Origin: Styela clava
Lineage: Eukaryota
Assembly: GCF_964204865.1 (NCBI RefSeq)
Contig: NC_135255.1
Location: 21,824,001-21,888,000, forward strand
Reading direction: 5' to 3'
Length of the DNA: 64,000 nt
Shown here: positions 1-64,000 of the stretch, in pieces
Numbering within the stretch: position 1 is the first letter of the stretch
How the letters are laid out: every line of letters starts with the position of its first letter
The notes under the pieces: model-generated
Told to the model about the DNA's origin: nothing
What the model saw: only the letters and a program-made list of their open reading frames with translations
Databases searched by the model: none
Position numbers and translations under genes: made by a program

Positions 1-111
1 AAAATTAGAACACTCAACGAAATCGGCCATTTTATAATGGCACTGCAAAAATCAAAATTAAACATGTCTGTATTCATTCATAGCAGTTGATATCATGGCA
101 AAAAGGTCAGT

Positions 112-2059
112 TCAGTTCAATTCAGACACTTTATAGATGCCTCGCGCATTTATGAGATCTGGGGGACTGATACAACGTTTTATGCTGCTCCAGTCGTAAA
201 AAATCTGATCTTTCCGAAATGGCCATCTCCAGTTACATCCAGACTTCTCCATGACACTCACCTCGCACCCGTCAGTTGTGCGGGTTTTGACAATTCCAGG
301 GTATAATTCACCCTCATACGAAATTATAACATAATCACCAATGTTGCATTCTTCAAATGGCAAGTGATGAGCAGTTGAAACTACAGAGTGAGAGTTGGAT
401 GATTCAGGAGTAGAGGCTTCATCGCATTCATCGTCTGAGGAAACAATTTCAACCGTTGAATCTGAATCTTCAATATTTTGATTTGCTTGAGCTTTTTTTG
501 AAACCGTTTTTTCAAGTCTTGCCACATCTTCCTCACATGCGCTTTTCCCAGGTTCTACCTGAACCTTCTTTCTTGTTTTAGTTTCCTTTGCCACAGAAGA
601 TCTTAAATCTGAAATTTTCTCAAGAAATTTTTCACTGATAACATCAGAATCATCATGACTCGTAGTTCTTGGTAATCTACTGAGAACTTCTTCTTTATTG
701 AGCGGAACAAGTCCTGCTTTTTTAAATCCTGCAACTAGGTTGTTTGCTCCCCTGACATCAAGAGCAAAGCAGAGTTTGTTCAAAAGTGCTGGAAACTCAT
801 CTTTTCTTAGCGTTGCGGATGTCTGCCTTCTTTCTTTACTTTTCACAGAATTCAATATCGATCTCCAAGCGACTTTCATTGGCCTGAAATAGGCAATATC
901 CAGGGGTTGGGTGAGGTGCGTCGAATTAGGCGGTAGACATATGAAAGCTATATTGTGATCAAGACATGATTTCAGAACATCTGGACTGATATGGGAGGAT
1001 AAATTATCCCCAATGAGAACTTTTTTCCCATTTTGACGCTTCAGCCTAGGCAGCACCATTCGATTAAACCAATCTTGAAAACTAAATCCATCAAACCAGC
1101 CTGATCTTGATCTGTTGTATAGTGTCCCTGGTGGTCCTCCTTCAACCCAAGTGCTCCACAGATTCTCGGCTTTGTACACTACATACGGTGGCATCACTGC
1201 TCCTGCTGCATTCCCACAGAACATCAAACTTATTGCAGATTTTGTCGAATTCAGGATTCTTTCTGGGTATTTGCAGCCGCGCTTGCATATTATCTTCTTT
1301 TGCCCTAAAAATAAATGCTTTGATCACAATACAGTAATATTTATTATCCATACTAGACTGCAAGCCAAAGTGAAATTTTACATAACACCATAAATAGTTT
1401 AAAATTTGATTTGACGCAGTAAATATTTTAAAAAAGGGGATTAACAAAGAACGCTTGAAAAATTGAATACCGTAGTACTGTATATACTTAAAAGCAAAGT
1501 CACTCATACCTGGGTCATCAGTTAAGTTTGTTTCATCATAATTCCAAATATTTTCCGGGGGCACATCATCCAACTCTTCTTCGATGTTTTCAAAATATTT
1601 TTCAATAGTCTCACTCGATACCCCTGCCCTTTTCTTTTTTATATTCGTTGCGAATCGCACCGTTAGTTCTGAGTGCCTTTTTAAGAATGCTTTCACCCAT
1701 TCAACTCCAGGATAATTGCTGTGAAATTTACTGACAGTCACTCCTTTTGCATCAAGATAAGCTTTAACTATGCTTCTCAAATCTTCCTGTGCTATCGGAA
1801 AACCAAAACTGCTTACGGCTATGCAGTGCTCCACTAGAATTTTCTCAGTTTCTGCAGATAAAACTGTTTGCCCACCAAATTTTTTCATGTGCCTCAGTTT
1901 CAACTTATTCTTCAAAGTACTCCTAGGTATATTGAACTGTGCTGCAACGTTTCTTTGCGATTCTCCCCTTTTAATTGCTTCCAGAGCTCGCTGAAGTTTT
2001 TTCTCACTATAATCATGGTATCTTCTACTGCCCAAAACACGACTGAATTTTCTCACCAT
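112..2059 (-). CDS. pogo-like transposase, copy 1 (exons 2059-1510 and 1304-112; 580 aa)
   Basis: N-terminal psq/CENP-B-type HTHs (AAQFNIPRSTL; GVEWVKAFLKRH); catalytic NYDET...IGDN...QPLD with 35 residues between the 2nd and 3rd Asp. A GT-AG intron at 1509-1305 joins TDDPG to QKKIICKRGCKYPER in frame. Confidence 0.93.
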
Positions 2060-3048
2060 GATTTGAAATAAACTGTTTACATTTATAGATTAACTGGATG
2101 ACTAGAATGAGAAAATAAATTCGTTTTATTTCTGAAAAATAAAACAAAAAAGTAGGTTTGTATAGGGTAATAAGGTGGGCCAAAGTCAGTACCATATTAC
2201 ATGGAATTTTGCATTGTGGGCAAAAAACCTCCCTCATACGCCCCCAACTAGTTTAAACTTGTTCCAAACACCATAAAAACCTTCACAGAGAATATCTCTT
2301 CCAACCTGTAAAGAATAAGGACAATTGAATGTTTCTTTTTTGGACTTCTCAATAAAAGTACTGAGTTGCGATTTTTTTTTCAATTTTTTTATTTCTGACC
2401 CTCCAAATGAAAAAGTTTTTTTTCCCAAATATTTTTCATAAAGTGACAAGATTTTTTGTTGTATAATTATTGCTGCTGTTATTAACTACAGTATCAAAAC
2501 AAAATAAAATGGGAAATATCAAATAAAAGTAGATTTGGGTGGGTTTTAAACAAATTCTCAAAATGGGGCCAAAGTCAACCCGTGAGGTCAAAGTCACCCC
2601 GTTTTACGCCGTAAAGCGGGGTGACTATGACCCATTTTTGGTCTTTCAGTCAAAATATCTCGAATATTAAAAATCTATGAATTGCTATTCCGGGTCCAAA
2701 CTATGCATTTTAGAGGGGGTATACGTCGTGCATAATCATTGAACCAAAATATTTGTTTTTTCTATATTATTTTTTTTAATTTACGGTGGGCCAAAGTCAC
2801 CAGCAATTTCGGTACCACTTTGGCCCAGTGCCTATTTCTCCCCATAAATTAAGCTGTACCCATACTGAGACAAAGAAAACATTTATTACAGTGGGCTTTG
2901 GCCCACAGAGACTTTTTAAAAAAACAGAAACCCCAAAAAAATTAGAACACTCAACGAAATCGGCCATTTTATAATGGCACTGCAAAAATCAAAATTAAAC
3001 ATGTCTGTATTCATTCATAGCAGTTGATATCATGGCAAAAAGGTCAGT

Positions 3049-4996
3049 TCAGTTCAATTCAGACACTTTATAGATGCCTCGCGCATTTATGAGATCTGGG
3101 GGACTGATACAACGTTTTATGCTGCTCCAGTCGTAAAAAATCTGATCTTTCCGAAATGGCCATCTCCAGTTACATCCAGACTTCTCCATGACACTCACCT
3201 CGCACCCGTCAGTTGTGCGGGTTTTGACAATTCCAGGGTATAATTCACCCTCATACGAAATTATAACATAATCACCAATGTTGCATTCTTCAAATGGCAA
3301 GTGATGAGCAGTTGAAACTACAGAGTGAGAGTTGGATGATTCAGGAGTAGAGGCTTCATCGCATTCATCGTCTGAGGAAACAATTTCAACCGTTGAATCT
3401 GAATCTTCAATATTTTGATTTGCTTGAGCTTTTTTTGAAACCGTTTTTTCAAGTCTTGCCACATCTTCCTCACATGCGCTTTTCCCAGGTTCTACCTGAA
3501 CCTTCTTTCTTGTTTTAGTTTCCTTTGCCACAGAAGATCTTAAATCTGAAATTTTCTCAAGAAATTTTTCACTGATAACATCAGAATCATCATGACTCGT
3601 AGTTCTTGGTAATCTACTGAGAACTTCTTCTTTATTGAGCGGAACAAGTCCTGCTTTTTTAAATCCTGCAACTAGGTTGTTTGCTCCCCTGACATCAAGA
3701 GCAAAGCAGAGTTTGTTCAAAAGTGCTGGAAACTCATCTTTTCTTAGCGTTGCGGATGTCTGCCTTCTTTCTTTACTTTTCACAGAATTCAATATCGATC
3801 TCCAAGCGACTTTCATTGGCCTGAAATAGGCAATATCCAGGGGTTGGGTGAGGTGCGTCGAATTAGGCGGTAGACATATGAAAGCTATATTGTGATCAAG
3901 ACATGATTTCAGAACATCTGGACTGATATGGGAGGATAAATTATCCCCAATGAGAACTTTTTTCCCATTTTGACGCTTCAGCCTAGGCAGCACCATTCGA
4001 TTAAACCAATCTTGAAAACTAAATCCATCAAACCAGCCTGATCTTGATCTGTTGTATAGTGTCCCTGGTGGTCCTCCTTCAACCCAAGTGCTCCACAGAT
4101 TCTCGGCTTTGTACACTACATACGGTGGCATCACTGCTCCTGCTGCATTCCCACAGAACATCAAACTTATTGCAGATTTTGTCGAATTCAGGATTCTTTC
4201 TGGGTATTTGCAGCCGCGCTTGCATATTATCTTCTTTTGCCCTAAAAATAAATGCTTTGATCACAATACAGTAATATTTATTATCCATACTAGACTGCAA
4301 GCCAAAGTGAAATTTTACATAACACCATAAATAGTTTAAAATTTGATTTGACGCAGTAAATATTTTAAAAAAGGGGATTAACAAAGAACGCTTGAAAAAT
4401 TGAATACCGTAGTACTGTATATACTTAAAAGCAAAGTCACTCATACCTGGGTCATCAGTTAAGTTTGTTTCATCATAATTCCAAATATTTTCCGGGGGCA
4501 CATCATCCAACTCTTCTTCGATGTTTTCAAAATATTTTTCAATAGTCTCACTCGATACCCCTGCCCTTTTCTTTTTTATATTCGTTGCGAATCGCACCGT
4601 TAGTTCTGAGTGCCTTTTTAAGAATGCTTTCACCCATTCAACTCCAGGATAATTGCTGTGAAATTTACTGACAGTCACTCCTTTTGCATCAAGATAAGCT
4701 TTAACTATGCTTCTCAAATCTTCCTGTGCTATCGGAAAACCAAAACTGCTTACGGCTATGCAGTGCTCCACTAGAATTTTCTCAGTTTCTGCAGATAAAA
4801 CTGTTTGCCCACCAAATTTTTTCATGTGCCTCAGTTTCAACTTATTCTTCAAAGTACTCCTAGGTATATTGAACTGTGCTGCAACGTTTCTTTGCGATTC
4901 TCCCCTTTTAATTGCTTCCAGAGCTCGCTGAAGTTTTTTCTCACTATAATCATGGTATCTTCTACTGCCCAAAACACGACTGAATTTTCTCACCAT
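3049..4996 (-). CDS. pogo-like transposase, copy 2 (intron 4242-4446)
   Basis: Identical to copy 1 at +2937. Confidence 0.93.
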
Positions 4997-5985
4997 GATT
5001 TGAAATAAACTGTTTACATTTATAGATTAACTGGATGACTAGAATGAGAAAATAAATTCGTTTTATTTCTGAAAAATAAAACAAAAAAGTAGGTTTGTAT
5101 AGGGTAATAAGGTGGGCCAAAGTCAGTACCATATTACATGGAATTTTGCATTGTGGGCAAAAAACCTCCCTCATACGCCCCCAACTAGTTTAAACTTGTT
5201 CCAAACACCATAAAAACCTTCACAGAGAATATCTCTTCCAACCTGTAAAGAATAAGGACAATTGAATGTTTCTTTTTTGGACTTCTCAATAAAAGTACTG
5301 AGTTGCGATTTTTTTTTCAATTTTTTTATTTCTGACCCTCCAAATGAAAAAGTTTTTTTTCCCAAATATTTTTCATAAAGTGACAAGATTTTTTGTTGTA
5401 TAATTATTGCTGCTGTTATTAACTACAGTATCAAAACAAAATAAAATGGGAAATATCAAATAAAAGTAGATTTGGGTGGGTTTTAAACAAATTCTCAAAA
5501 TGGGGCCAAAGTCAACCCGTGAGGTCAAAGTCACCCCGTTTTACGCCGTAAAGCGGGGTGACTATGACCCATTTTTGGTCTTTCAGTCAAAATATCTCGA
5601 ATATTAAAAATCTATGAATTGCTATTCCGGGTCCAAACTATGCATTTTAGAGGGGGTATACGTCGTGCATAATCATTGAACCAAAATATTTGTTTTTTCT
5701 ATATTATTTTTTTTAATTTACGGTGGGCCAAAGTCACCAGCAATTTCGGTACCACTTTGGCCCAGTGCCTATTTCTCCCCATAAATTAAGCTGTACCCAT
5801 ACTGAGACAAAGAAAACATTTATTACAGTGGGCTTTGGCCCACAGAGACTTTTTAAAAAAACAGAAACCCCAAAAAAATTAGAACACTCAACGAAATCGG
5901 CCATTTTATAATGGCACTGCAAAAATCAAAATTAAACATGTCTGTATTCATTCATAGCAGTTGATATCATGGCAAAAAGGTCAGT

Positions 5986-7933
5986 TCAGTTCAATTCAGA
6001 CACTTTATAGATGCCTCGCGCATTTATGAGATCTGGGGGACTGATACAACGTTTTATGCTGCTCCAGTCGTAAAAAATCTGATCTTTCCGAAATGGCCAT
6101 CTCCAGTTACATCCAGACTTCTCCATGACACTCACCTCGCACCCGTCAGTTGTGCGGGTTTTGACAATTCCAGGGTATAATTCACCCTCATACGAAATTA
6201 TAACATAATCACCAATGTTGCATTCTTCAAATGGCAAGTGATGAGCAGTTGAAACTACAGAGTGAGAGTTGGATGATTCAGGAGTAGAGGCTTCATCGCA
6301 TTCATCGTCTGAGGAAACAATTTCAACCGTTGAATCTGAATCTTCAATATTTTGATTTGCTTGAGCTTTTTTTGAAACCGTTTTTTCAAGTCTTGCCACA
6401 TCTTCCTCACATGCGCTTTTCCCAGGTTCTACCTGAACCTTCTTTCTTGTTTTAGTTTCCTTTGCCACAGAAGATCTTAAATCTGAAATTTTCTCAAGAA
6501 ATTTTTCACTGATAACATCAGAATCATCATGACTCGTAGTTCTTGGTAATCTACTGAGAACTTCTTCTTTATTGAGCGGAACAAGTCCTGCTTTTTTAAA
6601 TCCTGCAACTAGGTTGTTTGCTCCCCTGACATCAAGAGCAAAGCAGAGTTTGTTCAAAAGTGCTGGAAACTCATCTTTTCTTAGCGTTGCGGATGTCTGC
6701 CTTCTTTCTTTACTTTTCACAGAATTCAATATCGATCTCCAAGCGACTTTCATTGGCCTGAAATAGGCAATATCCAGGGGTTGGGTGAGGTGCGTCGAAT
6801 TAGGCGGTAGACATATGAAAGCTATATTGTGATCAAGACATGATTTCAGAACATCTGGACTGATATGGGAGGATAAATTATCCCCAATGAGAACTTTTTT
6901 CCCATTTTGACGCTTCAGCCTAGGCAGCACCATTCGATTAAACCAATCTTGAAAACTAAATCCATCAAACCAGCCTGATCTTGATCTGTTGTATAGTGTC
7001 CCTGGTGGTCCTCCTTCAACCCAAGTGCTCCACAGATTCTCGGCTTTGTACACTACATACGGTGGCATCACTGCTCCTGCTGCATTCCCACAGAACATCA
7101 AACTTATTGCAGATTTTGTCGAATTCAGGATTCTTTCTGGGTATTTGCAGCCGCGCTTGCATATTATCTTCTTTTGCCCTAAAAATAAATGCTTTGATCA
7201 CAATACAGTAATATTTATTATCCATACTAGACTGCAAGCCAAAGTGAAATTTTACATAACACCATAAATAGTTTAAAATTTGATTTGACGCAGTAAATAT
7301 TTTAAAAAAGGGGATTAACAAAGAACGCTTGAAAAATTGAATACCGTAGTACTGTATATACTTAAAAGCAAAGTCACTCATACCTGGGTCATCAGTTAAG
7401 TTTGTTTCATCATAATTCCAAATATTTTCCGGGGGCACATCATCCAACTCTTCTTCGATGTTTTCAAAATATTTTTCAATAGTCTCACTCGATACCCCTG
7501 CCCTTTTCTTTTTTATATTCGTTGCGAATCGCACCGTTAGTTCTGAGTGCCTTTTTAAGAATGCTTTCACCCATTCAACTCCAGGATAATTGCTGTGAAA
7601 TTTACTGACAGTCACTCCTTTTGCATCAAGATAAGCTTTAACTATGCTTCTCAAATCTTCCTGTGCTATCGGAAAACCAAAACTGCTTACGGCTATGCAG
7701 TGCTCCACTAGAATTTTCTCAGTTTCTGCAGATAAAACTGTTTGCCCACCAAATTTTTTCATGTGCCTCAGTTTCAACTTATTCTTCAAAGTACTCCTAG
7801 GTATATTGAACTGTGCTGCAACGTTTCTTTGCGATTCTCCCCTTTTAATTGCTTCCAGAGCTCGCTGAAGTTTTTTCTCACTATAATCATGGTATCTTCT
7901 ACTGCCCAAAACACGACTGAATTTTCTCACCAT
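5986..7933 (-). CDS. pogo-like transposase, copy 3 (intron 7179-7383)
   Basis: Identical to copy 1 at +5874. Confidence 0.93.
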
Positions 7934-8922
7934 GATTTGAAATAAACTGTTTACATTTATAGATTAACTGGATGACTAGAATGAGAAAATAAATTCGTTT
8001 TATTTCTGAAAAATAAAACAAAAAAGTAGGTTTGTATAGGGTAATAAGGTGGGCCAAAGTCAGTACCATATTACATGGAATTTTGCATTGTGGGCAAAAA
8101 ACCTCCCTCATACGCCCCCAACTAGTTTAAACTTGTTCCAAACACCATAAAAACCTTCACAGAGAATATCTCTTCCAACCTGTAAAGAATAAGGACAATT
8201 GAATGTTTCTTTTTTGGACTTCTCAATAAAAGTACTGAGTTGCGATTTTTTTTTCAATTTTTTTATTTCTGACCCTCCAAATGAAAAAGTTTTTTTTCCC
8301 AAATATTTTTCATAAAGTGACAAGATTTTTTGTTGTATAATTATTGCTGCTGTTATTAACTACAGTATCAAAACAAAATAAAATGGGAAATATCAAATAA
8401 AAGTAGATTTGGGTGGGTTTTAAACAAATTCTCAAAATGGGGCCAAAGTCAACCCGTGAGGTCAAAGTCACCCCGTTTTACGCCGTAAAGCGGGGTGACT
8501 ATGACCCATTTTTGGTCTTTCAGTCAAAATATCTCGAATATTAAAAATCTATGAATTGCTATTCCGGGTCCAAACTATGCATTTTAGAGGGGGTATACGT
8601 CGTGCATAATCATTGAACCAAAATATTTGTTTTTTCTATATTATTTTTTTTAATTTACGGTGGGCCAAAGTCACCAGCAATTTCGGTACCACTTTGGCCC
8701 AGTGCCTATTTCTCCCCATAAATTAAGCTGTACCCATACTGAGACAAAGAAAACATTTATTACAGTGGGCTTTGGCCCACAGAGACTTTTTAAAAAAACA
8801 GAAACCCCAAAAAAATTAGAACACTCAACGAAATCGGCCATTTTATAATGGCACTGCAAAAATCAAAATTAAACATGTCTGTATTCATTCATAGCAGTTG
8901 ATATCATGGCAAAAAGGTCAGT

Positions 8923-10870
8923 TCAGTTCAATTCAGACACTTTATAGATGCCTCGCGCATTTATGAGATCTGGGGGACTGATACAACGTTTTATGCTGCT
9001 CCAGTCGTAAAAAATCTGATCTTTCCGAAATGGCCATCTCCAGTTACATCCAGACTTCTCCATGACACTCACCTCGCACCCGTCAGTTGTGCGGGTTTTG
9101 ACAATTCCAGGGTATAATTCACCCTCATACGAAATTATAACATAATCACCAATGTTGCATTCTTCAAATGGCAAGTGATGAGCAGTTGAAACTACAGAGT
9201 GAGAGTTGGATGATTCAGGAGTAGAGGCTTCATCGCATTCATCGTCTGAGGAAACAATTTCAACCGTTGAATCTGAATCTTCAATATTTTGATTTGCTTG
9301 AGCTTTTTTTGAAACCGTTTTTTCAAGTCTTGCCACATCTTCCTCACATGCGCTTTTCCCAGGTTCTACCTGAACCTTCTTTCTTGTTTTAGTTTCCTTT
9401 GCCACAGAAGATCTTAAATCTGAAATTTTCTCAAGAAATTTTTCACTGATAACATCAGAATCATCATGACTCGTAGTTCTTGGTAATCTACTGAGAACTT
9501 CTTCTTTATTGAGCGGAACAAGTCCTGCTTTTTTAAATCCTGCAACTAGGTTGTTTGCTCCCCTGACATCAAGAGCAAAGCAGAGTTTGTTCAAAAGTGC
9601 TGGAAACTCATCTTTTCTTAGCGTTGCGGATGTCTGCCTTCTTTCTTTACTTTTCACAGAATTCAATATCGATCTCCAAGCGACTTTCATTGGCCTGAAA
9701 TAGGCAATATCCAGGGGTTGGGTGAGGTGCGTCGAATTAGGCGGTAGACATATGAAAGCTATATTGTGATCAAGACATGATTTCAGAACATCTGGACTGA
9801 TATGGGAGGATAAATTATCCCCAATGAGAACTTTTTTCCCATTTTGACGCTTCAGCCTAGGCAGCACCATTCGATTAAACCAATCTTGAAAACTAAATCC
9901 ATCAAACCAGCCTGATCTTGATCTGTTGTATAGTGTCCCTGGTGGTCCTCCTTCAACCCAAGTGCTCCACAGATTCTCGGCTTTGTACACTACATACGGT
10001 GGCATCACTGCTCCTGCTGCATTCCCACAGAACATCAAACTTATTGCAGATTTTGTCGAATTCAGGATTCTTTCTGGGTATTTGCAGCCGCGCTTGCATA
10101 TTATCTTCTTTTGCCCTAAAAATAAATGCTTTGATCACAATACAGTAATATTTATTATCCATACTAGACTGCAAGCCAAAGTGAAATTTTACATAACACC
10201 ATAAATAGTTTAAAATTTGATTTGACGCAGTAAATATTTTAAAAAAGGGGATTAACAAAGAACGCTTGAAAAATTGAATACCGTAGTACTGTATATACTT
10301 AAAAGCAAAGTCACTCATACCTGGGTCATCAGTTAAGTTTGTTTCATCATAATTCCAAATATTTTCCGGGGGCACATCATCCAACTCTTCTTCGATGTTT
10401 TCAAAATATTTTTCAATAGTCTCACTCGATACCCCTGCCCTTTTCTTTTTTATATTCGTTGCGAATCGCACCGTTAGTTCTGAGTGCCTTTTTAAGAATG
10501 CTTTCACCCATTCAACTCCAGGATAATTGCTGTGAAATTTACTGACAGTCACTCCTTTTGCATCAAGATAAGCTTTAACTATGCTTCTCAAATCTTCCTG
10601 TGCTATCGGAAAACCAAAACTGCTTACGGCTATGCAGTGCTCCACTAGAATTTTCTCAGTTTCTGCAGATAAAACTGTTTGCCCACCAAATTTTTTCATG
10701 TGCCTCAGTTTCAACTTATTCTTCAAAGTACTCCTAGGTATATTGAACTGTGCTGCAACGTTTCTTTGCGATTCTCCCCTTTTAATTGCTTCCAGAGCTC
10801 GCTGAAGTTTTTTCTCACTATAATCATGGTATCTTCTACTGCCCAAAACACGACTGAATTTTCTCACCAT
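8923..10870 (-). CDS. pogo-like transposase, copy 4 (intron 10116-10320)
   Basis: Identical to copy 1 at +8811. Confidence 0.93.
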
Positions 10871-11859
10871 GATTTGAAATAAACTGTTTACATTTATAGA
10901 TTAACTGGATGACTAGAATGAGAAAATAAATTCGTTTTATTTCTGAAAAATAAAACAAAAAAGTAGGTTTGTATAGGGTAATAAGGTGGGCCAAAGTCAG
11001 TACCATATTACATGGAATTTTGCATTGTGGGCAAAAAACCTCCCTCATACGCCCCCAACTAGTTTAAACTTGTTCCAAACACCATAAAAACCTTCACAGA
11101 GAATATCTCTTCCAACCTGTAAAGAATAAGGACAATTGAATGTTTCTTTTTTGGACTTCTCAATAAAAGTACTGAGTTGCGATTTTTTTTTCAATTTTTT
11201 TATTTCTGACCCTCCAAATGAAAAAGTTTTTTTTCCCAAATATTTTTCATAAAGTGACAAGATTTTTTGTTGTATAATTATTGCTGCTGTTATTAACTAC
11301 AGTATCAAAACAAAATAAAATGGGAAATATCAAATAAAAGTAGATTTGGGTGGGTTTTAAACAAATTCTCAAAATGGGGCCAAAGTCAACCCGTGAGGTC
11401 AAAGTCACCCCGTTTTACGCCGTAAAGCGGGGTGACTATGACCCATTTTTGGTCTTTCAGTCAAAATATCTCGAATATTAAAAATCTATGAATTGCTATT
11501 CCGGGTCCAAACTATGCATTTTAGAGGGGGTATACGTCGTGCATAATCATTGAACCAAAATATTTGTTTTTTCTATATTATTTTTTTTAATTTACGGTGG
11601 GCCAAAGTCACCAGCAATTTCGGTACCACTTTGGCCCAGTGCCTATTTCTCCCCATAAATTAAGCTGTACCCATACTGAGACAAAGAAAACATTTATTAC
11701 AGTGGGCTTTGGCCCACAGAGACTTTTTAAAAAAACAGAAACCCCAAAAAAATTAGAACACTCAACGAAATCGGCCATTTTATAATGGCACTGCAAAAAT
11801 CAAAATTAAACATGTCTGTATTCATTCATAGCAGTTGATATCATGGCAAAAAGGTCAGT

Positions 11860-13807
11860 TCAGTTCAATTCAGACACTTTATAGATGCCTCGCGCATTTA
11901 TGAGATCTGGGGGACTGATACAACGTTTTATGCTGCTCCAGTCGTAAAAAATCTGATCTTTCCGAAATGGCCATCTCCAGTTACATCCAGACTTCTCCAT
12001 GACACTCACCTCGCACCCGTCAGTTGTGCGGGTTTTGACAATTCCAGGGTATAATTCACCCTCATACGAAATTATAACATAATCACCAATGTTGCATTCT
12101 TCAAATGGCAAGTGATGAGCAGTTGAAACTACAGAGTGAGAGTTGGATGATTCAGGAGTAGAGGCTTCATCGCATTCATCGTCTGAGGAAACAATTTCAA
12201 CCGTTGAATCTGAATCTTCAATATTTTGATTTGCTTGAGCTTTTTTTGAAACCGTTTTTTCAAGTCTTGCCACATCTTCCTCACATGCGCTTTTCCCAGG
12301 TTCTACCTGAACCTTCTTTCTTGTTTTAGTTTCCTTTGCCACAGAAGATCTTAAATCTGAAATTTTCTCAAGAAATTTTTCACTGATAACATCAGAATCA
12401 TCATGACTCGTAGTTCTTGGTAATCTACTGAGAACTTCTTCTTTATTGAGCGGAACAAGTCCTGCTTTTTTAAATCCTGCAACTAGGTTGTTTGCTCCCC
12501 TGACATCAAGAGCAAAGCAGAGTTTGTTCAAAAGTGCTGGAAACTCATCTTTTCTTAGCGTTGCGGATGTCTGCCTTCTTTCTTTACTTTTCACAGAATT
12601 CAATATCGATCTCCAAGCGACTTTCATTGGCCTGAAATAGGCAATATCCAGGGGTTGGGTGAGGTGCGTCGAATTAGGCGGTAGACATATGAAAGCTATA
12701 TTGTGATCAAGACATGATTTCAGAACATCTGGACTGATATGGGAGGATAAATTATCCCCAATGAGAACTTTTTTCCCATTTTGACGCTTCAGCCTAGGCA
12801 GCACCATTCGATTAAACCAATCTTGAAAACTAAATCCATCAAACCAGCCTGATCTTGATCTGTTGTATAGTGTCCCTGGTGGTCCTCCTTCAACCCAAGT
12901 GCTCCACAGATTCTCGGCTTTGTACACTACATACGGTGGCATCACTGCTCCTGCTGCATTCCCACAGAACATCAAACTTATTGCAGATTTTGTCGAATTC
13001 AGGATTCTTTCTGGGTATTTGCAGCCGCGCTTGCATATTATCTTCTTTTGCCCTAAAAATAAATGCTTTGATCACAATACAGTAATATTTATTATCCATA
13101 CTAGACTGCAAGCCAAAGTGAAATTTTACATAACACCATAAATAGTTTAAAATTTGATTTGACGCAGTAAATATTTTAAAAAAGGGGATTAACAAAGAAC
13201 GCTTGAAAAATTGAATACCGTAGTACTGTATATACTTAAAAGCAAAGTCACTCATACCTGGGTCATCAGTTAAGTTTGTTTCATCATAATTCCAAATATT
13301 TTCCGGGGGCACATCATCCAACTCTTCTTCGATGTTTTCAAAATATTTTTCAATAGTCTCACTCGATACCCCTGCCCTTTTCTTTTTTATATTCGTTGCG
13401 AATCGCACCGTTAGTTCTGAGTGCCTTTTTAAGAATGCTTTCACCCATTCAACTCCAGGATAATTGCTGTGAAATTTACTGACAGTCACTCCTTTTGCAT
13501 CAAGATAAGCTTTAACTATGCTTCTCAAATCTTCCTGTGCTATCGGAAAACCAAAACTGCTTACGGCTATGCAGTGCTCCACTAGAATTTTCTCAGTTTC
13601 TGCAGATAAAACTGTTTGCCCACCAAATTTTTTCATGTGCCTCAGTTTCAACTTATTCTTCAAAGTACTCCTAGGTATATTGAACTGTGCTGCAACGTTT
13701 CTTTGCGATTCTCCCCTTTTAATTGCTTCCAGAGCTCGCTGAAGTTTTTTCTCACTATAATCATGGTATCTTCTACTGCCCAAAACACGACTGAATTTTC
13801 TCACCAT
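11860..13807 (-). CDS. pogo-like transposase, copy 5 (intron 13053-13257)
   Basis: Identical to copy 1 at +11748. Confidence 0.93.
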
Positions 13808-14796
13808 GATTTGAAATAAACTGTTTACATTTATAGATTAACTGGATGACTAGAATGAGAAAATAAATTCGTTTTATTTCTGAAAAATAAAACAAAAAAG
13901 TAGGTTTGTATAGGGTAATAAGGTGGGCCAAAGTCAGTACCATATTACATGGAATTTTGCATTGTGGGCAAAAAACCTCCCTCATACGCCCCCAACTAGT
14001 TTAAACTTGTTCCAAACACCATAAAAACCTTCACAGAGAATATCTCTTCCAACCTGTAAAGAATAAGGACAATTGAATGTTTCTTTTTTGGACTTCTCAA
14101 TAAAAGTACTGAGTTGCGATTTTTTTTTCAATTTTTTTATTTCTGACCCTCCAAATGAAAAAGTTTTTTTTCCCAAATATTTTTCATAAAGTGACAAGAT
14201 TTTTTGTTGTATAATTATTGCTGCTGTTATTAACTACAGTATCAAAACAAAATAAAATGGGAAATATCAAATAAAAGTAGATTTGGGTGGGTTTTAAACA
14301 AATTCTCAAAATGGGGCCAAAGTCAACCCGTGAGGTCAAAGTCACCCCGTTTTACGCCGTAAAGCGGGGTGACTATGACCCATTTTTGGTCTTTCAGTCA
14401 AAATATCTCGAATATTAAAAATCTATGAATTGCTATTCCGGGTCCAAACTATGCATTTTAGAGGGGGTATACGTCGTGCATAATCATTGAACCAAAATAT
14501 TTGTTTTTTCTATATTATTTTTTTTAATTTACGGTGGGCCAAAGTCACCAGCAATTTCGGTACCACTTTGGCCCAGTGCCTATTTCTCCCCATAAATTAA
14601 GCTGTACCCATACTGAGACAAAGAAAACATTTATTACAGTGGGCTTTGGCCCACAGAGACTTTTTAAAAAAACAGAAACCCCAAAAAAATTAGAACACTC
14701 AACGAAATCGGCCATTTTATAATGGCACTGCAAAAATCAAAATTAAACATGTCTGTATTCATTCATAGCAGTTGATATCATGGCAAAAAGGTCAGT

Positions 14797-16744
14797 TCAG
14801 TTCAATTCAGACACTTTATAGATGCCTCGCGCATTTATGAGATCTGGGGGACTGATACAACGTTTTATGCTGCTCCAGTCGTAAAAAATCTGATCTTTCC
14901 GAAATGGCCATCTCCAGTTACATCCAGACTTCTCCATGACACTCACCTCGCACCCGTCAGTTGTGCGGGTTTTGACAATTCCAGGGTATAATTCACCCTC
15001 ATACGAAATTATAACATAATCACCAATGTTGCATTCTTCAAATGGCAAGTGATGAGCAGTTGAAACTACAGAGTGAGAGTTGGATGATTCAGGAGTAGAG
15101 GCTTCATCGCATTCATCGTCTGAGGAAACAATTTCAACCGTTGAATCTGAATCTTCAATATTTTGATTTGCTTGAGCTTTTTTTGAAACCGTTTTTTCAA
15201 GTCTTGCCACATCTTCCTCACATGCGCTTTTCCCAGGTTCTACCTGAACCTTCTTTCTTGTTTTAGTTTCCTTTGCCACAGAAGATCTTAAATCTGAAAT
15301 TTTCTCAAGAAATTTTTCACTGATAACATCAGAATCATCATGACTCGTAGTTCTTGGTAATCTACTGAGAACTTCTTCTTTATTGAGCGGAACAAGTCCT
15401 GCTTTTTTAAATCCTGCAACTAGGTTGTTTGCTCCCCTGACATCAAGAGCAAAGCAGAGTTTGTTCAAAAGTGCTGGAAACTCATCTTTTCTTAGCGTTG
15501 CGGATGTCTGCCTTCTTTCTTTACTTTTCACAGAATTCAATATCGATCTCCAAGCGACTTTCATTGGCCTGAAATAGGCAATATCCAGGGGTTGGGTGAG
15601 GTGCGTCGAATTAGGCGGTAGACATATGAAAGCTATATTGTGATCAAGACATGATTTCAGAACATCTGGACTGATATGGGAGGATAAATTATCCCCAATG
15701 AGAACTTTTTTCCCATTTTGACGCTTCAGCCTAGGCAGCACCATTCGATTAAACCAATCTTGAAAACTAAATCCATCAAACCAGCCTGATCTTGATCTGT
15801 TGTATAGTGTCCCTGGTGGTCCTCCTTCAACCCAAGTGCTCCACAGATTCTCGGCTTTGTACACTACATACGGTGGCATCACTGCTCCTGCTGCATTCCC
15901 ACAGAACATCAAACTTATTGCAGATTTTGTCGAATTCAGGATTCTTTCTGGGTATTTGCAGCCGCGCTTGCATATTATCTTCTTTTGCCCTAAAAATAAA
16001 TGCTTTGATCACAATACAGTAATATTTATTATCCATACTAGACTGCAAGCCAAAGTGAAATTTTACATAACACCATAAATAGTTTAAAATTTGATTTGAC
16101 GCAGTAAATATTTTAAAAAAGGGGATTAACAAAGAACGCTTGAAAAATTGAATACCGTAGTACTGTATATACTTAAAAGCAAAGTCACTCATACCTGGGT
16201 CATCAGTTAAGTTTGTTTCATCATAATTCCAAATATTTTCCGGGGGCACATCATCCAACTCTTCTTCGATGTTTTCAAAATATTTTTCAATAGTCTCACT
16301 CGATACCCCTGCCCTTTTCTTTTTTATATTCGTTGCGAATCGCACCGTTAGTTCTGAGTGCCTTTTTAAGAATGCTTTCACCCATTCAACTCCAGGATAA
16401 TTGCTGTGAAATTTACTGACAGTCACTCCTTTTGCATCAAGATAAGCTTTAACTATGCTTCTCAAATCTTCCTGTGCTATCGGAAAACCAAAACTGCTTA
16501 CGGCTATGCAGTGCTCCACTAGAATTTTCTCAGTTTCTGCAGATAAAACTGTTTGCCCACCAAATTTTTTCATGTGCCTCAGTTTCAACTTATTCTTCAA
16601 AGTACTCCTAGGTATATTGAACTGTGCTGCAACGTTTCTTTGCGATTCTCCCCTTTTAATTGCTTCCAGAGCTCGCTGAAGTTTTTTCTCACTATAATCA
16701 TGGTATCTTCTACTGCCCAAAACACGACTGAATTTTCTCACCAT
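14797..16744 (-). CDS. pogo-like transposase, copy 6 (intron 15990-16194)
   Basis: Identical to copy 1 at +14685. Confidence 0.93.
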
Positions 16745-17641
16745 GATTTGAAATAAACTGTTTACATTTATAGATTAACTGGATGACTAGAATGAGAAAA
16801 TAAATTCGTTTTATTTCTGAAAAATAAAACAAAAAAGTAGGTTTGTATAGGGTAATAAGGTGGGCCAAAGTCAGTACCATATTACATGGAATTTTGCATT
16901 GTGGGCAAAAAACCTCCCTCATACGCCCCCAACTAGTTTAAACTTGTTCCAAACACCATAAAAACCTTCACAGAGAATATCTCTTCCAACCTGTAAAGAA
17001 TAAGGACAATTGAATGTTTCTTTTTTGGACTTCTCAATAAAAGTACTGAGTTGCGATTTTTTTTTCAATTTTTTTATTTCTGACCCTCCAAATGAAAAAG
17101 TTTTTTTTCCCAAATATTTTTCATAAAGTGACAAGATTTTTTGTTGTATAATTATTGCTGCTGTTATTAACTACAGTATCAAAACAAAATAAAATGGGAA
17201 ATATCAAATAAAAGTAGATTTGGGTGGGTTTTAAACAAATTCTCAAAATGGGGCCAAAGTCAACCCGTGAGGTCAAAGTCACCCCGTTTTACGGTACTTA
17301 TTATGGCATGATATCTCCGTGGCCAAGTGACAGTTATGGGATCGATACTAGAACCAAAAAATATCTTCCCCCGCTTTATATGTAAGATTTTGAAAACACT
17401 GTTCCATACAAATCATGACTTCATGCACTGAAGTATATTTATTCTCATTTTGGATAATATATATTGCTTTGTTAATCTTAATTGTTGCAATGAGCATTTT
17501 TCAAAAATCTTGAATCACAAATTTGTGTAAACTAAATTTTTATAACATTCCTACTTGAGACAACTTACCGGTACTTGAGCTTTGAGCTTCAACCCTTCTA
17601 ACAATTTTAAAGCTTTTAGATTATTAAACTAAACAACATAC

Positions 17642-20600
17642 TTATCTGAACCTCCATGTTTGTTAGTCTTATGAGGAATTTCATCATTCCATATTATCTC
17701 TCCTATGTTGCTTCCATTTGTCCGAATCTCAAAGAGTAATCTTTCATTGAATGCTTTTTGGAGCAAGTCATTAAGGTAGGGGTGAGGCAAATATTCAATT
17801 AATTCCTTGGCCTCATATGAAACACCCTGCAAAATTAAACATAATAAATCATTCAACTTTCATCTTTGATACTTTGTTAAAACTGGTATAAACACCAGGT
17901 CATATGTTAAGCTTTAAACTAAAATCTCTGCAACTCAAGATTGTTTGGAATAAAATTGATGATTCCTTAGAAGCAGACAGTTGCAAAAGCATTAGTTGGT
18001 AATTTTGACGGGGGGATGTTTTCAAATAGCAAGTACTAATATATAAGGCAATACTTTAATTGAACAATCGGAATCTTTCTCTCTTAACATTGGATATCAA
18101 AACATTTGATTTCTGGTGAGGAGGAGGGCACACGTTTGAACAGAACAGCATCAGTGGCTCCTCATGCAGAGTTGTCTTTAAATAATATTCATTAAAAGGG
18201 AGTTTTAAATCTTTTAAAAAAGAAATCAACTATAATATAGCTATGATTAGGAGCAGAGTTAAAATATGATGAAACTAACGTTTTACTGATACACAAAAAA
18301 TCTACTGATATGTAAGAGGTTATTATGAAAGGACCAACATATTTTCAGGCACTGCATGCTTGCCAATTTATTTACATTGTTGGTGAGGTCGTGGATCTGG
18401 GATTTGAGGATTAATATGGAGAGAAGTAGCTAAACTATGTTGGCATTACAGGTTAAAAATCTTGGATTCAAGCACATTACTCAGTGCATAATGAAACAGG
18501 TAGGAGTATTTGATAAATTAGGTAGGCAATGCAACCAGACAGATTTCAGTACTACAATAAATAGTAGTGCCTTGCGTATCAGTGGCTGCTCATACATTTG
18601 GAATAAAAGACATGACAAAAGTTTCATAGAAAAGAATTTCATATTAAAAAGTTGACATTTTAGGCATTTGGTATCTTATAGTCGGACGAAATATCAGACC
18701 TAAGATAAATTATTCTTTGCACCAATTATTGCCAAAATTGAATAAACACTATTCCTGAAATAACATTCTCTGATATGGAATTGGGACATGTTCAACAGGA
18801 GTCTGAGAAAATCACAGTACAATTACATATGTGAAAATTTAATTCAGTAATGCAGAATAACTGATATAAACACAGCTTGGATTGATTTTTGCAATTTGCA
18901 ATGTCAGATTTTAAAGAAAGTCATACAATTTTCTTAGGGTGTAATGGAATTCAATTAATATTTAACCACTATTAATCAAATTTGTATTTAGAAGTTTTAA
19001 TTCTAAAACGTAAAATCAATATAAATCAACACAAGCAAGAATCTTGGTTCAGGTAAATATATAATTTAATATTCAACCAACTGAATTCATTATATGACTC
19101 ACATTTAGACTTCCAGCAGGGAATGAGTAGGTGATGACAAAAGTGTACAACTCTACACAACCTGGCAGTGATTCACGCAACCTTTCCACTGACATTCTTC
19201 CACCAGGTGGTTGTTGGTTGATGATTCTTAGACCAGATGAGCTAGCTTGACTTGAAGACTGAGATTCTGTAAATTGAAAATTATTTTAGTGAAAGATGAT
19301 CACAAGACATGATTCTGATTACGCTTAGAATAAAACAATAGGGCATTTTGTAATATTATATATATAAGCCCTTATGAAATCTTATAAGCCCCCACGACAG
19401 TGCTAGGCTCAAATCGTGTAATATATTTTTACCAATGCTTTTGCATATGAGTAATATTGAATATTTTATAAGAATCTACAATTATCTGTAAGTAACGACA
19501 TTGCCTGCCCAATCTGTTACACCCTGGGTGAGGTGTGGGATTTGAACCAGGGAGGCGTAATCTGCAATGGCAACGGCTAAGCCCAATGCTTCAACCACTG
19601 TGTCATCACCAACTGGATATTGGTTCATTTGGTTTTAACCTCGTTACTTTTAAAACAGGAATGAATGAAGTTGAGGTGACCTATTTTCCTAATTATGCTA
19701 AATATTATATCAGTGTTTATATTTTCTATGGATTAAAAATTATCACAATATTGTTCAGAATTATGTAAAACAATGAGCTAGACATGAACAATCCATAGTG
19801 AAATCAGACTCAGTGCTTACTTCAGTAATCTCAGTTATGAAACACAAATGCAGATTGTACCTGGAGTGTCCGTCCTGTTTCCACCCACTGCTCCCATCTG
19901 TGGTTCCTCGACATTCCTTGAGCTGTGAATACTCAATGCAGTGTTGCCCGGGGAAGTTACTGAATTTGCTCTAATACTTGTAGATGTTGGTTGCTGGACT
20001 GACTGATTAGAAGATTCTGAACTCTTTCTTGCCAGAGATAATATTTCATCAAAAAGTTTATCGTAGCATTTACGAGAGTCATTGACTAGAGTTTCCGAGC
20101 GGATGGTTTCTTCTAGAAATTTTAAGGGAAATTTTTTCAGGTCAAGAAGGCTGAACAGTTCATGAAAATTCTTTTTCCTTTTTTGAAGATCATGCTTTAT
20201 CCATCTAAGAGCTCCATGCCATTTAACAGTCTCAGAAGAATATTTTGTGTTTGGGGATTTGTAAATCCTTATGATGTCATCCTTGCTGATATCACAGAAC
20301 TCTTTTTTCTCAATGATTTGTTCGAAATTTGCTTCCAGGAATCGATTCATCACATTTGTCACAGTATTTGGGTTGGTAACTTGACGAGTTTCAGCCAGAT
20401 TCTTCAGGATGAAGCAGTTGTCAATCTCAAGATTTGTCTCAAGATTCTTGACATCAGAGAATAATGCAGTGATGACTGAATTCTTTGCAATGTCATTACT
20501 TTTCACCAGTGGTTCTTCCAACACAGTCTGCAGAAGAAATTTGAAAGGATAAGTCTGGATATTGATGACTGTTACAAGGTCGGCAAAACATCTGCATCTT

Positions 20601-21220
20601 TCTGCATCTTCATCTTTTGCTCTTGCCCATGTTATCATAGCTTGCCATGATGTTTGATAACTCACATTTGAAACTTTTATGTAACGCAGGAGATCTGGCT
20701 TAATAATGAACGGGAACATCTCAGAGGAAATTACTGATTTGAAATTAGTGATCAGCACCTGTTCTGCTTGTTCTTTTATATCAAGGCGATCGTACGCTTG
20801 AGCCAAATTGATGACAGAAAGACAATTGGTCTGAGAGAGATTGGTTTTCAAGTAATGAAAGCAAAAGTTTGTCAAGCCAACCATTTGTAACAGGTTGGAT
20901 GCTTGCAGGATTTGTTGAACATATTCCATTTTCAAATTTCCTACTCCTTTATACATGAATTCTATACATTGGGAAATCCCATTCTGATCGACATCCTTCA
21001 TATCGATAAAACCATCACGAGATTCTTTCATTTTGCTTGAAAACATCGCTTTAAAGTATCCTGACGACGCTGCCAAGACACAGCGATGAGCACGGAACGA
21101 TTTATCACCAACTTTGACATCAAAATTGCAGAGAATGTTTTGTTCTCTCAAGCTATCGAGTGATGTCATAAGCAAACCAGCTTGGGTTGAATTTGTTTTT
21201 TTAATGTAATTTTTATTCAT
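17642..21220 (-). CDS. BTB-BACK-BACK-Deltex C-terminal (DTC) protein, paralog 1, 3'-partial (exons 21220-19861, 19266-19103, 17826-17642; last exon expected left of the window, beyond the pogo array)
   Basis: BTB motif FRAHRCVLAASSGYFKAMF followed by two BACK-like repeats. GT-AG sites keep frame (phases 1, 0, 2) into QQPPGGRM...SLPG...VITYSFPAG and EYLP...LLQKAFNERLLF...IIWNDEIPHKTNKHGG, which match the Deltex C-terminal domain. Confidence 0.8.
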
Positions 21221-21956
21221 GATCAGTCAGCTCAACCTTACTCAGATCAGTAATTAAGTATAACAATTCTAACGCCTGCATAAAAATAATACCATTTTGT
21301 TAATCTCTGTGGTTCATCTTCCAAGCCAAAACAACAGTTTTTTTTTAACATAATAGATGAATTTGCTCTCGTCAACATATACTTTAGAAGTGCAGGTCTG
21401 AATGCAGGTCATAGTATAAGATAATGATGGATTGTAATAGTCTTCCCATGTTATATTATGTACCATAAAAAGTAGAAATAGTCACTACCTCAGAGACTAA
21501 TAAACAATACAATTATCTGATAATTGCGACTGGAAAAAATGGAATGGCATTTCTTCAAAATCTTTACAGCTTTATAGCTAGAAAACACAGATATATTTTG
21601 CAATAAGTAAGGATTCGTATAAACTACTTTATCTTAAAAACGGAATGATGTATTTCACCGAGAAAAAGTTTTTTTTATCTGTGCTAATAGTAAGTTTATT
21701 GGATATCAACAAAATTTGGCCCTACTATTATTTGTCACATTATAATTATAAGTTTATTTCGTCTCCATAATCTGATAATCAGCATAACAGGCAATAAAAT
21801 GATTGACAAACTGAAAATAAAAAAACTGATTATAAAAACAGGACTCAAATCTGATACTACTGTACTATAAATAGATACGGAAACTAGACTACAGTTCATC
21901 TCTTACAGTCTTATCACTGGTACCTATCACAGTCCTGCAGTCTGACAGTGATACAG

Positions 21957-22295
21957 TAGGAAGGAAGGATTTACATATTTATACCGGGTAGAGGAAAGCC
22001 GATAAGATGGCTTAATCATATGGAGAACGACGGCCTCTCGTCCGGTTACCGGTCAAGGTCGGGTATGGGATTCGTTAGCCAGTTTTTTGTTTTCGGAAGC
22101 ATGGACTTGGGGATGGTGGAGGAAGTGGTAACCGACCAGCGGTTACGTGAACCACCCTACGGCGGCAAGGAGTCCAGCAATCCTCTCGCACATGATCATC
22201 CCCGCATGGGATTCGAACCTGCGAACCCACGAAGGGTAATCAGAGATGCGGAGGCGAGCGTATCCCTAACGCTTAGCACGATGCGCCACACCGTC
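21957..22295 (-). mobile_element. tRNA-derived SINE
   Basis: Similar along its length to 23971-24304; B box GGTTCGAATCC on the minus strand and a short simple-repeat tail. Confidence 0.75.
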
Positions 22296-23602
22296 GAGCC
22301 GTACCGGTACCAGTGGCGGTACCGCATAAGGGTGTCGCCAGATGAGAAATGATTCAATTGCATAAACTATTACATAAACACACTATGTACACTATTACAT
22401 ACATTATCATACACTATTACATAAACTAGGATAAAATATAATATAGCATAAACTATTAGAGGATATTTCCCCTGAAGTGCCATCGCCCAACATACTTATT
22501 GATTCACAATATAATTTCATTCATCACTATGTTTTAAATGCAGCATAGTGAAGTTATGCAAAAATCTTAACATTTGCAACAGTCTGATTCTGACCTTTCA
22601 CCTCCACTCTGCGTGTAGGTTGCCAAGCCGAGTAGATTTGAATTGAAAAAAAAACGCTGAGTGCAACTGACTCAATCAATAAGCCTGGACCAAGAGTTGT
22701 TTTAAAAAAAATAAAATTAAGAAATATGAGTTAAAAAAATTATGATAATTTATATGCAATATGACATAACGTTATAATTTGGATAAAACGTCATTGCCCG
22801 TTTGTTCTGCATCAAACCTGGCCACTTTGCTCATACTAAAATCTTGAATATTTATGACGTCACAGGTCAAAGAATTGCTATAAACATTGATCTTTATGAT
22901 GTCATAATTTCATCTTAAAATATTTGTTCATCTTTGCGAGCATTCTTATCGTTAATTCAGGCACAAGGTCCGTTTCTAAGCAAAGATCCAGCATTTTCTG
23001 TTTGAGAGACAGTTCAGTAGAAAGAATTGGATATAGATGTAGTGTGGTGCACTCTCTGTGGATAATTCAAATGGTATAACGGACTATTTCCACAGGCCCA
23101 CTGCAAGCCAGGAACGCTAGACACATAAACACAGGTCAGTGTGAGATTGAATCTTTCGCTATTCATTATGCGGGGTTGTCGTATACTGAACTGATAGGAT
23201 TTATAACCGGATGTGCCACGAGGTGAAGGAAGATAACACGAACCCCGAATCACGTGGCGATAAAAACCCGTAATGTCCAACAAACCATTTACAAAATCAT
23301 TTCCTTAACGTCTCAAAATACAAATACACGTGGGGTATTTCGCGTTCAGCTTTAGAGATTTTAATTCCATAAGCAATGCTTAAAGACATATTGAAATTTT
23401 TTAGTAGAATTAAAGTACCAATTTTAAACATTATTTTGTGTAAGTCCGTATGCAGGACCGTCGAAGGTCATCGAGGCCCTTTACCATTTATTTATATCGT
23501 ACCTGTGATCGAATACAATACTGATCGGTGAGCAGCATATTAGAGCCGGACTCGCCTGTCGGACAACGCCAAACCCGCCTGCTAATTTCGAAGTTCAAGT
23601 AA

Positions 23603-23838
23603 GACAAGAGAGCTATGCTCAAATATATGGACACGTAGAGTCACATAATTTTGATGACGTCATAGCAACAAAAAAAGTAATAGCCTTCTGGAGAAAATTT
23701 TTATCTTTAACCACTGAAAATTTCAAAGCAATTGGTCCAGTATTCGAAGAGAAAAGCGACTTTTTAAAAACGTGTCAAAGAACAACAACAACAACATAAT
23801 ATTGAAACGATCGTTATGTCCACTACGTGTCCAATAAA
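23603..23838. repeat. Interspersed non-autonomous repeat (ACAAGAGAGCTA...GGACACG...(ACA)n...CGTGTCC), Helentron/DINE-like; relatives at ~24633-25078 and inverted at ~44880-45020
   Basis: Shared sequence at three sites; subterminal inverted repeat GGACACG/CGTGTCC flanking a microsatellite. Confidence 0.55.
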
Positions 23839-23970
23839 AGTCTATTTGTGATATTCCCAAATGAAAATGGCACACTCTCAGAAAAATTAAAGAGTTGATT
23901 CAAATTAAAATTCACAAGCGTATAATGAAAAATTCAACAACTAAATATAACTAAATCTAATGGCTGTTAG

Positions 23971-24304
23971 ATAGGATAGGATTTACATATTTATCCCAGG
24001 GGAAAGGAAAGCCGATAAGACGGCTTATCCATATGGCAAACCACGGCCTCTCGTCCGGTTACCATTCCAAGTCGGATATGGGATTAGTTATATATTGTTT
24101 GTTTTCGGAAGCATGGACTTGGTGGTGGAGGAAGCCGTAACCGACCAGCGGTTACGTGAACCACCCAACGACGGCGAAGAGTCCAGCAATCCTCTCGCAC
24201 ATAACCATCCCTGCATGGGATTCGAACCTGCGAACCCACGCAGAGTAATTAGAGGTGCGGTGGCGAGCGTATTCCTAAAGCTTAGCCCGTTGAGCCACAC
24301 CGCC
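23971..24304 (-). mobile_element. tRNA-derived SINE
   Basis: Minus strand starts GGCGGTGTGGCTCAACGG (A box), contains GGTTCGAATCC (B box) and ends in (CCTAT)n. Confidence 0.8.
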
Positions 24305-24432
24305 GCGAAGCGAATCGCCGCGGAGATCCAAGAAGCAATAATAAGGCTATGCCGAAAGCACGATATTCGCTCCGACAAAAATGTTGAAGGCCACTGATAT
24401 AGATCAACAGAGATTGAGTGCACACTCTAGCA

Positions 24433-25633
24433 GAGTGGTTCCCAAGTCTTTTTTATATCGCGGCCCACTTTTGAGCACTTTACGTATTCGCGACACACCT
24501 ATCACAAAACATAAACATTTTCTACTCATATAATACCATTTTGCTATAAAATAATGATAAACAGGGCAGATCAGATTAAGGGAAGTTTATTCATGTAAAT
24601 ACAACAAACCCTGTATTCAGTAACAAGTATAGAACAAGAGAGCTACGCCCAAATATATGGACACGTTTGTTCGCAGTACAGTACGGTTTACCATACCGTC
24701 GATCAGCGTAAGGAAAAAATCGTAGCAAAGTACCTTAAGGACTTCGTTACGAAGCATCGACGTTCGATGGCACGTGATCAAAAAGAAGAGGAGTGTCGGC
24801 TATGCGTCCGCAGAACGTTCGGTGACGTCATAGCAAATAAAACAAATATCACAGAGCTAACAGAAATATTTGAATTAAATAAAAGTAATAGCCTTCTGGA
24901 GAAAAATTTCATCTTTAACCATCTTTAACCTTTAAAATTTGGAAGCAATCGGTCCAGTAATGAAAGAGAAAAGCGATTTTTTAGATTTTCCACTAGATGT
25001 CCAAAAAGTATCAAAGAACAACAACAACAAAACCAACATAATATTGAAACGATCGTTATGTCCAATACGTGTCCAATAATAATGGTGAATTCTTTACTAC
25101 TGCTGCAATCTGTGGACGAATGTGAGAGATAAACACTCTTAACGCAGGCAATAGAGGGGGTGCGATAGTTGATCGCGAACAAATGTTTTTCATAGTTACC
25201 GATATTATAATAATCGTTTTCTTACAATAATGTACACGAGAGCGTTCGGAGTACCTCACATTATTGTAAAAGATGCTCCTCCGCGCGGGCAATATATGGT
25301 CTTCAAAAGTGAATTTTAGCTTCTGCGCCGACTTCGATATTTCTCCCCACCGTTTCTAAATTACTTGTCCCAATTTTAAACTAACAATATTACCATTTCT
25401 GACGCCGGAATGCGGATATCTGTAAAGACGATAGTTAACCTTCTTAAGATTTTACTTTTCTATTACGCCTGTTTTATTTTCCTATTATTTGAATAGTGAA
25501 TAAAAACTCGAAAAAGTCATTGTGTGAAAACTGAATGTTATTTTGAGTTTAAATAATGATACAAATTGGAGAATTTCCCACGGGCCACGGGACCCCTGAC
25601 AATATTTTACAGCACACCGGTTGAAAAACACTG
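24433..25633. mobile_element. Non-autonomous hAT element with a nested repeat
   Basis: 8-bp TSD CTCTAGCA at 24425-24432 and 25634-25641; imperfect TIRs GAGTGGTTCCCAA / CAGTGTTTTTCAA. Confidence 0.65.
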
Positions 25634-27070
25634 CTCTAGCATACTATGGTCTTTTCAAGCAAGGATAATTAACAGTCCTTTTGGTGCAGTTATTCCGGAG
25701 TTGTTAGCTTCGCAAGTGAGTATGACTTCGTTTAATGCAAGGTATAACCTTAGCGATTCTCTGCGGACTAGTTGAAGGCTGTACATAAATGTTCCCTGCC
25801 TTAGAGGTGGCTAGATAGGCAGGAAGACGAGAAACCATTCTAGACACAACATTAGCAGGAAAGCAGATGTTTTCTTTTTAAATCGTTTGTTTTGCTTGTT
25901 GTCCCATCGTGCAAAACGTTAGTCAAACGCATAGCGTGGGATTGAAGCTCGAAATCCAGTGACGATAATTATATGCGACAGCATGCTTGGGGTGTACAAC
26001 CTTTTGTCTATTGTCAGCCGCAATATGTTTTTGAAAAAAAAAACTACGACCGCTAAAGAGATCGGAGTCTTTTACGAGCTATAGCCTATTCAATTAAAGA
26101 GAGAGATGATTCATTTTTTCGTCAAACCAGAAAACATGATGATAATATGATAAATAATAACAAAACAACACATAATGCAGTTTTCGGTATGTGATTGGGT
26201 GATAACGATACGACCATATACGGTCATCTGAGTCAGTTACCACCCAATGCAAATACTTGTATGAATAAATTCAGACAGGTTCTGTTACAATATGAATTCT
26301 CAGTATATATATAACTATATACTTTATACACAGAAATCATCTGAATTGAAAAACACTGCTCTAGCATACTATGGTCTTTTCAAGCAAGGATAATTAACAG
26401 TCCTTTTGGTGCAGTTATTCCGGAGTTGTTAGCTTCGCAAGTGAGTATGACTTCGTTTAATGCAAGGTATAACCTTAGCGATTCTCTGCGGACTAGTTGA
26501 AGGCTGTACATAAATGTTCCCTGCCTCAGAGGTGGCTAGATAGGCAGGAAGACGAGAAACCATTCTAGACACAACATTAGCAGGAAAGCAGATGTTTTCT
26601 TTTTAAATCGTTTGTTTTGCTTGTTGTCCCATCGTGCAAAACGTTAGTCAAACGCATAGCGTGGGATTGAAGCTCGAAATCCAGTGACGATAATTATATG
26701 CGACAGCATGCTTGGGGTGTACAACCTTTTGTCTATTGTCAGCCGCAATATGTTTTTGAAAAAAAAACTACGACCGCTAAAGAGATCGGAGTCTTTTACG
26801 AGCTATAGCCTATTCAATTAAAGAGAGAGATGATTCATTTTTTCGTCAAACCAGAAAACATGATGATAATATGATAAATAATAACAAAACAACACATAAT
26901 GCAGTTTTCGGTATGTGATTGGGTGATAACGATACGACCATATACGGTCATCTGAGTCAGTTACCACCCAATGCAAATACTTGTATGAATAAATTCAGAC
27001 AGGTTCTGTTACAATATGAATTCTCAGTATATATATAACTATATACTTTATACACAGAAATCATCTGAAT
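25621..27070. repeat. Recent tandem duplication of ~725 bp (25621-26345, 26346-~27070)
   Basis: Two nearly identical copies starting TTGAAAAACACTGCTCTAGC. Confidence 0.92.
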
Positions 27071-30000
27071 TGGTATCTCATTGGATTGCGTCTAAAACAT
27101 TTAGGAAATGATAAAATAATTTAAACAAATGTGCTTAATAAAATTTAATTAGACTCCTTGCAGTATAAAATTTCTACGAGTCCGTAAAAAATGTTGACAG
27201 AGCGATGTATTTTTTCCTAGCATGATTATTTCTCTGGCAGCATTCAAATGCGTTGTTTCTTCCCGTCAAGCGAGTATTACTAATTTTTTGCGCCGTGGTG
27301 TACATCACAGTTTATTTCTCGCAGAACTGTACATTTAGTTAGACGAACGCATATGCTGCCTAAGCCACCATCGCACGACGAATAACTAATTAAATTCTGG
27401 CATTGCAAATAATGTTGCAATGTGCTCGCTTTGCAGCTAAAACACACACAATCAGCCGCAGATTGTGCGCCCGAGTTAATGTGACCGCTGGTCAGTTACG
27501 GTTTTCGCGCTCAGTCAAGTTTATACAACAGGAACGATTACCTATTTTAATAACAGATATGAATTGTTGCTTACCAATTAATACAAATCATTTGCTATTG
27601 CTCATCTTATGTAGGAAAGACCACGAGCGTAAACCGTTAGTCATAATGCACGGAATGTTGTCCTGAAACTAATTATAGTAGACATGCCCCGCGGGCAAAA
27701 TACGTCCCGTTGGGCAATTCAATCTGGCCCGCTTGATGCTGCCACAACCAAATTGAAATCGAATATTTATGTTTTAGCTAAAAATAGCTCAAGGAATTTG
27801 TTGAAATTGCGGTTAAATTTCGTTTTCGCACGAGGCATATTGTTTTTCACCTCTGCTTTGTAACACAGTAGATATTGTTCATAAAATGTAACTTTTCACG
27901 TCACACTTACATGGCCCGCCAGACTAGGTGGGCAAAATTGTTGGCCCTTAATTGAAAAACCTTGCCCACCCCTGATTTAGACCCAACTTGGCAGTACGAT
28001 GATGTTCAACAACCTTGTTTGTTCGCAAAAGACTTGCGGCAAACCTGTGGAACACAGTCACGTACGTTGTCAAACAATATAAACTTTTTTTTTTACTTCT
28101 ACGAAACTATGCTACTGCTATAAATGCAAAAGCAATAATACAATTTAACAAAAAATTCAATACTACAACAAACAGCCATCAACTATAAAATAGAAACTAA
28201 AATCAGCGGACAATTAAAGATCTGTGACATGCAGAACATTTTGAAAATTTTTCAACCATGAATAAATTGCAGATGTGGACCTATCAGTGAGACTTTGATC
28301 TGCAATATCAGTATTTGTTTCCCAACCTAAAACATACCGTTCAGTTTATTTACCTTTATGAGCTTATTTGCCCAGGCAATGTGTACATCTTGATCTTAAT
28401 TCAAACGGCAATGTGGTCGGCCTAACCTTAATTTAAACAAATCAGTTATTTATTTAAATCACCGGTTCTCAACCAGTGGGACATGGTTCACTGCTGGGCC
28501 ACAGAAACATTTTCAGGCGGGCCACAAACCTACTAAAAATGTGCGAGTTGACCATTGGACTCTTGAATGATTAGCTGGGTTGCTATTGGGAGCTCACAAC
28601 CTGAACCCTAAACTGGTACACATACCATTTTCAGGTTGTGCTCCATCTTGGTGCACACACTTCGGGAGCACCGGATATTGTAATAGTCAAATAATCTGGC
28701 AACATGCCATAGTCTGCCATAATCGAATGAAGCTATCTCATGAGATTTCAACTCCTACGGGTTAAATAATAATAATAACAGAATAGAATAGAACAATATA
28801 GAAATATAATATCCAAATGTCTGTTTGCTCATAGCTGACTCAATAACAGTGTTGGATGGGCCATAACATAAATGAAAAAACGTCACTATGAACAATATTA
28901 AGTAAAATTACTATGCAATAAAGGGAAAATAAAAAACTAAATGTCTATAAAATTAGATAAAGGAAACAACACTGTTAGTAGTATGAAAATATTTGAATCA
29001 CATAACATGCATTATATATTAACTTTGGATAGAAAATGCATTAATGTATTACAGTCATTTAGGTATTAATATAGAATGTTCCAGCAAGAAAAATTCTATT
29101 AAAAACAGACACTGGTATAAATAAGGGAGAAAGTAAGAGCTAGAAAACATATACAGTGGGTGCTAAATGTTCAACTATAATATCACAGTGGTCGAATAAC
29201 TGAAGGCAAAGGTAAAAAAACATTCAAATTAAGGTTAAAGCATATGGATCAAAAATAGTATTGAAAAAGCTAATGGAGGCTAATATGGTGGTATCCTTTG
29301 GTTAATTACAGCTTCTGCCACCAATCAAGTTCATGATACATCTGAACATAGATCCGATTTTGTTAACCAGGCTAATAGCGGAGTGCTCAACCAGCCTTCT
29401 CTGCCAGGATAAATACAAAACTTGTATTTTGCAATGAAATAGGCAGACTATGCCATGCACCATACCGATTCATGTTTCTCTCTAATATAACAGATATGTT
29501 AGGCATGTGTTTGCTCACTCATGAAAGAATGAATAAAAGGCAAAAAACACATTTATTCTCTAATACAGATTTGTAAACTCTGACCTTCCAAACCTTCTCA
29601 TCCTTACTCAAAGGCTTAACAACATAACAGAATCCTACTGAAAAAAGCAACTGAAACTTGAGTAACTAGAATGGAATTAGCCAGAAGTAGAGGGATGAAC
29701 TGATTTAAATGGTTTTTCATACAGTAAAATATAGTAATGAAATATTAGAAAAGGATATGCATAATCATAATGGATAGATGAATAGTAAGAGAGTAAAACC
29801 AATCAAAAACGACAAGAGGAAGCAGTTTGGAGGAACTTGGAAAACTAAAAATGTTGTGTTCTAGAGATTCAGGCTTAAATCATAATAGGCGTGAGTTTGA
29901 TAAATTTAGCAAAATTATTGTGGATACTTTAAAATAGTAAATGTGTGTGTTTGCTAACCCATGAAAAAATGAAAACTAGCAAAATTAAAAAACACATTCA

Positions 30001-30428
30001 TTTTCTTTTACAGATTTGTAAACTCTGACCGACCAAATCTTCTCATCCTTACTCAAAAGATTAACAACAAAACAAAATACTAGTACAGAGAATATCATCA
30101 AAGACGAAAGTTAGGGGATCCCCCAAAACAGCGCTCTTACTCCATAGTGACACCTTGTGTCCCATCACTAATTAATTAATAATTCACTAATTATACAACA
30201 TAATTCGCCCAAAACCAATAGGCTTCTGGTCCGAGATATGATGAATAGAGCTTGATTTAAACATGAAAGGTTGAGCCAAATCCAACTGATATTGCAGTTC
30301 ATTGGACTTCATAAAATTTTGTAAGTGGCCTGATGAAATGCTTGATAATGACAATATAAAATTAATGAAGGGGTTCTAATATTATATTGTTTAAGTTGAG
30401 TCCAACGTCCATTGTTGATTTTGTATTG

Positions 30429-30482
30429 TTAGTATTCAATTCCGCAGACTTTCAATTCCTATACAACTTTTACAAGATAGCT
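30429..30482 (-). pseudogene. Relic Deltex-like terminal exon (SYLVKVV*ELKVCGIEY*)
   Basis: Lies in a duplicate (~30285-30450) of the paralog-2 stop/3'UTR block; has an internal TAG; resembles the canonical Deltex C-terminus YLxRVxEELKxxGI. Confidence 0.6.
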
Positions 30483-30798
30483 ACAGGTAGTTACGGTAGG
30501 TTTAGATGGATTTTCCACCGCGTTCAGGCAATTTAGGGTCTGTTCCGGCAATGACAGGAACTTATTTTTTACCACTGTACCCCAAAGTTTGCTGTTCTAT
30601 CTTGAAAATTGCCTTGAGATATATAAAATGTCCTTTAAAGATATCTGAGTCATTCTGACTGATATTGCAGTTCACCGAACTTTATAATATTTATAAGTGG
30701 CTTGATGAAATGCTTGATAATGACACTACAAAATCAATGGATGAGACAATATAGTATTGTCCGGGTAGTGTTCAACGTCCATTGTTGATCATCTATTG

Positions 30799-33700
30799 TT
30801 AGTATTCAATTCCTGCTGCATTTAATTTTGCTATCAATGCATCACAAAGTTTACGCTCATGGTCATCATCAGGATATCCATTGCTGAAAAATATTAGATT
30901 GCATGAGAGATAATGGTAGTTGCATATGAGTCTGATTTCAATTAACTGTAAAAAATAAGATGTTCAATAAAAGAACACTGAAAATAACAAATATATTTGA
31001 CTGCTTAGGACTAACAAATGCTTAACTTAACGATGCCTGTGTGAGTGAGATTTGAATGTAAGGAATGTAAAATATATATTCATGATGCACGATGGCATAA
31101 TGGTTGAAGCGGTAAACTTAATTGGGTTGGCATCGCAAACCGCACATCTTTGGTTCAAATCCAGTGGGTATCACCCTACCCAAAATATTGAGTAGGCAAT
31201 GCCGAACCAAAATAGAAACTAGTTCTGCCAAATATGATTAGCTCTTTAAATATTGCTACATATCAGTGGAAGCTTAAACAACTTATCCAAAATATGTGGA
31301 TAAGCGCCGTATGATATAAAAACTCAAAGATCTTGTTTATAGAAGAATTTTAGGAATAAGCAGTGTAAGTGTAACTATAATTTATATGTTGGAAGCCCAA
31401 TGAAACATTGACAACAGAGAAGCAGAAAATTTAGTCGTTACTGGAATACGGATCAAATAGATACAAAGTTGGGCAACCATAATTCCAATGACAGATGTGA
31501 CAACAGAGAAACCTAGTAAACAACAGCTGGTCGTTGAACCTGGTTACAGTCGCGTTGCAGACAATTCAAGCCTGAATACCATAATGGTTGATTCTGATTG
31601 TCACTAAGAAATTACCCTCAGTCACATACACCCTAACATTTTGCAACAGCATGACAAATCATGGTCAATATTTATCAGGAGTAGAAAGAACGCTTCCTGG
31701 CCATCCCTCGTCAATCAACTGAAATTCGATAGATGTGATGGTTTCTTATAAATAGCCTTGTTCAAAGTGAAAGGTGTATAATGGATGTATATTAACAAAT
31801 TTAAATGTTGCTTGAAATTAAGAGAGGAAGGTTGAGAACGTTGTACTTGATTGTATCTAGGACGAGGCATTATATCTGTGGTTGAGTGGTTACAAATGTC
31901 ACAAGCTGGATGGATGGTTATGGGATCAAAACTGCGACCCGAAGATGCCTTTCTTTGATTTATAAATAAGAGTTTGCAAAATAGTGTTTAATACAAAAAA
32001 TGACTTTTTATGTGCAAGTTCATTTTTCTAACTTTGCATGGAAGGTCAGTTTGGAAAATAAATATTGATTTGGTTTAATTTAAGGTACTCCCGTAGTATG
32101 TGAACCAAGATGGCGGACATCGGAACACAGTATATGTATCAGGTTGAGGTTGGGCCATACTTTCAGGTACAAATACTACAGGAGTCACTTGGCTGGTCCC
32201 CGAACTCGTAATCAAACTAAAACAAGAAAAATTGGAATAAAACTATGGCCTAACCTTAACCTGGTACACATACTATGTTCGGGTGTCCGCCATCTTGTTG
32301 CACATATTACAGAGCAGCGCCCATTTTTATTTTTGCAATTCACATTTTAAATCTCGAATTTTGTTGGAACTAAATTTTTAATACATCTGTACTTGATATT
32401 ACTTAGTTGAGGCCCCAGTCAATCCTTATAACAATTGTGCATATTTTAAAATATTTAATCAGAAAACTTACTTATCTGGACCTCCACGTTTGTTAGTCTT
32501 ATGAGGAATTTCATCATTCCATATTATCTCTCCTCTGCTGCTTCCAATTATCTGAATCTTGAAGAGCAATCCTGCATTGAATGCTTTCTGAAGCAAGCTT
32601 GTTGTGGAATCGTACAAGTGAGGCACATATTCAGTGAATTCCTTTGCCTCATATGAAACACCCTGCAAACATAAACGCAATAAGTTATTTAACTTCTCTG
32701 ATAATTTATTAAAACTGATATAACCCAGGTGCTCCAGAAGTATGCGCACCAAGATGTCACACAACCTGAATCCTAACCGATACACACATACTATGTTCAG
32801 GTTGTGCGCCATCTTGAAGGTCCAAAAGCCTTAAACTAAAATTTCTGCAACTCAGAATCGATTCCCCAGAAGCAGTTGCAAAAGCATTTTTTTGGTGATT
32901 TTAGTTGGGATGTTTTCAAATACTCGCTCTGAACAAGGCACAAAACAAGCAGGCACTGATACGTTAATTGAACGATTGGAATCTTTTTCACTAAACATTG
33001 ACTATCAAAACATTTGATTTCTAGGTCAGGAGGAGGGAACACATTTGAACCAAAGATGTTTTACATGTGCAAACAAGTAAAATATCCTCAGGAAACATAT
33101 GATCAGTGGCACCTTGTTCAGAGTTGCCTTCACATAACATTAAAATTTTTTTTAATTTTTCAAAAAAGAAATGAAACATAATATATCTATGATTGGAAGC
33201 AGAGTTAGAATATGATGACACTAACATTTTACTGATACACAAAAAATCCACTGATATGTAAGAGGTTATATATAAAAAAAACAAAGGACCAACATTTTTC
33301 CAAGCAGAGCTTTGCTTGCCAATTTATACACATCGTTGGTGAGATCGTGATCTGGGATTTGAAGATTAATGTGAAGAGAAGTAGCCAAACTACGATGGCA
33401 GCACAGGTTAAAAATAGTATATAATGAAATAGGTAAGAGTGTATGATAAATTAGGTGACAATGCAACCAGACAGATTTCAGTACTACAATAAATAGTAGT
33501 GCCTTGCGTATCAGTGGCTGCTCATACATAGCCTTGTTTGGAACAAAAGACATGACAAACGTTTCATAGAAAAAATTCATATGGTAAGTTTGTCATTATA
33601 GGCGTTTGGAATCTTATAGTCGGACAAAACTATCAGACTTAAGATAGATTATGATGATTATTGCCAAAATGAAATACCTAATTTACTATTTCATATAAAT

Positions 33701-36700
33701 TCTTAAATAATATTTTTTTCCAATATTAAATATATTTTAAATTGGGCCATGTCCAACAAGAGTCTGTGAAAACCACTGTACAATTACATATGTGGAAATT
33801 TAATTCAGTAATGCAGAATAACTGATATAAACACAGCTTGGATTGATTTTTGCAATTTGCAATGTGAGATTTTAAAGAAAGTCATACGATTTTCTTCAAT
33901 AACCAAATGCTTTAAAAGACAAATTTTGAAATGAAAACCTCAAATCGAGAATTTGCTCTATGTAATATAAATAATTGTGAATATATTCATTTATTTTGGA
34001 CATCAGCACTGGTAGAGGTAAATTCTGCAAGGGGTCATTAATAAACCAACATAAAAAAATGCTTTCTGGAAACATCGGAAAAATTTCTGGAACATCTGAG
34101 CACTGAGGTGTTATGATGGCCTTGTGGTTATAGCATTGGACTTAGCTATGTTGGATGATAAATTGAAGATCTCAAGTTCAAATTCCATGCCCAATGCCTT
34201 ATCCAGGATGTAATAACTTGAGTAGGCAATTCCAAAACAAAAAAATTACATTCCATCCAAAAATAATAGCTTATTATGCAATAGCCCTGTTTGAAGTGAA
34301 CAATGTAATAAAAAAAAGTGTAATTAGAATTCAGTTGCTATTTGGGGGCAGAAAAATTGTATTTGGAAGATTTAATGTTAAACATAGAATCAATGTAAAT
34401 TATTACAACAAGAATCAAATTTAATACTCAGCCAACTGAATTCATTGCATGACTCACATTCAGACTTCCAGCAGGGAATGTGTAGGTGATTACACGAGTG
34501 CCGCCTGATCCATATCCTGGCAGTGATTCAAGCCACTCTACCACTGAAAATCTTCCATCAGGTGGTTGTTGGTTGATTAGACCAGATGAAGTAGCTTGAC
34601 TTGAAGACTGAGATTCTGTAAATTGAAAATTATTTTAGTGAAAGATGATCACAAGACATGATTCTGATTGTGCTTAGAATGAAATGATAGGGCATTTTGT
34701 AATATTATGTATATAAGCCCTCATGAAATCTTATAAGCCCCCACTGCAGTGCTAGGCTTAAATCGTGTATTATATTTTTACTAATGCTTTTGCATATGAG
34801 TAATATTGAATATTTTGTCAGAATCTACTATTATCTGTAAGTAACGACATTGCCTACCCAATCTGTTACACCCTGGGTGAGGTGTGGGATTTGAACCAGG
34901 GAGGTGTAATCTGAAATGGCAACGGCTAAGCCCAATGCTTCAACCACTGCGTCATCACCAACTGGATATTGGTTCGTTTGATTTTAATCTCGTTACTTTC
35001 AAATCATAAGTACCAGAAACTCGAGTGGAGTTGAGGTGACCAATATTCTAATTATATTAAATATCAAACCAGTATTTATATTGTCTATGGATTAACATTA
35101 ATTTCAATTAGCCTACATATATTCTGAATTAGAATAAATTCTAAAAAAATTAATAAGAATGACATATTTTATTTTTTTGAGTTGTCATGAAAATAACATT
35201 TTATTCAAAAACACCAATTTAATATAGCAGAACTTCCTAAATATCTCTTCATTGAAGCGTTTTTGTGGGAGAAGTGGAGTCGGAGTACTTGTATAAAATA
35301 TCATATTATAAAGAAGATTTTTGCCATTAATGCAAAAGCTTTATCTCCCATGTCTGACCACATAACTTATAAGTTATAATTTTAGCAAATATTGCTATGT
35401 AATGAAAAATTGGGTTATAAAATTACTCGCACACAGCTATTTGATTAAGTTTATACTCGCATGCAAATTATTTGTCAACTTTATCATTTTTCCATTCAAA
35501 AACGGAAAAATGGCGATTTCGTAGTCTGCAGCTTTTTACAAAAAAGAGATTCAGTAGTGAACACTGCTCATCAGAATAATGTCATACTAACTGAAGTATG
35601 CCTATGGGACCATGTCGAGCCATGAATATAACATTTGTGCTTCTGTAAATAATTGAAGTCATGTCTTTTGAAGGCCCCTGAACATTTGCAAGATTTTGGA
35701 ATTAAGGCTTGACAATTTTTTGAAGTACAAGATTGAAATTTGGAATTGGGTGCCATTCCCCTTATCTAGAAAGGTCCTTCATGTATACAACAACGTTCGT
35801 ACCAGTAGAATTGTAAAAGTTTTATTTTTTTAATGACATCAGCGTGAAACCATTATATTAATCCTACAGTATATCTTACAGCCTTGTTATGCACAGGTGA
35901 AAGATCCATGACTGGTAATGCTGCTAAAAATTTGCCAAAAACACCATTCAAATCTTAAGGTCATGCAGACTTGCAAATTTTGATATTTGTATGATTTCCT
36001 CGATAATAACAAATGACAACAGCGAGAAACTAGTTTTATGTTTGTTCAAGTTTTAGGAGCTACTTGTTTATAGCCTTGTACAAAAGTAGGAGACGAGATA
36101 TATTGTACAAGAAACCCAACCTGTAGTTTTAGATCTTGCTCCTGATGATGAATTCCCCTGCTTATGCTGATGCTTCGGTCTTGCAGAACGTGAAGTTGCA
36201 GGCTGCTCATCCAGGCTTCGGCTTTCTAAATGTTTAATAACGTTTAGGCCTCTAATATATAGGAATTTTTTTTTATCCAAGAAACAAAAAATTGTATAGT
36301 TAAACTGAAGGAGCCTAAAATTATGACTACCGGTAATTATATTAATTTTACAGGTCTCCAATTCATAATTTGAATACTGCTTGAAATGCTGTGGACATAA
36401 AATTTATATTCATAGAGGCAAAAAAAATGACAACAGTCACTTATAATCATGATGAATGCCAAATCGGTATCAATTTTGAAGAGGGAAGACTGAAATATTA
36501 CATGATATTCACCGTTTTGTTAATAGTGTTTGCACATTCGGTGTTATAATAGTACATGTATATGTTTAAAATTGCAAACTGTGCGTGACACTTTGGGGAT
36601 CGAACAAATGAAGGAAACATGATAATTTATGCATAGTGAAAAGATCAGAGAGATTTGGAATATACAATAACAGGAATAGATTAAAAATAATTTGGAACCG

Positions 36701-39700
36701 CACTGGCCTAAGCCTATAACCAGTTCGGCCTATATCAGGTAAGACAAGTATTACATAATTATTATTTATTTTATTCATTTGGGCAAAATTTAAAAAAATA
36801 TTATATTTTTGTGTCATCAAATTTTTCATAACCTTATATTTTTACACCATTCGAAGCAGAACATTAAATAAATTTTGGCAAATTGAGGAGAACTGGATGA
36901 GATTTTCTGATGTGCGATAAATATCCAACATAAATTTTCATTTCCTCGATTAGACATTATCATGAGTAGGTGACTTTCGGCAATACAAAAATAATGGAGC
37001 TTTCCCAGCACAAATTGCCTTAAAAGACTAACTTCTGAAAATTTATTTATTTTTGTTCTTTGAGTCTAATTTAGAAGTACATTGTTTAAGAGTATTTGGT
37101 ACAAATTCACGTTATGGCATTAATATTTCCTAACTCTGTTCGATTTCTGCACCTCCTTCGATACTGATGCCAACAGCTTGACTTCCTGAAAATATAAAAC
37201 AATACGATTAGTCAAGAAACATTGGGCTAACAAAAGCATCACGTATGTAGTTATCCAAAATCTTTATAATCTTGAAATACTAAGGATGACTATTATAGAA
37301 GAATTCAATATCATATATTGGTAGAAATAATTTGATAGGACTGACGATTGTGTATGCAACAAACCCTGGCTGTTGTCTATCTGTTTTCAATTGTCAGACA
37401 GGTTAAATTAGACAGCAGATGACTATTATGTAATGACAAGGATTGAATTAAGAAATTTCGTCACAGAAACATCTCCCATGGGATGTGAACCCACATAAAG
37501 TGAGGAAACAATTGTTCAATTAAATATGGATCAAATATTCTCACCTTCAGTATTTCTGGCATTATTTGCATCAGAAGCTCTGGAAACGGTGCCAGCTCCA
37601 ACCATAAAATCTAGGAAAAAATTAAGTCATATTCATTGTTTGCTAGTAAAAGTGGATAATGTAAGTGGCCCTACTGTACATTGTTAAGAGAATGGCCCAA
37701 TATGAATCTAACGGAAGAAAAGCAAAAACTTGAATATCACAAACCCCGTTTTTATTTGTATATTAAAATTTTAGCCTGAGAATAGTCAATTGAACTCTTT
37801 ACTTTTTCTTATTTATATATTGCAATTATATACAAAATAAACATATATTTTAGCAATACCTCCATGAATTTGAACGATATTTTTGAAGACAGGAGTTCGA
37901 TTGGGAGAGTCGTCATAGTTGTGTTCTGAAGATTTTTTTTCTGAATTTAAATAAAAATATAAAATCAGTCAACAACTGTACGTGTGATAAAATAAGTTTA
38001 TTGCACAACTGCAGACATGATATAGATACAAATATGACCCTATGCTACAGTCTGTTACAGTAAAACAGTACCACCGTGTTTGCAACTTCGTATAATATTG
38101 AGATCGCTTATGCTTAAGGGGAACAATTTTTATTATTGCACACAAAAAAACAAATCTATCGAAATGAATAAAAATAAACCTTCTAACGAAAAATAATTCT
38201 TCAACAGCTGAAAATTTCCAAGCTATGGGTAGTAGTAGAGAAAAGTTATTTTTCATGCGGTAGGAACAACAAGAAAAATAATAACATGATGATCTATAAC
38301 AACAACATAATAACAAAACGATCTAAAGGACCACTTTGTGCCCAAAGATTAGTAATTGAAACACACAAATAATTTTTTTGACTCGTATGAAACTGTCAAC
38401 ACCTGTTAGGATTTCTCAAATCTTGGGATTCAAATTTCTAAGAACATCTTTTTGTATCGTACAAATGGTTATTTTGTTGTGGTCATGTAAAGTCTGACTG
38501 ATTATTAACGACATCCCCGGATTCCCACCACTTGATAATATGCAATATCATAACTCAATAATAAACTATTCACAAACCTTGATAACGAGCTCTTTTGAGG
38601 TGTCGTACATCTCCCACAGAATAAACAAATTTGAGGCTATCAGAACCTGGATTTTCAGGATCTAATAGAAATGAAAAAGCTTTGTATAGCTCCCTTTCAT
38701 AAAACTCCATTGTGACTTTTAATATAGTTTTTTCCGCACTTTCGAATTTATACTTTTCGGGTTCCTTACTCTCTAAATTAACAGGGAGTACGTCTCCAGG
38801 GTTAACTGTAAGTTTTGTAGATGGAGGATGAATGATTTTATAGCCAGTTTTAATCCATTCGCTTTTTAGCTTTTCTGCAAGTTTATCACTAGAAACAAAA
38901 TGAACGGATACAAAACTACCCAAATGATCCTTGCACAGAAAATATAAAAGGTCAAATTTTACAAGTTCCAGATCTTTAGAATTTAGTGCAGGAATCTTTT
39001 CACAGAAACTGTCAGCGGTGAAGGAAACAAAGCCAGAATCAGTCAAAGACACCTCATCACAATACTGCCATTGTCCCCTCTTTTGCCTTTTATAAATGTA
39101 AAGTTGCACTGGTCTTTTGCATTTTTTAGATATACTACACCAAATTGGCATTTTAAAAACCACAGGAAATTTGAATTTTAAACCTCCAGGCGCACAATGT
39201 AGGGGGAGTGAGACAGGTATTAAACCAGAAGGCAAAGTAAGATTGTCAATGTCATCTGACACATAAAATTTTGTTCTAATTGGAATATCAACAGCATTTT
39301 GGGGGAAAATGACTTCATAGGAAAACAGCTTGATTGTGCCTCCACCAGGTCCAACAGTGTAACCTGAAAGTAAAACAGTTCATTTAACCGAGTTTATGAA
39401 TCTGCAGAATGATACTTTAGTTTCAATATATTGTGCGAGGAATTACACTAAGAACTGCACTGCATATGCTAGTTAAATACATGAATTAGCCTTCATACAA
39501 AAATCTAATTGAAGTACCCATAAATTGGTTGGTGTTTCATTATAAATAAATCACCACATAACTACTAACAGCGCTTGACCGTGGAGTAGATGCACAATTG
39601 TAAGAAAAAAAACTTTTACTCTGGTAGACAAATATGAAAGCTCAGTTGGTTATTCCCTTCTGCTCAAAGTTAGTTCAAGCTTGGGATTTTTCTAATCAAA

Positions 39701-41437
39701 CTATAAAACGAGAATATCGGTCAGAGACCGAAGACTTATCGATCGAAAGTTAGGGGATCCCCCAAAACAGCGCTCTTGACACCTTGTGTCCCACCACTAA
39801 TTAATTGATAACTCGTTGATTATGGGACATAATTCGCCCAAAATCAATAGACTTCTGGTCCGAGATAAGATGAACGCACATGCAAAATGGAGCAGATTCA
39901 ATCTCGCTTTTGTGAGATATCGCGTGCATCTAACAGATATACAGACAGACAGACAAATACCTATCAACATACTTACCGATTACAATCGATAAGTAATGAC
40001 AAGTTGACATGAACAAAAACTGGTCAGACTCGATGCTCACTTTATCAATCTCAGTTAAGAAACACAAATGCAAGAGATTGTACCTGAAGTGTCACTCCTG
40101 TATCCACCCACTGCTCCCATCTGTGGTTCTTGGACATTTTTAGAGCTTTGGCTACTTGATGCAGTGTTGTCCAGGGAAGTTTCTGTATCTGCTCTAGTAC
40201 TTGTAGATGTTGGTTGCTGGACTGACTGATTAGAAGATTCTGAACCCTTTCTTGCTCGAGATAATATTTCATCAAAAAGTCTATCGTAGCATTTACGAGA
40301 GTCATTGACTAGAGTTTCCGAGCTGATGGTTTCTTCCAGAAATTTTGAGGGAAATTTTTTCAGGTCAAGAAGGCTGAACAGTTCATGAAAAATATTTTTC
40401 CTTTTTTGAATATCATGCTTTATCCATCTAAGAGCTCCATGCCATTTAACAGTCTCGGAAGAATATTTTGTGTTTGGGGATTTGTAAATCTCTATGATGT
40501 CATCCTTGCTGATATCACAAAACTCTTTTTTCTCAATGATTTGTTCGAAATTTGATTCCAGGAATTGATTCATCACATTTTTCACAGCATTTGGGTTGGT
40601 AACTTGATGAGTTTCAGCCATATTCTTCAGAATGAAGCAGTTGTCAATCTCAAGATTTGTCTCAAGATTCTTGACATCAGAGAATAATGCAGTGATGACT
40701 GAATTCTTTGCAATGTCATTACTTTTCACCAGTGGTTCTTCCAAGACAGTCTCCAGAAGAAATTTGAAAGGATAAGTCTGGATATTGATGACTGTAACAA
40801 GGTCGGCAAAACATCTCTCTGCATCTTCATCTTTTGCTCTTGCCCATGTTTTCATAGCTTGCCATGATGTTTGATAACTCGCATTTGAAACTTTTATGTA
40901 ACGCAGGAGATCTGGCTTAATAATGAACGGGAACATCTCAGAGGAAATTACTGATTTGAAATTAGTGATCAGCACCTGTTCTGCTTGTTCTTTTATATCA
41001 TGACGATCGTACGCTTGAGCCAAGTTGATGACAGAAAGACAATTGGTTTGAGAGAGATTGGTTTTCAAGTAATGGAAGCAAAAGTTTGTCAAGCCAACCA
41101 TTTGTAACAGGTTGGATGCTTGCAGGATTTGTTGAACGTACTCCATTTTCAAATTTCCTACTCCTTTATACATGAATTCTATACATTGGGAAATCCCATT
41201 CTGATCGACATCCTTCATATCAATAAACCCATCACGAGATTCCTTCATTATGCTCGTAAACATCGCTTTAAAGTATCCTGATGAGGCTGCCAAGACACAG
41301 CGATGAACACGGAAGGATTTGTCACCGACTTTGACATCGAAATCGCAGAGAATGTTTTGTTCTCTCAAGCTATCGAGTGATGTCATAAGCAAACCGGCTT
41401 GGGTTGAATTTGTTTGTTTAATGTAATCTTCATTCAT
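30799..41437 (-). CDS. BTB-BACK-BACK-ZU5/UPA-like-DTC protein, paralog 2, about 950 aa (exons 41437-40084, 39363-38578, 37940-37860, 37610-37545, 37185-37153 or -37135, 36225-36121, 34615-34458, 32662-32472, 30883-30799)
   Basis: All exons are bounded by AG/GT and stay in frame. ZU5 motifs: VGPGGGTI, VIFPQNAV, VSLPLHCAPGGLKFKFPV. DTC ends IIWNDEIPHKTNKRGGPD-NNGYPDDDHERKLCDALIAKLNAAGIEY*. The small internal exons are less certain. Confidence 0.75.
32088..32320. mobile_element. MITE with inverted ends (…CAAGATGGCGGAC…/…GTCCGCCATCTTG…); orthologous copy at ~60128-60360, relatives at ~28586-28670 and ~32726-32815
   Basis: Inverted terminal sequence; present in the introns of paralogs 2 and 3, absent from paralog 1. 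Confidence 0.65.
39708..39996. mobile_element. Helentron/DINE-1-like non-autonomous element; copies at 51967-52252 and partial at ~30087-30246
   Basis: Subterminal inverted repeat ACTTATCGAT/ATCGATAAGT, internal (CAGA)n and a 3' hairpin. The 51967 copy interrupts sequence that is contiguous at ~28270. Confidence 0.6.
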
Positions 41438-42365
41438 GATCAGTCAGCTCAACCTTACTCAGATCAGTAATTAAGTATAACAATCCTAACACCTGCATAA
41501 AAACAATACATTTTGTTAACGACTGTGGTTAATCTTCCAAATGAAAACTACATTTTATTATTGAACATAATAGATGATTTTGTTCATGTCAGCATATTAT
41601 TATACATCTGCAGGTCTGAATTTCTTGGAAAATTATCAAATGACAATTCTTGCCATCAAAATGATGAAGAAATGTGACTTCTGAGTTGTTTTGATTATTT
41701 CCAACTATGGCCATGAACCTGGAATGTTCAATTGCTCAGAAACATCCTGTGGTTGCCGTACTTACTCTCCTATCACATATCAGGATTAGTTTCACTCTTA
41801 TTCATTCGAAGTATTTGAGTATGAGATAGTGATAGATTCAGTAGATTGGAATAGTCTACCCATGCTATATCATAGTTCCAACCTCAGATAATATATTTCA
41901 CCTTTTAATGCAGGTCAATTGCAATACAAGACTTCTAAACATACAATATAATTATTGCGGCCGGTGAAAGTGAAATGGCATTTTTTCGAAATCTTCAGTT
42001 TCATAGCTAAATAGGACAGATCTGTTTTGTAGAACGTGAGCTGTGCTGCATTAAGTGGGGATTCCCATAACTACTCCTCAAAAACAAAATAATGGATTGA
42101 CAAAAAGTTTCTTTGCTAATATCTGAATATAGTACCGTAATAGTAAATAGATTAGTGAGTCTGTAAGTTCATTCTGTCATTGAAAGTCAACAAAATTTAA
42201 ATTTGGCTCGACTATTATAAGTTTATTTCGATTCTATGAATGAACACCGTAGGCTATATTAGTATAAGTTTATTTTGCCTATAATCAGAATGGGTGGAGG
42301 CTAACTCGCCATGAGGGCTAACTCGCCATGGACCACTCGCCATGCGACGGCGGTTAACGGGTTAG

Positions 42366-43420
42366 ATAGATAGATAGATAGATAGTTTATTTCGAAAACT
42401 CCATAACAAACCTAAATTTAAAATGGAGAATTCTGGAGGGCAAGCAAAACCTACAAAAAAGTTTAAAACATGAAGTACGGTATCTCATGTGCCTGCCCAC
42501 CAGCACGCACACAAAAACACAAGCCCAATTAAATGAGGCTTGGGCCAAACTTAAAAAACAAAATACACGATAGTAATAAACTTTCGGGCTGTTGTACTCT
42601 CTTTCAACAATTACGTTGATAATGACCAATACCTACAACCTCATGCAAAGATAATGTGGGGAGTGGAATGTAATAAATTTGCGACGATAGTCATACTCAT
42701 GAAGCCATGAAAGCTTTAAGAAAAACCAAGCCATGAAAAACTACACTGATTGCTAGATTGGGCATTGCGGAAAAGGTGATAAGTGGTTTAATATACAAAC
42801 AAACGCAAAACCATGGCGGCAAATTCGGTGTGCGGACACTCATAAAAGCAATTATTAGGAAAAACACTAATCACACGTGAGCAGGTCTGTAGCCTAATTG
42901 ATACATTGACGTGGCCAACATTGTTAAAACAGTACCGGTATACACACAGAGAGAACAAATCAAAAATATGCCACTAAATGAATGTTTAAAAATGTTACAC
43001 TGCAAACTATTTACACATATATAGTTGAATACTCAGTATTCAAGCGGAATTTCTAGAAATAGCAGTATATCATACTCTTTGTCACAAAATAAAATATCTG
43101 AATCAATCCCTGTTGTATTCATCTTTCGATTCTGTTATGATGTCCGTATGTTGCCTTTATGCTGCCATGTAATTTCATATTTCGGCCTTTACTTGTTAAG
43201 TGCTGGTTCATTGTTGTCAATCTAATCTTTCTGCGCCGTTCAAAAATGCGACCGCACCCGACGACTGCCAAACACAAACTCTAAATCCAATCTTTTATCC
43301 ATAAACCGGTGGATGGGCCTTGATCATGTTGATATCACGAGATACAAATCTAATAGTAAATTATCCTAGCTTAAAACTGTGAATTTCCCAACTCGCTTAA
43401 TACAACCAAATACTCCAATC
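42366..43420 (-). mobile_element. Insertion in the left MULE TIR ending in a non-LTR retroelement-like 3' tail
   Basis: Minus strand ends AATAAA-(CTAT)n; splits GGGTTAG|CCTGCAAC, which is contiguous in the right TIR. Confidence 0.6.
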
Positions 43421-43762
43421 AGCCTGCAACTGTGTGGAGGCTCTTCTTGTAATGGGAGATGGAAAGGTGGCTGTTTATACTAACAACTTCAATAGTAAGG
43501 ATAAATATATTAAATTAAATGTGTTTGGTTACAATACCTACTGTGCAAATGGTAACAAAGTGACAAGAAAACGTGCTTATATGTCGGAAGGCATACCGGT
43601 ACCGTACGGTACCGTACTCGACGCGCAAAGGATGTCTCAACTTATCATTTTCATCTAAGTATGCTAAATATATCATCATATTAATTGATTGTATGAGCTC
43701 TGAATCAACAACAACGCTAAATATATCAAAAGTTCTATTTTGCTACCGGCAGTCTCATTTTA

Positions 43763-44195
43763 TAATAATATAAATTATACCATATAAATATGCCAAGTTA
43801 TCGGCTTCCCCTCGCGGGATAAACATGAATTCAACCTCAACTCAGGCAGTGTCTGTATTCCGCAGTATAAGATTTCGCTGACGTTGCCATGGTTACTCAC
43901 AAGACGGTGCTCGGAGTCGTTATCCGTTTCACCTTGGATCGGGTGTCTTTTGGGTATGCACGTCGCCTCGACTTACTTTAACGTAAACCTGTTCTAATAT
44001 TTATTGTTTGTTTGATTTATATATTACTGTTATTTATCTATTACTGTTAGACTTGTCATGGGTGTCGCTGCTCGATCACCAGGTTTGGTGTCTCGCGCCT
44101 CCCTTCACCCTAAAGTACCATATTTCCTATTTCTTGTATTGTGTATTCACATTGTGTGCTTTAGAATGGTGAAAAAATAAATTACTGATTACTGA
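43763..44195 (+). mobile_element. Non-LTR retroelement 3' fragment in the left MULE TIR
   Basis: Ends AATAAA-TTACTGA-TTACTGA; absent from the right TIR. Confidence 0.55.
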
Positions 44196-44240
44196 TATTC
44201 TAACAGCCGTTGATTGCGAGCAGAGAGAGAGAGAGAGAGA

Positions 44241-44875
44241 GCTAACTCGCCATGTCCATTTTCTTTATAATTGACGATCGACATCGCGAGTTCGAGAGAG
44301 AGAGAGAGGGCTAACTCGCCATGTCTTTATTCTTTATAATTGACGATCGACATCGCGAGTTCGAGAGAGAGGGCTAACTCGCCATGTCTTTATTCTTTAT
44401 AATTGACGATCGACATCGCGAGTTCGAGAGAGTGAGAGGGCTAACTCGCCATGTCTTTATTCTTTATAATTGACCATCGACATCGCCATTTCGAGAGAGT
44501 GAGAGGGCTAACTCGCCATGTCTTTATTCTTTATAATTGACGATCGACATCGCGAGTTCGAGAGAGAGAGAGGGCTAACTCGCCATGTCTTTATTCTTTA
44601 TAATTGACCATCGACATCGCGAGTTCGAGAGAGAGAGAGGGCTAACTCGCCATGTCTTTATTCTTTATAATTGACCATCGACATCGCGAGTTCGAGAGAG
44701 AGAGAGGGCTAACTCGCCATGTCTTTATTCTTTATAATTGACGATCGACATCGCGAGTTCGAGAGAGAGTGAGGGCTAACTCGCCATGTCTTTATTCTTT
44801 ATAATTGACCATCGACATCGCGAGTTCGAGAGAGAGAGAGGGCTAACTCGCCATGTCTTTATTCTTTATAATTAT
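44241..44875 (+). repeat. Ten tandem ~67-bp units (GCTAACTCGCCATG...(GA)n), subterminal repeats of the MULE
   Basis: Motif starts at 44241, 44310, 44373, 44440, 44507, 44574, 44641, 44708, 44775, 44842; the same motif is at both element termini. Confidence 0.92.
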
Positions 44876-45281
44876 TCTTTATATTCTCGCTTTTCTCTTC
44901 GAATATTGGACCAATTGCTTTGACATTTTCAGTGGAAGATAGAATTTTTCTTTAAAAGGCTTTTTTTCGCTATGACGTCATCAAAATTAAGTGACTCTAC
45001 GTGTCCATATAGCTCTCTTGTTTTTCAATCGTAGTACAAATCTTTTTCTAATATCCCTTATCTTACGTTCGTATTAATGAGATAAAACGCAGATAATATA
45101 GGTGTGAGTTCGGAGATAAAGGGTAAAAGATAACAGCGACCCTGTTTCATCTACTTATCTACGAACTAGTTATCTTCGACATATCTACGATTTTACGCCA
45201 GCCCAGATAGTATTATCACTGAGATTCTACGAATTTCTATTACGACTTCGATTGTCTACGATTTTCAAACTCAAAGCAACG

Positions 45282-47501
45282 ATGAATGCAACTAATGTCT
45301 GCAACGAATGCATGTCTACAGTCACCAACAAACAAGAAGGCTTGATCTGCGACATTTGTGTTCGGTGGTTTCACCGAAAATGTTTCAATGGAACTACAGT
45401 AGGAATGTCCAGGCCGCAATACAGATTACTGAAAAGTCGAGACGTCACTTTTGACTGGAAATGCCTAGACAGCTACACAAAGGTAAGTATAGAAGATATA
45501 GTATATATCTATTTTCTATATAAGTATAAAAGTCAAAAAGTTGATTGATCTTGTGATGATCTTGTTTCTTTGCAGGCCGAAGATCAACAACAACAGCGGA
45601 ATGATTCCACGATACATCTGGCCCCGCCGACGAACATTCCACGACTCGTTGATTACTCCGACTCTGAATGCTCTGAGATTAGCCCAATACCTATGGTAAA
45701 TATCCTCTCTCATTACTCATTTAGATCCCTAGTGTTTCGCACCTAGCCTATATGTCTAACTTGTTGCTCTTTTTTACAGACTGAGGAAATTTTTACATTT
45801 CCCGTCGGATGTTCAGGGGTGGTGGAGTCATCCATAGAGGCTTCTGTTCCCAGGGACATATCCAGCGAAAATGCCGAGACGACCGTAGTGGAAGTGGAAG
45901 GGGACCTGAGTCAAAGAAAACACCCCAAGCTGTATGAGAGGCACGGTTACTCCTATACGGTTCTTCGCACTAATATCAACGGAAGTGGTGAGTTATAGTG
46001 AAACTCATATTACTACAACAAACAATTGCAATGTTTCTAATTAATCTTTTCTATCTACAGTTACCTGGCGGTGTTCGGTGCGGAGGAAAGGAAATATATG
46101 CCCGGCCAAGGTATACCAAACAGGAGATGATTTTAGTAAAAATGGTTTGGATCATACCCACGAACCTAGACCAAACGAACGGCCCCGCGTCCTTCTCAAC
46201 AGGGCAGTTTTGAAGCGCGGGTTGGAAAATCCGTACACGGCATGTGGAATCATTACGAAAGCGGCAAGGAGAGACATGACCAACCCGCCTTCTATAAGAT
46301 TCACTAATGTAAGTATCGTTGTAATTAGTTGTCCAATTTTAGTAGTGATTTTCAGTGTACTTAATTTTCATTTTTTCTACCTTTCCCTTTCAGGAAGGAA
46401 CATTGAAGAGGTTCTGCAATAGGAAAAGACAGGGAAACAGACCCACAGATCCATCAGATATTAACGATGAGTTGAAAATAGATTATTTACCTACTGATTT
46501 CTTATTAAAAGATATCAGAATAGAGGGAGCGCGTCACCTTTTGTTCGCAACCCAAAAGCAATTGAAAATTTTGGCCAATTCAGAAGTTTGGTACATGGAC
46601 GGTACTTTTGATGTTGTTAGAGACCCGTATTATCAACTCTTTTCAATTCACGCATTCGTTCGAAGTGGTGAATGTACCAAACAACTGCCCCTCGTTTTTG
46701 TTTTAATGTCAAGGCGACGTAAGTGTGATTATGAAAATGTTTTCAAGGCTATCAAAACTATACTGCATTTAAATTTTTCAGGTACTCGTGTGAAGAAATT
46801 TGTCATGGACTTTGAAGCAGCAACATGGCAAGCACTGTCTCTGGTATGGCCGGATGTGAGAAGACAGGGATGTGCATTCCATTTCACTCAGGCCATCATG
46901 AAGAACATGCGACAGAACAAATTAGCAAGTTTGTATAACAAGTGAGTAATTTAGTGCTCATATGCATTTATGTGTTTATATCATTAACGTTGTTGAATAT
47001 GTAATTTCCATTTTTCAGGGACATCGGGACGAGGGATTTAATGAAGCAAGTCATGGCCCTGTGTTATATTCCAGATATGTTCATCCCGTCGCTGTTCCTA
47101 TCTCTGCGAGGCAAAATAAGTTGAATAGATTTGCCGAATATTTCGACAGGCCATGGCTGAAGAACTCAGTTTGGAAACCAAATGACTGGTCAGTATTCGA
47201 CGTCGACGTTAGGACTAACAACCATTTGGAAGGGTGGCATCGGTACTTCAATAGCATAGCACGGACAAATATGCCTTTTTATAGCCTTATATCCAAGATT
47301 CACGAGGTCAGCATTGCGGTGGAATCAGATGTAGCAGAAGTAATGGAGGAAAATATACCAAGAAGGGCTGACGCAAAATACAGCGAGGCAAATGACAAGC
47401 TGAAGGAAGTTTGGAGTGTTTTCAAGGACGGAGGATTATCTGCGGAGGCTCTTCTTCGAAGATGTTCAAAAATCTACGGCCCGGCCTTTTGTAAAGAGTA
47501 A
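45282..47501 (+). pseudogene. PHD-FLYWCH-MULE transposase (exons 45282-45482, 45576-45695, 45780-45987, 46061-46308, 46394-46941, 47019-47501), frameshift near 47110-47120
   Basis: PHD CxxC...CxxC...HxxC...WxC; FLYWCH GYSY...TWRCS...C...HTH; MULE core WYMDGTF, QLFSIH, MDFEAA, GCAFHF, RTNNHLEGWH. The spliced frame KDIGTRDLMKQVMALCYIP...GKIS* stops, and the conserved C-terminus lies in another frame. Confidence 0.85.
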
Positions 47502-47943
47502 GTAACCTAGTGTAAGTATTTTTCCCCTTCCTCAGTTTCTTTTCCATGTACAGCTATGATGCCTATCTGTGCTTGGGTTTCTTCTGGTAAAAAGAAATTC
47601 TGACTCGAAGGCTGAAACCTTGTCGTGGTGAGTTGGCTTAACACTAATATCAGCCGGCATCAGGGCAATCGACAATTATATAGAAAATAGACATGGCGAG
47701 TTAGCCCCCTCTCTCTCTCGAACTCGCGATGTCGATCGTCAATTATAAAGAATAAAGACATGGCGAGTTAGCTCTCTCTCTCCCTCTCTGCTTGCAATCA
47801 ACGGCTGTTAGAATAAAATGAGACTGCCGGTAGCAAAATAGAACTTTTGATATATTTAGCGTTGTTGTTGATTCAGAGCTTATACAATCAATTAATATGA
47901 TGATATATTTAGCATGCTTAGATGAAAATGATAAGTTGAGACA

Positions 47944-48892
47944 ACAACAACAACAAAAGCACAGCAATTTAGGTTATAGATAGAATGCTCAAATAGTAGG
48001 GAGTAGGGACAATGGTTTTTGTTTGAGTAGCATGCTGTTCAATTTATTTCCATTGTTGCTACCTATCACCGAATCACACTTTTTCTTCTGCTCATCCCAG
48101 GATACCATATAATTTTATTATTTTAATTTACATTGGAAAATCCATGACATGGTAAAATGGCTTCTCTTTATAACTTATCATTCCCTATCCCACTGTACCT
48201 TTATAATCTTCTGGCTGAAATGCAACCATAATAGATTTTGTGGAAATGCTTTTTATTAATTTTTTTTTTTGAAACTTCATTGTTTTTGGCTGAATCCAGA
48301 ATTTCAAAAAAAACCTTATAATAGTGAGTCATTTGATACATACCTTTATTATCATATTTCGCCAAAACCTGTAGGGTCACATTTTGGCCAGAACAGCCAT
48401 AGACCACTTATAACACTGTCGCCCTTGAGTGGTGCATACCATATATGTACACACCCTTTAAACTTGACCATACCCGCGTTTTATAGTATGTGGTATCATC
48501 ACTCAATGGTATTGTACATTCATCCAAATTCTTAATTTTTTTTTTTTAAATTTTCATTACTATATTCATATGCATTGTGTTTCATGTTGTGTTGTGTCTC
48601 TATTTATAGATGTTGTTTTGTCTAACAAACTCCTTTGTACAAACAGTTTTGTACACTCCACCCATATCCCTGTTACCGCATCCACCCACTCTTCTTGCAC
48701 AACTGCCTGTATAAAAGACCATATTGTACATATTTGATTTACCCTATTATAATTTATATAAATCAAAGGGGTGTATGCCGCACATCTGTATTTTAGGCCA
48801 ATATGGTCTTGTGCATACATCCCGTCTTCAGTATTTATAAGTACTTACTCTTTTATATTGCTTTTACGAGACGAATAAACATACATACATAC
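47944..48892 (+). mobile_element. Non-LTR retroelement 3' fragment in the right MULE TIR
   Basis: Ends AATAAA-(CATA)n; flanked by AGACA on both sides; absent from the left TIR. Confidence 0.55.
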
Positions 48893-51800
48893 AGACATCT
48901 TTTGCGCGTCGAGTACCGTACGGTACCGGTATGCCTTCCGACATATAAGCACGTTTTCTTGTCACTTTGTTACCATTTGCACAGTAGGTATTGTAACCAA
49001 ACACATTTAATTTAATATATTTATCCTTACTATTGAAGTTGTTAGTATAAACAGCCACCTTTCCATCTCCCATTACAAGAAGAGCCTCCGCACAGTTGCA
49101 GGCTAACCCGTTAACCGCCGTCGCATGGCGAGTGGTCCATGGCGAGTTAGCCCTCATGGCTAGTTAGCCGTCAGCCATCAGAATAACAATAAAAGGATTG
49201 ATAAAAATAAATAAAAACTGATTATGAAATCAGAAGAGAAAACAAAACCTTAGATAAGGTTTAATAGGCAATTCTTTGCTCAGTCGTCATCCTTTAATTG
49301 AACCCCCTATCGCCAAAAAACTCAATCAGACCTCGCACAGCATTTTTTTTTAACAAGAAATTTATCACATTCACTTATGGATCCTGAAAACCAAAAATAA
49401 TTGCGATATTGTGTCAAAACAGCTGTTAAACAAAGAACCCATATTACGCCACACTGAAAAAGTGTTGATTACCGATGGTTAATCGTGTTGCGCAATCTGT
49501 GACGTCAGTCCCGTTTCTTTTTAGCCGCACCTCGTATGTGTGATTATATATTATACTACATTGTGATCTAATACAATACTAATCAGTGATCACCATAATA
49601 CAGTGTTTTCCAACCTATTTTTCTGAATTACCTTCTTTCGATTTAATAAGGGGTTTTATTCCCCACATACTAAAGCATCAAAAACAAATTGTTAAAACTT
49701 TCTTCAATTGCGGCCGGTTGGAAACCCCCTGCCGTAATAGAAACGGGCTCAGTTTAGAAAATAAAGATCACGGGAATAGGAGGTATATACTTTTATAAGG
49801 CTTTTTTCCCTAATGAACCTGACTAAAATCCGCCTGCCAATCTCCCGAGTCCAAGTAAGATAAAAGTCTAGTAGTGATAAGCCCATGCGGAGTACATCGC
49901 ACTCCGAAAACTTTCATGAGAGTTCATTGCAATTACAAAAAAATTACCAGCGTATAGAGAAAAAATTTCAACAACATAATATAACTAGCGCTTGAAATCG
50001 AATGCCTGTTAGATCAAAACGCAATAATGAAGTTATACCGAAAGTGCAATACTCTGAAACATTTTATACAAGTCAGCATGAGCACACGAGTCACTCGTGA
50101 TAAGCGAAATTTGGTTATAATGAGTCATTCTCCGAAACAAAGTGAAAAAGCATTTAAATATAAAATAAATGAAAAAGTATGAAATTTATCTCGATATGTG
50201 AGTTTTACAATTTCGAATCGAATTTATTCGAATCAACTGCAAGTTTGAATTTTCTTAAAAAACGCCGTGATATGTTAAAAAGGGGAATTGCATGATTCAA
50301 CAGGCGATACATAACGAAAAGTGGTTTTCGATCGGGTTCCGGTAGTAAAGTCCAGTGTTTCTATTCAAATCCGAGAGTATATTTAATATACATATATTGT
50401 TTAAAAATAATAAAATGCCTATTTAGGTTCGCCACTATTATTTAACCTGCTCTACTTTGAGAATCATTTTGTTTTGCCGGTGTTAGATATTTACTTTCGT
50501 ATTTATTCATAGTTTATACAATTCAGCTAATTAAACTATTGTAAACCGGTCCCTCGAGCCTCTGGAATTTTCATTGGGGTTCCGCTCCGACAAAAAGGTT
50601 GAAAGCTACTGATAGTCTTGCTTGTTGTCCCATCGTGCCAAACGTTAGGCAAAAGATTTCAAACGCATAACGAGGGATTGAAGCTTCAAATCCAGTGACG
50701 ATGACTATATGCGAGAGCATGCTCGGTGGCTTATGGGAAAACAATTAATGCAGGGGTGTGCAACCTTTGTGTCTATTGACGGTCGCAATACGGTTTAGAA
50801 AGAAAAACTACTGCCGATCGAAGTTTTTTTACGACATATATTCAATTAAAAAATTGGTTTTTATTGGCATCTCATTGACTTGCGTACATTTAGGAAGCGA
50901 TAAAATTTAAACAAATGTGCTGAATGAAAATTACTTGGAGTGGTCGAATTGAATAATTCCAACGAATGAAATATGTTCGACTATTTTCATCCACATTCGC
51001 TAGCGAGGCCTAGGCACGGAGGGTCCGAAAAAAATGTTAACAGCGCGACCTATTTTTTCCTAGAATGATTATTTCTTTGGCAGCATTCAAATGCGATATC
51101 CTACCGCTGATTTCCCCCGTAAAACGAGTATTACTAATTTTTGCGCCGTGGTGGACATAAAAGTTTAATTTATTTTTTTTTCCCGCAGAACTGTACATTC
51201 AGCGATTAGTCAGACGAACGCAAATGTCGCCTAAGCAACCATCGCCACCGCCAATAACTAATGAAATTATGGCATTACAAATAATGTTGCATTGTGCTTA
51301 TTTTGCGGCTGAAACACAGGTCATTACCACGCAGGTCGTGCACCCCCGAGTTGATGTAACCGCTGCTCAGTTACGATGCGGCTTTCGCGCACAGTCAAGT
51401 TTATACACCAAGACAGATTGTTTTTATAACCGATATATATTGTTAATTAATACAAATGCTATAGCTCATCTTGTGTAGGCAAGACCACACGCGTATGGTA
51501 AAACGCCTGTTTTGTCGTTAGCCTTATCACTCGGAATGGTGTGCTGAAACTATTTAGACCCAACTTGACAGTATTTTCATCATGAAAGAAAGGCCTAGCG
51601 ACCATGACCATGATGTTCAAGCATCTTATATTTTTCTTTGCAAAAGACTTGCGACAAGCCTGTGGAACACAGTCACGCAGATTGTCAAAGAAAAAAAAAA
51701 TTATTTTATTCCTACGATCAAAACCAGGTTACAATTATGTGCTCAAAAGTAACATAGATTGTCAAATAATATAAACTTTTTTTTATTTCTACGACTAAAA

Positions 51801-54800
51801 CCATGCTACTTCTATAAATGCAAAAGCAATGATACTAATATAATACCAAAAAATATCAAAATACGGCCATCAACTACAAAATGGAAAATTCATTCAATGG
51901 ACGATTAAATTTCTGTCACATCATGCAAAACATTTGAAAAGTTATACAACCATCAATAAATTGCAGACGAGAATATCGGCCAAGAGACCGAAGACTTATC
52001 GATCGAAAGTTAGGGGATCCCCCAAAACAGCGCTCTCACTCCATAGTGACACCTTGTGTCCCATCACTAATTAATAACTCGCTAATTATACGACATAATT
52101 CATCCAAAATCAATAGGCTTCTGGTCCGAGATAAGATGAATGCACATGCAAAATCTGTAGCGGATTCAATCTCGCTTTCGTGAGATATCGCGTGCATCTA
52201 ACAGACAGACAAATACCTATCAACATACTTACCGATTAAAATCTATAAGTAATGAGGATCTATTAGTGTTACTTTGATGTGCAATATCAGCATTTGTATC
52301 CCAACCTAAAACATACCATCCAATCCCATTCACCTACGAGCTTATTTGCCTATGGGCAGTGTATTTATGATATTTTCAAGGTTACTAGAAATACAACCGT
52401 CGCGTTTGCATACCCATACCAAAGCATTGCGTTATTTTTCATGGAGGCATCCCTTATTTTATTCCAAATGCAAAAAAGGGTTATACTTCTGGATTATGTG
52501 AAAGATGGTTGATTACTGGTAAGTGCGAGTTGACCACTGGACCCTTGGATGGTTTGCTGGATGACTATTTTAGTAGTCAAATATTCTGGTAACATGCCAT
52601 AGTCTGCCATAATTGAACGAAGACTTATTGGCTCGGTTTATGTGCTATTTATCAGTTTTATTAGTGTTTCTGATATTTAGACGTAAATAAAATGACTCTT
52701 TTACGCCTGAAAATTTATCCTTGCACTTCAACCCTTGACTACCTTTTGTGCTCATTTTAGGAGTATTCTACGAGCTCGCATTCGCAAACTGTGTTAAAAT
52801 CAATATTTTGTTCTCAAAAAACTGAGCAGCTGCCAATAAAATACTGAACCTAGTCTAGTAATATATCCAAGCAGTTTCGTAATCGTTTTTTTGCTTCGAT
52901 ACTCCGATTAAACCAAGGTTTCTGCACGTGACCCAGCTTTAGGCAATTTTATTTTATAGGAGGCCAAAATGACCGCTTGATTCAAACCTATATTATGAAA
53001 AAGAGTCATATTTATGCTGGAAATAGCGTCTGATTAAATTTCATTTATTGCATTTCCGTCATCTTTGCTGTTTAGCCATTGTTTCTGAAATAAACTGGGA
53101 AGTTCGTTCCCAGGGAAACGTTTATTACATGCAACATTTTGGGCTATCAATTTGACGCGGAACACATGAAGGCCTCTCTCACGGAACACCGGTTGAAAAT
53201 CACTGGTGTAGACAGTATATGTAACGACTTTTTACTGCGTCCCAGTCCTTGATTACTAAATCGTAAAGGCAGTTTCGTTATGTCACTTCAACATATTGAA
53301 ATTTCAGACGTATCCGTGTATCTCGTTTAAACACATTTACAGGAGAATGAAAATCAACCTATATTTTCGTATCTTAATTAGGCCCTCTTGAGTTTGCTTC
53401 AAGCTTGAACTTTAAAATAAATTCCAATTGTATTCGATAAAATGAATCCAGTTGAGCGAGTATCAACGGTGATGATGGGTTCACTGGGCCTCGAAACTAC
53501 AAAGCTTGATATAAAACCAGTGATAGAACGATTGTCATGGGATTTAATTAAGGTGGACAGGGCAACCTTGTGCTTGTTTGTGGGTGTTTCATGGAGATAT
53601 TAACGGCAATATGGCAATAATCAGTTAAAATTTTGGTGATAACTTTTAACAATATATTAAAAAAAATATAATGAGAGCATGTGAATTTTATTAAACAAAG
53701 ATGGAGATATATGGTTAAATACAAGCCTTTACCCACCGTCACATTGGGGGTGGATATTGGGTGTACTGAAAGCATGAACTGTGGCTCCAGTTTCTTTCCA
53801 CACTGAGTTGTTAGGAGAGAAAAGTCAAACAATATATACAAAATTAAATCATCCAACATCGAAGAGACAACTGAAAGTCAAATAATTTATTATGGGTAAG
53901 TATGATGATACACAACACGCATTGAAGTTTTTCATTAAACTAAAATGAGCTTCCACTAAATCACAAGTATTTCTCTGAATCATAAAATTTGACTTCAAAA
54001 TCTACGATTATCAGTCAAACAAGATATTACGGATACTTTTGAATATTCTAGTTTTTAAATTCTGTTCCAAGCTTTTACAATATTTCGAAAACTTTTTATT
54101 TTGAATAAATTTCATTAAAGCAGCTACGATTTTTCAAAAACATAATTATACTTATCACGACTTTGAAAAAATTCAAATGCTTTCACATGAATATGCGATG
54201 AAATTTAAATTTATCTTTTATATACTTTCGAAAACAAATTACAAATTACATGCATTTAAAGGTAACTCAATTGCATACTAGAAATTAACAGGCTTCAAGT
54301 ATCTTGGGAATTACTACAAGAATAATTATAACCTTGAGGTGCATTTGGCAAAAAATTTCGTATTTGAATTATGTAATTCACAACAATTAAATATGGAGAA
54401 ATAATTGAGGAAAAATATAAAAATTATTAGTTGTTGCTAACAGATCTCAATATGAAACTAATATTATACAATTAATTATCTTCACATATCACAAAAATGC
54501 ATTTACACAGATGCAGACAAAATGTTTTAAATGGAAACAGGCCATATATGAAATGCTAGTGCAGAGATGCGAAAATAAAATCTGCTCCAACTGGAATTTT
54601 GTACATCTCAACAGCTGAAATTAATAAAACAAAATTCCCGCTAGTATTACAGCTGATAATGATGACAATTTTCTTTTACAAATAAAAACAACTAAAACAA
54701 ACTAAAACCACTAAACTAAAATACACGCCATCCATGGCAAATTAGGGACAATTCCTGGTAGATAGGAATAACTAATTACTAAAAAATAGGTAAAGTACTG

Positions 54801-56923
54801 ATCAAAAGGGGAAATTATTCACCAAATTGTTTGCATAAGTAGTTAGTATTATGAATAAACAATAGCTTTATAGTATTAAATTGCATAAGAATTAACAAAA
54901 TATGAATTACTATGAAAACATGAAATGAAAATAAACATATAGGAAATTAACATTATAACTTGTAACATTGAAAAATACTAATATCCAGAATTACTTAATC
55001 TACTACAGATAGACAAGAGTTGATAAATCAACCAATGTCGCATAACAGATTTATTCATGTATTATGTACAAGTGACTCGTAACATTAACATTCAAATGAT
55101 TGAAATAAATAATATAATAAGTAATTGTAAATGGGGATTTGTCTAAAAAAAATTGCATATCTGAATTATATAATTGACAACAATGAAATACGAGATCTAA
55201 ATAATTATTTTTTGCCAGCAGAAGTAAATATGAAAGTGATATCAAAATATAGCAAGAAATATAAAATCAATGTGAATTGCTGAACCATGATTAAATTTTA
55301 AAATGATAAGTGATTGGAATAGCGATTATGGATCTCCCTTTAGGCAAAATAAAGTCACATATAGTCACTCTCCAATCATGGCTAATGAAGTCGAATTTGC
55401 AAAGAAAAAATATTGAATAAATATCTTGAAAAATAATCAGTGGACCATTTGAATTGCGTATTTTATAAATCAAAATTATACAGGGACCGCTCAAATATAG
55501 TTAAAGCATATAGTTTACAAAAAAGCATTGGAAAAACTATTGAAGGCTATTATGGTGGGATTATCTGGTTGGTTACAGCTCCCCCTGCCAAGCAAGTTCA
55601 TGATACATCTGAACATAGATCAGATTTTGGTAACCGGGCTGATAACAGAGTGCTCAGCTAGTATCCTCGCCAGGATAAATACAAAACTTATATATCGCAA
55701 TTATCACTGGCCCACATCTCTGTGACATCACAATGGGGCGGCATGATAGAAAGAGTATGTAAAGAATCAGTGTCTCCAGCACTGATTACAAAGCAGCAAA
55801 AGGCGACAAATGAGTATTTGCAAATTTGAGCACTCAATTCTTGTATTATCTCAAGCTATAAGCCACATAATAGATTTCTTTAGCGGATCCTCCAAAGTGC
55901 TTCATGAACCCAAAAGGTCAGCGAACTCCAGTTTGGGAATCACTGAGTTAGTTAGAGTAAAACTTGTGAGAGTTATTCAAAAACTTGACTCAAAGCATCA
56001 TTTTTTTCAATGAATAAAAAAAATGCTCTTTTACTTTTGCAAAGTCTTGAAACATCTTTATCCAAAATGATAACGTAATTGAAATGGAACTGAATAACAG
56101 TGGAAGAATAAAATATATAAAAACAGGTCAAATATGAGAACAAAGTATATTTTGACTCCCAAATCAGCATAACAACAATACCTGAGTCTGGAAATCAATC
56201 TACAAATAGGAAAATGTAAGCAAAAGCATGAGTTTAATAAATTTAGCGGAATTATTGTGGATAATTTTAAAATATGAAAGGCACGTGTTTCCTTCCCCAC
56301 AAACAGAAGAATAATAAGAAAATGAAAAACACAAATGAGCACATGTTTGCTCACCTATAAAAGAATGAATACTAGGAGCGTGATAAAAACATTCATTCTC
56401 TCTCACAGATTTGTAAACTCTGACCGACCGAATCTTCTCATCCTTACTCAAAGGCTTAACAAACAACAAAACAACTATTAGTATAAGGGAAATTACTTAA
56501 GTAATTAGGATGGAATTAGCCAGATGTGGAAGGATGAACTGATTTAAATGTTTGTTCATACAGTAGATGTAATATAAGGAAATATATACATATATGCATA
56601 ATTATCATGTAGTTGATTAATAATAAAAGGATAAAACAGATCAAAAACGATGGAAAATCGAGAAAAGATAAATTGTAGGTTTTGAAAACTCGGCCAATTA
56701 GCATAATAGAAAAATATTGACAAATACAATTCTTGATCATTCTCAAATTGACAGAATAAAGTTTGATTTAAACACGCAAGGACGAGTCTGACTGATATTG
56801 CAGTTCACCCAACTTCATAATATTCATAAGTGGCTTGATAATGACACTACGAAATCAATGAAGGAGTTTAATATAGTATTGTCCGGATAGTGTTGAACGT
56901 CCATTGTTGATCATCTATTGTTA

Positions 56924-59900
56924 TTATTTAATTCCTGCTTCCTTTAATTTCGCCTCCAATGCTGCACGAAGTTTACGCGTATGGTCATCATCAGGATATC
57001 CATTGCTGAAAAAGATTAGATTGCATGAGAGATAATGGCAGTTGCATATGAGTCTGATTTCAATTAACTGTGAAAAAATAAGATGTTCGATAAAAGAACA
57101 CTGAAAGTTACAAATATTTGACTCCATAGTACTAAGAAACGCTTAACTTAGCGATGCCTGTGTGAGTGAGATTCGAATGTAAGGTTTAGATGTGTAAAAA
57201 GGATGTCAAGTCAACTTTACTCTTAGGTAGAACTTCAAAACCCAGTAAGTCTGATTGGACAGAGCACTGATCGATGCGAAAGTGTAAAACCACCAAATAG
57301 AAAATAAATTGATTTGAGGGCAATGGCCTAGTGCAGCGGTTCCCAAAAGGTGAGTCGCGTGTTTTCAGGTGTGCCACGAAAATTATTAGAATAACTAATA
57401 TAAAATATGATTTGATATTTTACAATTTACATATTGTCTTTATTATAAAAGTTTTATTGTTTCCTATTTAAATGCTGTGTATATGGATCAATAAATTCCA
57501 TTTAGCTTGCTATGTCGTTATGTAACAATAGATATAAACACCACTGCAATTTCGTGAGATGCAATTTATTTATCTGCTGAACTGAGTTAAGCGAACATGC
57601 AGAGATGAAGAAGAAAAGCTGGCCTTTTACCTCCATTCCTTAGGCCTACGAGTTTACTAGCGTTAGAGGACATAAAGTACACCCTAACGATCACAATATT
57701 TACCATACTGTTCCGTGCAAGAGCGTCGCGAGCATTTTCCCTTGATAATTTGGCGCCGTACGAACAAAAGGTTTGGAAACCGCTGGCCTAGTGGTTAAGT
57801 GTTAGACTTGACTAATGACTTGGCTGGCATCGCAATTCGCACATATCAAGTTCAAATCCCATAACCACCAAACCCAAGGTGTAAAAAATGAGTAGGCAAT
57901 GCTGAACTGAAAAGATTCTATTTCTTCCATATAATAGTAGCCCTTTACATATTGCTAGATATCAGTGGAAGTTTGAACAGGGCCTTGTTTACAGCAAAAT
58001 GTGTGAATGAGCATCTCATATATGAAAACCTTAAACATCTCATTTATAATAGAATTTTAAGAATAAGCAGTGTAAGTGTAACTATAATTTATATGTTGGA
58101 TGCCCCATGAAACTTTGACAACAGAGAAGCAGAAGTTTAGTCGTTACTGGAATACGGATCAAATAGTTACAAAATTGGGCAACCATAATTCCAATGACAG
58201 ATGTGACAACAGAGAAACCTAGTAAACAACAGCTGGTCGTTGAACCTGGTTACAGTCACGTTGCAGACAATTCAAGCCTGAATATCATAATGGTTGATTC
58301 TGATTGTTACTAAAAAATTACCCTCAGTCACATACACCCTAACATTTTGCAACAGCATGACAAATCATGGTCAATATTTATCAGGAATAAAAAGAATGCT
58401 TCCTGGCCATCCCTCACCCATCAACTGAAATTTGATGGATGCGATGGTTTCTTATATATAGCCTTGTTCAAAGTCAAAGGTGTACAATGGATGGGTATTA
58501 ATAACAAATTTAAATGTTGCTTGAAATCAAGAGAGGAAAGTTGAGAACGTTGTACTTGATTTTACCAAGGATGAGATCAGGCGCGCAGCCAGGATTTTCA
58601 AAAGGGGGGGGTTCATAATCATAAATTCCCATTGCGGTCTGTAACAATCTTCGCATTACGCGCTCGTTAAAGGGTCGTCTTTTCAGCGAATAATGATTAT
58701 TCTTGTTGCGTGAAATATTCAATTCCTGACAACTACAAAATTCTAAAATGTCTTTATATATTTATTTAATTGTGTCCAATGTAACTCGCGGTTTCTTCTT
58801 CATACGTCAAAATTAAAACATTAGTTCTCTGAAATGCCACGGCGATCGGTGGACATAAAAATATGAGATAAACGGTGTATTTAATTTGAATACGTATTTT
58901 TGGAATCTTGCCAACTCGTTATCGCTGTTAGAAAAATCTCAATAACTGATATAAAATCCCGAAAAGTACAATTTTATTTCGTACAATGAAAATGCCTATG
59001 AAGTATATCGTTAAATTAAAAATACATATTCATCGCCGCGATTAGGCCACTTGTTAAAAGAGCCGACGTTTACAACGAAAAATGATTTTCCTGTTGTGCA
59101 AAGTAATCAATTCGTGACCGATAAGGGCATATTTAAAATGTCTTGCTTTATTAATTTAATTGTCTTCAATTTAACCAGCGTTTCGTCGACAAAACAAAAC
59201 AATTTTTTACAATTCACAATTTTAAAATACCTCGGCCAATTGCCGACATAAAAATTTGTGGTAACTGCCCGTCGCCTATTATATATTGTTTTGATCCGCA
59301 TTTTTTCTATTTTGCAAATTCGACAAATTTGAGATGTGCTTGTAACATTGACATATAAATTACGGTTTTATTTTCAGTATTTTATAATGCAGCTTTTCAA
59401 TCAAATTTAGATCGCGGTTTTACTCCTTTTGTCTTTAGAACCTCGCCACCGATGAACGTATATTACAAACTCATGAATTCACAATTCCGTGCAAAGTACA
59501 AAAATAAAATAATTATCATGTTTATCGTGGCACAAATTTATGACTTAGAAAGAATAAAAACCGACATAAGGGCGTTTACGGCCTAAATAACACGCTGATG
59601 AAAACATGGGCGATTTTAGCAGAAGGCAATTGTACGCTTTTTCATTTTTCACATTTACGTGCGGGTACAAAAATAAAATAATTATCATTGTTCCCGCGGT
59701 ACAAATTTGTGATTTAAAGAGAATAAACACCAATGTGAAGGGCGTTCACGGCATAAATAAGACGCCGCGTTGATGAAAACGAACAGCGATTTTAGCAGAA
59801 GGCAATTGCACGTGTTATCGGCAACTTTTTCACTTTTCAGAAAATTTCAAAAGGGGGGGAGGGGGGTTCGACCCCGAAAACCCCACTTGGCTGCGCCACT

Positions 59901-62900
59901 GGATGAGATATCTGTGGTTGAGTGGTTACAAATGTCACAAGCTGGATGGATGGTACTGGGATCAAAAGTGCAACCCAAACATGCCTTTCTTTGATTTATA
60001 AATAAGAGTTTGCAAAATAGTGTTTAATTTTAATACAAAACATGACTTATTATGTGCAAGTTCATTTTTCTAACTTTGCATGGAAGGTCAGATTGGAAAA
60101 TAAATATTGATTTGGTTCATTTTAAGGTGCTCCCGTAGTATGTGAACCAAGATGGCGGACATCGGAACACAGTATGTGTATCAGGTTTGGGTTGGGCCAT
60201 AATTTCAGGTACAAATACTACAGGAGTCACTTGGCTGGTTCCCGAACTCGTAATCGAACTAAAACAAGGAAAATTGGAATAAAATTATGGCCTAACCCTA
60301 ACCTGGTACACATACTATGTTCAGGTGTTCGCCATCTTGTTGCACATTTTATGGAGCAGCGCCGATTTAAATTTTTGCGATTCACATTTTAAATCTCAAG
60401 TTTTGTTGGAACTAAATTTTTAGTACATCTGTAGTACTTGATATAACTTAGTTGAGGTCCCAGTCAATCCTTATAACAATTGAGCATATTTTAGAATATT
60501 TAATCAGAAAACTTACTTATCTGGACCTCCAAGTTTGTTAGTCTTATGAGGAATTTCATCATTCCATATTATCTCTCCTCGGCTGCTTCCAATTATCTGA
60601 ATCTTGAAGAGCAATCCTGCAATGAATGCTTTCTGGAGCATGTCATTAAGGTATCCAGGCAAATATTCAGTGAATTCCTTTGCCTCATATGAAACACCCT
60701 GCAAAATAAACATAATAAGTTATTCAACTTCCAACTCTGATAATTTATTAAAACTGATATAAATAAACACAGGTGCTCCAGAAGTATGCGCACCAAAATG
60801 TCGCACAACCTGAATCCTAACCGATACACACATACTGTGTTCAGGTTGACTATCAAAACATTTGATTTCTAGGTCAGGAGGAGGGCACACATTTGAACCA
60901 AAGATGTTTTACATGTGCAAACAAGTAAAATATCCTCAGGAAACATATAATCAGTGGCACCTTGTTCAGAGTTGCCTTCACATAACATTATTTAAAAAAA
61001 AGTTTTAATTTTTCAAAAAAGAAATCAAACATAATATATCTATGATTGGGAGCAGAGTTAGAATATGATGACACTAACATTTTACTGATACACAAAAAAT
61101 CCACTGATATGTAAGAGGTTATTTAGGAAACAACAAAAGGACCAACATTTTTTCAGGCAGAGCATTGCTTGCCAATTTAAATACATCGTTGGTGAGATCG
61201 TCGATTTGGGATTTGAAGATTAATGTGAAGAGAAGTAGCCAAACTACGTTTGCATCACAGGGTAAAAATCCTGGATTCAAGCACATTACTCAGTGCATAA
61301 TGAAATAGGTAGGAGTGTAAGATAAATTAGGTAGGCAATGCAACCAGAATGATTTCAGTACTACAATAAATAGTAGTGCCTTGTGTATCAGTGGCTGCTC
61401 ATACATAGCCTCTTTTGGAACAAAAGACATGACAAACGTATCATAGAAAATATTCATATAGTAAGTTTGTCATTTTAGGCGCTTGGAATCTTATAGCCGG
61501 ACAAAACTATCAGACTTAAGATAAATTATGAAGAATATTGCCAAAATGAAATACCTATATTACTATTTCATATAAATTCTCAGAATAATTTTTTTTTCTC
61601 AATATTAAATATATTTTAAATTGGGCCATGCCCAACAAGAGTCTGTGAAAATCACTGTACAATTACATATGTAGAAATTTAATTCAGTAATGCAGAATAA
61701 TTGATATAAACACAGCTTGGATTGATTTTTGCAATTTGCAATATCAGATTTTGGAGAAAGTCATACGATTTTCTTCAATAATCAAATGCTTTGAAGGACA
61801 AATTCTGAAATGAAAACCTCAAATCAAGAATTTGCTCTATGTAATATAAACAATTGTGACTATATTCATTTATTTTGGACATCAGCTGGACTGGTAGAGG
61901 AAAATTCTGCAAGGGGCCATTAGACCAACATAAAAAACTGCTTTCTGGAAACATCGGAAAAAATTTCTAGAACATCTAAGCACTAAGGTGTTGTGATGGT
62001 CTTGTGGTTATATCATTGGACTTAGCTATGTTGAATCATAATTTAAAGGTCTCAAGTTCAAGTCACATGCCCACTGCCTTATCCAGGATGTAATAACTTG
62101 AGTAGGCAATGCTGAAACGAAAAATTCACTTCCAAAAATAGCAGCTTCTTATGCATTAGTGGTTACTTATGCAGGGCCCTGTTTAAAGTGAACAATGTAA
62201 TAACAAAGGTGTAATTAAAATTCAATTGCTATTTGGGGGCAGAAAAATTGTATTTGGAAGATTTAATGTTAAACATAGAATCAATGTAAAATATTACAAC
62301 AAGAATCTTGGTTCCAGTAAATTCGTAATTTAATATTAAACCAACGGAATTCATTACTTGACTCACATTCAGACTTCCAGCAGGGAATGAGTAGGTGATG
62401 ACATAAGTGCTGAACCCTTCATACCCTGGCAATGATTCACGCAACCCTTTCTTTGACATGCTTCCACCTGGTGGTTGTTGGTTGATGATTCTTAGACCAG
62501 ATGAAGTAGCTTGACTTGAAGACGGAGATTCTGTAAATTGAAAATTATTTTAGTGAAAGATGAACACAAGATATGATTCTGATTACGCTTAGAATAAAAC
62601 GATAGGGCATTTTGTAATATTATACATATAAGCCCTCATGAAATCTTATAAGCCCCTACGGCAGTGCTGGGCTCAAATCGTGTATTATATTTTTACTAAT
62701 GCATTTGCATATGAGTAATATTGAATGTTTTGTAAGAATTTACTACTATAAATAAGTATGTATTGCCTGCTCAATCTATTTCACCCTGGGTGAGATGTAG
62801 GATTTGAACCAGGGAGGTGTAATCTGAAATGGCAACGGCTAAGCCCAATGCTTCAACCACTGGCAATGCACCAACCTCGTTACTTTTAAATCATTAGTAC

Positions 62901-64000
62901 TAGAAACTCAAGTGGAGTTGAGGTGACCAATATTCTAATTATGTTAAATATCAAACCAGTATTTATATTGTCTATGGATAAACATTAATTTCAATTAGCC
63001 TACATATATTCTGAATTAGAATAAATTCTAAAAAAATTAATAAGAATGACATATTTCATTTTTTTGAGTTGTCTTGAAAATAACATTTTATTCAAAAACA
63101 TCAATTTAATATAGCAGAACTTCCTAAATATGTCTTCATTGAAGCGTTTTTGTGGGAGAAGTGGAATCGGAGTACTTGTATAAAGTATCATAATATAAAC
63201 AAGATTTTCGCCATTAATGCAAAAGCTTTATCTCCCATGTCTGACTACATAACTTATAAGTAATAATTTTAGCAAATATTGCTATGTAATGAAAAATTGG
63301 GTTTTAAAATTACTCGCACACAGCTATTTCATAAGTTTATACTCGCATGCAAATTATTTGTCAACTTTATAATGTTTCCATTCAAAAACGAAAAAATGGC
63401 GATTTCGCAGACTGCAATTTTTACACAAAAAGAGATTCAGTAGTGAACACTGCTCATCAGAATAATGTCATACTAACTGAAGTATGCTTATGGGGCCCTG
63501 TCAAGCCATGAATATAACATTTGAGCTTCTGTATATAATTAAAGTTATGTCTTTTGAAGGCCTGAACATTTGCAAGTTTCGGAATTAAGGCTTGACAATT
63601 TTTTGAAGTACAAGATTGAAATTTGGAATTGGGTGCCATTTCCCTTATCTAGAAAGGTCCTTCATGTATACAACAATGTTCGTACCGGTAGAATTGTATA
63701 AGTTTTATTTTTTTAATGACATCAGCGTGAAACCATTATATTAATCTTACAGTATATCTTACAGCCTTGTTATGCACAGGTGAAAGATCCATGACTGGTG
63801 ATGCTGCTAAAAATTTGCCATGCAGGCCATGCAGGCTTAATTCCTCGATAATAACAAATGACAACAGCGAGAAACTAGTTTTATGTTTGTTCCAGTTTTA
63901 GGAGCTACTTGTTTATAGCCTTGTACAAAAGTAAGAGACGAGATATATTGTACAAGAAACCCAACCTGTAGTCTTAGATCTTGCTCCTGATGATGAATTC
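56924..64000 (-). CDS. Paralog 3 of the BTB/DTC family, 5'-partial (exons >64000-63966, 62530-62367, 60698-60517, 57005-56924)
   Basis: Exons and introns are colinear with paralog 2 (30799-36160); ends NNGYPDDDHTRKLRAALEAKLKEAGIK*. Its BTB and ZU5 exons are outside the window and only inferred. Confidence 0.78.
57334..57785. mobile_element. hAT MITE (452 bp) inserted into the A-box region of a degenerate tRNA-like SINE
   Basis: TSD GCCTAGTG (57326-57333, 57786-57793); TIRs CAGCGGTTCCCAAA / TTTGGAAACCGCTG. Confidence 0.85.
58578..59901. mobile_element. Non-autonomous hAT-like element (1324 bp)
   Basis: TSD GATGAGAT (58570-58577, 59902-59909); TIRs CAGGCGCGCAGCCA / TGGCTGCGCCACTG; absent at the matching site in paralog 2 (~31865). 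Confidence 0.85.

What the first reader, a model, noticed from the sequence alone, without database searches (positions are those of the whole stretch)
1..17294. At least 17 kb satellite-like concatemer of an intact, identical cut-and-paste transposon
Seen: six head-to-tail copies with identical ORF translations and an exact 2937-bp period, each with full coding capacity and TIRs. Cut-and-paste transposition normally gives dispersed single copies. Known precedent: the Bari1 heterochromatic cluster and tandem P elements in Drosophila. Inference: very recent amplification by rolling-circle or unequal exchange, i.e. a satellite being born from an active element inside a gene. The intact outer end could let the whole array, or sub-arrays, mobilise.
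Basis: partly seen in the sequence, partly recalled or inferred. Interest (0 to 1): 0.8.

Follow-up and report, generated by a model that had tools for sequence, protein, structure and literature searches.

The report
Tandem array of active pogo transposon
In the sea squirt Styela clava, a young and still mobile cut-and-paste transposon sits as at least six perfectly identical head-to-tail copies inside a gene's intron, a rare early stage of a transposon turning into tandem repeat DNA of the kind known from Bari1 in fruit flies.

Summary
The array has an exact 2937-bp period with no mismatch. It starts 328 bp left of the window and ends at 17294. In the assembly it is exactly 6.000 units (17,622 bp plus one terminal G), not open-ended.

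The unit is a 2938-bp pogo-superfamily transposon. It has HTH_psq and DDE_1 domains, a DD35D triad, a 580-aa two-exon transposase, 24-bp TIRs and a TA duplication. The genome is Styela clava.

Ten dispersed copies also exist: six identical, one with a 6-bp deletion and three internally deleted. A spliced transcript and a polymorphic insertion point to current activity.

All five internal junctions lack the TA and the last G of the right end. This junction occurs nowhere else in the assembly. Both outer ends are complete and TA-flanked. That argues against re-insertion of a concatemer copied from a circle, and for growth in place from one ordinary insertion.

The array probably lies in the last intron of a Deltex-like paralog. 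Contig depths of one run suggest many more than five junctions, so six may be a collapsed minimum. I saw no junction-spanning read directly.

Closest precedents are the Bari1 arrays and the hobo I03 array. I file it as a new member of a known kind. The scan had not noted this on other DNA.

The parts
1..17294 (-). Head-to-tail array of six identical units. The true start is window coordinate -328 (C6:21823672). Units run -328..2608, 2609..5545, 5546..8482, 8483..11419, 11420..14356 and 14357..17294. The strand given is that of the transposase gene.
   Evidence: Exact 2937-bp period with zero mismatches. Boundaries and a 6.000-unit count.
14357..17294 (-). One complete 2938-bp element (unit 6, the only one in the array with a complete right end).
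   Evidence: It is 100% identical to six dispersed full-length copies on C19, C9, C8, C4, C3 and C2. Each of these is flanked TA|CCGTAAAG..TTTTACGG|TA.
14357..14380 (+). Left terminal inverted repeat (24 bp).
   Evidence: 22 of 24 positions match the reverse complement of the right end.
17271..17294 (+). Right terminal inverted repeat, complete, ending ..ACGG.
17295..17296 (.). Right copy of the TA target-site duplication. The left copy lies at window -330..-329.
   Evidence: All 11 insertion sites are TA-flanked.
14327..14386 (.). Internal junction 5 (14356|14357), with the two TIRs abutted. The same junction lies at 2608|2609, 5545|5546, 8482|8483 and 11419|11420. Each lacks the TA and the last G of the right end, forming a near-palindrome.
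   Evidence: Five exact matches, all in this array and none elsewhere in the 377-Mb assembly. The single strand can form a hairpin of -20.6 kcal/mol, z = -7.8.
16195..16744 (-). Transposase exon 1 in unit 6 (Met1 to the first base of codon 184). It holds the HTH_psq domain and the first catalytic Asp (NYDET, D175).
   Evidence: Pfam HTH_psq; translation; 183/183 identity to RefSeq protein P0121.
15990..16194 (-). The 205-bp GT..AG intron of the transposase gene.
   Evidence: A spliced contig in run X5 skips these 205 bases at depth 17.6. The boundaries were read from the sequence.
14797..15989 (-). Transposase exon 2 in unit 6. It holds DDE_1 with D283 and D319 (DD35D), an acidic linker, a Tudor-like C-terminal domain and the stop codon.
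   Evidence: Pfam DDE_1 at 2.8e-20; open frame; 100% identity to a Styela clava 580-aa protein.
17632..17856 (-). Host exon coding the middle of a Deltex C-terminal (DTC) domain, 337 bp right of the array.
   Evidence: Pfam DTC 3.3e-6, profile positions 46-113 of 133. It aligns to DTX3L residues 94-138. The presumed last exon ('..NGYPDYDH..*') lies left of the array at L015:8509-8610, which places the array in the intervening intron.
19835..21220 (-). Neighbouring BTB-BACK open reading frame on the same strand, given as context.
   Evidence: Pfam BTB 1e-24 and BACK 1.6e-20.

Best explanation
This is a real and very young head-to-tail array of an autonomous, currently active pogo-superfamily (DD35D) transposon of Styela clava.

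It most likely grew in place. One ordinary insertion landed at a TA in the last intron of a Deltex-like paralog.

A first tandem dimer then formed when a right end and a left end were joined with loss of G+TA. The route I favour is a second insertion into the flanking TA, which together with the element's own terminal G reads GG-TA-CT, close to the preferred target. The two abutted ends were then cut or deleted and rejoined, turning ACGG-TA-CCGT into ACG-CCGT.

Two other routes give the same product. One is direct end-joining of ends cut on sister chromatids. The other is homologous recombination of an excised circle into the resident copy.

The dimer then expanded by out-of-register exchange or replication slippage, which copied the same junction into every unit.

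Shown: the structure, the junctions, the intact outer ends with TA, the identity of all copies, and the evidence of activity. Inferred: the order of events and the expansion mechanism. The six units of the assembly are probably a minimum.
For: **Structure**
- Exact period, 6.000 units, and intact TA-flanked outer ends.
- Five identical junctions found only here.
- The outer right end has the terminal G that all internal right ends lack. The outer ends are therefore those of a canonical insertion.

**Element identity and activity**
- Pfam HTH_psq and DDE_1.
- Catalytic residues D175, D283 and D319, read.
- All 11 insertion sites are TA-flanked, with an (A)G-TA-C(T) preference.
- There are no substitutions in 43.6 kb of copies.
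- Deletion derivatives exist.
- A spliced transcript is present in X5.
- An insertion in X14 sits at C9:20679948-77, which is empty in the reference.

**Independent data**
- An X1 contig crosses the right boundary at single-copy depth.
- The X1 right-end contig stops exactly at 17293, as expected if both ACG|G and ACG|C continuations exist.
- Depth lies left of 14357 that only a junction-bridging contig can supply.

**Local context**
- The locus lies in a cluster of about 850 kb holding at least 25 paralogous units. Such a region is prone to out-of-register pairing.

**Precedents**
- Dimers formed by double insertion, frequent small deletions at hobo dimer junctions, and expansion of a hobo dimer to 13-19 copies (PMC5932611).
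Against: - No dimer with the intermediate GG-TA-CC junction exists in this assembly.
- No read or contig across the junction was shown to me explicitly. The junction evidence from run X1 is arithmetic on binned contig depths, which the tool warns are not copy numbers.
- Perfect identity, and an array length close to a typical long-read length, are also what a collapsed or mis-resolved assembly would give.
- I could not test whether any individual carries a single copy at this site.
- The three routes to the first dimer cannot be told apart from the sequence.
Confidence: 0.6

Rival explanations
1. This is the Bari1-type origin proposed by Marsano et al. An excised element circularised with loss of one nucleotide. 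The circle was copied by rolling-circle replication into a linear concatemer, which was then inserted here.
For: - The junction has no TA and has lost a terminal nucleotide, as expected of an end-joined circle.
- All junctions are identical.
- This model was proposed for the 80-copy and 6-copy Bari1 arrays, whose units each lack 2 nt (PMC8834629; PMC5932611).
Against: - A concatemer copied from such a circle has no complete right end. The array nonetheless ends ..ACGG|TA, with the G present and a canonical TA duplication.
- The array is an exact whole number of units with no partial edge unit. The Bari1 arrays, by contrast, end in a partial element, and one has a ~500-nt duplication.
- A circle that recombined homologously into a resident copy would fit the data, but that is growth in place and is counted under the best explanation.
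Confidence: 0.12
2. The array is partly or wholly an assembly artefact. The true locus holds one or two copies, and the six identical units come from mis-joined reads of a high-copy identical repeat.
For: - Zero differences over 17.6 kb.
- All dispersed copies are identical too, so reads from different loci are interchangeable.
- The array length is close to a typical HiFi read length.
- The table listed no junction-spanning contig.
- RNA run X5 shows no junction.
Against: - The head-to-tail junction sequence cannot arise from mixing reads of dispersed TA-flanked copies, yet it is present five times.
- In X1 the right-end contig branches exactly at 17293. Depth of about 460-710 lies left of 14357, where only a junction-bridging contig can be laid.
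- Total element depth in X1 is 3-4 times what 13 full copies predict. That points to collapse, not expansion.
Confidence: 0.08
3. The array is real but far longer than assembled, roughly 35-50 units or 100-150 kb. The assembler collapsed a perfect repeat to about one read length. This is a rival on size only, not on nature.
For: In X1 the element contigs have depth 512-733 against 11.4-14 for unique flank contigs. That gives 37-64 equivalents against 13 full copies in the assembly. The junction-side depth of 460-710 gives 33-55 junction equivalents against 5. No leftover contig made of array units exists, since all 16 left ends lie in chromosomal contigs. Reads wholly inside the array would be absorbed silently (inference).
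Against: - Summed contig word depths are not copy numbers, as the tool warns.
- The unique contigs may be at haplotype depth, which would halve the estimate.
- X1 carries a different local haplotype from the assembly. It may therefore be another individual, with more dispersed copies or a different array size.
Confidence: 0.5

Closest known systems
Bari1 tandem arrays of Drosophila melanogaster: h39, about 80 copies (32-130 across strains), and a second cluster of six copies
   Same: Both involve an element of the IS630-Tc1-mariner group. Complete elements lie precisely head-to-tail. Every junction lacks the TA and shows the same tiny terminal loss, 2 nt in Bari1 and 1 nt here. The array is highly homogeneous, and one Bari1 cluster also has six copies (PMC8834629; PMC5932611).
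   Different: - The Bari1 arrays are heterochromatic, fixed and old enough to be species-wide.
- They end in a partial element, and one is flanked by a ~500-nt duplication.
- The array here lies in an intron within a gene cluster and has a whole number of units.
- Both its outer ends are intact, with a canonical TA duplication.
- It is 100% identical to mobile dispersed copies.
- It belongs to the pogo superfamily, not Tc1, and sits in a tunicate.
hobo euchromatic tandem array in D. melanogaster strain I03 (13-19 copies) and P-element or hobo tandem dimers (McGurk and Barbash 2018)
   Same: Both are very recent arrays of a currently active DNA transposon at a single euchromatic locus. All units descend from one dimer and share one junction. 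Small deletions at dimer junctions are common for hobo.
   Different: The hobo array keeps the 8-bp target duplication between units, which is direct proof of double insertion. Here the TA is absent, so double insertion can only be inferred, with a 3-bp loss. hobo is also of another superfamily (hAT).
P-element-related array of Drosophila guanche
   Same: It is a tandem array derived from a cut-and-paste element (cited in PMC5932611).
   Different: Its units lack about 100 nt of terminal sequence and are immobile relics. Here the units are coding-intact and lack only one nucleotile-end base at one end.
Bacterial IS dimers with abutted ends, such as (IS30)2 and (IS21)2 (from my own knowledge, not tested here)
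   Same: Two element ends lie abutted with only a few base pairs, or none, between them. Head-to-tail dimers exist as a distinct structural form of a DDE transposon.
   Different: In those IS families the abutted junction is a reactive transposition intermediate made by the transposase itself. Nothing here shows that this junction is reactive. The host is eukaryotic and the array has many units.

Membership tests
pogo superfamily of IS630-Tc1-mariner transposons | DDE_1-type catalytic domain with a D,D,D triad | tested here: met
   Pfam DDE_1 at 2.8e-20. D175 (NYDET), D283 (IGDN) and D319 (QPLD) were read. The spacing is DD35D, within the range given for pogo families in PMC7386202.
pogo superfamily of IS630-Tc1-mariner transposons | N-terminal helix-turn-helix DNA-binding domain (CENP-B_N, HTH_psq, HTH_Tnp_Tc5 or Brk types) | tested here: met
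   Pfam HTH_psq at 5.3e-6, above its cut-off, at residues 19-58 of exon 1.
pogo superfamily of IS630-Tc1-mariner transposons | TA target-site duplication and short terminal inverted repeats | tested here: met
   All 11 insertion sites are TA-flanked. The TIR is 24 bp with 22/24 matching.
Passer family of pogo | DD35D with BrkDBD and/or HTH_Tnp_Tc5 DNA-binding motifs; transposase of 400-500 aa | tested here: not met
   DD35D is met. The only DNA-binding motif found is HTH_psq, and the protein has 580 aa. PMC7386202 gives HTH_psq with DD35D for Fot/Fot-like elements. No phylogeny was made, so the family is left unassigned.
Autonomous, currently active transposon | Intact gene, transcription, polymorphic insertions with empty sites, and near-zero divergence among copies | tested here: met
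   - Open 580-codon gene.
- Spliced contig in X5.
- Insertion in X14 at a site that is empty in the reference.
- No substitutions in 43.6 kb of copies.
- Transposition itself was not assayed.
Bari1-type transposon tandem array | Complete elements head-to-tail, with the same small terminal deletion and no target duplication at every junction | tested here: met
   Five identical junctions lack the TA and the last G of the right end.
Bari1-type transposon tandem array | Array edges non-canonical (partial edge element, no normal target duplication), as expected of an inserted rolling-circle concatemer | tested here: not met
   Exactly 6.000 units, both outer ends complete, and TA on both sides.
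Bari1-type transposon tandem array | Heterochromatic location, tens of copies, fixed in the species | tested here: inconclusive
   - The array lies in an intron within a gene cluster, 2.4 Mb from the end of a 24.3-Mb contig.
- The assembly holds six units, but X1 depths suggest 30 or more.
- The right boundary is present in X1. This flank is not seen in X14.
- The chromatin state is unknown.
Tandem dimer or array formed by double insertion (McGurk and Barbash) | Target-site duplication retained between the units | tested here: not met
   A search allowing 0-12 nt between the ends found only the TA-less junction. Double insertion remains possible only with a later 3-bp loss (inference).
Satellite DNA | Long arrays (tens of kb to Mb) of a non-coding unit, usually at several loci or in heterochromatin | tested here: not met
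   There is one locus of 17.6 kb as assembled, and every unit is protein-coding. At most this is a precursor.

The most novel reading that the evidence does not exclude
The assembled six units are the collapsed stump of an array of about 35-50 units (over 100 kb), made entirely of intact, transcribable transposase genes. It began when an excised circular copy recombined into the resident element. This would make it a protein-coding satellite at birth in a chordate. It would also be the first case where the founding steps of a Bari1-like array can still be read from intact ends, and the array might act as a transposase-dosage or small-RNA-producing locus.
Probability: 0.15. Interest if true: 0.75.

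Novelty: new member of a known kind. Interest (0 to 1): 0.5.

Why it matters
How a mobile element turns into tandem repeat DNA is usually inferred from old, degraded arrays. A 2022 review of Bari1 states that its precise head-to-tail organisation still has no comparable described example (PMC8834629).

This array is a second case of the same design, in a different superfamily and phylum. It was caught so early that every unit is identical to the mobile copies and the original insertion ends and TA duplication survive.

That lets the competing origin models make different, checkable predictions at one locus. The models are rolling circle plus re-insertion, double insertion, and sister-chromatid end joining. 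The relevant checks are single-copy alleles at the same TA, GG-TA-CC dimers, and copy-number ladders among individuals.

The array is also a practical warning. Perfect multi-kb tandem repeats of about read length are probably under-counted in long-read assemblies.

Tried and rejected
- **TRF** does not see the array, because its period limit is 500. I used a direct period test instead.
- **Extent to the left.** I fetched 100 kb to the left expecting a longer array. It ends 328 bp outside the window.
- **Other junction forms.** A search for any other right-left junction with 0-12 nt between the ends found none outside this array.
- **Alternative haplotype.** I looked for a second haplotype contig of the locus to compare copy number or find an empty site. 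The flanks match only 75-90% paralogs, so no haplotig exists.
- **Reads.**
  - The single read-laying run returned only contigs of older runs.
  - The raw Hi-C run laid no reads at all.
  - The junction contig, if present, was not among the listed records, so the junction test is indirect.
- **Metagenomes.** A scan of metagenome contigs for the junction found nothing.
- **Presumed last DTC exon.** The 33-aa piece gave no match in Pfam or in the solved-structure sequences on its own. Its assignment rests on the GYPD motif, its position and its conservation among paralogs.
- **Passer membership** is rejected because the DNA-binding motif type does not fit.
- **Re-insertion of a rolling-circle concatemer** is rejected as the main model because of the intact outer right end.
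- **Spliced protein.** I searched the transposase exon by exon. Full-length comparisons used database proteins P0001 and P0121.


Full report
**1. The observation**

A direct period test shows that window positions 1..14356 equal positions 2938..17293 without a single mismatch, and that periodicity stops at 17293. TRF missed the array only because its period limit is 500.

The window is G000:C6:21824001-21888000, in a 377-Mb assembly of 380 contigs. I fetched 100 kb to the left. The array begins only 328 bp before the window, at C6:21823672, on the first base of a unit. It ends at window 17293, and the next base is the element's own last G. In the assembly it is therefore exactly 6.000 units of 2937 bp, or 17,622 bp.

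- The left flank reads ..AATGTAATA|CCGTAAAG.
- The right flank reads ..GTTTTACGG|TACTTATT.
- The five internal junctions all read GTTTTACG|CCGTAAAG.

**2. What the unit is**

Ten dispersed copies define the element. It is 2938 bp long, CCGTAAAG...CTTTTACGG, always between two TAs, with 24-bp TIRs matching at 22 of 24 positions.

The minus strand carries a two-exon gene. For unit 6:
- Exon 1 is 16744..16195.
- The intron is 16194..15990. It has GT..AG ends and is removed in a contig of run X5 at depth 17.6.
- Exon 2 is 15989..14797.

Exon 1 has Pfam HTH_psq and the NYDET motif. Exon 2 has Pfam DDE_1 with the IGDN and QPLD motifs.

I searched the exons separately and did not join them. The database holds the matching 580-aa protein P0121. 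It is 183/183 identical over exon 1 and differs from P0001 at one residue, and P0001 is itself 100% identical over exon 2. The sources name it 'jerky protein homolog-like [Styela clava]', so the organism is the sea squirt Styela clava.

The triad is D175, D283, D319, that is DD35D. This places the element in the pogo superfamily (PMC7386202). The DNA-binding motif does not fit the Passer family, and I made no phylogeny, so I leave the family open. The next relatives are only about 51% identical.

**3. The element is young and active**

- The assembly holds exactly 16 left and 16 right ends: 6 in the array and 10 dispersed.
- Six dispersed copies are 100% identical to the array unit.
- One dispersed copy has a 6-bp in-frame deletion and encodes the 578-aa protein P0122.
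- Three dispersed copies have internal deletions: 918 bp and 1231 bp, each with 1-nt microhomology, and one complex.
- No base substitution is seen in 43.6 kb of copies. With an assumed mutation rate of 1e-8 to 1e-9 per site per generation, mean copy age is below roughly 7,000-70,000 generations (the rate is an assumption).
- X5 contigs cover the whole element and include the spliced form.
- X5 carries only A at 16542, which gives S68F, the P0001 variant. The assembly and X1 carry only G.
- A contig of run X14 joins the left end to a flank that lies at C9:20679948-77 in the reference. That site is empty there and reads AGA-TA-CTC. This is a polymorphic insertion.
- X1 also shows a deletion joint (14646>15043) that is absent from the assembly.

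**4. The junction and what it excludes**

A complete right end abutting a complete left end through a shared TA would read ACGG-TA-CCGT. The array reads ACG-CCGT, so G+TA are missing. The identical junction occurs five times and nowhere else in the genome, even when 0-12 nt are allowed between the ends.

The key point is that the last unit ends ACGG|TA. The terminal G that every internal right end lacks is present at the outer edge, together with a canonical TA duplication, and the unit count is a whole number.

A linear concatemer copied from an end-joined circle carries no complete right end. The Bari1-type model, rolling circle followed by insertion, therefore does not explain the outer edge. 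In the Bari1 arrays the edges are in fact partial, and one array has a ~500-nt duplication (PMC5932611).

The outer ends look like those of one ordinary insertion, and the array looks grown in place. Three routes to the first dimer fit equally well:
- (a) A second insertion into the flanking TA, followed by loss of G+TA. The eleven sites show an (A)G-TA-C(T) preference. The resident element's end rebuilds GG-TA-CT at this flank, which makes that TA a good target.
- (b) End-joining of a right end cut on one sister chromatid to a left end cut on the other.
- (c) Homologous recombination of an excised, end-joined circle into the resident copy.

I favour (a). Double insertion and small deletions at dimer junctions are documented for P and hobo, and a hobo dimer expanded to 13-19 copies in one strain (PMC5932611). 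The sequence cannot decide between the routes.

The abutted TIRs form a strong hairpin as a single strand, at -20.6 kcal/mol with z = -7.8. That could favour such deletions (inference).

Expansion from two units to six by out-of-register exchange is also inferred. The locus lies within a cluster of about 850 kb holding at least 25 paralogous units at 75-90% identity. Mispairing is likely in such a region.

**5. Is it inside a gene?**

- A minus-strand exon 337 bp right of the array matches Pfam DTC profile positions 46-113 and DTX3L residues 94-138.
- Left of the array, L015:8509-8610 (minus strand) encodes '..NGYPDYDHTRELRAALMVKLKAAGFEY*'.
- From my own knowledge of Deltex proteins, this GYPD-containing tail is the end of the DTC domain.
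- The piece is too short to match anything on its own.
- It does lie in the block conserved among the paralogs.

The array therefore probably sits in the last intron of a Deltex-like gene, in the same orientation as that gene. It stretches an intron of about 1.4 kb to about 19 kb. This is likely but not proven.

**6. Independent data and copy number**

Only contigs of older runs were on hand. The one raw-read run (Hi-C, labelled as another organism) laid no reads.

Evidence from run X1:
- A contig at depth 11.4 runs from inside the right end into the flank without any difference.
- The right-end contig stops exactly at 17293, as expected if two continuations, G and C, exist.
- The bin 14182-14372 has depth 229.
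- The same bin in X5 has exactly what the left-end contig alone gives.

The right-end contig itself was laid at 16650-17293. Depth left of 14357 therefore needs a contig that bridges the junction.

The arithmetic reproduces a control bin to within 0.2%. It gives a junction depth of about 460-710, against 11.4-14 for unique contigs. Total element depth is 512-733, that is 37-64 equivalents against 13 full copies in the assembly.

Both numbers point the same way: X1 holds several-fold more junctions than five. The tool warns that such depths are not copy numbers. The unique contigs may be at haplotype depth. X1 also differs from the assembly in the flank (six substitutions and one indel at 18356-18419), so it may be another individual.

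My reading is that the junction is real, and that six units is probably a floor set by collapse of a perfect repeat to about one read length. I put the probability of that at about 0.5-0.6.

A metagenome scan for the junction found nothing.

**7. Comparison and verdict**

The closest known cases are:
- The Bari1 arrays of D. melanogaster, with about 80 and six copies and 2 nt missing from each unit. A 2022 review says they have no comparable described example (PMC8834629).
- The hobo I03 array.
- The P-related array of D. guanche (PMC5932611).

This array shares the Bari1 design. It differs in four ways:
- Its edges are intact and canonical.
- It lies in an intron.
- It is fully identical to mobile copies.
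- It belongs to the pogo superfamily and sits in a tunicate.

It is a new member of a known kind, caught unusually early.

Noticed in passing
window 14800-15010 (- strand), the last ~70 codons of the transposase in every unit: The transposase ends in a conserved beta-barrel domain with no Pfam match. AlphaFold2 models it with pLDDT above 90. The best structural matches are the PHF19 and PHF1 Tudor domains, which read H3K36me3, with TM 0.7-0.8 on the target but E of only 0.05. Residues G57, W79, W81, P82, D86 and Y90 of the 117-aa piece are invariant in 28 relatives. It may be a chromatin-reading module that steers insertion.
   Followed up: partly
Insertion sites of L001-L009 and L011, and the array flanks (window 17295-17300): The eleven insertion sites show a palindromic preference, (A)G-TA-C(T): G at -1 in 7 of 11, C at +1 in 9 of 11, and T at +2 in 9 of 11. 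The element's own terminal C and G rebuild G-TA-C at both flanks of every copy.
   Followed up: partly
G000:C6 about 21.70-22.55 Mb, including window 17300-64000: The flanks belong to a cluster of about 850 kb holding at least 25 paralogous units at 75-90% identity. The units carry BTB-BACK and Deltex C-terminal coding pieces and form two blocks of opposite orientation. The DTC exon next to the array reads EIPHKT where DTX3L has IHHKT.
   Followed up: partly
L042 (G000:C9:20679948-20679977) and run X14: A run labelled as a different organism holds the element at 100% identity, joined to a flank that exists in the Styela clava reference as an empty TA site. It holds almost none of the array's own flank. 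This could be mislabelling, a mixed sample or a close relative, and was not resolved. The raw Hi-C run of the same study laid no reads.
   Followed up: partly
window 16542 (and the same position in each unit): Contigs of RNA-type run X5 carry only A here, which changes Ser68 to Phe (the P0001 variant). All 16 copies in the assembly, and run X1, carry G. Different samples therefore seem to hold different, internally uniform variants of the element.
   Followed up: no
window 44227-44873: A 67-bp unit is repeated 9.7 times at 95% match. A related 17-bp motif lies at 49138-49173.
   Followed up: no
window 14646>15043 (run X1): A contig in X1 at depth 8.5 skips 396 bp of the element. This deletion derivative is not present in the assembly.
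   Followed up: no

What the first reader, a model, noticed from the sequence alone, without database searches (positions are those of the whole stretch)
17642..64000. Tandem family of BTB-BACK adaptors carrying a RING-less Deltex C-terminal domain in place of Kelch
Seen: three tandem minus-strand genes. In paralogs 1 and 2 a BTB-BACK-BACK exon splices in frame to three DTC-like exons (QPPxGxM...SLPGY...ITYxFPAG / EYLP...LLQKAF...LLF...IWNDEIPHKT...GG / GYPD...GI). No RING or Kelch repeat is visible. Known: BTB-BACK proteins are Cullin-3 substrate adaptors; in Deltex E3s (DTX1-4, DTX3L) the DTC follows a RING and binds ADP-ribose/NAD+ and nucleic acids. Inference: the DTC has been moved into the substrate-receptor slot of a CRL3 adaptor, with the RING supplied in trans by CUL3-RBX1. 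I do not recognise this architecture from any described protein. An ORF-based annotation would call these 'kelch-like' and miss the fusion.
Basis: partly seen in the sequence, partly recalled or inferred. Interest (0 to 1): 0.88.

Follow-up and report, generated by a model that had tools for sequence, protein, structure and literature searches.

The report
RING-less Deltex domain on Cullin-3 adaptors
A sea squirt (Styela clava) carries about 80 copies of a Deltex C-terminal domain that has lost its RING partner and its catalytic residues, and most copies are spliced onto Cullin-3-adaptor heads (others onto kinase or ZU5-UPA heads), which looks like a fast-evolving, lineage-specific signalling family that no paper I could find describes.

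Summary
The window is Styela clava, G000:C6:21.824-21.888 Mb. It carries three minus-strand three-exon DTC cassettes. Two of them follow a single-exon BTB-BACK-BACK head.

All junctions are canonical GT-AG in matching phase.

- For it: the BTB keeps the CUL3-contact phi-x-E motif. Sister genes in the same genome are BTB-BACK-BACK-Kelch.
- Against it: the Deltex residues that bind ADP-ribose and catalyse (DTX2 R535, H582, H594, E608) are F, P, N and A family-wide. Only W578 is kept.
- Against it: the same cassette (about 84 copies; clusters on C5 and C6) also sits behind Ser/Thr-kinase and ZU5-UPA heads. On a tree the DTCs group by chromosomal cluster, not by head.

Selection differs by part: heads give dN/dS about 0.3, the DTC about 1, with about 1.5 at its recurrently variable sites.

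Best reading: CUL3 adaptors whose repurposed, catalytically dead DTC is the fast-evolving targeting module.

RefSeq already models these genes, but I found no paper describing them. First readers of this scan flagged the same architecture on other pieces of this genome. RNA reads could not be obtained.

The parts
19861..21220 (-). P1 exon A: BTB (aa 21-127), BACK x2, Ser/Thr-rich linker. The donor is in phase 1.
   Evidence: Pfam. 100% identical to P0001 aa 1-453. GT donor after 19861.
19103..19266 (-). P1 exon B: linker end plus DTC profile positions 4-42 (QQPPGG...SLPG...ITYSFPAG).
   Evidence: Pfam DTC 19.4 bits. AG/GT boundaries.
17642..17826 (-). P1 exon C: DTC profile positions 46-113 (EYLP...LLQKAF...IWNDEIPHKT...GG). 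Exon D lies outside the window at L003:8593-8510 (C6:21822510-21822593).
   Evidence: Pfam DTC 27.8 bits. Boundaries. Exon D.
1..17293 (.). Six tandem copies, 100% identical, of a 2937-bp pogo-like transposon (HTH_psq + DDE_1). They fill the last intron of P1. The array starts at L003:9672.
40084..41437 (-). P2 exon A: BTB-BACK-BACK head, 91% aa identity to P1. The donor is in phase 1.
36121..39363 (-). Four intact exons of a ZU5-UPA head inside P2 intron 1: 39363-38579, ~37962-37855, ~37611-37543, ~36235-36121. They are part of a 5-kb segment (35001-39996) that is 95% identical to the segment upstream of P3's cassette. Both ends are phase-1 compatible.
   Evidence: tblastn to RefSeq ZU5-type proteins. 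Phases and duplication. ZU5: Pfam 17.4 bits, sub-threshold; ESM Atlas 0.96; Foldseek to ankyrin and UNC5b ZU5-UPA.
34458..34615 (-). P2 exon B (DTC part 1).
32472..32662 (-). P2 exon C (DTC part 2).
30799..30883 (-). P2 exon D (DTC C-terminal helix, NGYPD...AGIEY, stop).
62367..62530 (-). P3 exon B. The head of this gene is ZU5-UPA type and lies right of the window (L002:7193-1406).
60517..60698 (-). P3 exon C.
56924..57005 (-). P3 exon D.

Best explanation
These are intact, spliced genes of a Styela-lineage family. A three-exon, RING-less Deltex C-terminal (DTC) cassette is joined through phase-1 introns to interchangeable heads. In this window the heads are single-exon BTB-BACK-BACK modules (P1, P2) and a ZU5-UPA module (P3, with a second copy inside P2's intron). 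Elsewhere in the clusters the heads are Ser/Thr kinases.

The BTB-BACK-BACK-DTC proteins most likely dimerise and dock on CUL3-RBX1 like KLHL proteins. [quoted passage not shown] They would use the DTC, which sits where Kelch sits in their sister genes, as the targeting module.

The DTC keeps the Deltex fold and a strongly conserved pocket motif, but that motif is remodelled (IIWNDE[IF]PHKTN...NNGYPD). It has lost the Arg, His, His/Tyr and Glu residues that bind and activate ADP-ribose in Deltex E3s. It is therefore a non-catalytic binding domain whose ligand is probably no longer canonical ADP-ribose.

Peripheral loops evolve fast. Cassettes are homogenised or exchanged within each chromosomal cluster, so CUL3 adaptors, kinases and ZU5-UPA scaffolds of one cluster carry near-identical DTCs and would be aimed at the same target or complex.

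Shown here: the architecture, the residue changes, the selection pattern and the head swapping. Inferred: CUL3 binding, the targeting role and the nature of the ligand.
For: Gene structure and RefSeq identity.

Domains: Pfam BTB, BACK x2 and DTC (56 bits) in P0001. Foldseek of the model's DTC against DTX3L 3PG6 gives TM 0.74, rmsd 2.5 A. BTB-BACK matches KLHL11, KLHL3 and KBTBD2 CUL3 complexes.

CUL3 contacts: phi-x-E and the A77/M78 equivalents are conserved.

Origin: sister genes are BTB-BACK-BACK-Kelch. Intron positions in the DTC (profile positions ~40-46 and ~112) are the same as in canonical Styela DTX genes.

Family size and integrity: 84 exon-C copies without a single internal stop and about 50 BTB-BACK-BACK heads.

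Selection: dN/dS is 0.28-0.34 for the head and 0.78-1.23 for the DTC. Columns that are variable in the independent C5 cluster give omega 1.52 in the C6 copies; conserved columns give 0.49.

Lost Deltex residues. Canonical Styela DTX loci keep them, as do 97-99 of 136 DTCs matched in the 143 newly returned proteins of the HMMER search.

Head swapping: heads are scattered over the DTC tree, which splits by cluster (C6 99/95, C5 99/93). Fifteen label changes are needed, against 16.6 for shuffled labels.

Other species: a 546-aa BTB-BACK-DTC protein sits on a 2175-nt Logan contig of another species, in one continuous ORF, with the same P/D/A substitutions.
Against: No RNA reads could be laid on the locus, so splicing rests on conserved splice sites, RefSeq models and one intronless contig from another species.

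CUL3 binding is untested. Cullin genes exist at five or more loci, but CUL3 orthology was not resolved.

The BTB part of the model has low pLDDT.

A mean omega near 1 in the DTC could partly reflect relaxed constraint. The partition test uses non-independent pairs and carries no significance test.

Whether P2 skips or includes the ZU5-UPA exons is unknown.

The pocket motif is conserved, so some nucleotide-like ligand, even ADP-ribose in a new pose, cannot be excluded.
Confidence: 0.55

Rival explanations
1. The DTC still binds ADP-ribose, NAD+ or nucleic-acid 3' ends. The protein is a CRL3 receptor for ADP-ribosylated substrates, with RBX1 standing in for the lost Deltex RING.
For: The DTC fold and the adenine-stacking Trp (W578 equivalent) are kept, and the pocket motif is the most conserved part of the domain. 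DTC alone pulls down PAR in human Deltex proteins (PMC7442474). The BTB CUL3 motif is kept.
Against: The equivalents of R535, H582 and H594 are F, P/L and N. The S567/S568 loop is shortened by 2 residues and the HPNPG segment is absent. The S568A/H582A/H594A triple mutant of DTX2 abolishes ADPr binding. E608 is Ala here, so hydroxyl activation is lost.
Confidence: 0.18
2. The DTC acts as a protein-protein assembly module, like a death-fold domain. It would bring BTB-type, kinase-type and ZU5-UPA-type family members (and perhaps a membrane receptor with a DTC tail) of one cluster into a common signalling complex. The BTB members would then ubiquitinate components of that complex.
For: The same cassette sits on CUL3 adaptors, kinases and ZU5-UPA heads, and on a single-pass membrane protein in another Logan contig (P0108). 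In known proteins ZU5-UPA is followed by a death domain or CARD (top fold hits 4D8O, 3G5B, 7CRW). DTCs are homogenised within each cluster irrespective of head.
Against: DTC-DTC binding has no precedent that I know of. No positive evidence was obtained here. The conserved pocket motif fits a small ligand at least as well.
Confidence: 0.17
3. These are decaying duplicates or annotation chimeras. The DTC exons are relics with relaxed constraint and the BTB-BACK exon is the only functional product, ending at the read-through stop.
For: The DTC has a mean dN/dS near 1. At least one RefSeq isoform joins exons of different paralogs: P0071 uses P3 exons B and C with P2's exon D. Transposons fill the introns.
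Against: 84 of 84 exon-C copies have open frames. Splice sites and phases are conserved in all copies examined. Core columns give omega 0.49 and motifs are invariant across clusters. The architecture is kept in another species as a single ORF.
Confidence: 0.07

Closest known systems
Deltex E3 ligases (DTX1-4, DTX3L): RING-DTC
   Same: Homologous DTC domain (Pfam PF18102 at 56-64 bits; fold match to 3PG6). Same intron positions as the canonical Styela DTX genes. The Trp of the adenine pocket and the HKT/GYPD motifs are kept.
   Different: No RING anywhere in the gene. The catalytic His-Glu pair and the ADPr-binding Arg and His/Tyr are replaced (P/L, A, F, N). The phosphate loop is shorter. The domain is fused to BTB-BACK-BACK, kinase or ZU5-UPA heads. 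About 80 copies exist, against 3-4 canonical genes.
BTB-BACK-Kelch CUL3 adaptors (KLHL/KBTBD; KLHL3 4HXI, KLHL11 4AP2)
   Same: [quoted passage not shown] The nearest relatives in the same genome are BTB-BACK-BACK-Kelch proteins, colinear to about aa 395.
   Different: The Kelch propeller is replaced by a disordered Ser/Thr linker plus the DTC. There is a second BACK repeat. The C-terminal module is encoded by separate exons.
Lineage-specific BTB-MATH (BATH) expansions of nematodes and plants (from my own knowledge: Thomas 2006, Genome Res)
   Same: Large tandem families of CUL3 adaptors with a conserved BTB head and a substrate-binding domain showing elevated dN/dS. These have been proposed to track fast-evolving targets.
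   Different: The recognition domain here is a DTC, not MATH. The recognition cassette is also shared with kinases and ZU5-UPA proteins.
Vertebrate RING-less DTX3L-like proteins (for example si:busm1-163l24.3 of Alosa; frog and blenny relatives)
   Same: DTC with the same P / N / A(I,V) replacements, and no Pfam-detectable RING.
   Different: Their N-terminal part is the NID / PARP14-like RRM type. There is no BTB, kinase or ZU5 head and no large expansion. They are also uncharacterised.
ZU5-UPA-death-domain and FIIND-CARD proteins (ankyrin, UNC5, PIDD1, NLRP1, CARD8)
   Same: The neighbouring head type (P3, and inside P2's intron) is ZU5-UPA-like, with a C-terminal effector or adaptor domain after it.
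   Different: A DTC stands where the death-fold domain would be. The HF-S/C self-cleavage tripeptide reads HFV (by eye), so autoproteolysis is doubtful.

Membership tests
DTC domain (Pfam PF18102) | Profile match over the gathering score | tested here: met
   P0001 scores 56.4 bits against a cut-off of 25, at profile positions 4-128. Exon C alone scores 27.8 bits.
DTC domain (Pfam PF18102) | DTC fold | tested here: met
   Foldseek of the AF2 model against 3PG6_B: TM 0.74, rmsd 2.5 A, 133 columns, probability 1.00. The DTC part of the model has pLDDT 73-91.
Deltex E3 ligase family | RING domain immediately N-terminal to the DTC | tested here: not met
   No RING family in P0001 or in any of about 90 family proteins. 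No RING pattern in six frames of the window, but that regex also found nothing in three canonical Deltex loci, so it is weak. P1's intron 1 is only 594 nt.
Deltex E3 ligase family | Catalytic His-Glu pair (DTX2 H582/E608 = DTX3L H707/E733) | tested here: not met
   Pro (rarely Leu) and Ala. The motif is WND[EK][IF][PL]HKT in 46 of 46 proteins matched and Ala is present in 44 of 46. HMMER alignment to 3PG6. Residue roles from PMC7615817 and PMC11460948.
Deltex E3 ligase family | ADP-ribose contacts R535, S567/S568 loop, W578, H594 | tested here: not met
   R535 is F in 40 of 42. The loop is 13 residues against 15. H594 is N in 45 of 46. Only W578 is kept (PMC7442474).
CUL3 substrate adaptors of the BTB-BACK type | BTB and BACK domains | tested here: met
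   BTB 87 bits; BACK 73-78 bits in 2 stretches. PDB hits to KLHL3 and KLHL11.
CUL3 substrate adaptors of the BTB-BACK type | phi-x-E motif and 3-box at the CUL3 interface | tested here: met
   M64-K65-E66 aligns with KLHL3 M83-S84-E85, and A58/M59 with A77/M78. The 3-box (KLHL3 150-176) aligns without gaps. These residues are conserved in 33 paralogs.
CUL3 substrate adaptors of the BTB-BACK type | Physical binding to CUL3 and substrate ubiquitination | not testable with these tools
   Cullin genes are present at five or more loci. Neither CUL3 orthology nor binding was tested.
BTB-BACK-Kelch (KLHL) family | C-terminal Kelch propeller | tested here: not met
   No Kelch family in P0001. Sister proteins P0057 and P0058 have Kelch repeats after the same head.

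The most novel reading that the evidence does not exclude
The RING-less DTC has become a new kind of shared signalling module in a stolidobranch ascidian lineage. Its pocket would be remodelled and conserved to sense a new ligand (for example an NAD-derived or nucleotide signal, or a modified protein), or the domain would act as a homotypic adaptor. Through exon-level head swapping it would wire CUL3 adaptors, Ser/Thr kinases, ZU5-UPA scaffolds and perhaps membrane receptors into one rapidly diversifying network. That network would be immune- or allorecognition-like, analogous to death-fold or TIR networks but built on a Deltex domain.
Probability: 0.2. Interest if true: 0.85.

Novelty: new variant of a known kind. 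Interest (0 to 1): 0.6.

Why it matters
All functional work on the DTC treats it as half of a RING-DTC catalytic unit that binds ADP-ribose and activates it for ubiquitin transfer. This family shows the fold surviving on a large scale (about 80 open cassettes) without the RING and without the catalytic or ADPr-binding residues, joined to three unrelated effector heads.

That gives two things. First, it is a natural test of what a DTC can do by itself. Second, it adds a new class of putative CUL3 receptors whose recognition domain is neither Kelch, MATH nor a zinc finger.

The phase-1 'head | DTC cassette' design, with a hybrid locus caught in the window (the BTB exon followed by ZU5-UPA exons and then the DTC), is also a clean example of ongoing exon shuffling in tandem arrays.

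The pattern of a conserved head and a diversifying tail suggests a role in immunity or self/non-self recognition in an invasive tunicate. That link is inference only.

Tried and rejected
- Short DTC proteins that looked like cDNA-derived fragments (P0094-P0119) turned out to be RefSeq models, not transcripts.
- Complex prediction (DTC of P0001 against the DTC of the ZU5-type protein P0077) was busy three times. It then returned 'no answer', score 0.00. This is no evidence either way.
- Exon D alone gave no meaningful PDB hit.
- The RING regular expression found nothing in the window, but it also found nothing in three canonical Deltex loci (L004-L006) scanned alongside it and missed the Pfam-confirmed RING in P0121, so I treat it as weak.
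I replaced it with phmmer using the three head types as queries.
- Literature searches for BTB + Deltex C-terminal, and the S. clava genome and transcription-factor papers, mention nothing on this family.
- The spliced model was never typed or joined for a database search. Searches used exon references and the database protein P0001, which is identical to the model. Exons were concatenated only inside scripts, to count substitutions.
- Rejected idea: that P3 is a third BTB gene. Its head is ZU5-UPA.
- Rejected idea: that 35.1-40.0 kb in P2 is a transposon insertion. It is a 95% copy of a neighbouring gene's head.


Full report
**What the window is.** The 64-kb window is eukaryotic (GC 30-41%, no N). 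It is G000:C6:21824001-21888000 of a 377-Mb assembly. The best protein matches are RefSeq proteins of the ascidian Styela clava.

**Checking the observation.** Two minus-strand ORFs (21220-19835 and 41437-40055) each carry Pfam BTB and two BACK stretches. Downstream I found three sets of short conserved exons. Searched exon by exon, they hit only Pfam DTC. Exon B covers profile positions 4-42. Exon C covers 46-113 and passes the cut-off on its own at 27.8 bits. Exon D (NGYPD...AG[IF]) was found at 30883 and 57005.

Enumerating splice combinations against the database protein P0001 left one canonical GT-AG solution for paralog 1: 21220-19861 | 19266-19103 | 17826-17642 | L003:8593. The homologous sites in paralogs 2 and 3 are conserved, with polypyrimidine tracts and identical phases.

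P0001 (LOC144424265, 597 aa) is 100% identical to exons A and B, and matches exon C except at the split codon. It scores BTB, BACK x2 and DTC (56.4 bits) with no RING and no Kelch. An AlphaFold model built on 33 paralogs has a confident BACK region, a disordered linker (aa 403-466) and a folded DTC. The DTC superposes on the DTX3L DTC (3PG6) with TM 0.74 and rmsd 2.5 A, and the head matches KLHL11, KLHL3 and KBTBD2. I used exon references and P0001.

**Corrections to the anatomy.**
(i) P1's last exon lies 1.4 kb left of the window. The intron before it holds six 100%-identical tandem copies of a 2937-bp pogo-like transposon (HTH_psq + DDE_1), from L003:9672 to window 17293.
(ii) The third cassette (62530-56924) does not belong to a BTB gene. 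Its head exons lie right of the window (L002). They encode a coiled-coil region and a 262-aa exon that is ZU5-UPA-like. The evidence is Pfam ZU5 at 17.4 bits (sub-threshold, and the only family hit for it and for four distant paralogs), ESM Atlas at 0.96, and Foldseek top hits to ankyrin-B ZU5-ZU5-UPA-DD, UNC5b and the NLRP1 FIIND, on a low-confidence model.
(iii) P2's 5.4-kb first intron is not junk. Window 35001-39996 is a 95% copy of the segment upstream of P3's cassette, and it contains four intact ZU5-UPA-head exons.

Three junction types share phase 1: the BTB exon donor, the ZU5 exon acceptor (39363), and the ZU5-head last donor (36121) with the DTC exon B acceptor. P2 could therefore encode BTB-BACK-BACK-DTC or BTB-BACK-BACK-ZU5-UPA-DTC. 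Which one is made is unknown.

**The family.** The exon-C query finds 84 copies in the genome, all with open frames. About 31 lie on C6 (21.71-22.55 Mb) and about 46 on C5 (2.6-5.6 Mb), with a few on C19, C10 and C1. About 50 BTB-BACK-BACK head exons lie in the same clusters.

Searching the DTC part of P0001 against 5.8 billion proteins returned only S. clava proteins. These carry three kinds of head: BTB-BACK-BACK, Ser/Thr kinase plus coiled coil, and the ZU5-type head. Some RefSeq loci show different heads as isoforms of one gene.

On a maximum-likelihood tree of 47 DTCs, the domains split by chromosomal cluster (C6 99/95, C5 99/93), not by head. Head labels need 15 changes, against 16.6 for shuffled labels, and there are well-supported BTB+ZU5 and BTB+kinase sister pairs. 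The cassette is therefore exchanged or homogenised among neighbouring genes.

The DTC intron positions match those of the canonical Styela Deltex genes. This points to an origin from a Deltex gene by exon shuffling.

**Outside Styela.** An exhaustive HMMER search with a family member gave 299 hits. Among the 150 listed, the only non-Styela BTB-BACK-DTC protein is P0100. It is 546 aa on a 2175-nt Logan contig, so it is one continuous ORF. It is only about 41% identical to the best S. clava locus, so it comes from another, unidentified species. It shares the substitutions described below.

Another Logan contig (P0108) encodes what by eye looks like a single-pass membrane protein, with a DTC tail.

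Fish and frog DTX3L-like proteins without a Pfam RING carry the same substitutions. A catalytically 'dead' RING-less DTC is therefore not unique to ascidians. The BTB, kinase and ZU5 fusions are.

**Does it work like Deltex?** In DTX2, ADP-ribose is held by R535, the S567/S568 loop, W578, H582 and H594, and the S568A/H582A/H594A mutant loses binding (PMC7442474). H582 and E608 activate the 3'-hydroxyl (PMC7615817). The DTX3L equivalents are H707, Y719 and E733 (PMC11460948).

HMMER alignments to 3PG6 and family-wide motif counts give these replacements:
- R535 is F (40 of 42).
- The loop is two residues shorter.
- W578 is kept.
- H582 is P (or L).
- H594 is N (45 of 46).
- E608 is A (44 of 46).

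Canonical Styela Deltex loci keep His-His, an aromatic residue and Glu. So do 97-99 of the 136 DTCs matched in the 143 newly returned proteins of the HMMER search.

The remodelled pocket motif is nevertheless the most conserved part of the domain across both clusters. I read this as a pocket that is still used but has different chemistry, not as decay.

**Does it work like a CUL3 adaptor?** KLHL3's CUL3 contacts A77, M78 and the phi-x-E motif M83-S84-E85 (PMC3616122) align with A58, M59 and M64-K65-E66. The 3-box aligns without gaps. These positions are invariant or nearly so in 33 paralogs.

The closest relatives of the head in the same genome are BTB-BACK-BACK-Kelch proteins, colinear to about residue 395. 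The DTC really does occupy the Kelch slot. CUL3 binding itself is inferred, not shown. Cullin genes are present at five or more loci, but orthology was not resolved.

**Selection.** Between the neighbouring copies, the head has dN/dS 0.28-0.34 and the DTC exons 0.78-1.23. I partitioned DTC columns by their variability in the independent C5 cluster. The variable third gives omega 1.52 in the C6 copies and the conserved half gives 0.49. This is suggestive, not a formal test, because the pairs are not independent. The variable patches include the loop right after the EYLP motif, which follows the R535-equivalent position. That this loop lies near the pocket is my inference.

**Verdict.** It overreaches on ADP-ribose reading, and it misses that the DTC is a cassette shared with kinase and ZU5-UPA heads.

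RefSeq already models the genes, as 'uncharacterized', 'kelch-like' or 'DTX3L-like'. I found no description in the literature. Other first-stage notes of this scan flag the same architecture, the swapped heads and the lost catalytic residues on this genome. I tested those points independently here.

Noticed in passing
window 1-17293 (array starts at L003:9672): Six head-to-tail copies of a 2937-bp pogo-like transposon. ORFs carry HTH_psq and DDE_1 and appear split by a frameshift. The copies are 100% identical to each other and sit inside the last intron of P1. This is either a very recent tandem amplification or an assembly artefact.
   Followed up: partly
window 35001-39996: A 5-kb segment, 95% identical to the region upstream of P3's DTC cassette, puts four intact ZU5-UPA-head exons between P2's BTB exon and its DTC exons. 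All are phase-1 compatible. This is a hybrid locus that looks like exon shuffling caught in the act.
   Followed up: yes
window 30802-30882 with 60519-62534 and L002: RefSeq isoform P0071 (LOC144411735 X2) uses P3's exons B and C (98-100% identical) but ends with P2's exon D (100% identical) about 30 kb further on, instead of P3's own intact exon D. This is either read-through splicing across a paralog or a chimeric model.
   Followed up: no
window 46355-46942 (+): ORF with a MULE transposase domain (46 bits), flanked by further ORFs (46078-47501) without a Pfam match.
   Followed up: partly
G000:C6 21787600-22380111 (six places, one at window 38579-39364): The 262-aa ZU5-like exon occurs six times on C6 at 97-100% amino-acid identity. 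This is far more uniform than the DTC cassettes that follow it (about 65-85%). Distant paralogs (22-27%) lie on C8 and C14.
   Followed up: partly
L005 (G000:C1:11086549-11087518; RefSeq LOC120348513, P0121): A 1023-aa RING-containing Deltex-like protein with a PARP14-type RRM and three DTC stretches. Its last DTC already has Pro at the catalytic His position (WNGIPHKT). It is a possible intermediate between canonical Deltex proteins and the RING-less family.
   Followed up: partly
P0108 (Logan contig of 1548 nt, species unknown): By eye from the sequence, a single-pass membrane protein with a signal peptide and an Ig-like ectodomain. Its cytoplasmic tail ends in a DTC of the same Pro-for-His type, which is the only part confirmed by Pfam.
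   Followed up: no
P0162, P0170, P0190, P0229 (fish and frog proteins): Vertebrate DTX3L-like proteins with NID/PARP14-RRM N-termini, no Pfam RING, and the same P/N/A(I) replacements in the DTC. They appear to be an uncharacterised RING-less Deltex branch in vertebrates.
   Followed up: partly

Follow-up and report, generated by a model that had tools for sequence, protein, structure and literature searches.

DELTEX E3 ligases (human DTX3L and DTX1-4) contain a Deltex C-terminal domain (DTC; PF18102; PDB 3pg6, 6y3j, 6y5p) with a RING domain directly before it, and their residues H707, Y719 and E733 are kept in mammals. According to a 2026 preprint (10.64898/2026.04.23.720386), mammalian DTX3L has a positively selected cluster on the DTC surface (616-697; positions 620, 622, 659, 712 and 713 are named) and conserved catalytic residues. 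Large tandem families have been described in fish, such as the B30.2/PRY-SPRY arrays of finTRIM (PMC2657112) and NLR-B30.2 (PMC4852459) genes; in these, the C-terminal domain is positively selected and proposed as the recognition module, and gene conversion acts differently on each domain. Nematode F-box adaptors (Thomas 2006, as summarized in PMC8120010) combine tandem expansion with a cullin-linking domain under purifying selection and a substrate-binding domain that is positively selected. KLHL cullin-3 adaptors (KLHL3, 4hxi; KLHL11, 4ap2; PMC3597819) carry BTB and BACK/3-box domains together with a Kelch propeller.

We identified a family of approximately 70 tandem genes in Styela clava that resembles each of these systems in part. 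The DTC fold is common to the family and to DELTEX ligases, but the family has no RING and carries P, N and A at the H707, Y719 and E733 positions, which indicates that it is not a DELTEX ligase. The variation also differs in kind, as that of DTX3L lies between orthologs of one gene whereas that of Styela lies among ~70 paralogs in one genome. As in the fish families, large tandem arrays place one variable domain behind differing N-terminal parts, although fish B30.2 is combined with RING-B-box or NACHT and the degenerate Styela DTC with BTB-BACK, an IRE1-like kinase or a ZU5-like domain. The expansion and the two modes of selection reported for nematode F-box genes were matched in Styela, which differs in being a chordate and in having a CUL3-type BTB-BACK module and a new substrate-binding domain that is common to kinase and ZU5-like genes. 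MATH-BTB adaptor expansions of nematodes are another group to which the family can be likened. With KLHL proteins it shares BTB and BACK/3-box, but a linker and the DTC stand in place of the Kelch propeller and BACK matches twice; lacking Kelch, it is not a KLHL protein. By analogy, the family would work most like the fish B30.2 arrays and nematode F-box adaptors, in which a conserved effector is joined to a selected, exchanged recognition domain. These parallels suggest an immune role, and we consider it likely that the RING-less, degenerate DTC of these tandem genes, which is under diversifying selection, is a variable module with which the cell recognises foreign proteins, probably those of pathogens, in its interior.

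The window, i.e., the whole stretch of 64,000 nucleotides that was analysed (G000:C6:21824001-21888000), contained three copies of the three-exon domain, all on the (-) strand. The exon under study is DTC exon 1 of paralog 2 (34458..34615, (-), AG/GT ends; Pfam PF18102), which encodes the end of a Ser-rich linker, strand beta1, the LPGY loop and strand beta2. An initial annotation, made from the letters of this stretch, had given exactly this interval, and its peptides for the three paralogs, the loop-length variants HPYLND, HLYDSTTS and GYLND after EY(L/V)P and the differing last exon were all correct. Exon 2 of paralog 2 (32472..32662, (-)) holds the P at the H707 position, and exon 3 (30800..30883, (-)) the N and A at the Y719 and E733 positions. 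Upstream, beyond an intron of ordinary, near-neutral divergence (34616..36120, (-)), there are four small linker exons within 36121..37940 (37860-37940, 37545-37610, 37135-37185 and 36121-36225, (-)), a ZU5-like exon (38578..39363, (-); PF00791 E=0.005, below cut-off) that is one of six near-identical copies, all within the C6 array, and a BTB-BACK exon resembling KLHL-type cullin-3 adaptor modules (40084..41437, (-); PF00651 and PF07707; KLHL3 4hxi E=1e-29). Splicing was followed in RNA-like contigs, i.e., assembled contigs of runs guessed to be RNA, whose joints may stem from paralogs. They covered exons rather than introns and carried GT-AG joints between DTC exons 1 and 2, DTC exons 2 and 3, BTB and DTC exon 1, and along the chain of ZU5-like and linker exons; joints at 34615 and 34457 were present in such contigs of the DTC family, and the paralog 2 exon 2/exon 3 joint (30883-32472) was also carried. 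Open frames of paralog 2 correspond to a BTB-BACK-DTC protein of 595 aa and, with the four linker exons, a BTB-BACK-ZU5-linker-DTC protein of 958 aa. No joint between its BTB and ZU5-like exons was present among the matches listed in RNA-like contigs, so the 958-aa form stays a predicted form.

Paralog 1 is a BTB-BACK-DTC gene (RefSeq model P0034), in which the BTB-BACK exon (19861..21220, (-)) is spliced directly and in frame to DTC exon 1 (19103..19266, (-), in agreement with P0034), followed by exon 2 (17642..17826, (-)). Its exon 3 lies ~1.4 kb left of the window, past a 17.6-kb tandem transposon block. This block, located inside the last intron of paralog 1 (window 1-17293 and 329 bases left of the window), consists of six head-to-tail, 100% identical 2937-base copies of a pogo/Tigger-like DNA transposon with HTH_psq and DDE_1 frames, inverted ends and TA flanks, and reflects either tandem amplification in the very recent past or faulty assembly. 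Paralog 3 comprises DTC exons 1 (62367..62530, (-)), 2 (60517..60698, (-)) and 3 (56924..57005, (-)), and its upstream ZU5-like exon is right of the window, at G000:C6:21890436. In one RefSeq isoform (P0015), exons 1-2 of paralog 3 are followed by exon 3 of paralog 2, a chimera due either to splicing that reads through from one neighbour into the next or to faulty annotation. The window also contained a 725-base near-perfect tandem duplication (25621-27072) and a 67-base tandem repeat of ~10 copies (44225-44873).

A genome search with exon 1 returned 86 matches, of which 28 belong to the C6 array, 46 to the C5 array and 12 to other places; the two tandem arrays (C6, 21.71-22.55 Mb; C5, 2.6-4.8 Mb) thus hold 74 copies. 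The DTC was broken in 3 of the 28 C6 copies (two frameshifts and one early stop), and the other 25 were analysed. From C5, 43 of 46 matches were used, the remainder being a partial duplicate exon, one copy whose fetched stretch lacked exon 2 and one copy shortened by a deletion within it. The family thus shows the expansion in tandem, with gain and loss of copies, of rapidly evolving recognition arrays. Together, the three exons code for a Deltex C-terminal domain that scored above the PF18102 cut-off in full models. All 36 homologs returned were labelled Styela clava; RING was absent from the precomputed domains of all 36 and from the 10 models scanned with Pfam, whereas it was present in distant DTC matches. 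In the homologs, the DTC was combined with BTB-BACK, a protein kinase that, among solved structures, comes closest to IRE1 kinases (E=3e-22), a ZU5-like exon, or coiled-coil/low-complexity parts. BTB and BACK with the 3-box region aligned at the sequence level to KLHL structures over the full 225 residues, and Pfam scans of family models found neither a Kelch propeller, which is replaced by the DTC, nor a signal-peptide or membrane module. Assigned by position, the upstream modules in C6 were BTB (14), BTB and ZU5 (1), kinase (5), kinase and ZU5 (1), ZU5 (4) and not found (3), and those in C5 (n=45) were BTB (28), kinase (14) and not found (3). In a tree of DTCs, copies grouped by array and BTB, kinase and ZU5 copies were interleaved; DTCs thus move between output types. 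A literature search, with most subscription papers outside its coverage, returned no description of a RING-less DTC family, and the main text of the S. clava genome paper (PMC7540406) did not mention Deltex, BTB or kelch; the family is apparently undescribed.

Several other copies deserve mention. In most copies of C5 DTC exon 1 (L089-L133), two AG acceptors were located 6 bases apart, which would add or omit two residues ahead of the Ser-rich linker. At G000:C19:1.45-1.74 Mb, five near-identical divergent DTC copies were found alongside a BTB exon of the C6 type, at 88-93% identity and with several of them broken, representing a further BTB-DTC recombination event. Finally, a Logan record (P0044) contained a 546-aa BTB-BACK-DTC protein, 52% identical, with P, D and A at the pocket positions, which is possibly from another ascidian; a search for its named relatives returned only P0044 itself.

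An AF2 model of one family DTC (P0019; pLDDT 91.5) matched the DTX3L structure 3pg6 in Foldseek (E=3.5e-10, TM 0.80 by target length). DTX3L numbering was transferred by aligning to 3pg6 with phmmer, and the spacing of H707, Y719 and E733 set the offset. At these three positions the family had P (63/68), N (63/66) and A (64/66), whereas among distant DTC matches H was retained in 88 of 109 and E in 100 of 120. By alignment, the Arg and Ser that bind NAD (DTX1 R534 and S566) were replaced as well, Trp and Thr were kept, and the EEHPNP loop was deleted. DELTEX ligases bind ADP-ribose, NAD or single-stranded nucleic acid; as judged from these alignments, most published pocket residues (PMC7442474, PMC7500938 and PMC11460948) are replaced, and the family DTC is a degenerate form that has lost its catalytic residues. 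Its binding of ADP-ribose and NAD is predicted to be lost. The pocket positions are nearly fixed within the family; the variable surface is thus not the old ADP-ribose pocket.

Differences between the three window copies clustered in two patches of exon 1, as the initial annotation had described, and this was seen in all three pairwise comparisons. The first patch (RFSVVEWLE, 34527..34553, (-)) covers strand beta1 and its end, equivalent to DTX3L 614-622, and the second (GSGGTR, 34494..34511, (-)) covers the loop after LPGY and the start of beta2, and varies in length across the family. In the 15 patch codons, pN was 0.30-0.51 and pS 0-0.14 in the three comparisons; in the other 37-39 exon-1 codons, pN was 0.03-0.05 and pS 0.13-0.16. 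Patch differences at codon positions 1, 2 and 3 numbered 6/9/3, 4/5/2 and 7/9/3 in the three comparisons, in line with the bias to positions 1-2 that had been suggested. The ESLPG motif between the patches, taken to be invariant, was so in the three window copies but not in the family, in which EPLPG, EKLPG, QSLPG and GSLSG occur. The claim that the adjacent intron has far fewer differences than the exon was overstated: 44 of 366 intron bases (12%) differed, compared with 26 of 158 (16.5%) in the whole exon. Between paralogs 2 and 3, the intron was 12% divergent and framework synonymous sites 13%, so the intron is not specially conserved, and the contrast is between the patches and everything else. 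Given the same equality, introns homogenised by gene conversion do not account for the pattern. In the window copies, the 150 bases upstream of the exon differed by 5-8% and the 150 downstream by 8-20%; across both arrays, alignable flanks had a median divergence of 7-22%, and two C6 flanks were largely non-homologous (0.40-0.49). Introns evolve at about the neutral rate and the patches alone are fast.

We fitted site models with our own GY94/F3x4 code (not PAML) on FastTree topologies; branch lengths for M7, M8 and M8a were scaled from M2a, and posteriors were naive empirical Bayes. For C6 (25 sequences), the comparison of M1a and M2a gave 2dL=225, with omega 5.5 at 15% of sites, and that of M8a and M8 also gave 225. 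For C5 (43 sequences), M1a/M2a 2dL was 543, with omega 7.6 at 12% of sites. The comparison of M7 and M8, proposed in the initial annotation as a check, favoured M8 in both arrays (2dL 278 in C6 and 590 in C5). Analysed separately on their own trees, exons 1, 2 and 3 gave 2dL of 94, 74 and 19 in C6; the corresponding per-exon values in C5 were 252, 88 and 35. Nine selected columns were common to both arrays, and at sites defined in the other array omega was 2.2 (2dL 9.6) and 4.1 (2dL 53). In contrast, BTB-BACK had omega 0.24 and no selected site, whereas the DTC of the same seven C6 genes had omega 0.93 and 2dL 74; BTB exons were extracted from these seven C6 genes and only three C5 genes, so the contrast is weak in C5. 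Positive selection thus acts on the DTC and purifying selection on BTB-BACK, as in rapidly evolving recognition arrays. Framework omega was high (0.8-0.96), suggesting that constraint is relaxed or that some copies are dead.

These values raise the question of whether relaxed constraint after the loss of catalysis, together with conversion tracts, multi-base mutations and loop alignment noise, may mimic omega>1. Recombination is real: a PHI-type test gave p=0.005 in both arrays (p=0.005 in C5 and 0.10 in C6 without the selected codons), and exon trees rejected each other in AU tests, which are indicative only, as trees were optimised on the tested exon and hence biased to it. Exons are thus exchanged between paralogs, and conversion or shuffling, expected of such arrays, takes place. 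In addition, pS was raised at selected sites (0.19-0.29 compared with 0.09-0.16) and the double-hit rate was non-zero. However, null simulations remained far under the observed values: in 12 simulations with omega <=1, in which tip labels were shuffled anew every 8 or 20 codons, M1a/M2a 2dL was at most 24 and omega at most 2.3. Removal of both indel loops left 2dL 133 in C6. A fast neutral class absorbed most of the M1a/M2a gain in C6, where 25 of 225 was left; freeing omega over this class gave 2dL 25 (C6) and 147 (C5), and 25 and 120 when double-base changes were included, whereas 10 null simulations of this hotspot test with free recombination reached a maximum of 4.8. Exon 1 on its own tree gave 2dL 19.5 and omega 5.3 in C6 and 2dL 56.7 and omega 7.6 in C5, with rate multipliers of 1.5 and 1.0. 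Exon 2 alone failed the test (2dL 4.8 in C6 and 1.5 in C5), its omega>1 being inseparable from a raised overall rate; the loop after EY(L/V)P is therefore hypervariable without its own proof of omega>1. The exon-1 signal outlasts exon-specific trees and the neutral-hotspot null, and the domain-wide signal outlasts multi-base changes and simulated free recombination. Moreover, the fast sites are found again in both arrays and, from one codon to the next, keep to helix faces and to the alternation along strands, as DNA-level hotspots would not. An origin without an adaptive cause is largely refuted for exon 1, and we regard it as very improbable overall. Diversifying selection, as initially suggested, held in site models of two arrays and at cross-array sites, and against recombination, neutral-hotspot and multi-hit nulls; neither of the outcomes named at the outset as contrary to it, a low dN/dS without an exon excess or conversion that homogenises introns, occurred.

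The selected sites are arranged in a regular manner. In patch 1, selected columns were 28 and 30 in C6 and 22-25 and 27-29 in C5 (DSSP strand 35-41), and in patch 2 they were 38, 39, 47 and 49 in C6 and 38, 40 and 42 in C5. A third, length-variable patch (HLYDSTTSLLQ, 32588..32620, (-)) corresponds to the beta3-alpha1 turn and the outer face of helix 1. The fourth patch (30832..30867, (-)) corresponds to one face of helix 2 (i, i+3, i+4, i+7, i+8, i+11) and was selected in C6 (columns 139, 142, 143, 146, 147 and 150), the face being supported by a helical-face calculation. Thus, selected sites alternate along the last part of beta1 and the first part of beta2, and also occupy the intervening loop and the turn between beta3 and helix 1; those on helices lie on one face of each, directed away from the conserved face. 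They may join into one surface. With related sequences counted as independent, Trp, Tyr and Arg together made up 25% (C6) and 35% (C5) of residues at selected columns and 8% elsewhere, and Trp in C5 accounted for 13.5% at selected columns compared with 0.8% elsewhere, occurring in at least two sequences at 7 of 16 columns. Binding surfaces, antibody loops among them, typically have this kind of composition. The initial annotation had spoken of a ligand-binding surface and had proposed mapping the variable sites on a predicted DTC structure: helix-face and strand periodicity was seen, and together with the enrichment in these residues it indirectly favours such a putative surface.

The same surface could have changed in order to dodge pathogen antagonists of a DTX3L/PARP9-type defence, or the copies could be decoys for such antagonists. 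Patches 1-3 map into DTX3L 616-697, the selected cluster that the authors of the mammalian study read as a sign of viral antagonism (10.64898/2026.04.23.720386). Of the named DTX3L sites, whose overlap with the family was partly checked, 620 was selected in C5 and 713 was borderline in C6 (posterior 0.77). Nevertheless, the Trp/Tyr/Arg enrichment and length-variable loops suit binding better, ~70 divergent copies are retained side by side instead of one racing gene, and a decoy that carries a kinase or CUL3-adaptor part would in effect be a sensor. We therefore find escape or decoy function unlikely.

If the DTC is a recognition module for foreign proteins, each variant would bind a different target through exposed W/Y/R-rich residues. 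BTB-BACK versions may pass this target to cullin-3, a link suggested by homology (BTB and CUL3 are a textbook pair), resulting in ubiquitylation and degradation; kinase versions may signal once the target clusters them, and ZU5-like versions may act as scaffolds. Patches would be brought together with new outputs through duplication, unequal crossing-over and conversion. A bolder proposal, which we put forward tentatively and would not yet bet on, is that the DTC is an unrecognised immune-receptor scaffold: a catalysis-stripped, antibody-like and individual-specific repertoire of ~70 intracellular binders, whose patches recombine one exon at a time and are wired to degradation, phosphorylation or scaffolding. 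The positively selected side of mammalian DTX3L would then be that same face, an ancient one for binding pathogens. Of all invertebrates, tunicates are the most closely related to vertebrates; no adaptive immunity is known in them, and the family bears on where their intracellular recognition diversity comes from. The repertoire is a concrete one of small (~130 aa) domains that can be cloned and whose variable positions are mapped. The DTC probably gains a second function from it, recognising proteins without ADP-ribose chemistry, and the recently reported selected patch on human DTX3L becomes testable, as a shared face would show what pathogens and DTX3L contest.

Repertoires appear to differ between individuals. 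Among 14 distinct DTCs from models that were unmatched to the exons of the genome, only 2 had an exon-1 segment identical to a genome copy, and 9 differed in this segment by at least 6 residues, approximately as much as paralogs do. These models likely come from another animal. In one, the BTB region was 1 residue away from one copy, but exons 2 and 3 most resembled two others; some of the differences could stem from tandem arrays that were misassembled. Such variation is also a point in favour of internal conflict or self/non-self recognition, in which the adaptors would recognise fast-changing host proteins (transposon products, selfish elements, or gamete/hybrid-incompatibility factors) and not pathogens, leaving the same signature; nematode hybrids have been described in which a new F-box gene brings about the degradation of a host enzyme (PMC11573670). 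The mammalian family member DTX3L is antiviral (10.64898/2026.04.23.720386), and the absence of signal-peptide and membrane modules from the Pfam scans argues against cell-surface allorecognition, so we give this explanation little weight and continue to favour recognition of foreign proteins.

Two of the partner modules were also abundant outside the DTC family. Single-exon BTB-BACK tandem clusters, with at least 150 matches and frames of ~650-700 aa, were found on C14, C17, C13, C4, C9 and C3, and are probably intronless KLHL-type genes. The intronless IRE1-like kinase exon, which lacks an RNase domain, was itself expanded (68 matches at E<=1e-40): 20 such exons were located in the two DTC arrays, a larger cluster was found on C10 (4.07-4.38 Mb) away from any DTC match, and additional ones were present on C18 and C19.
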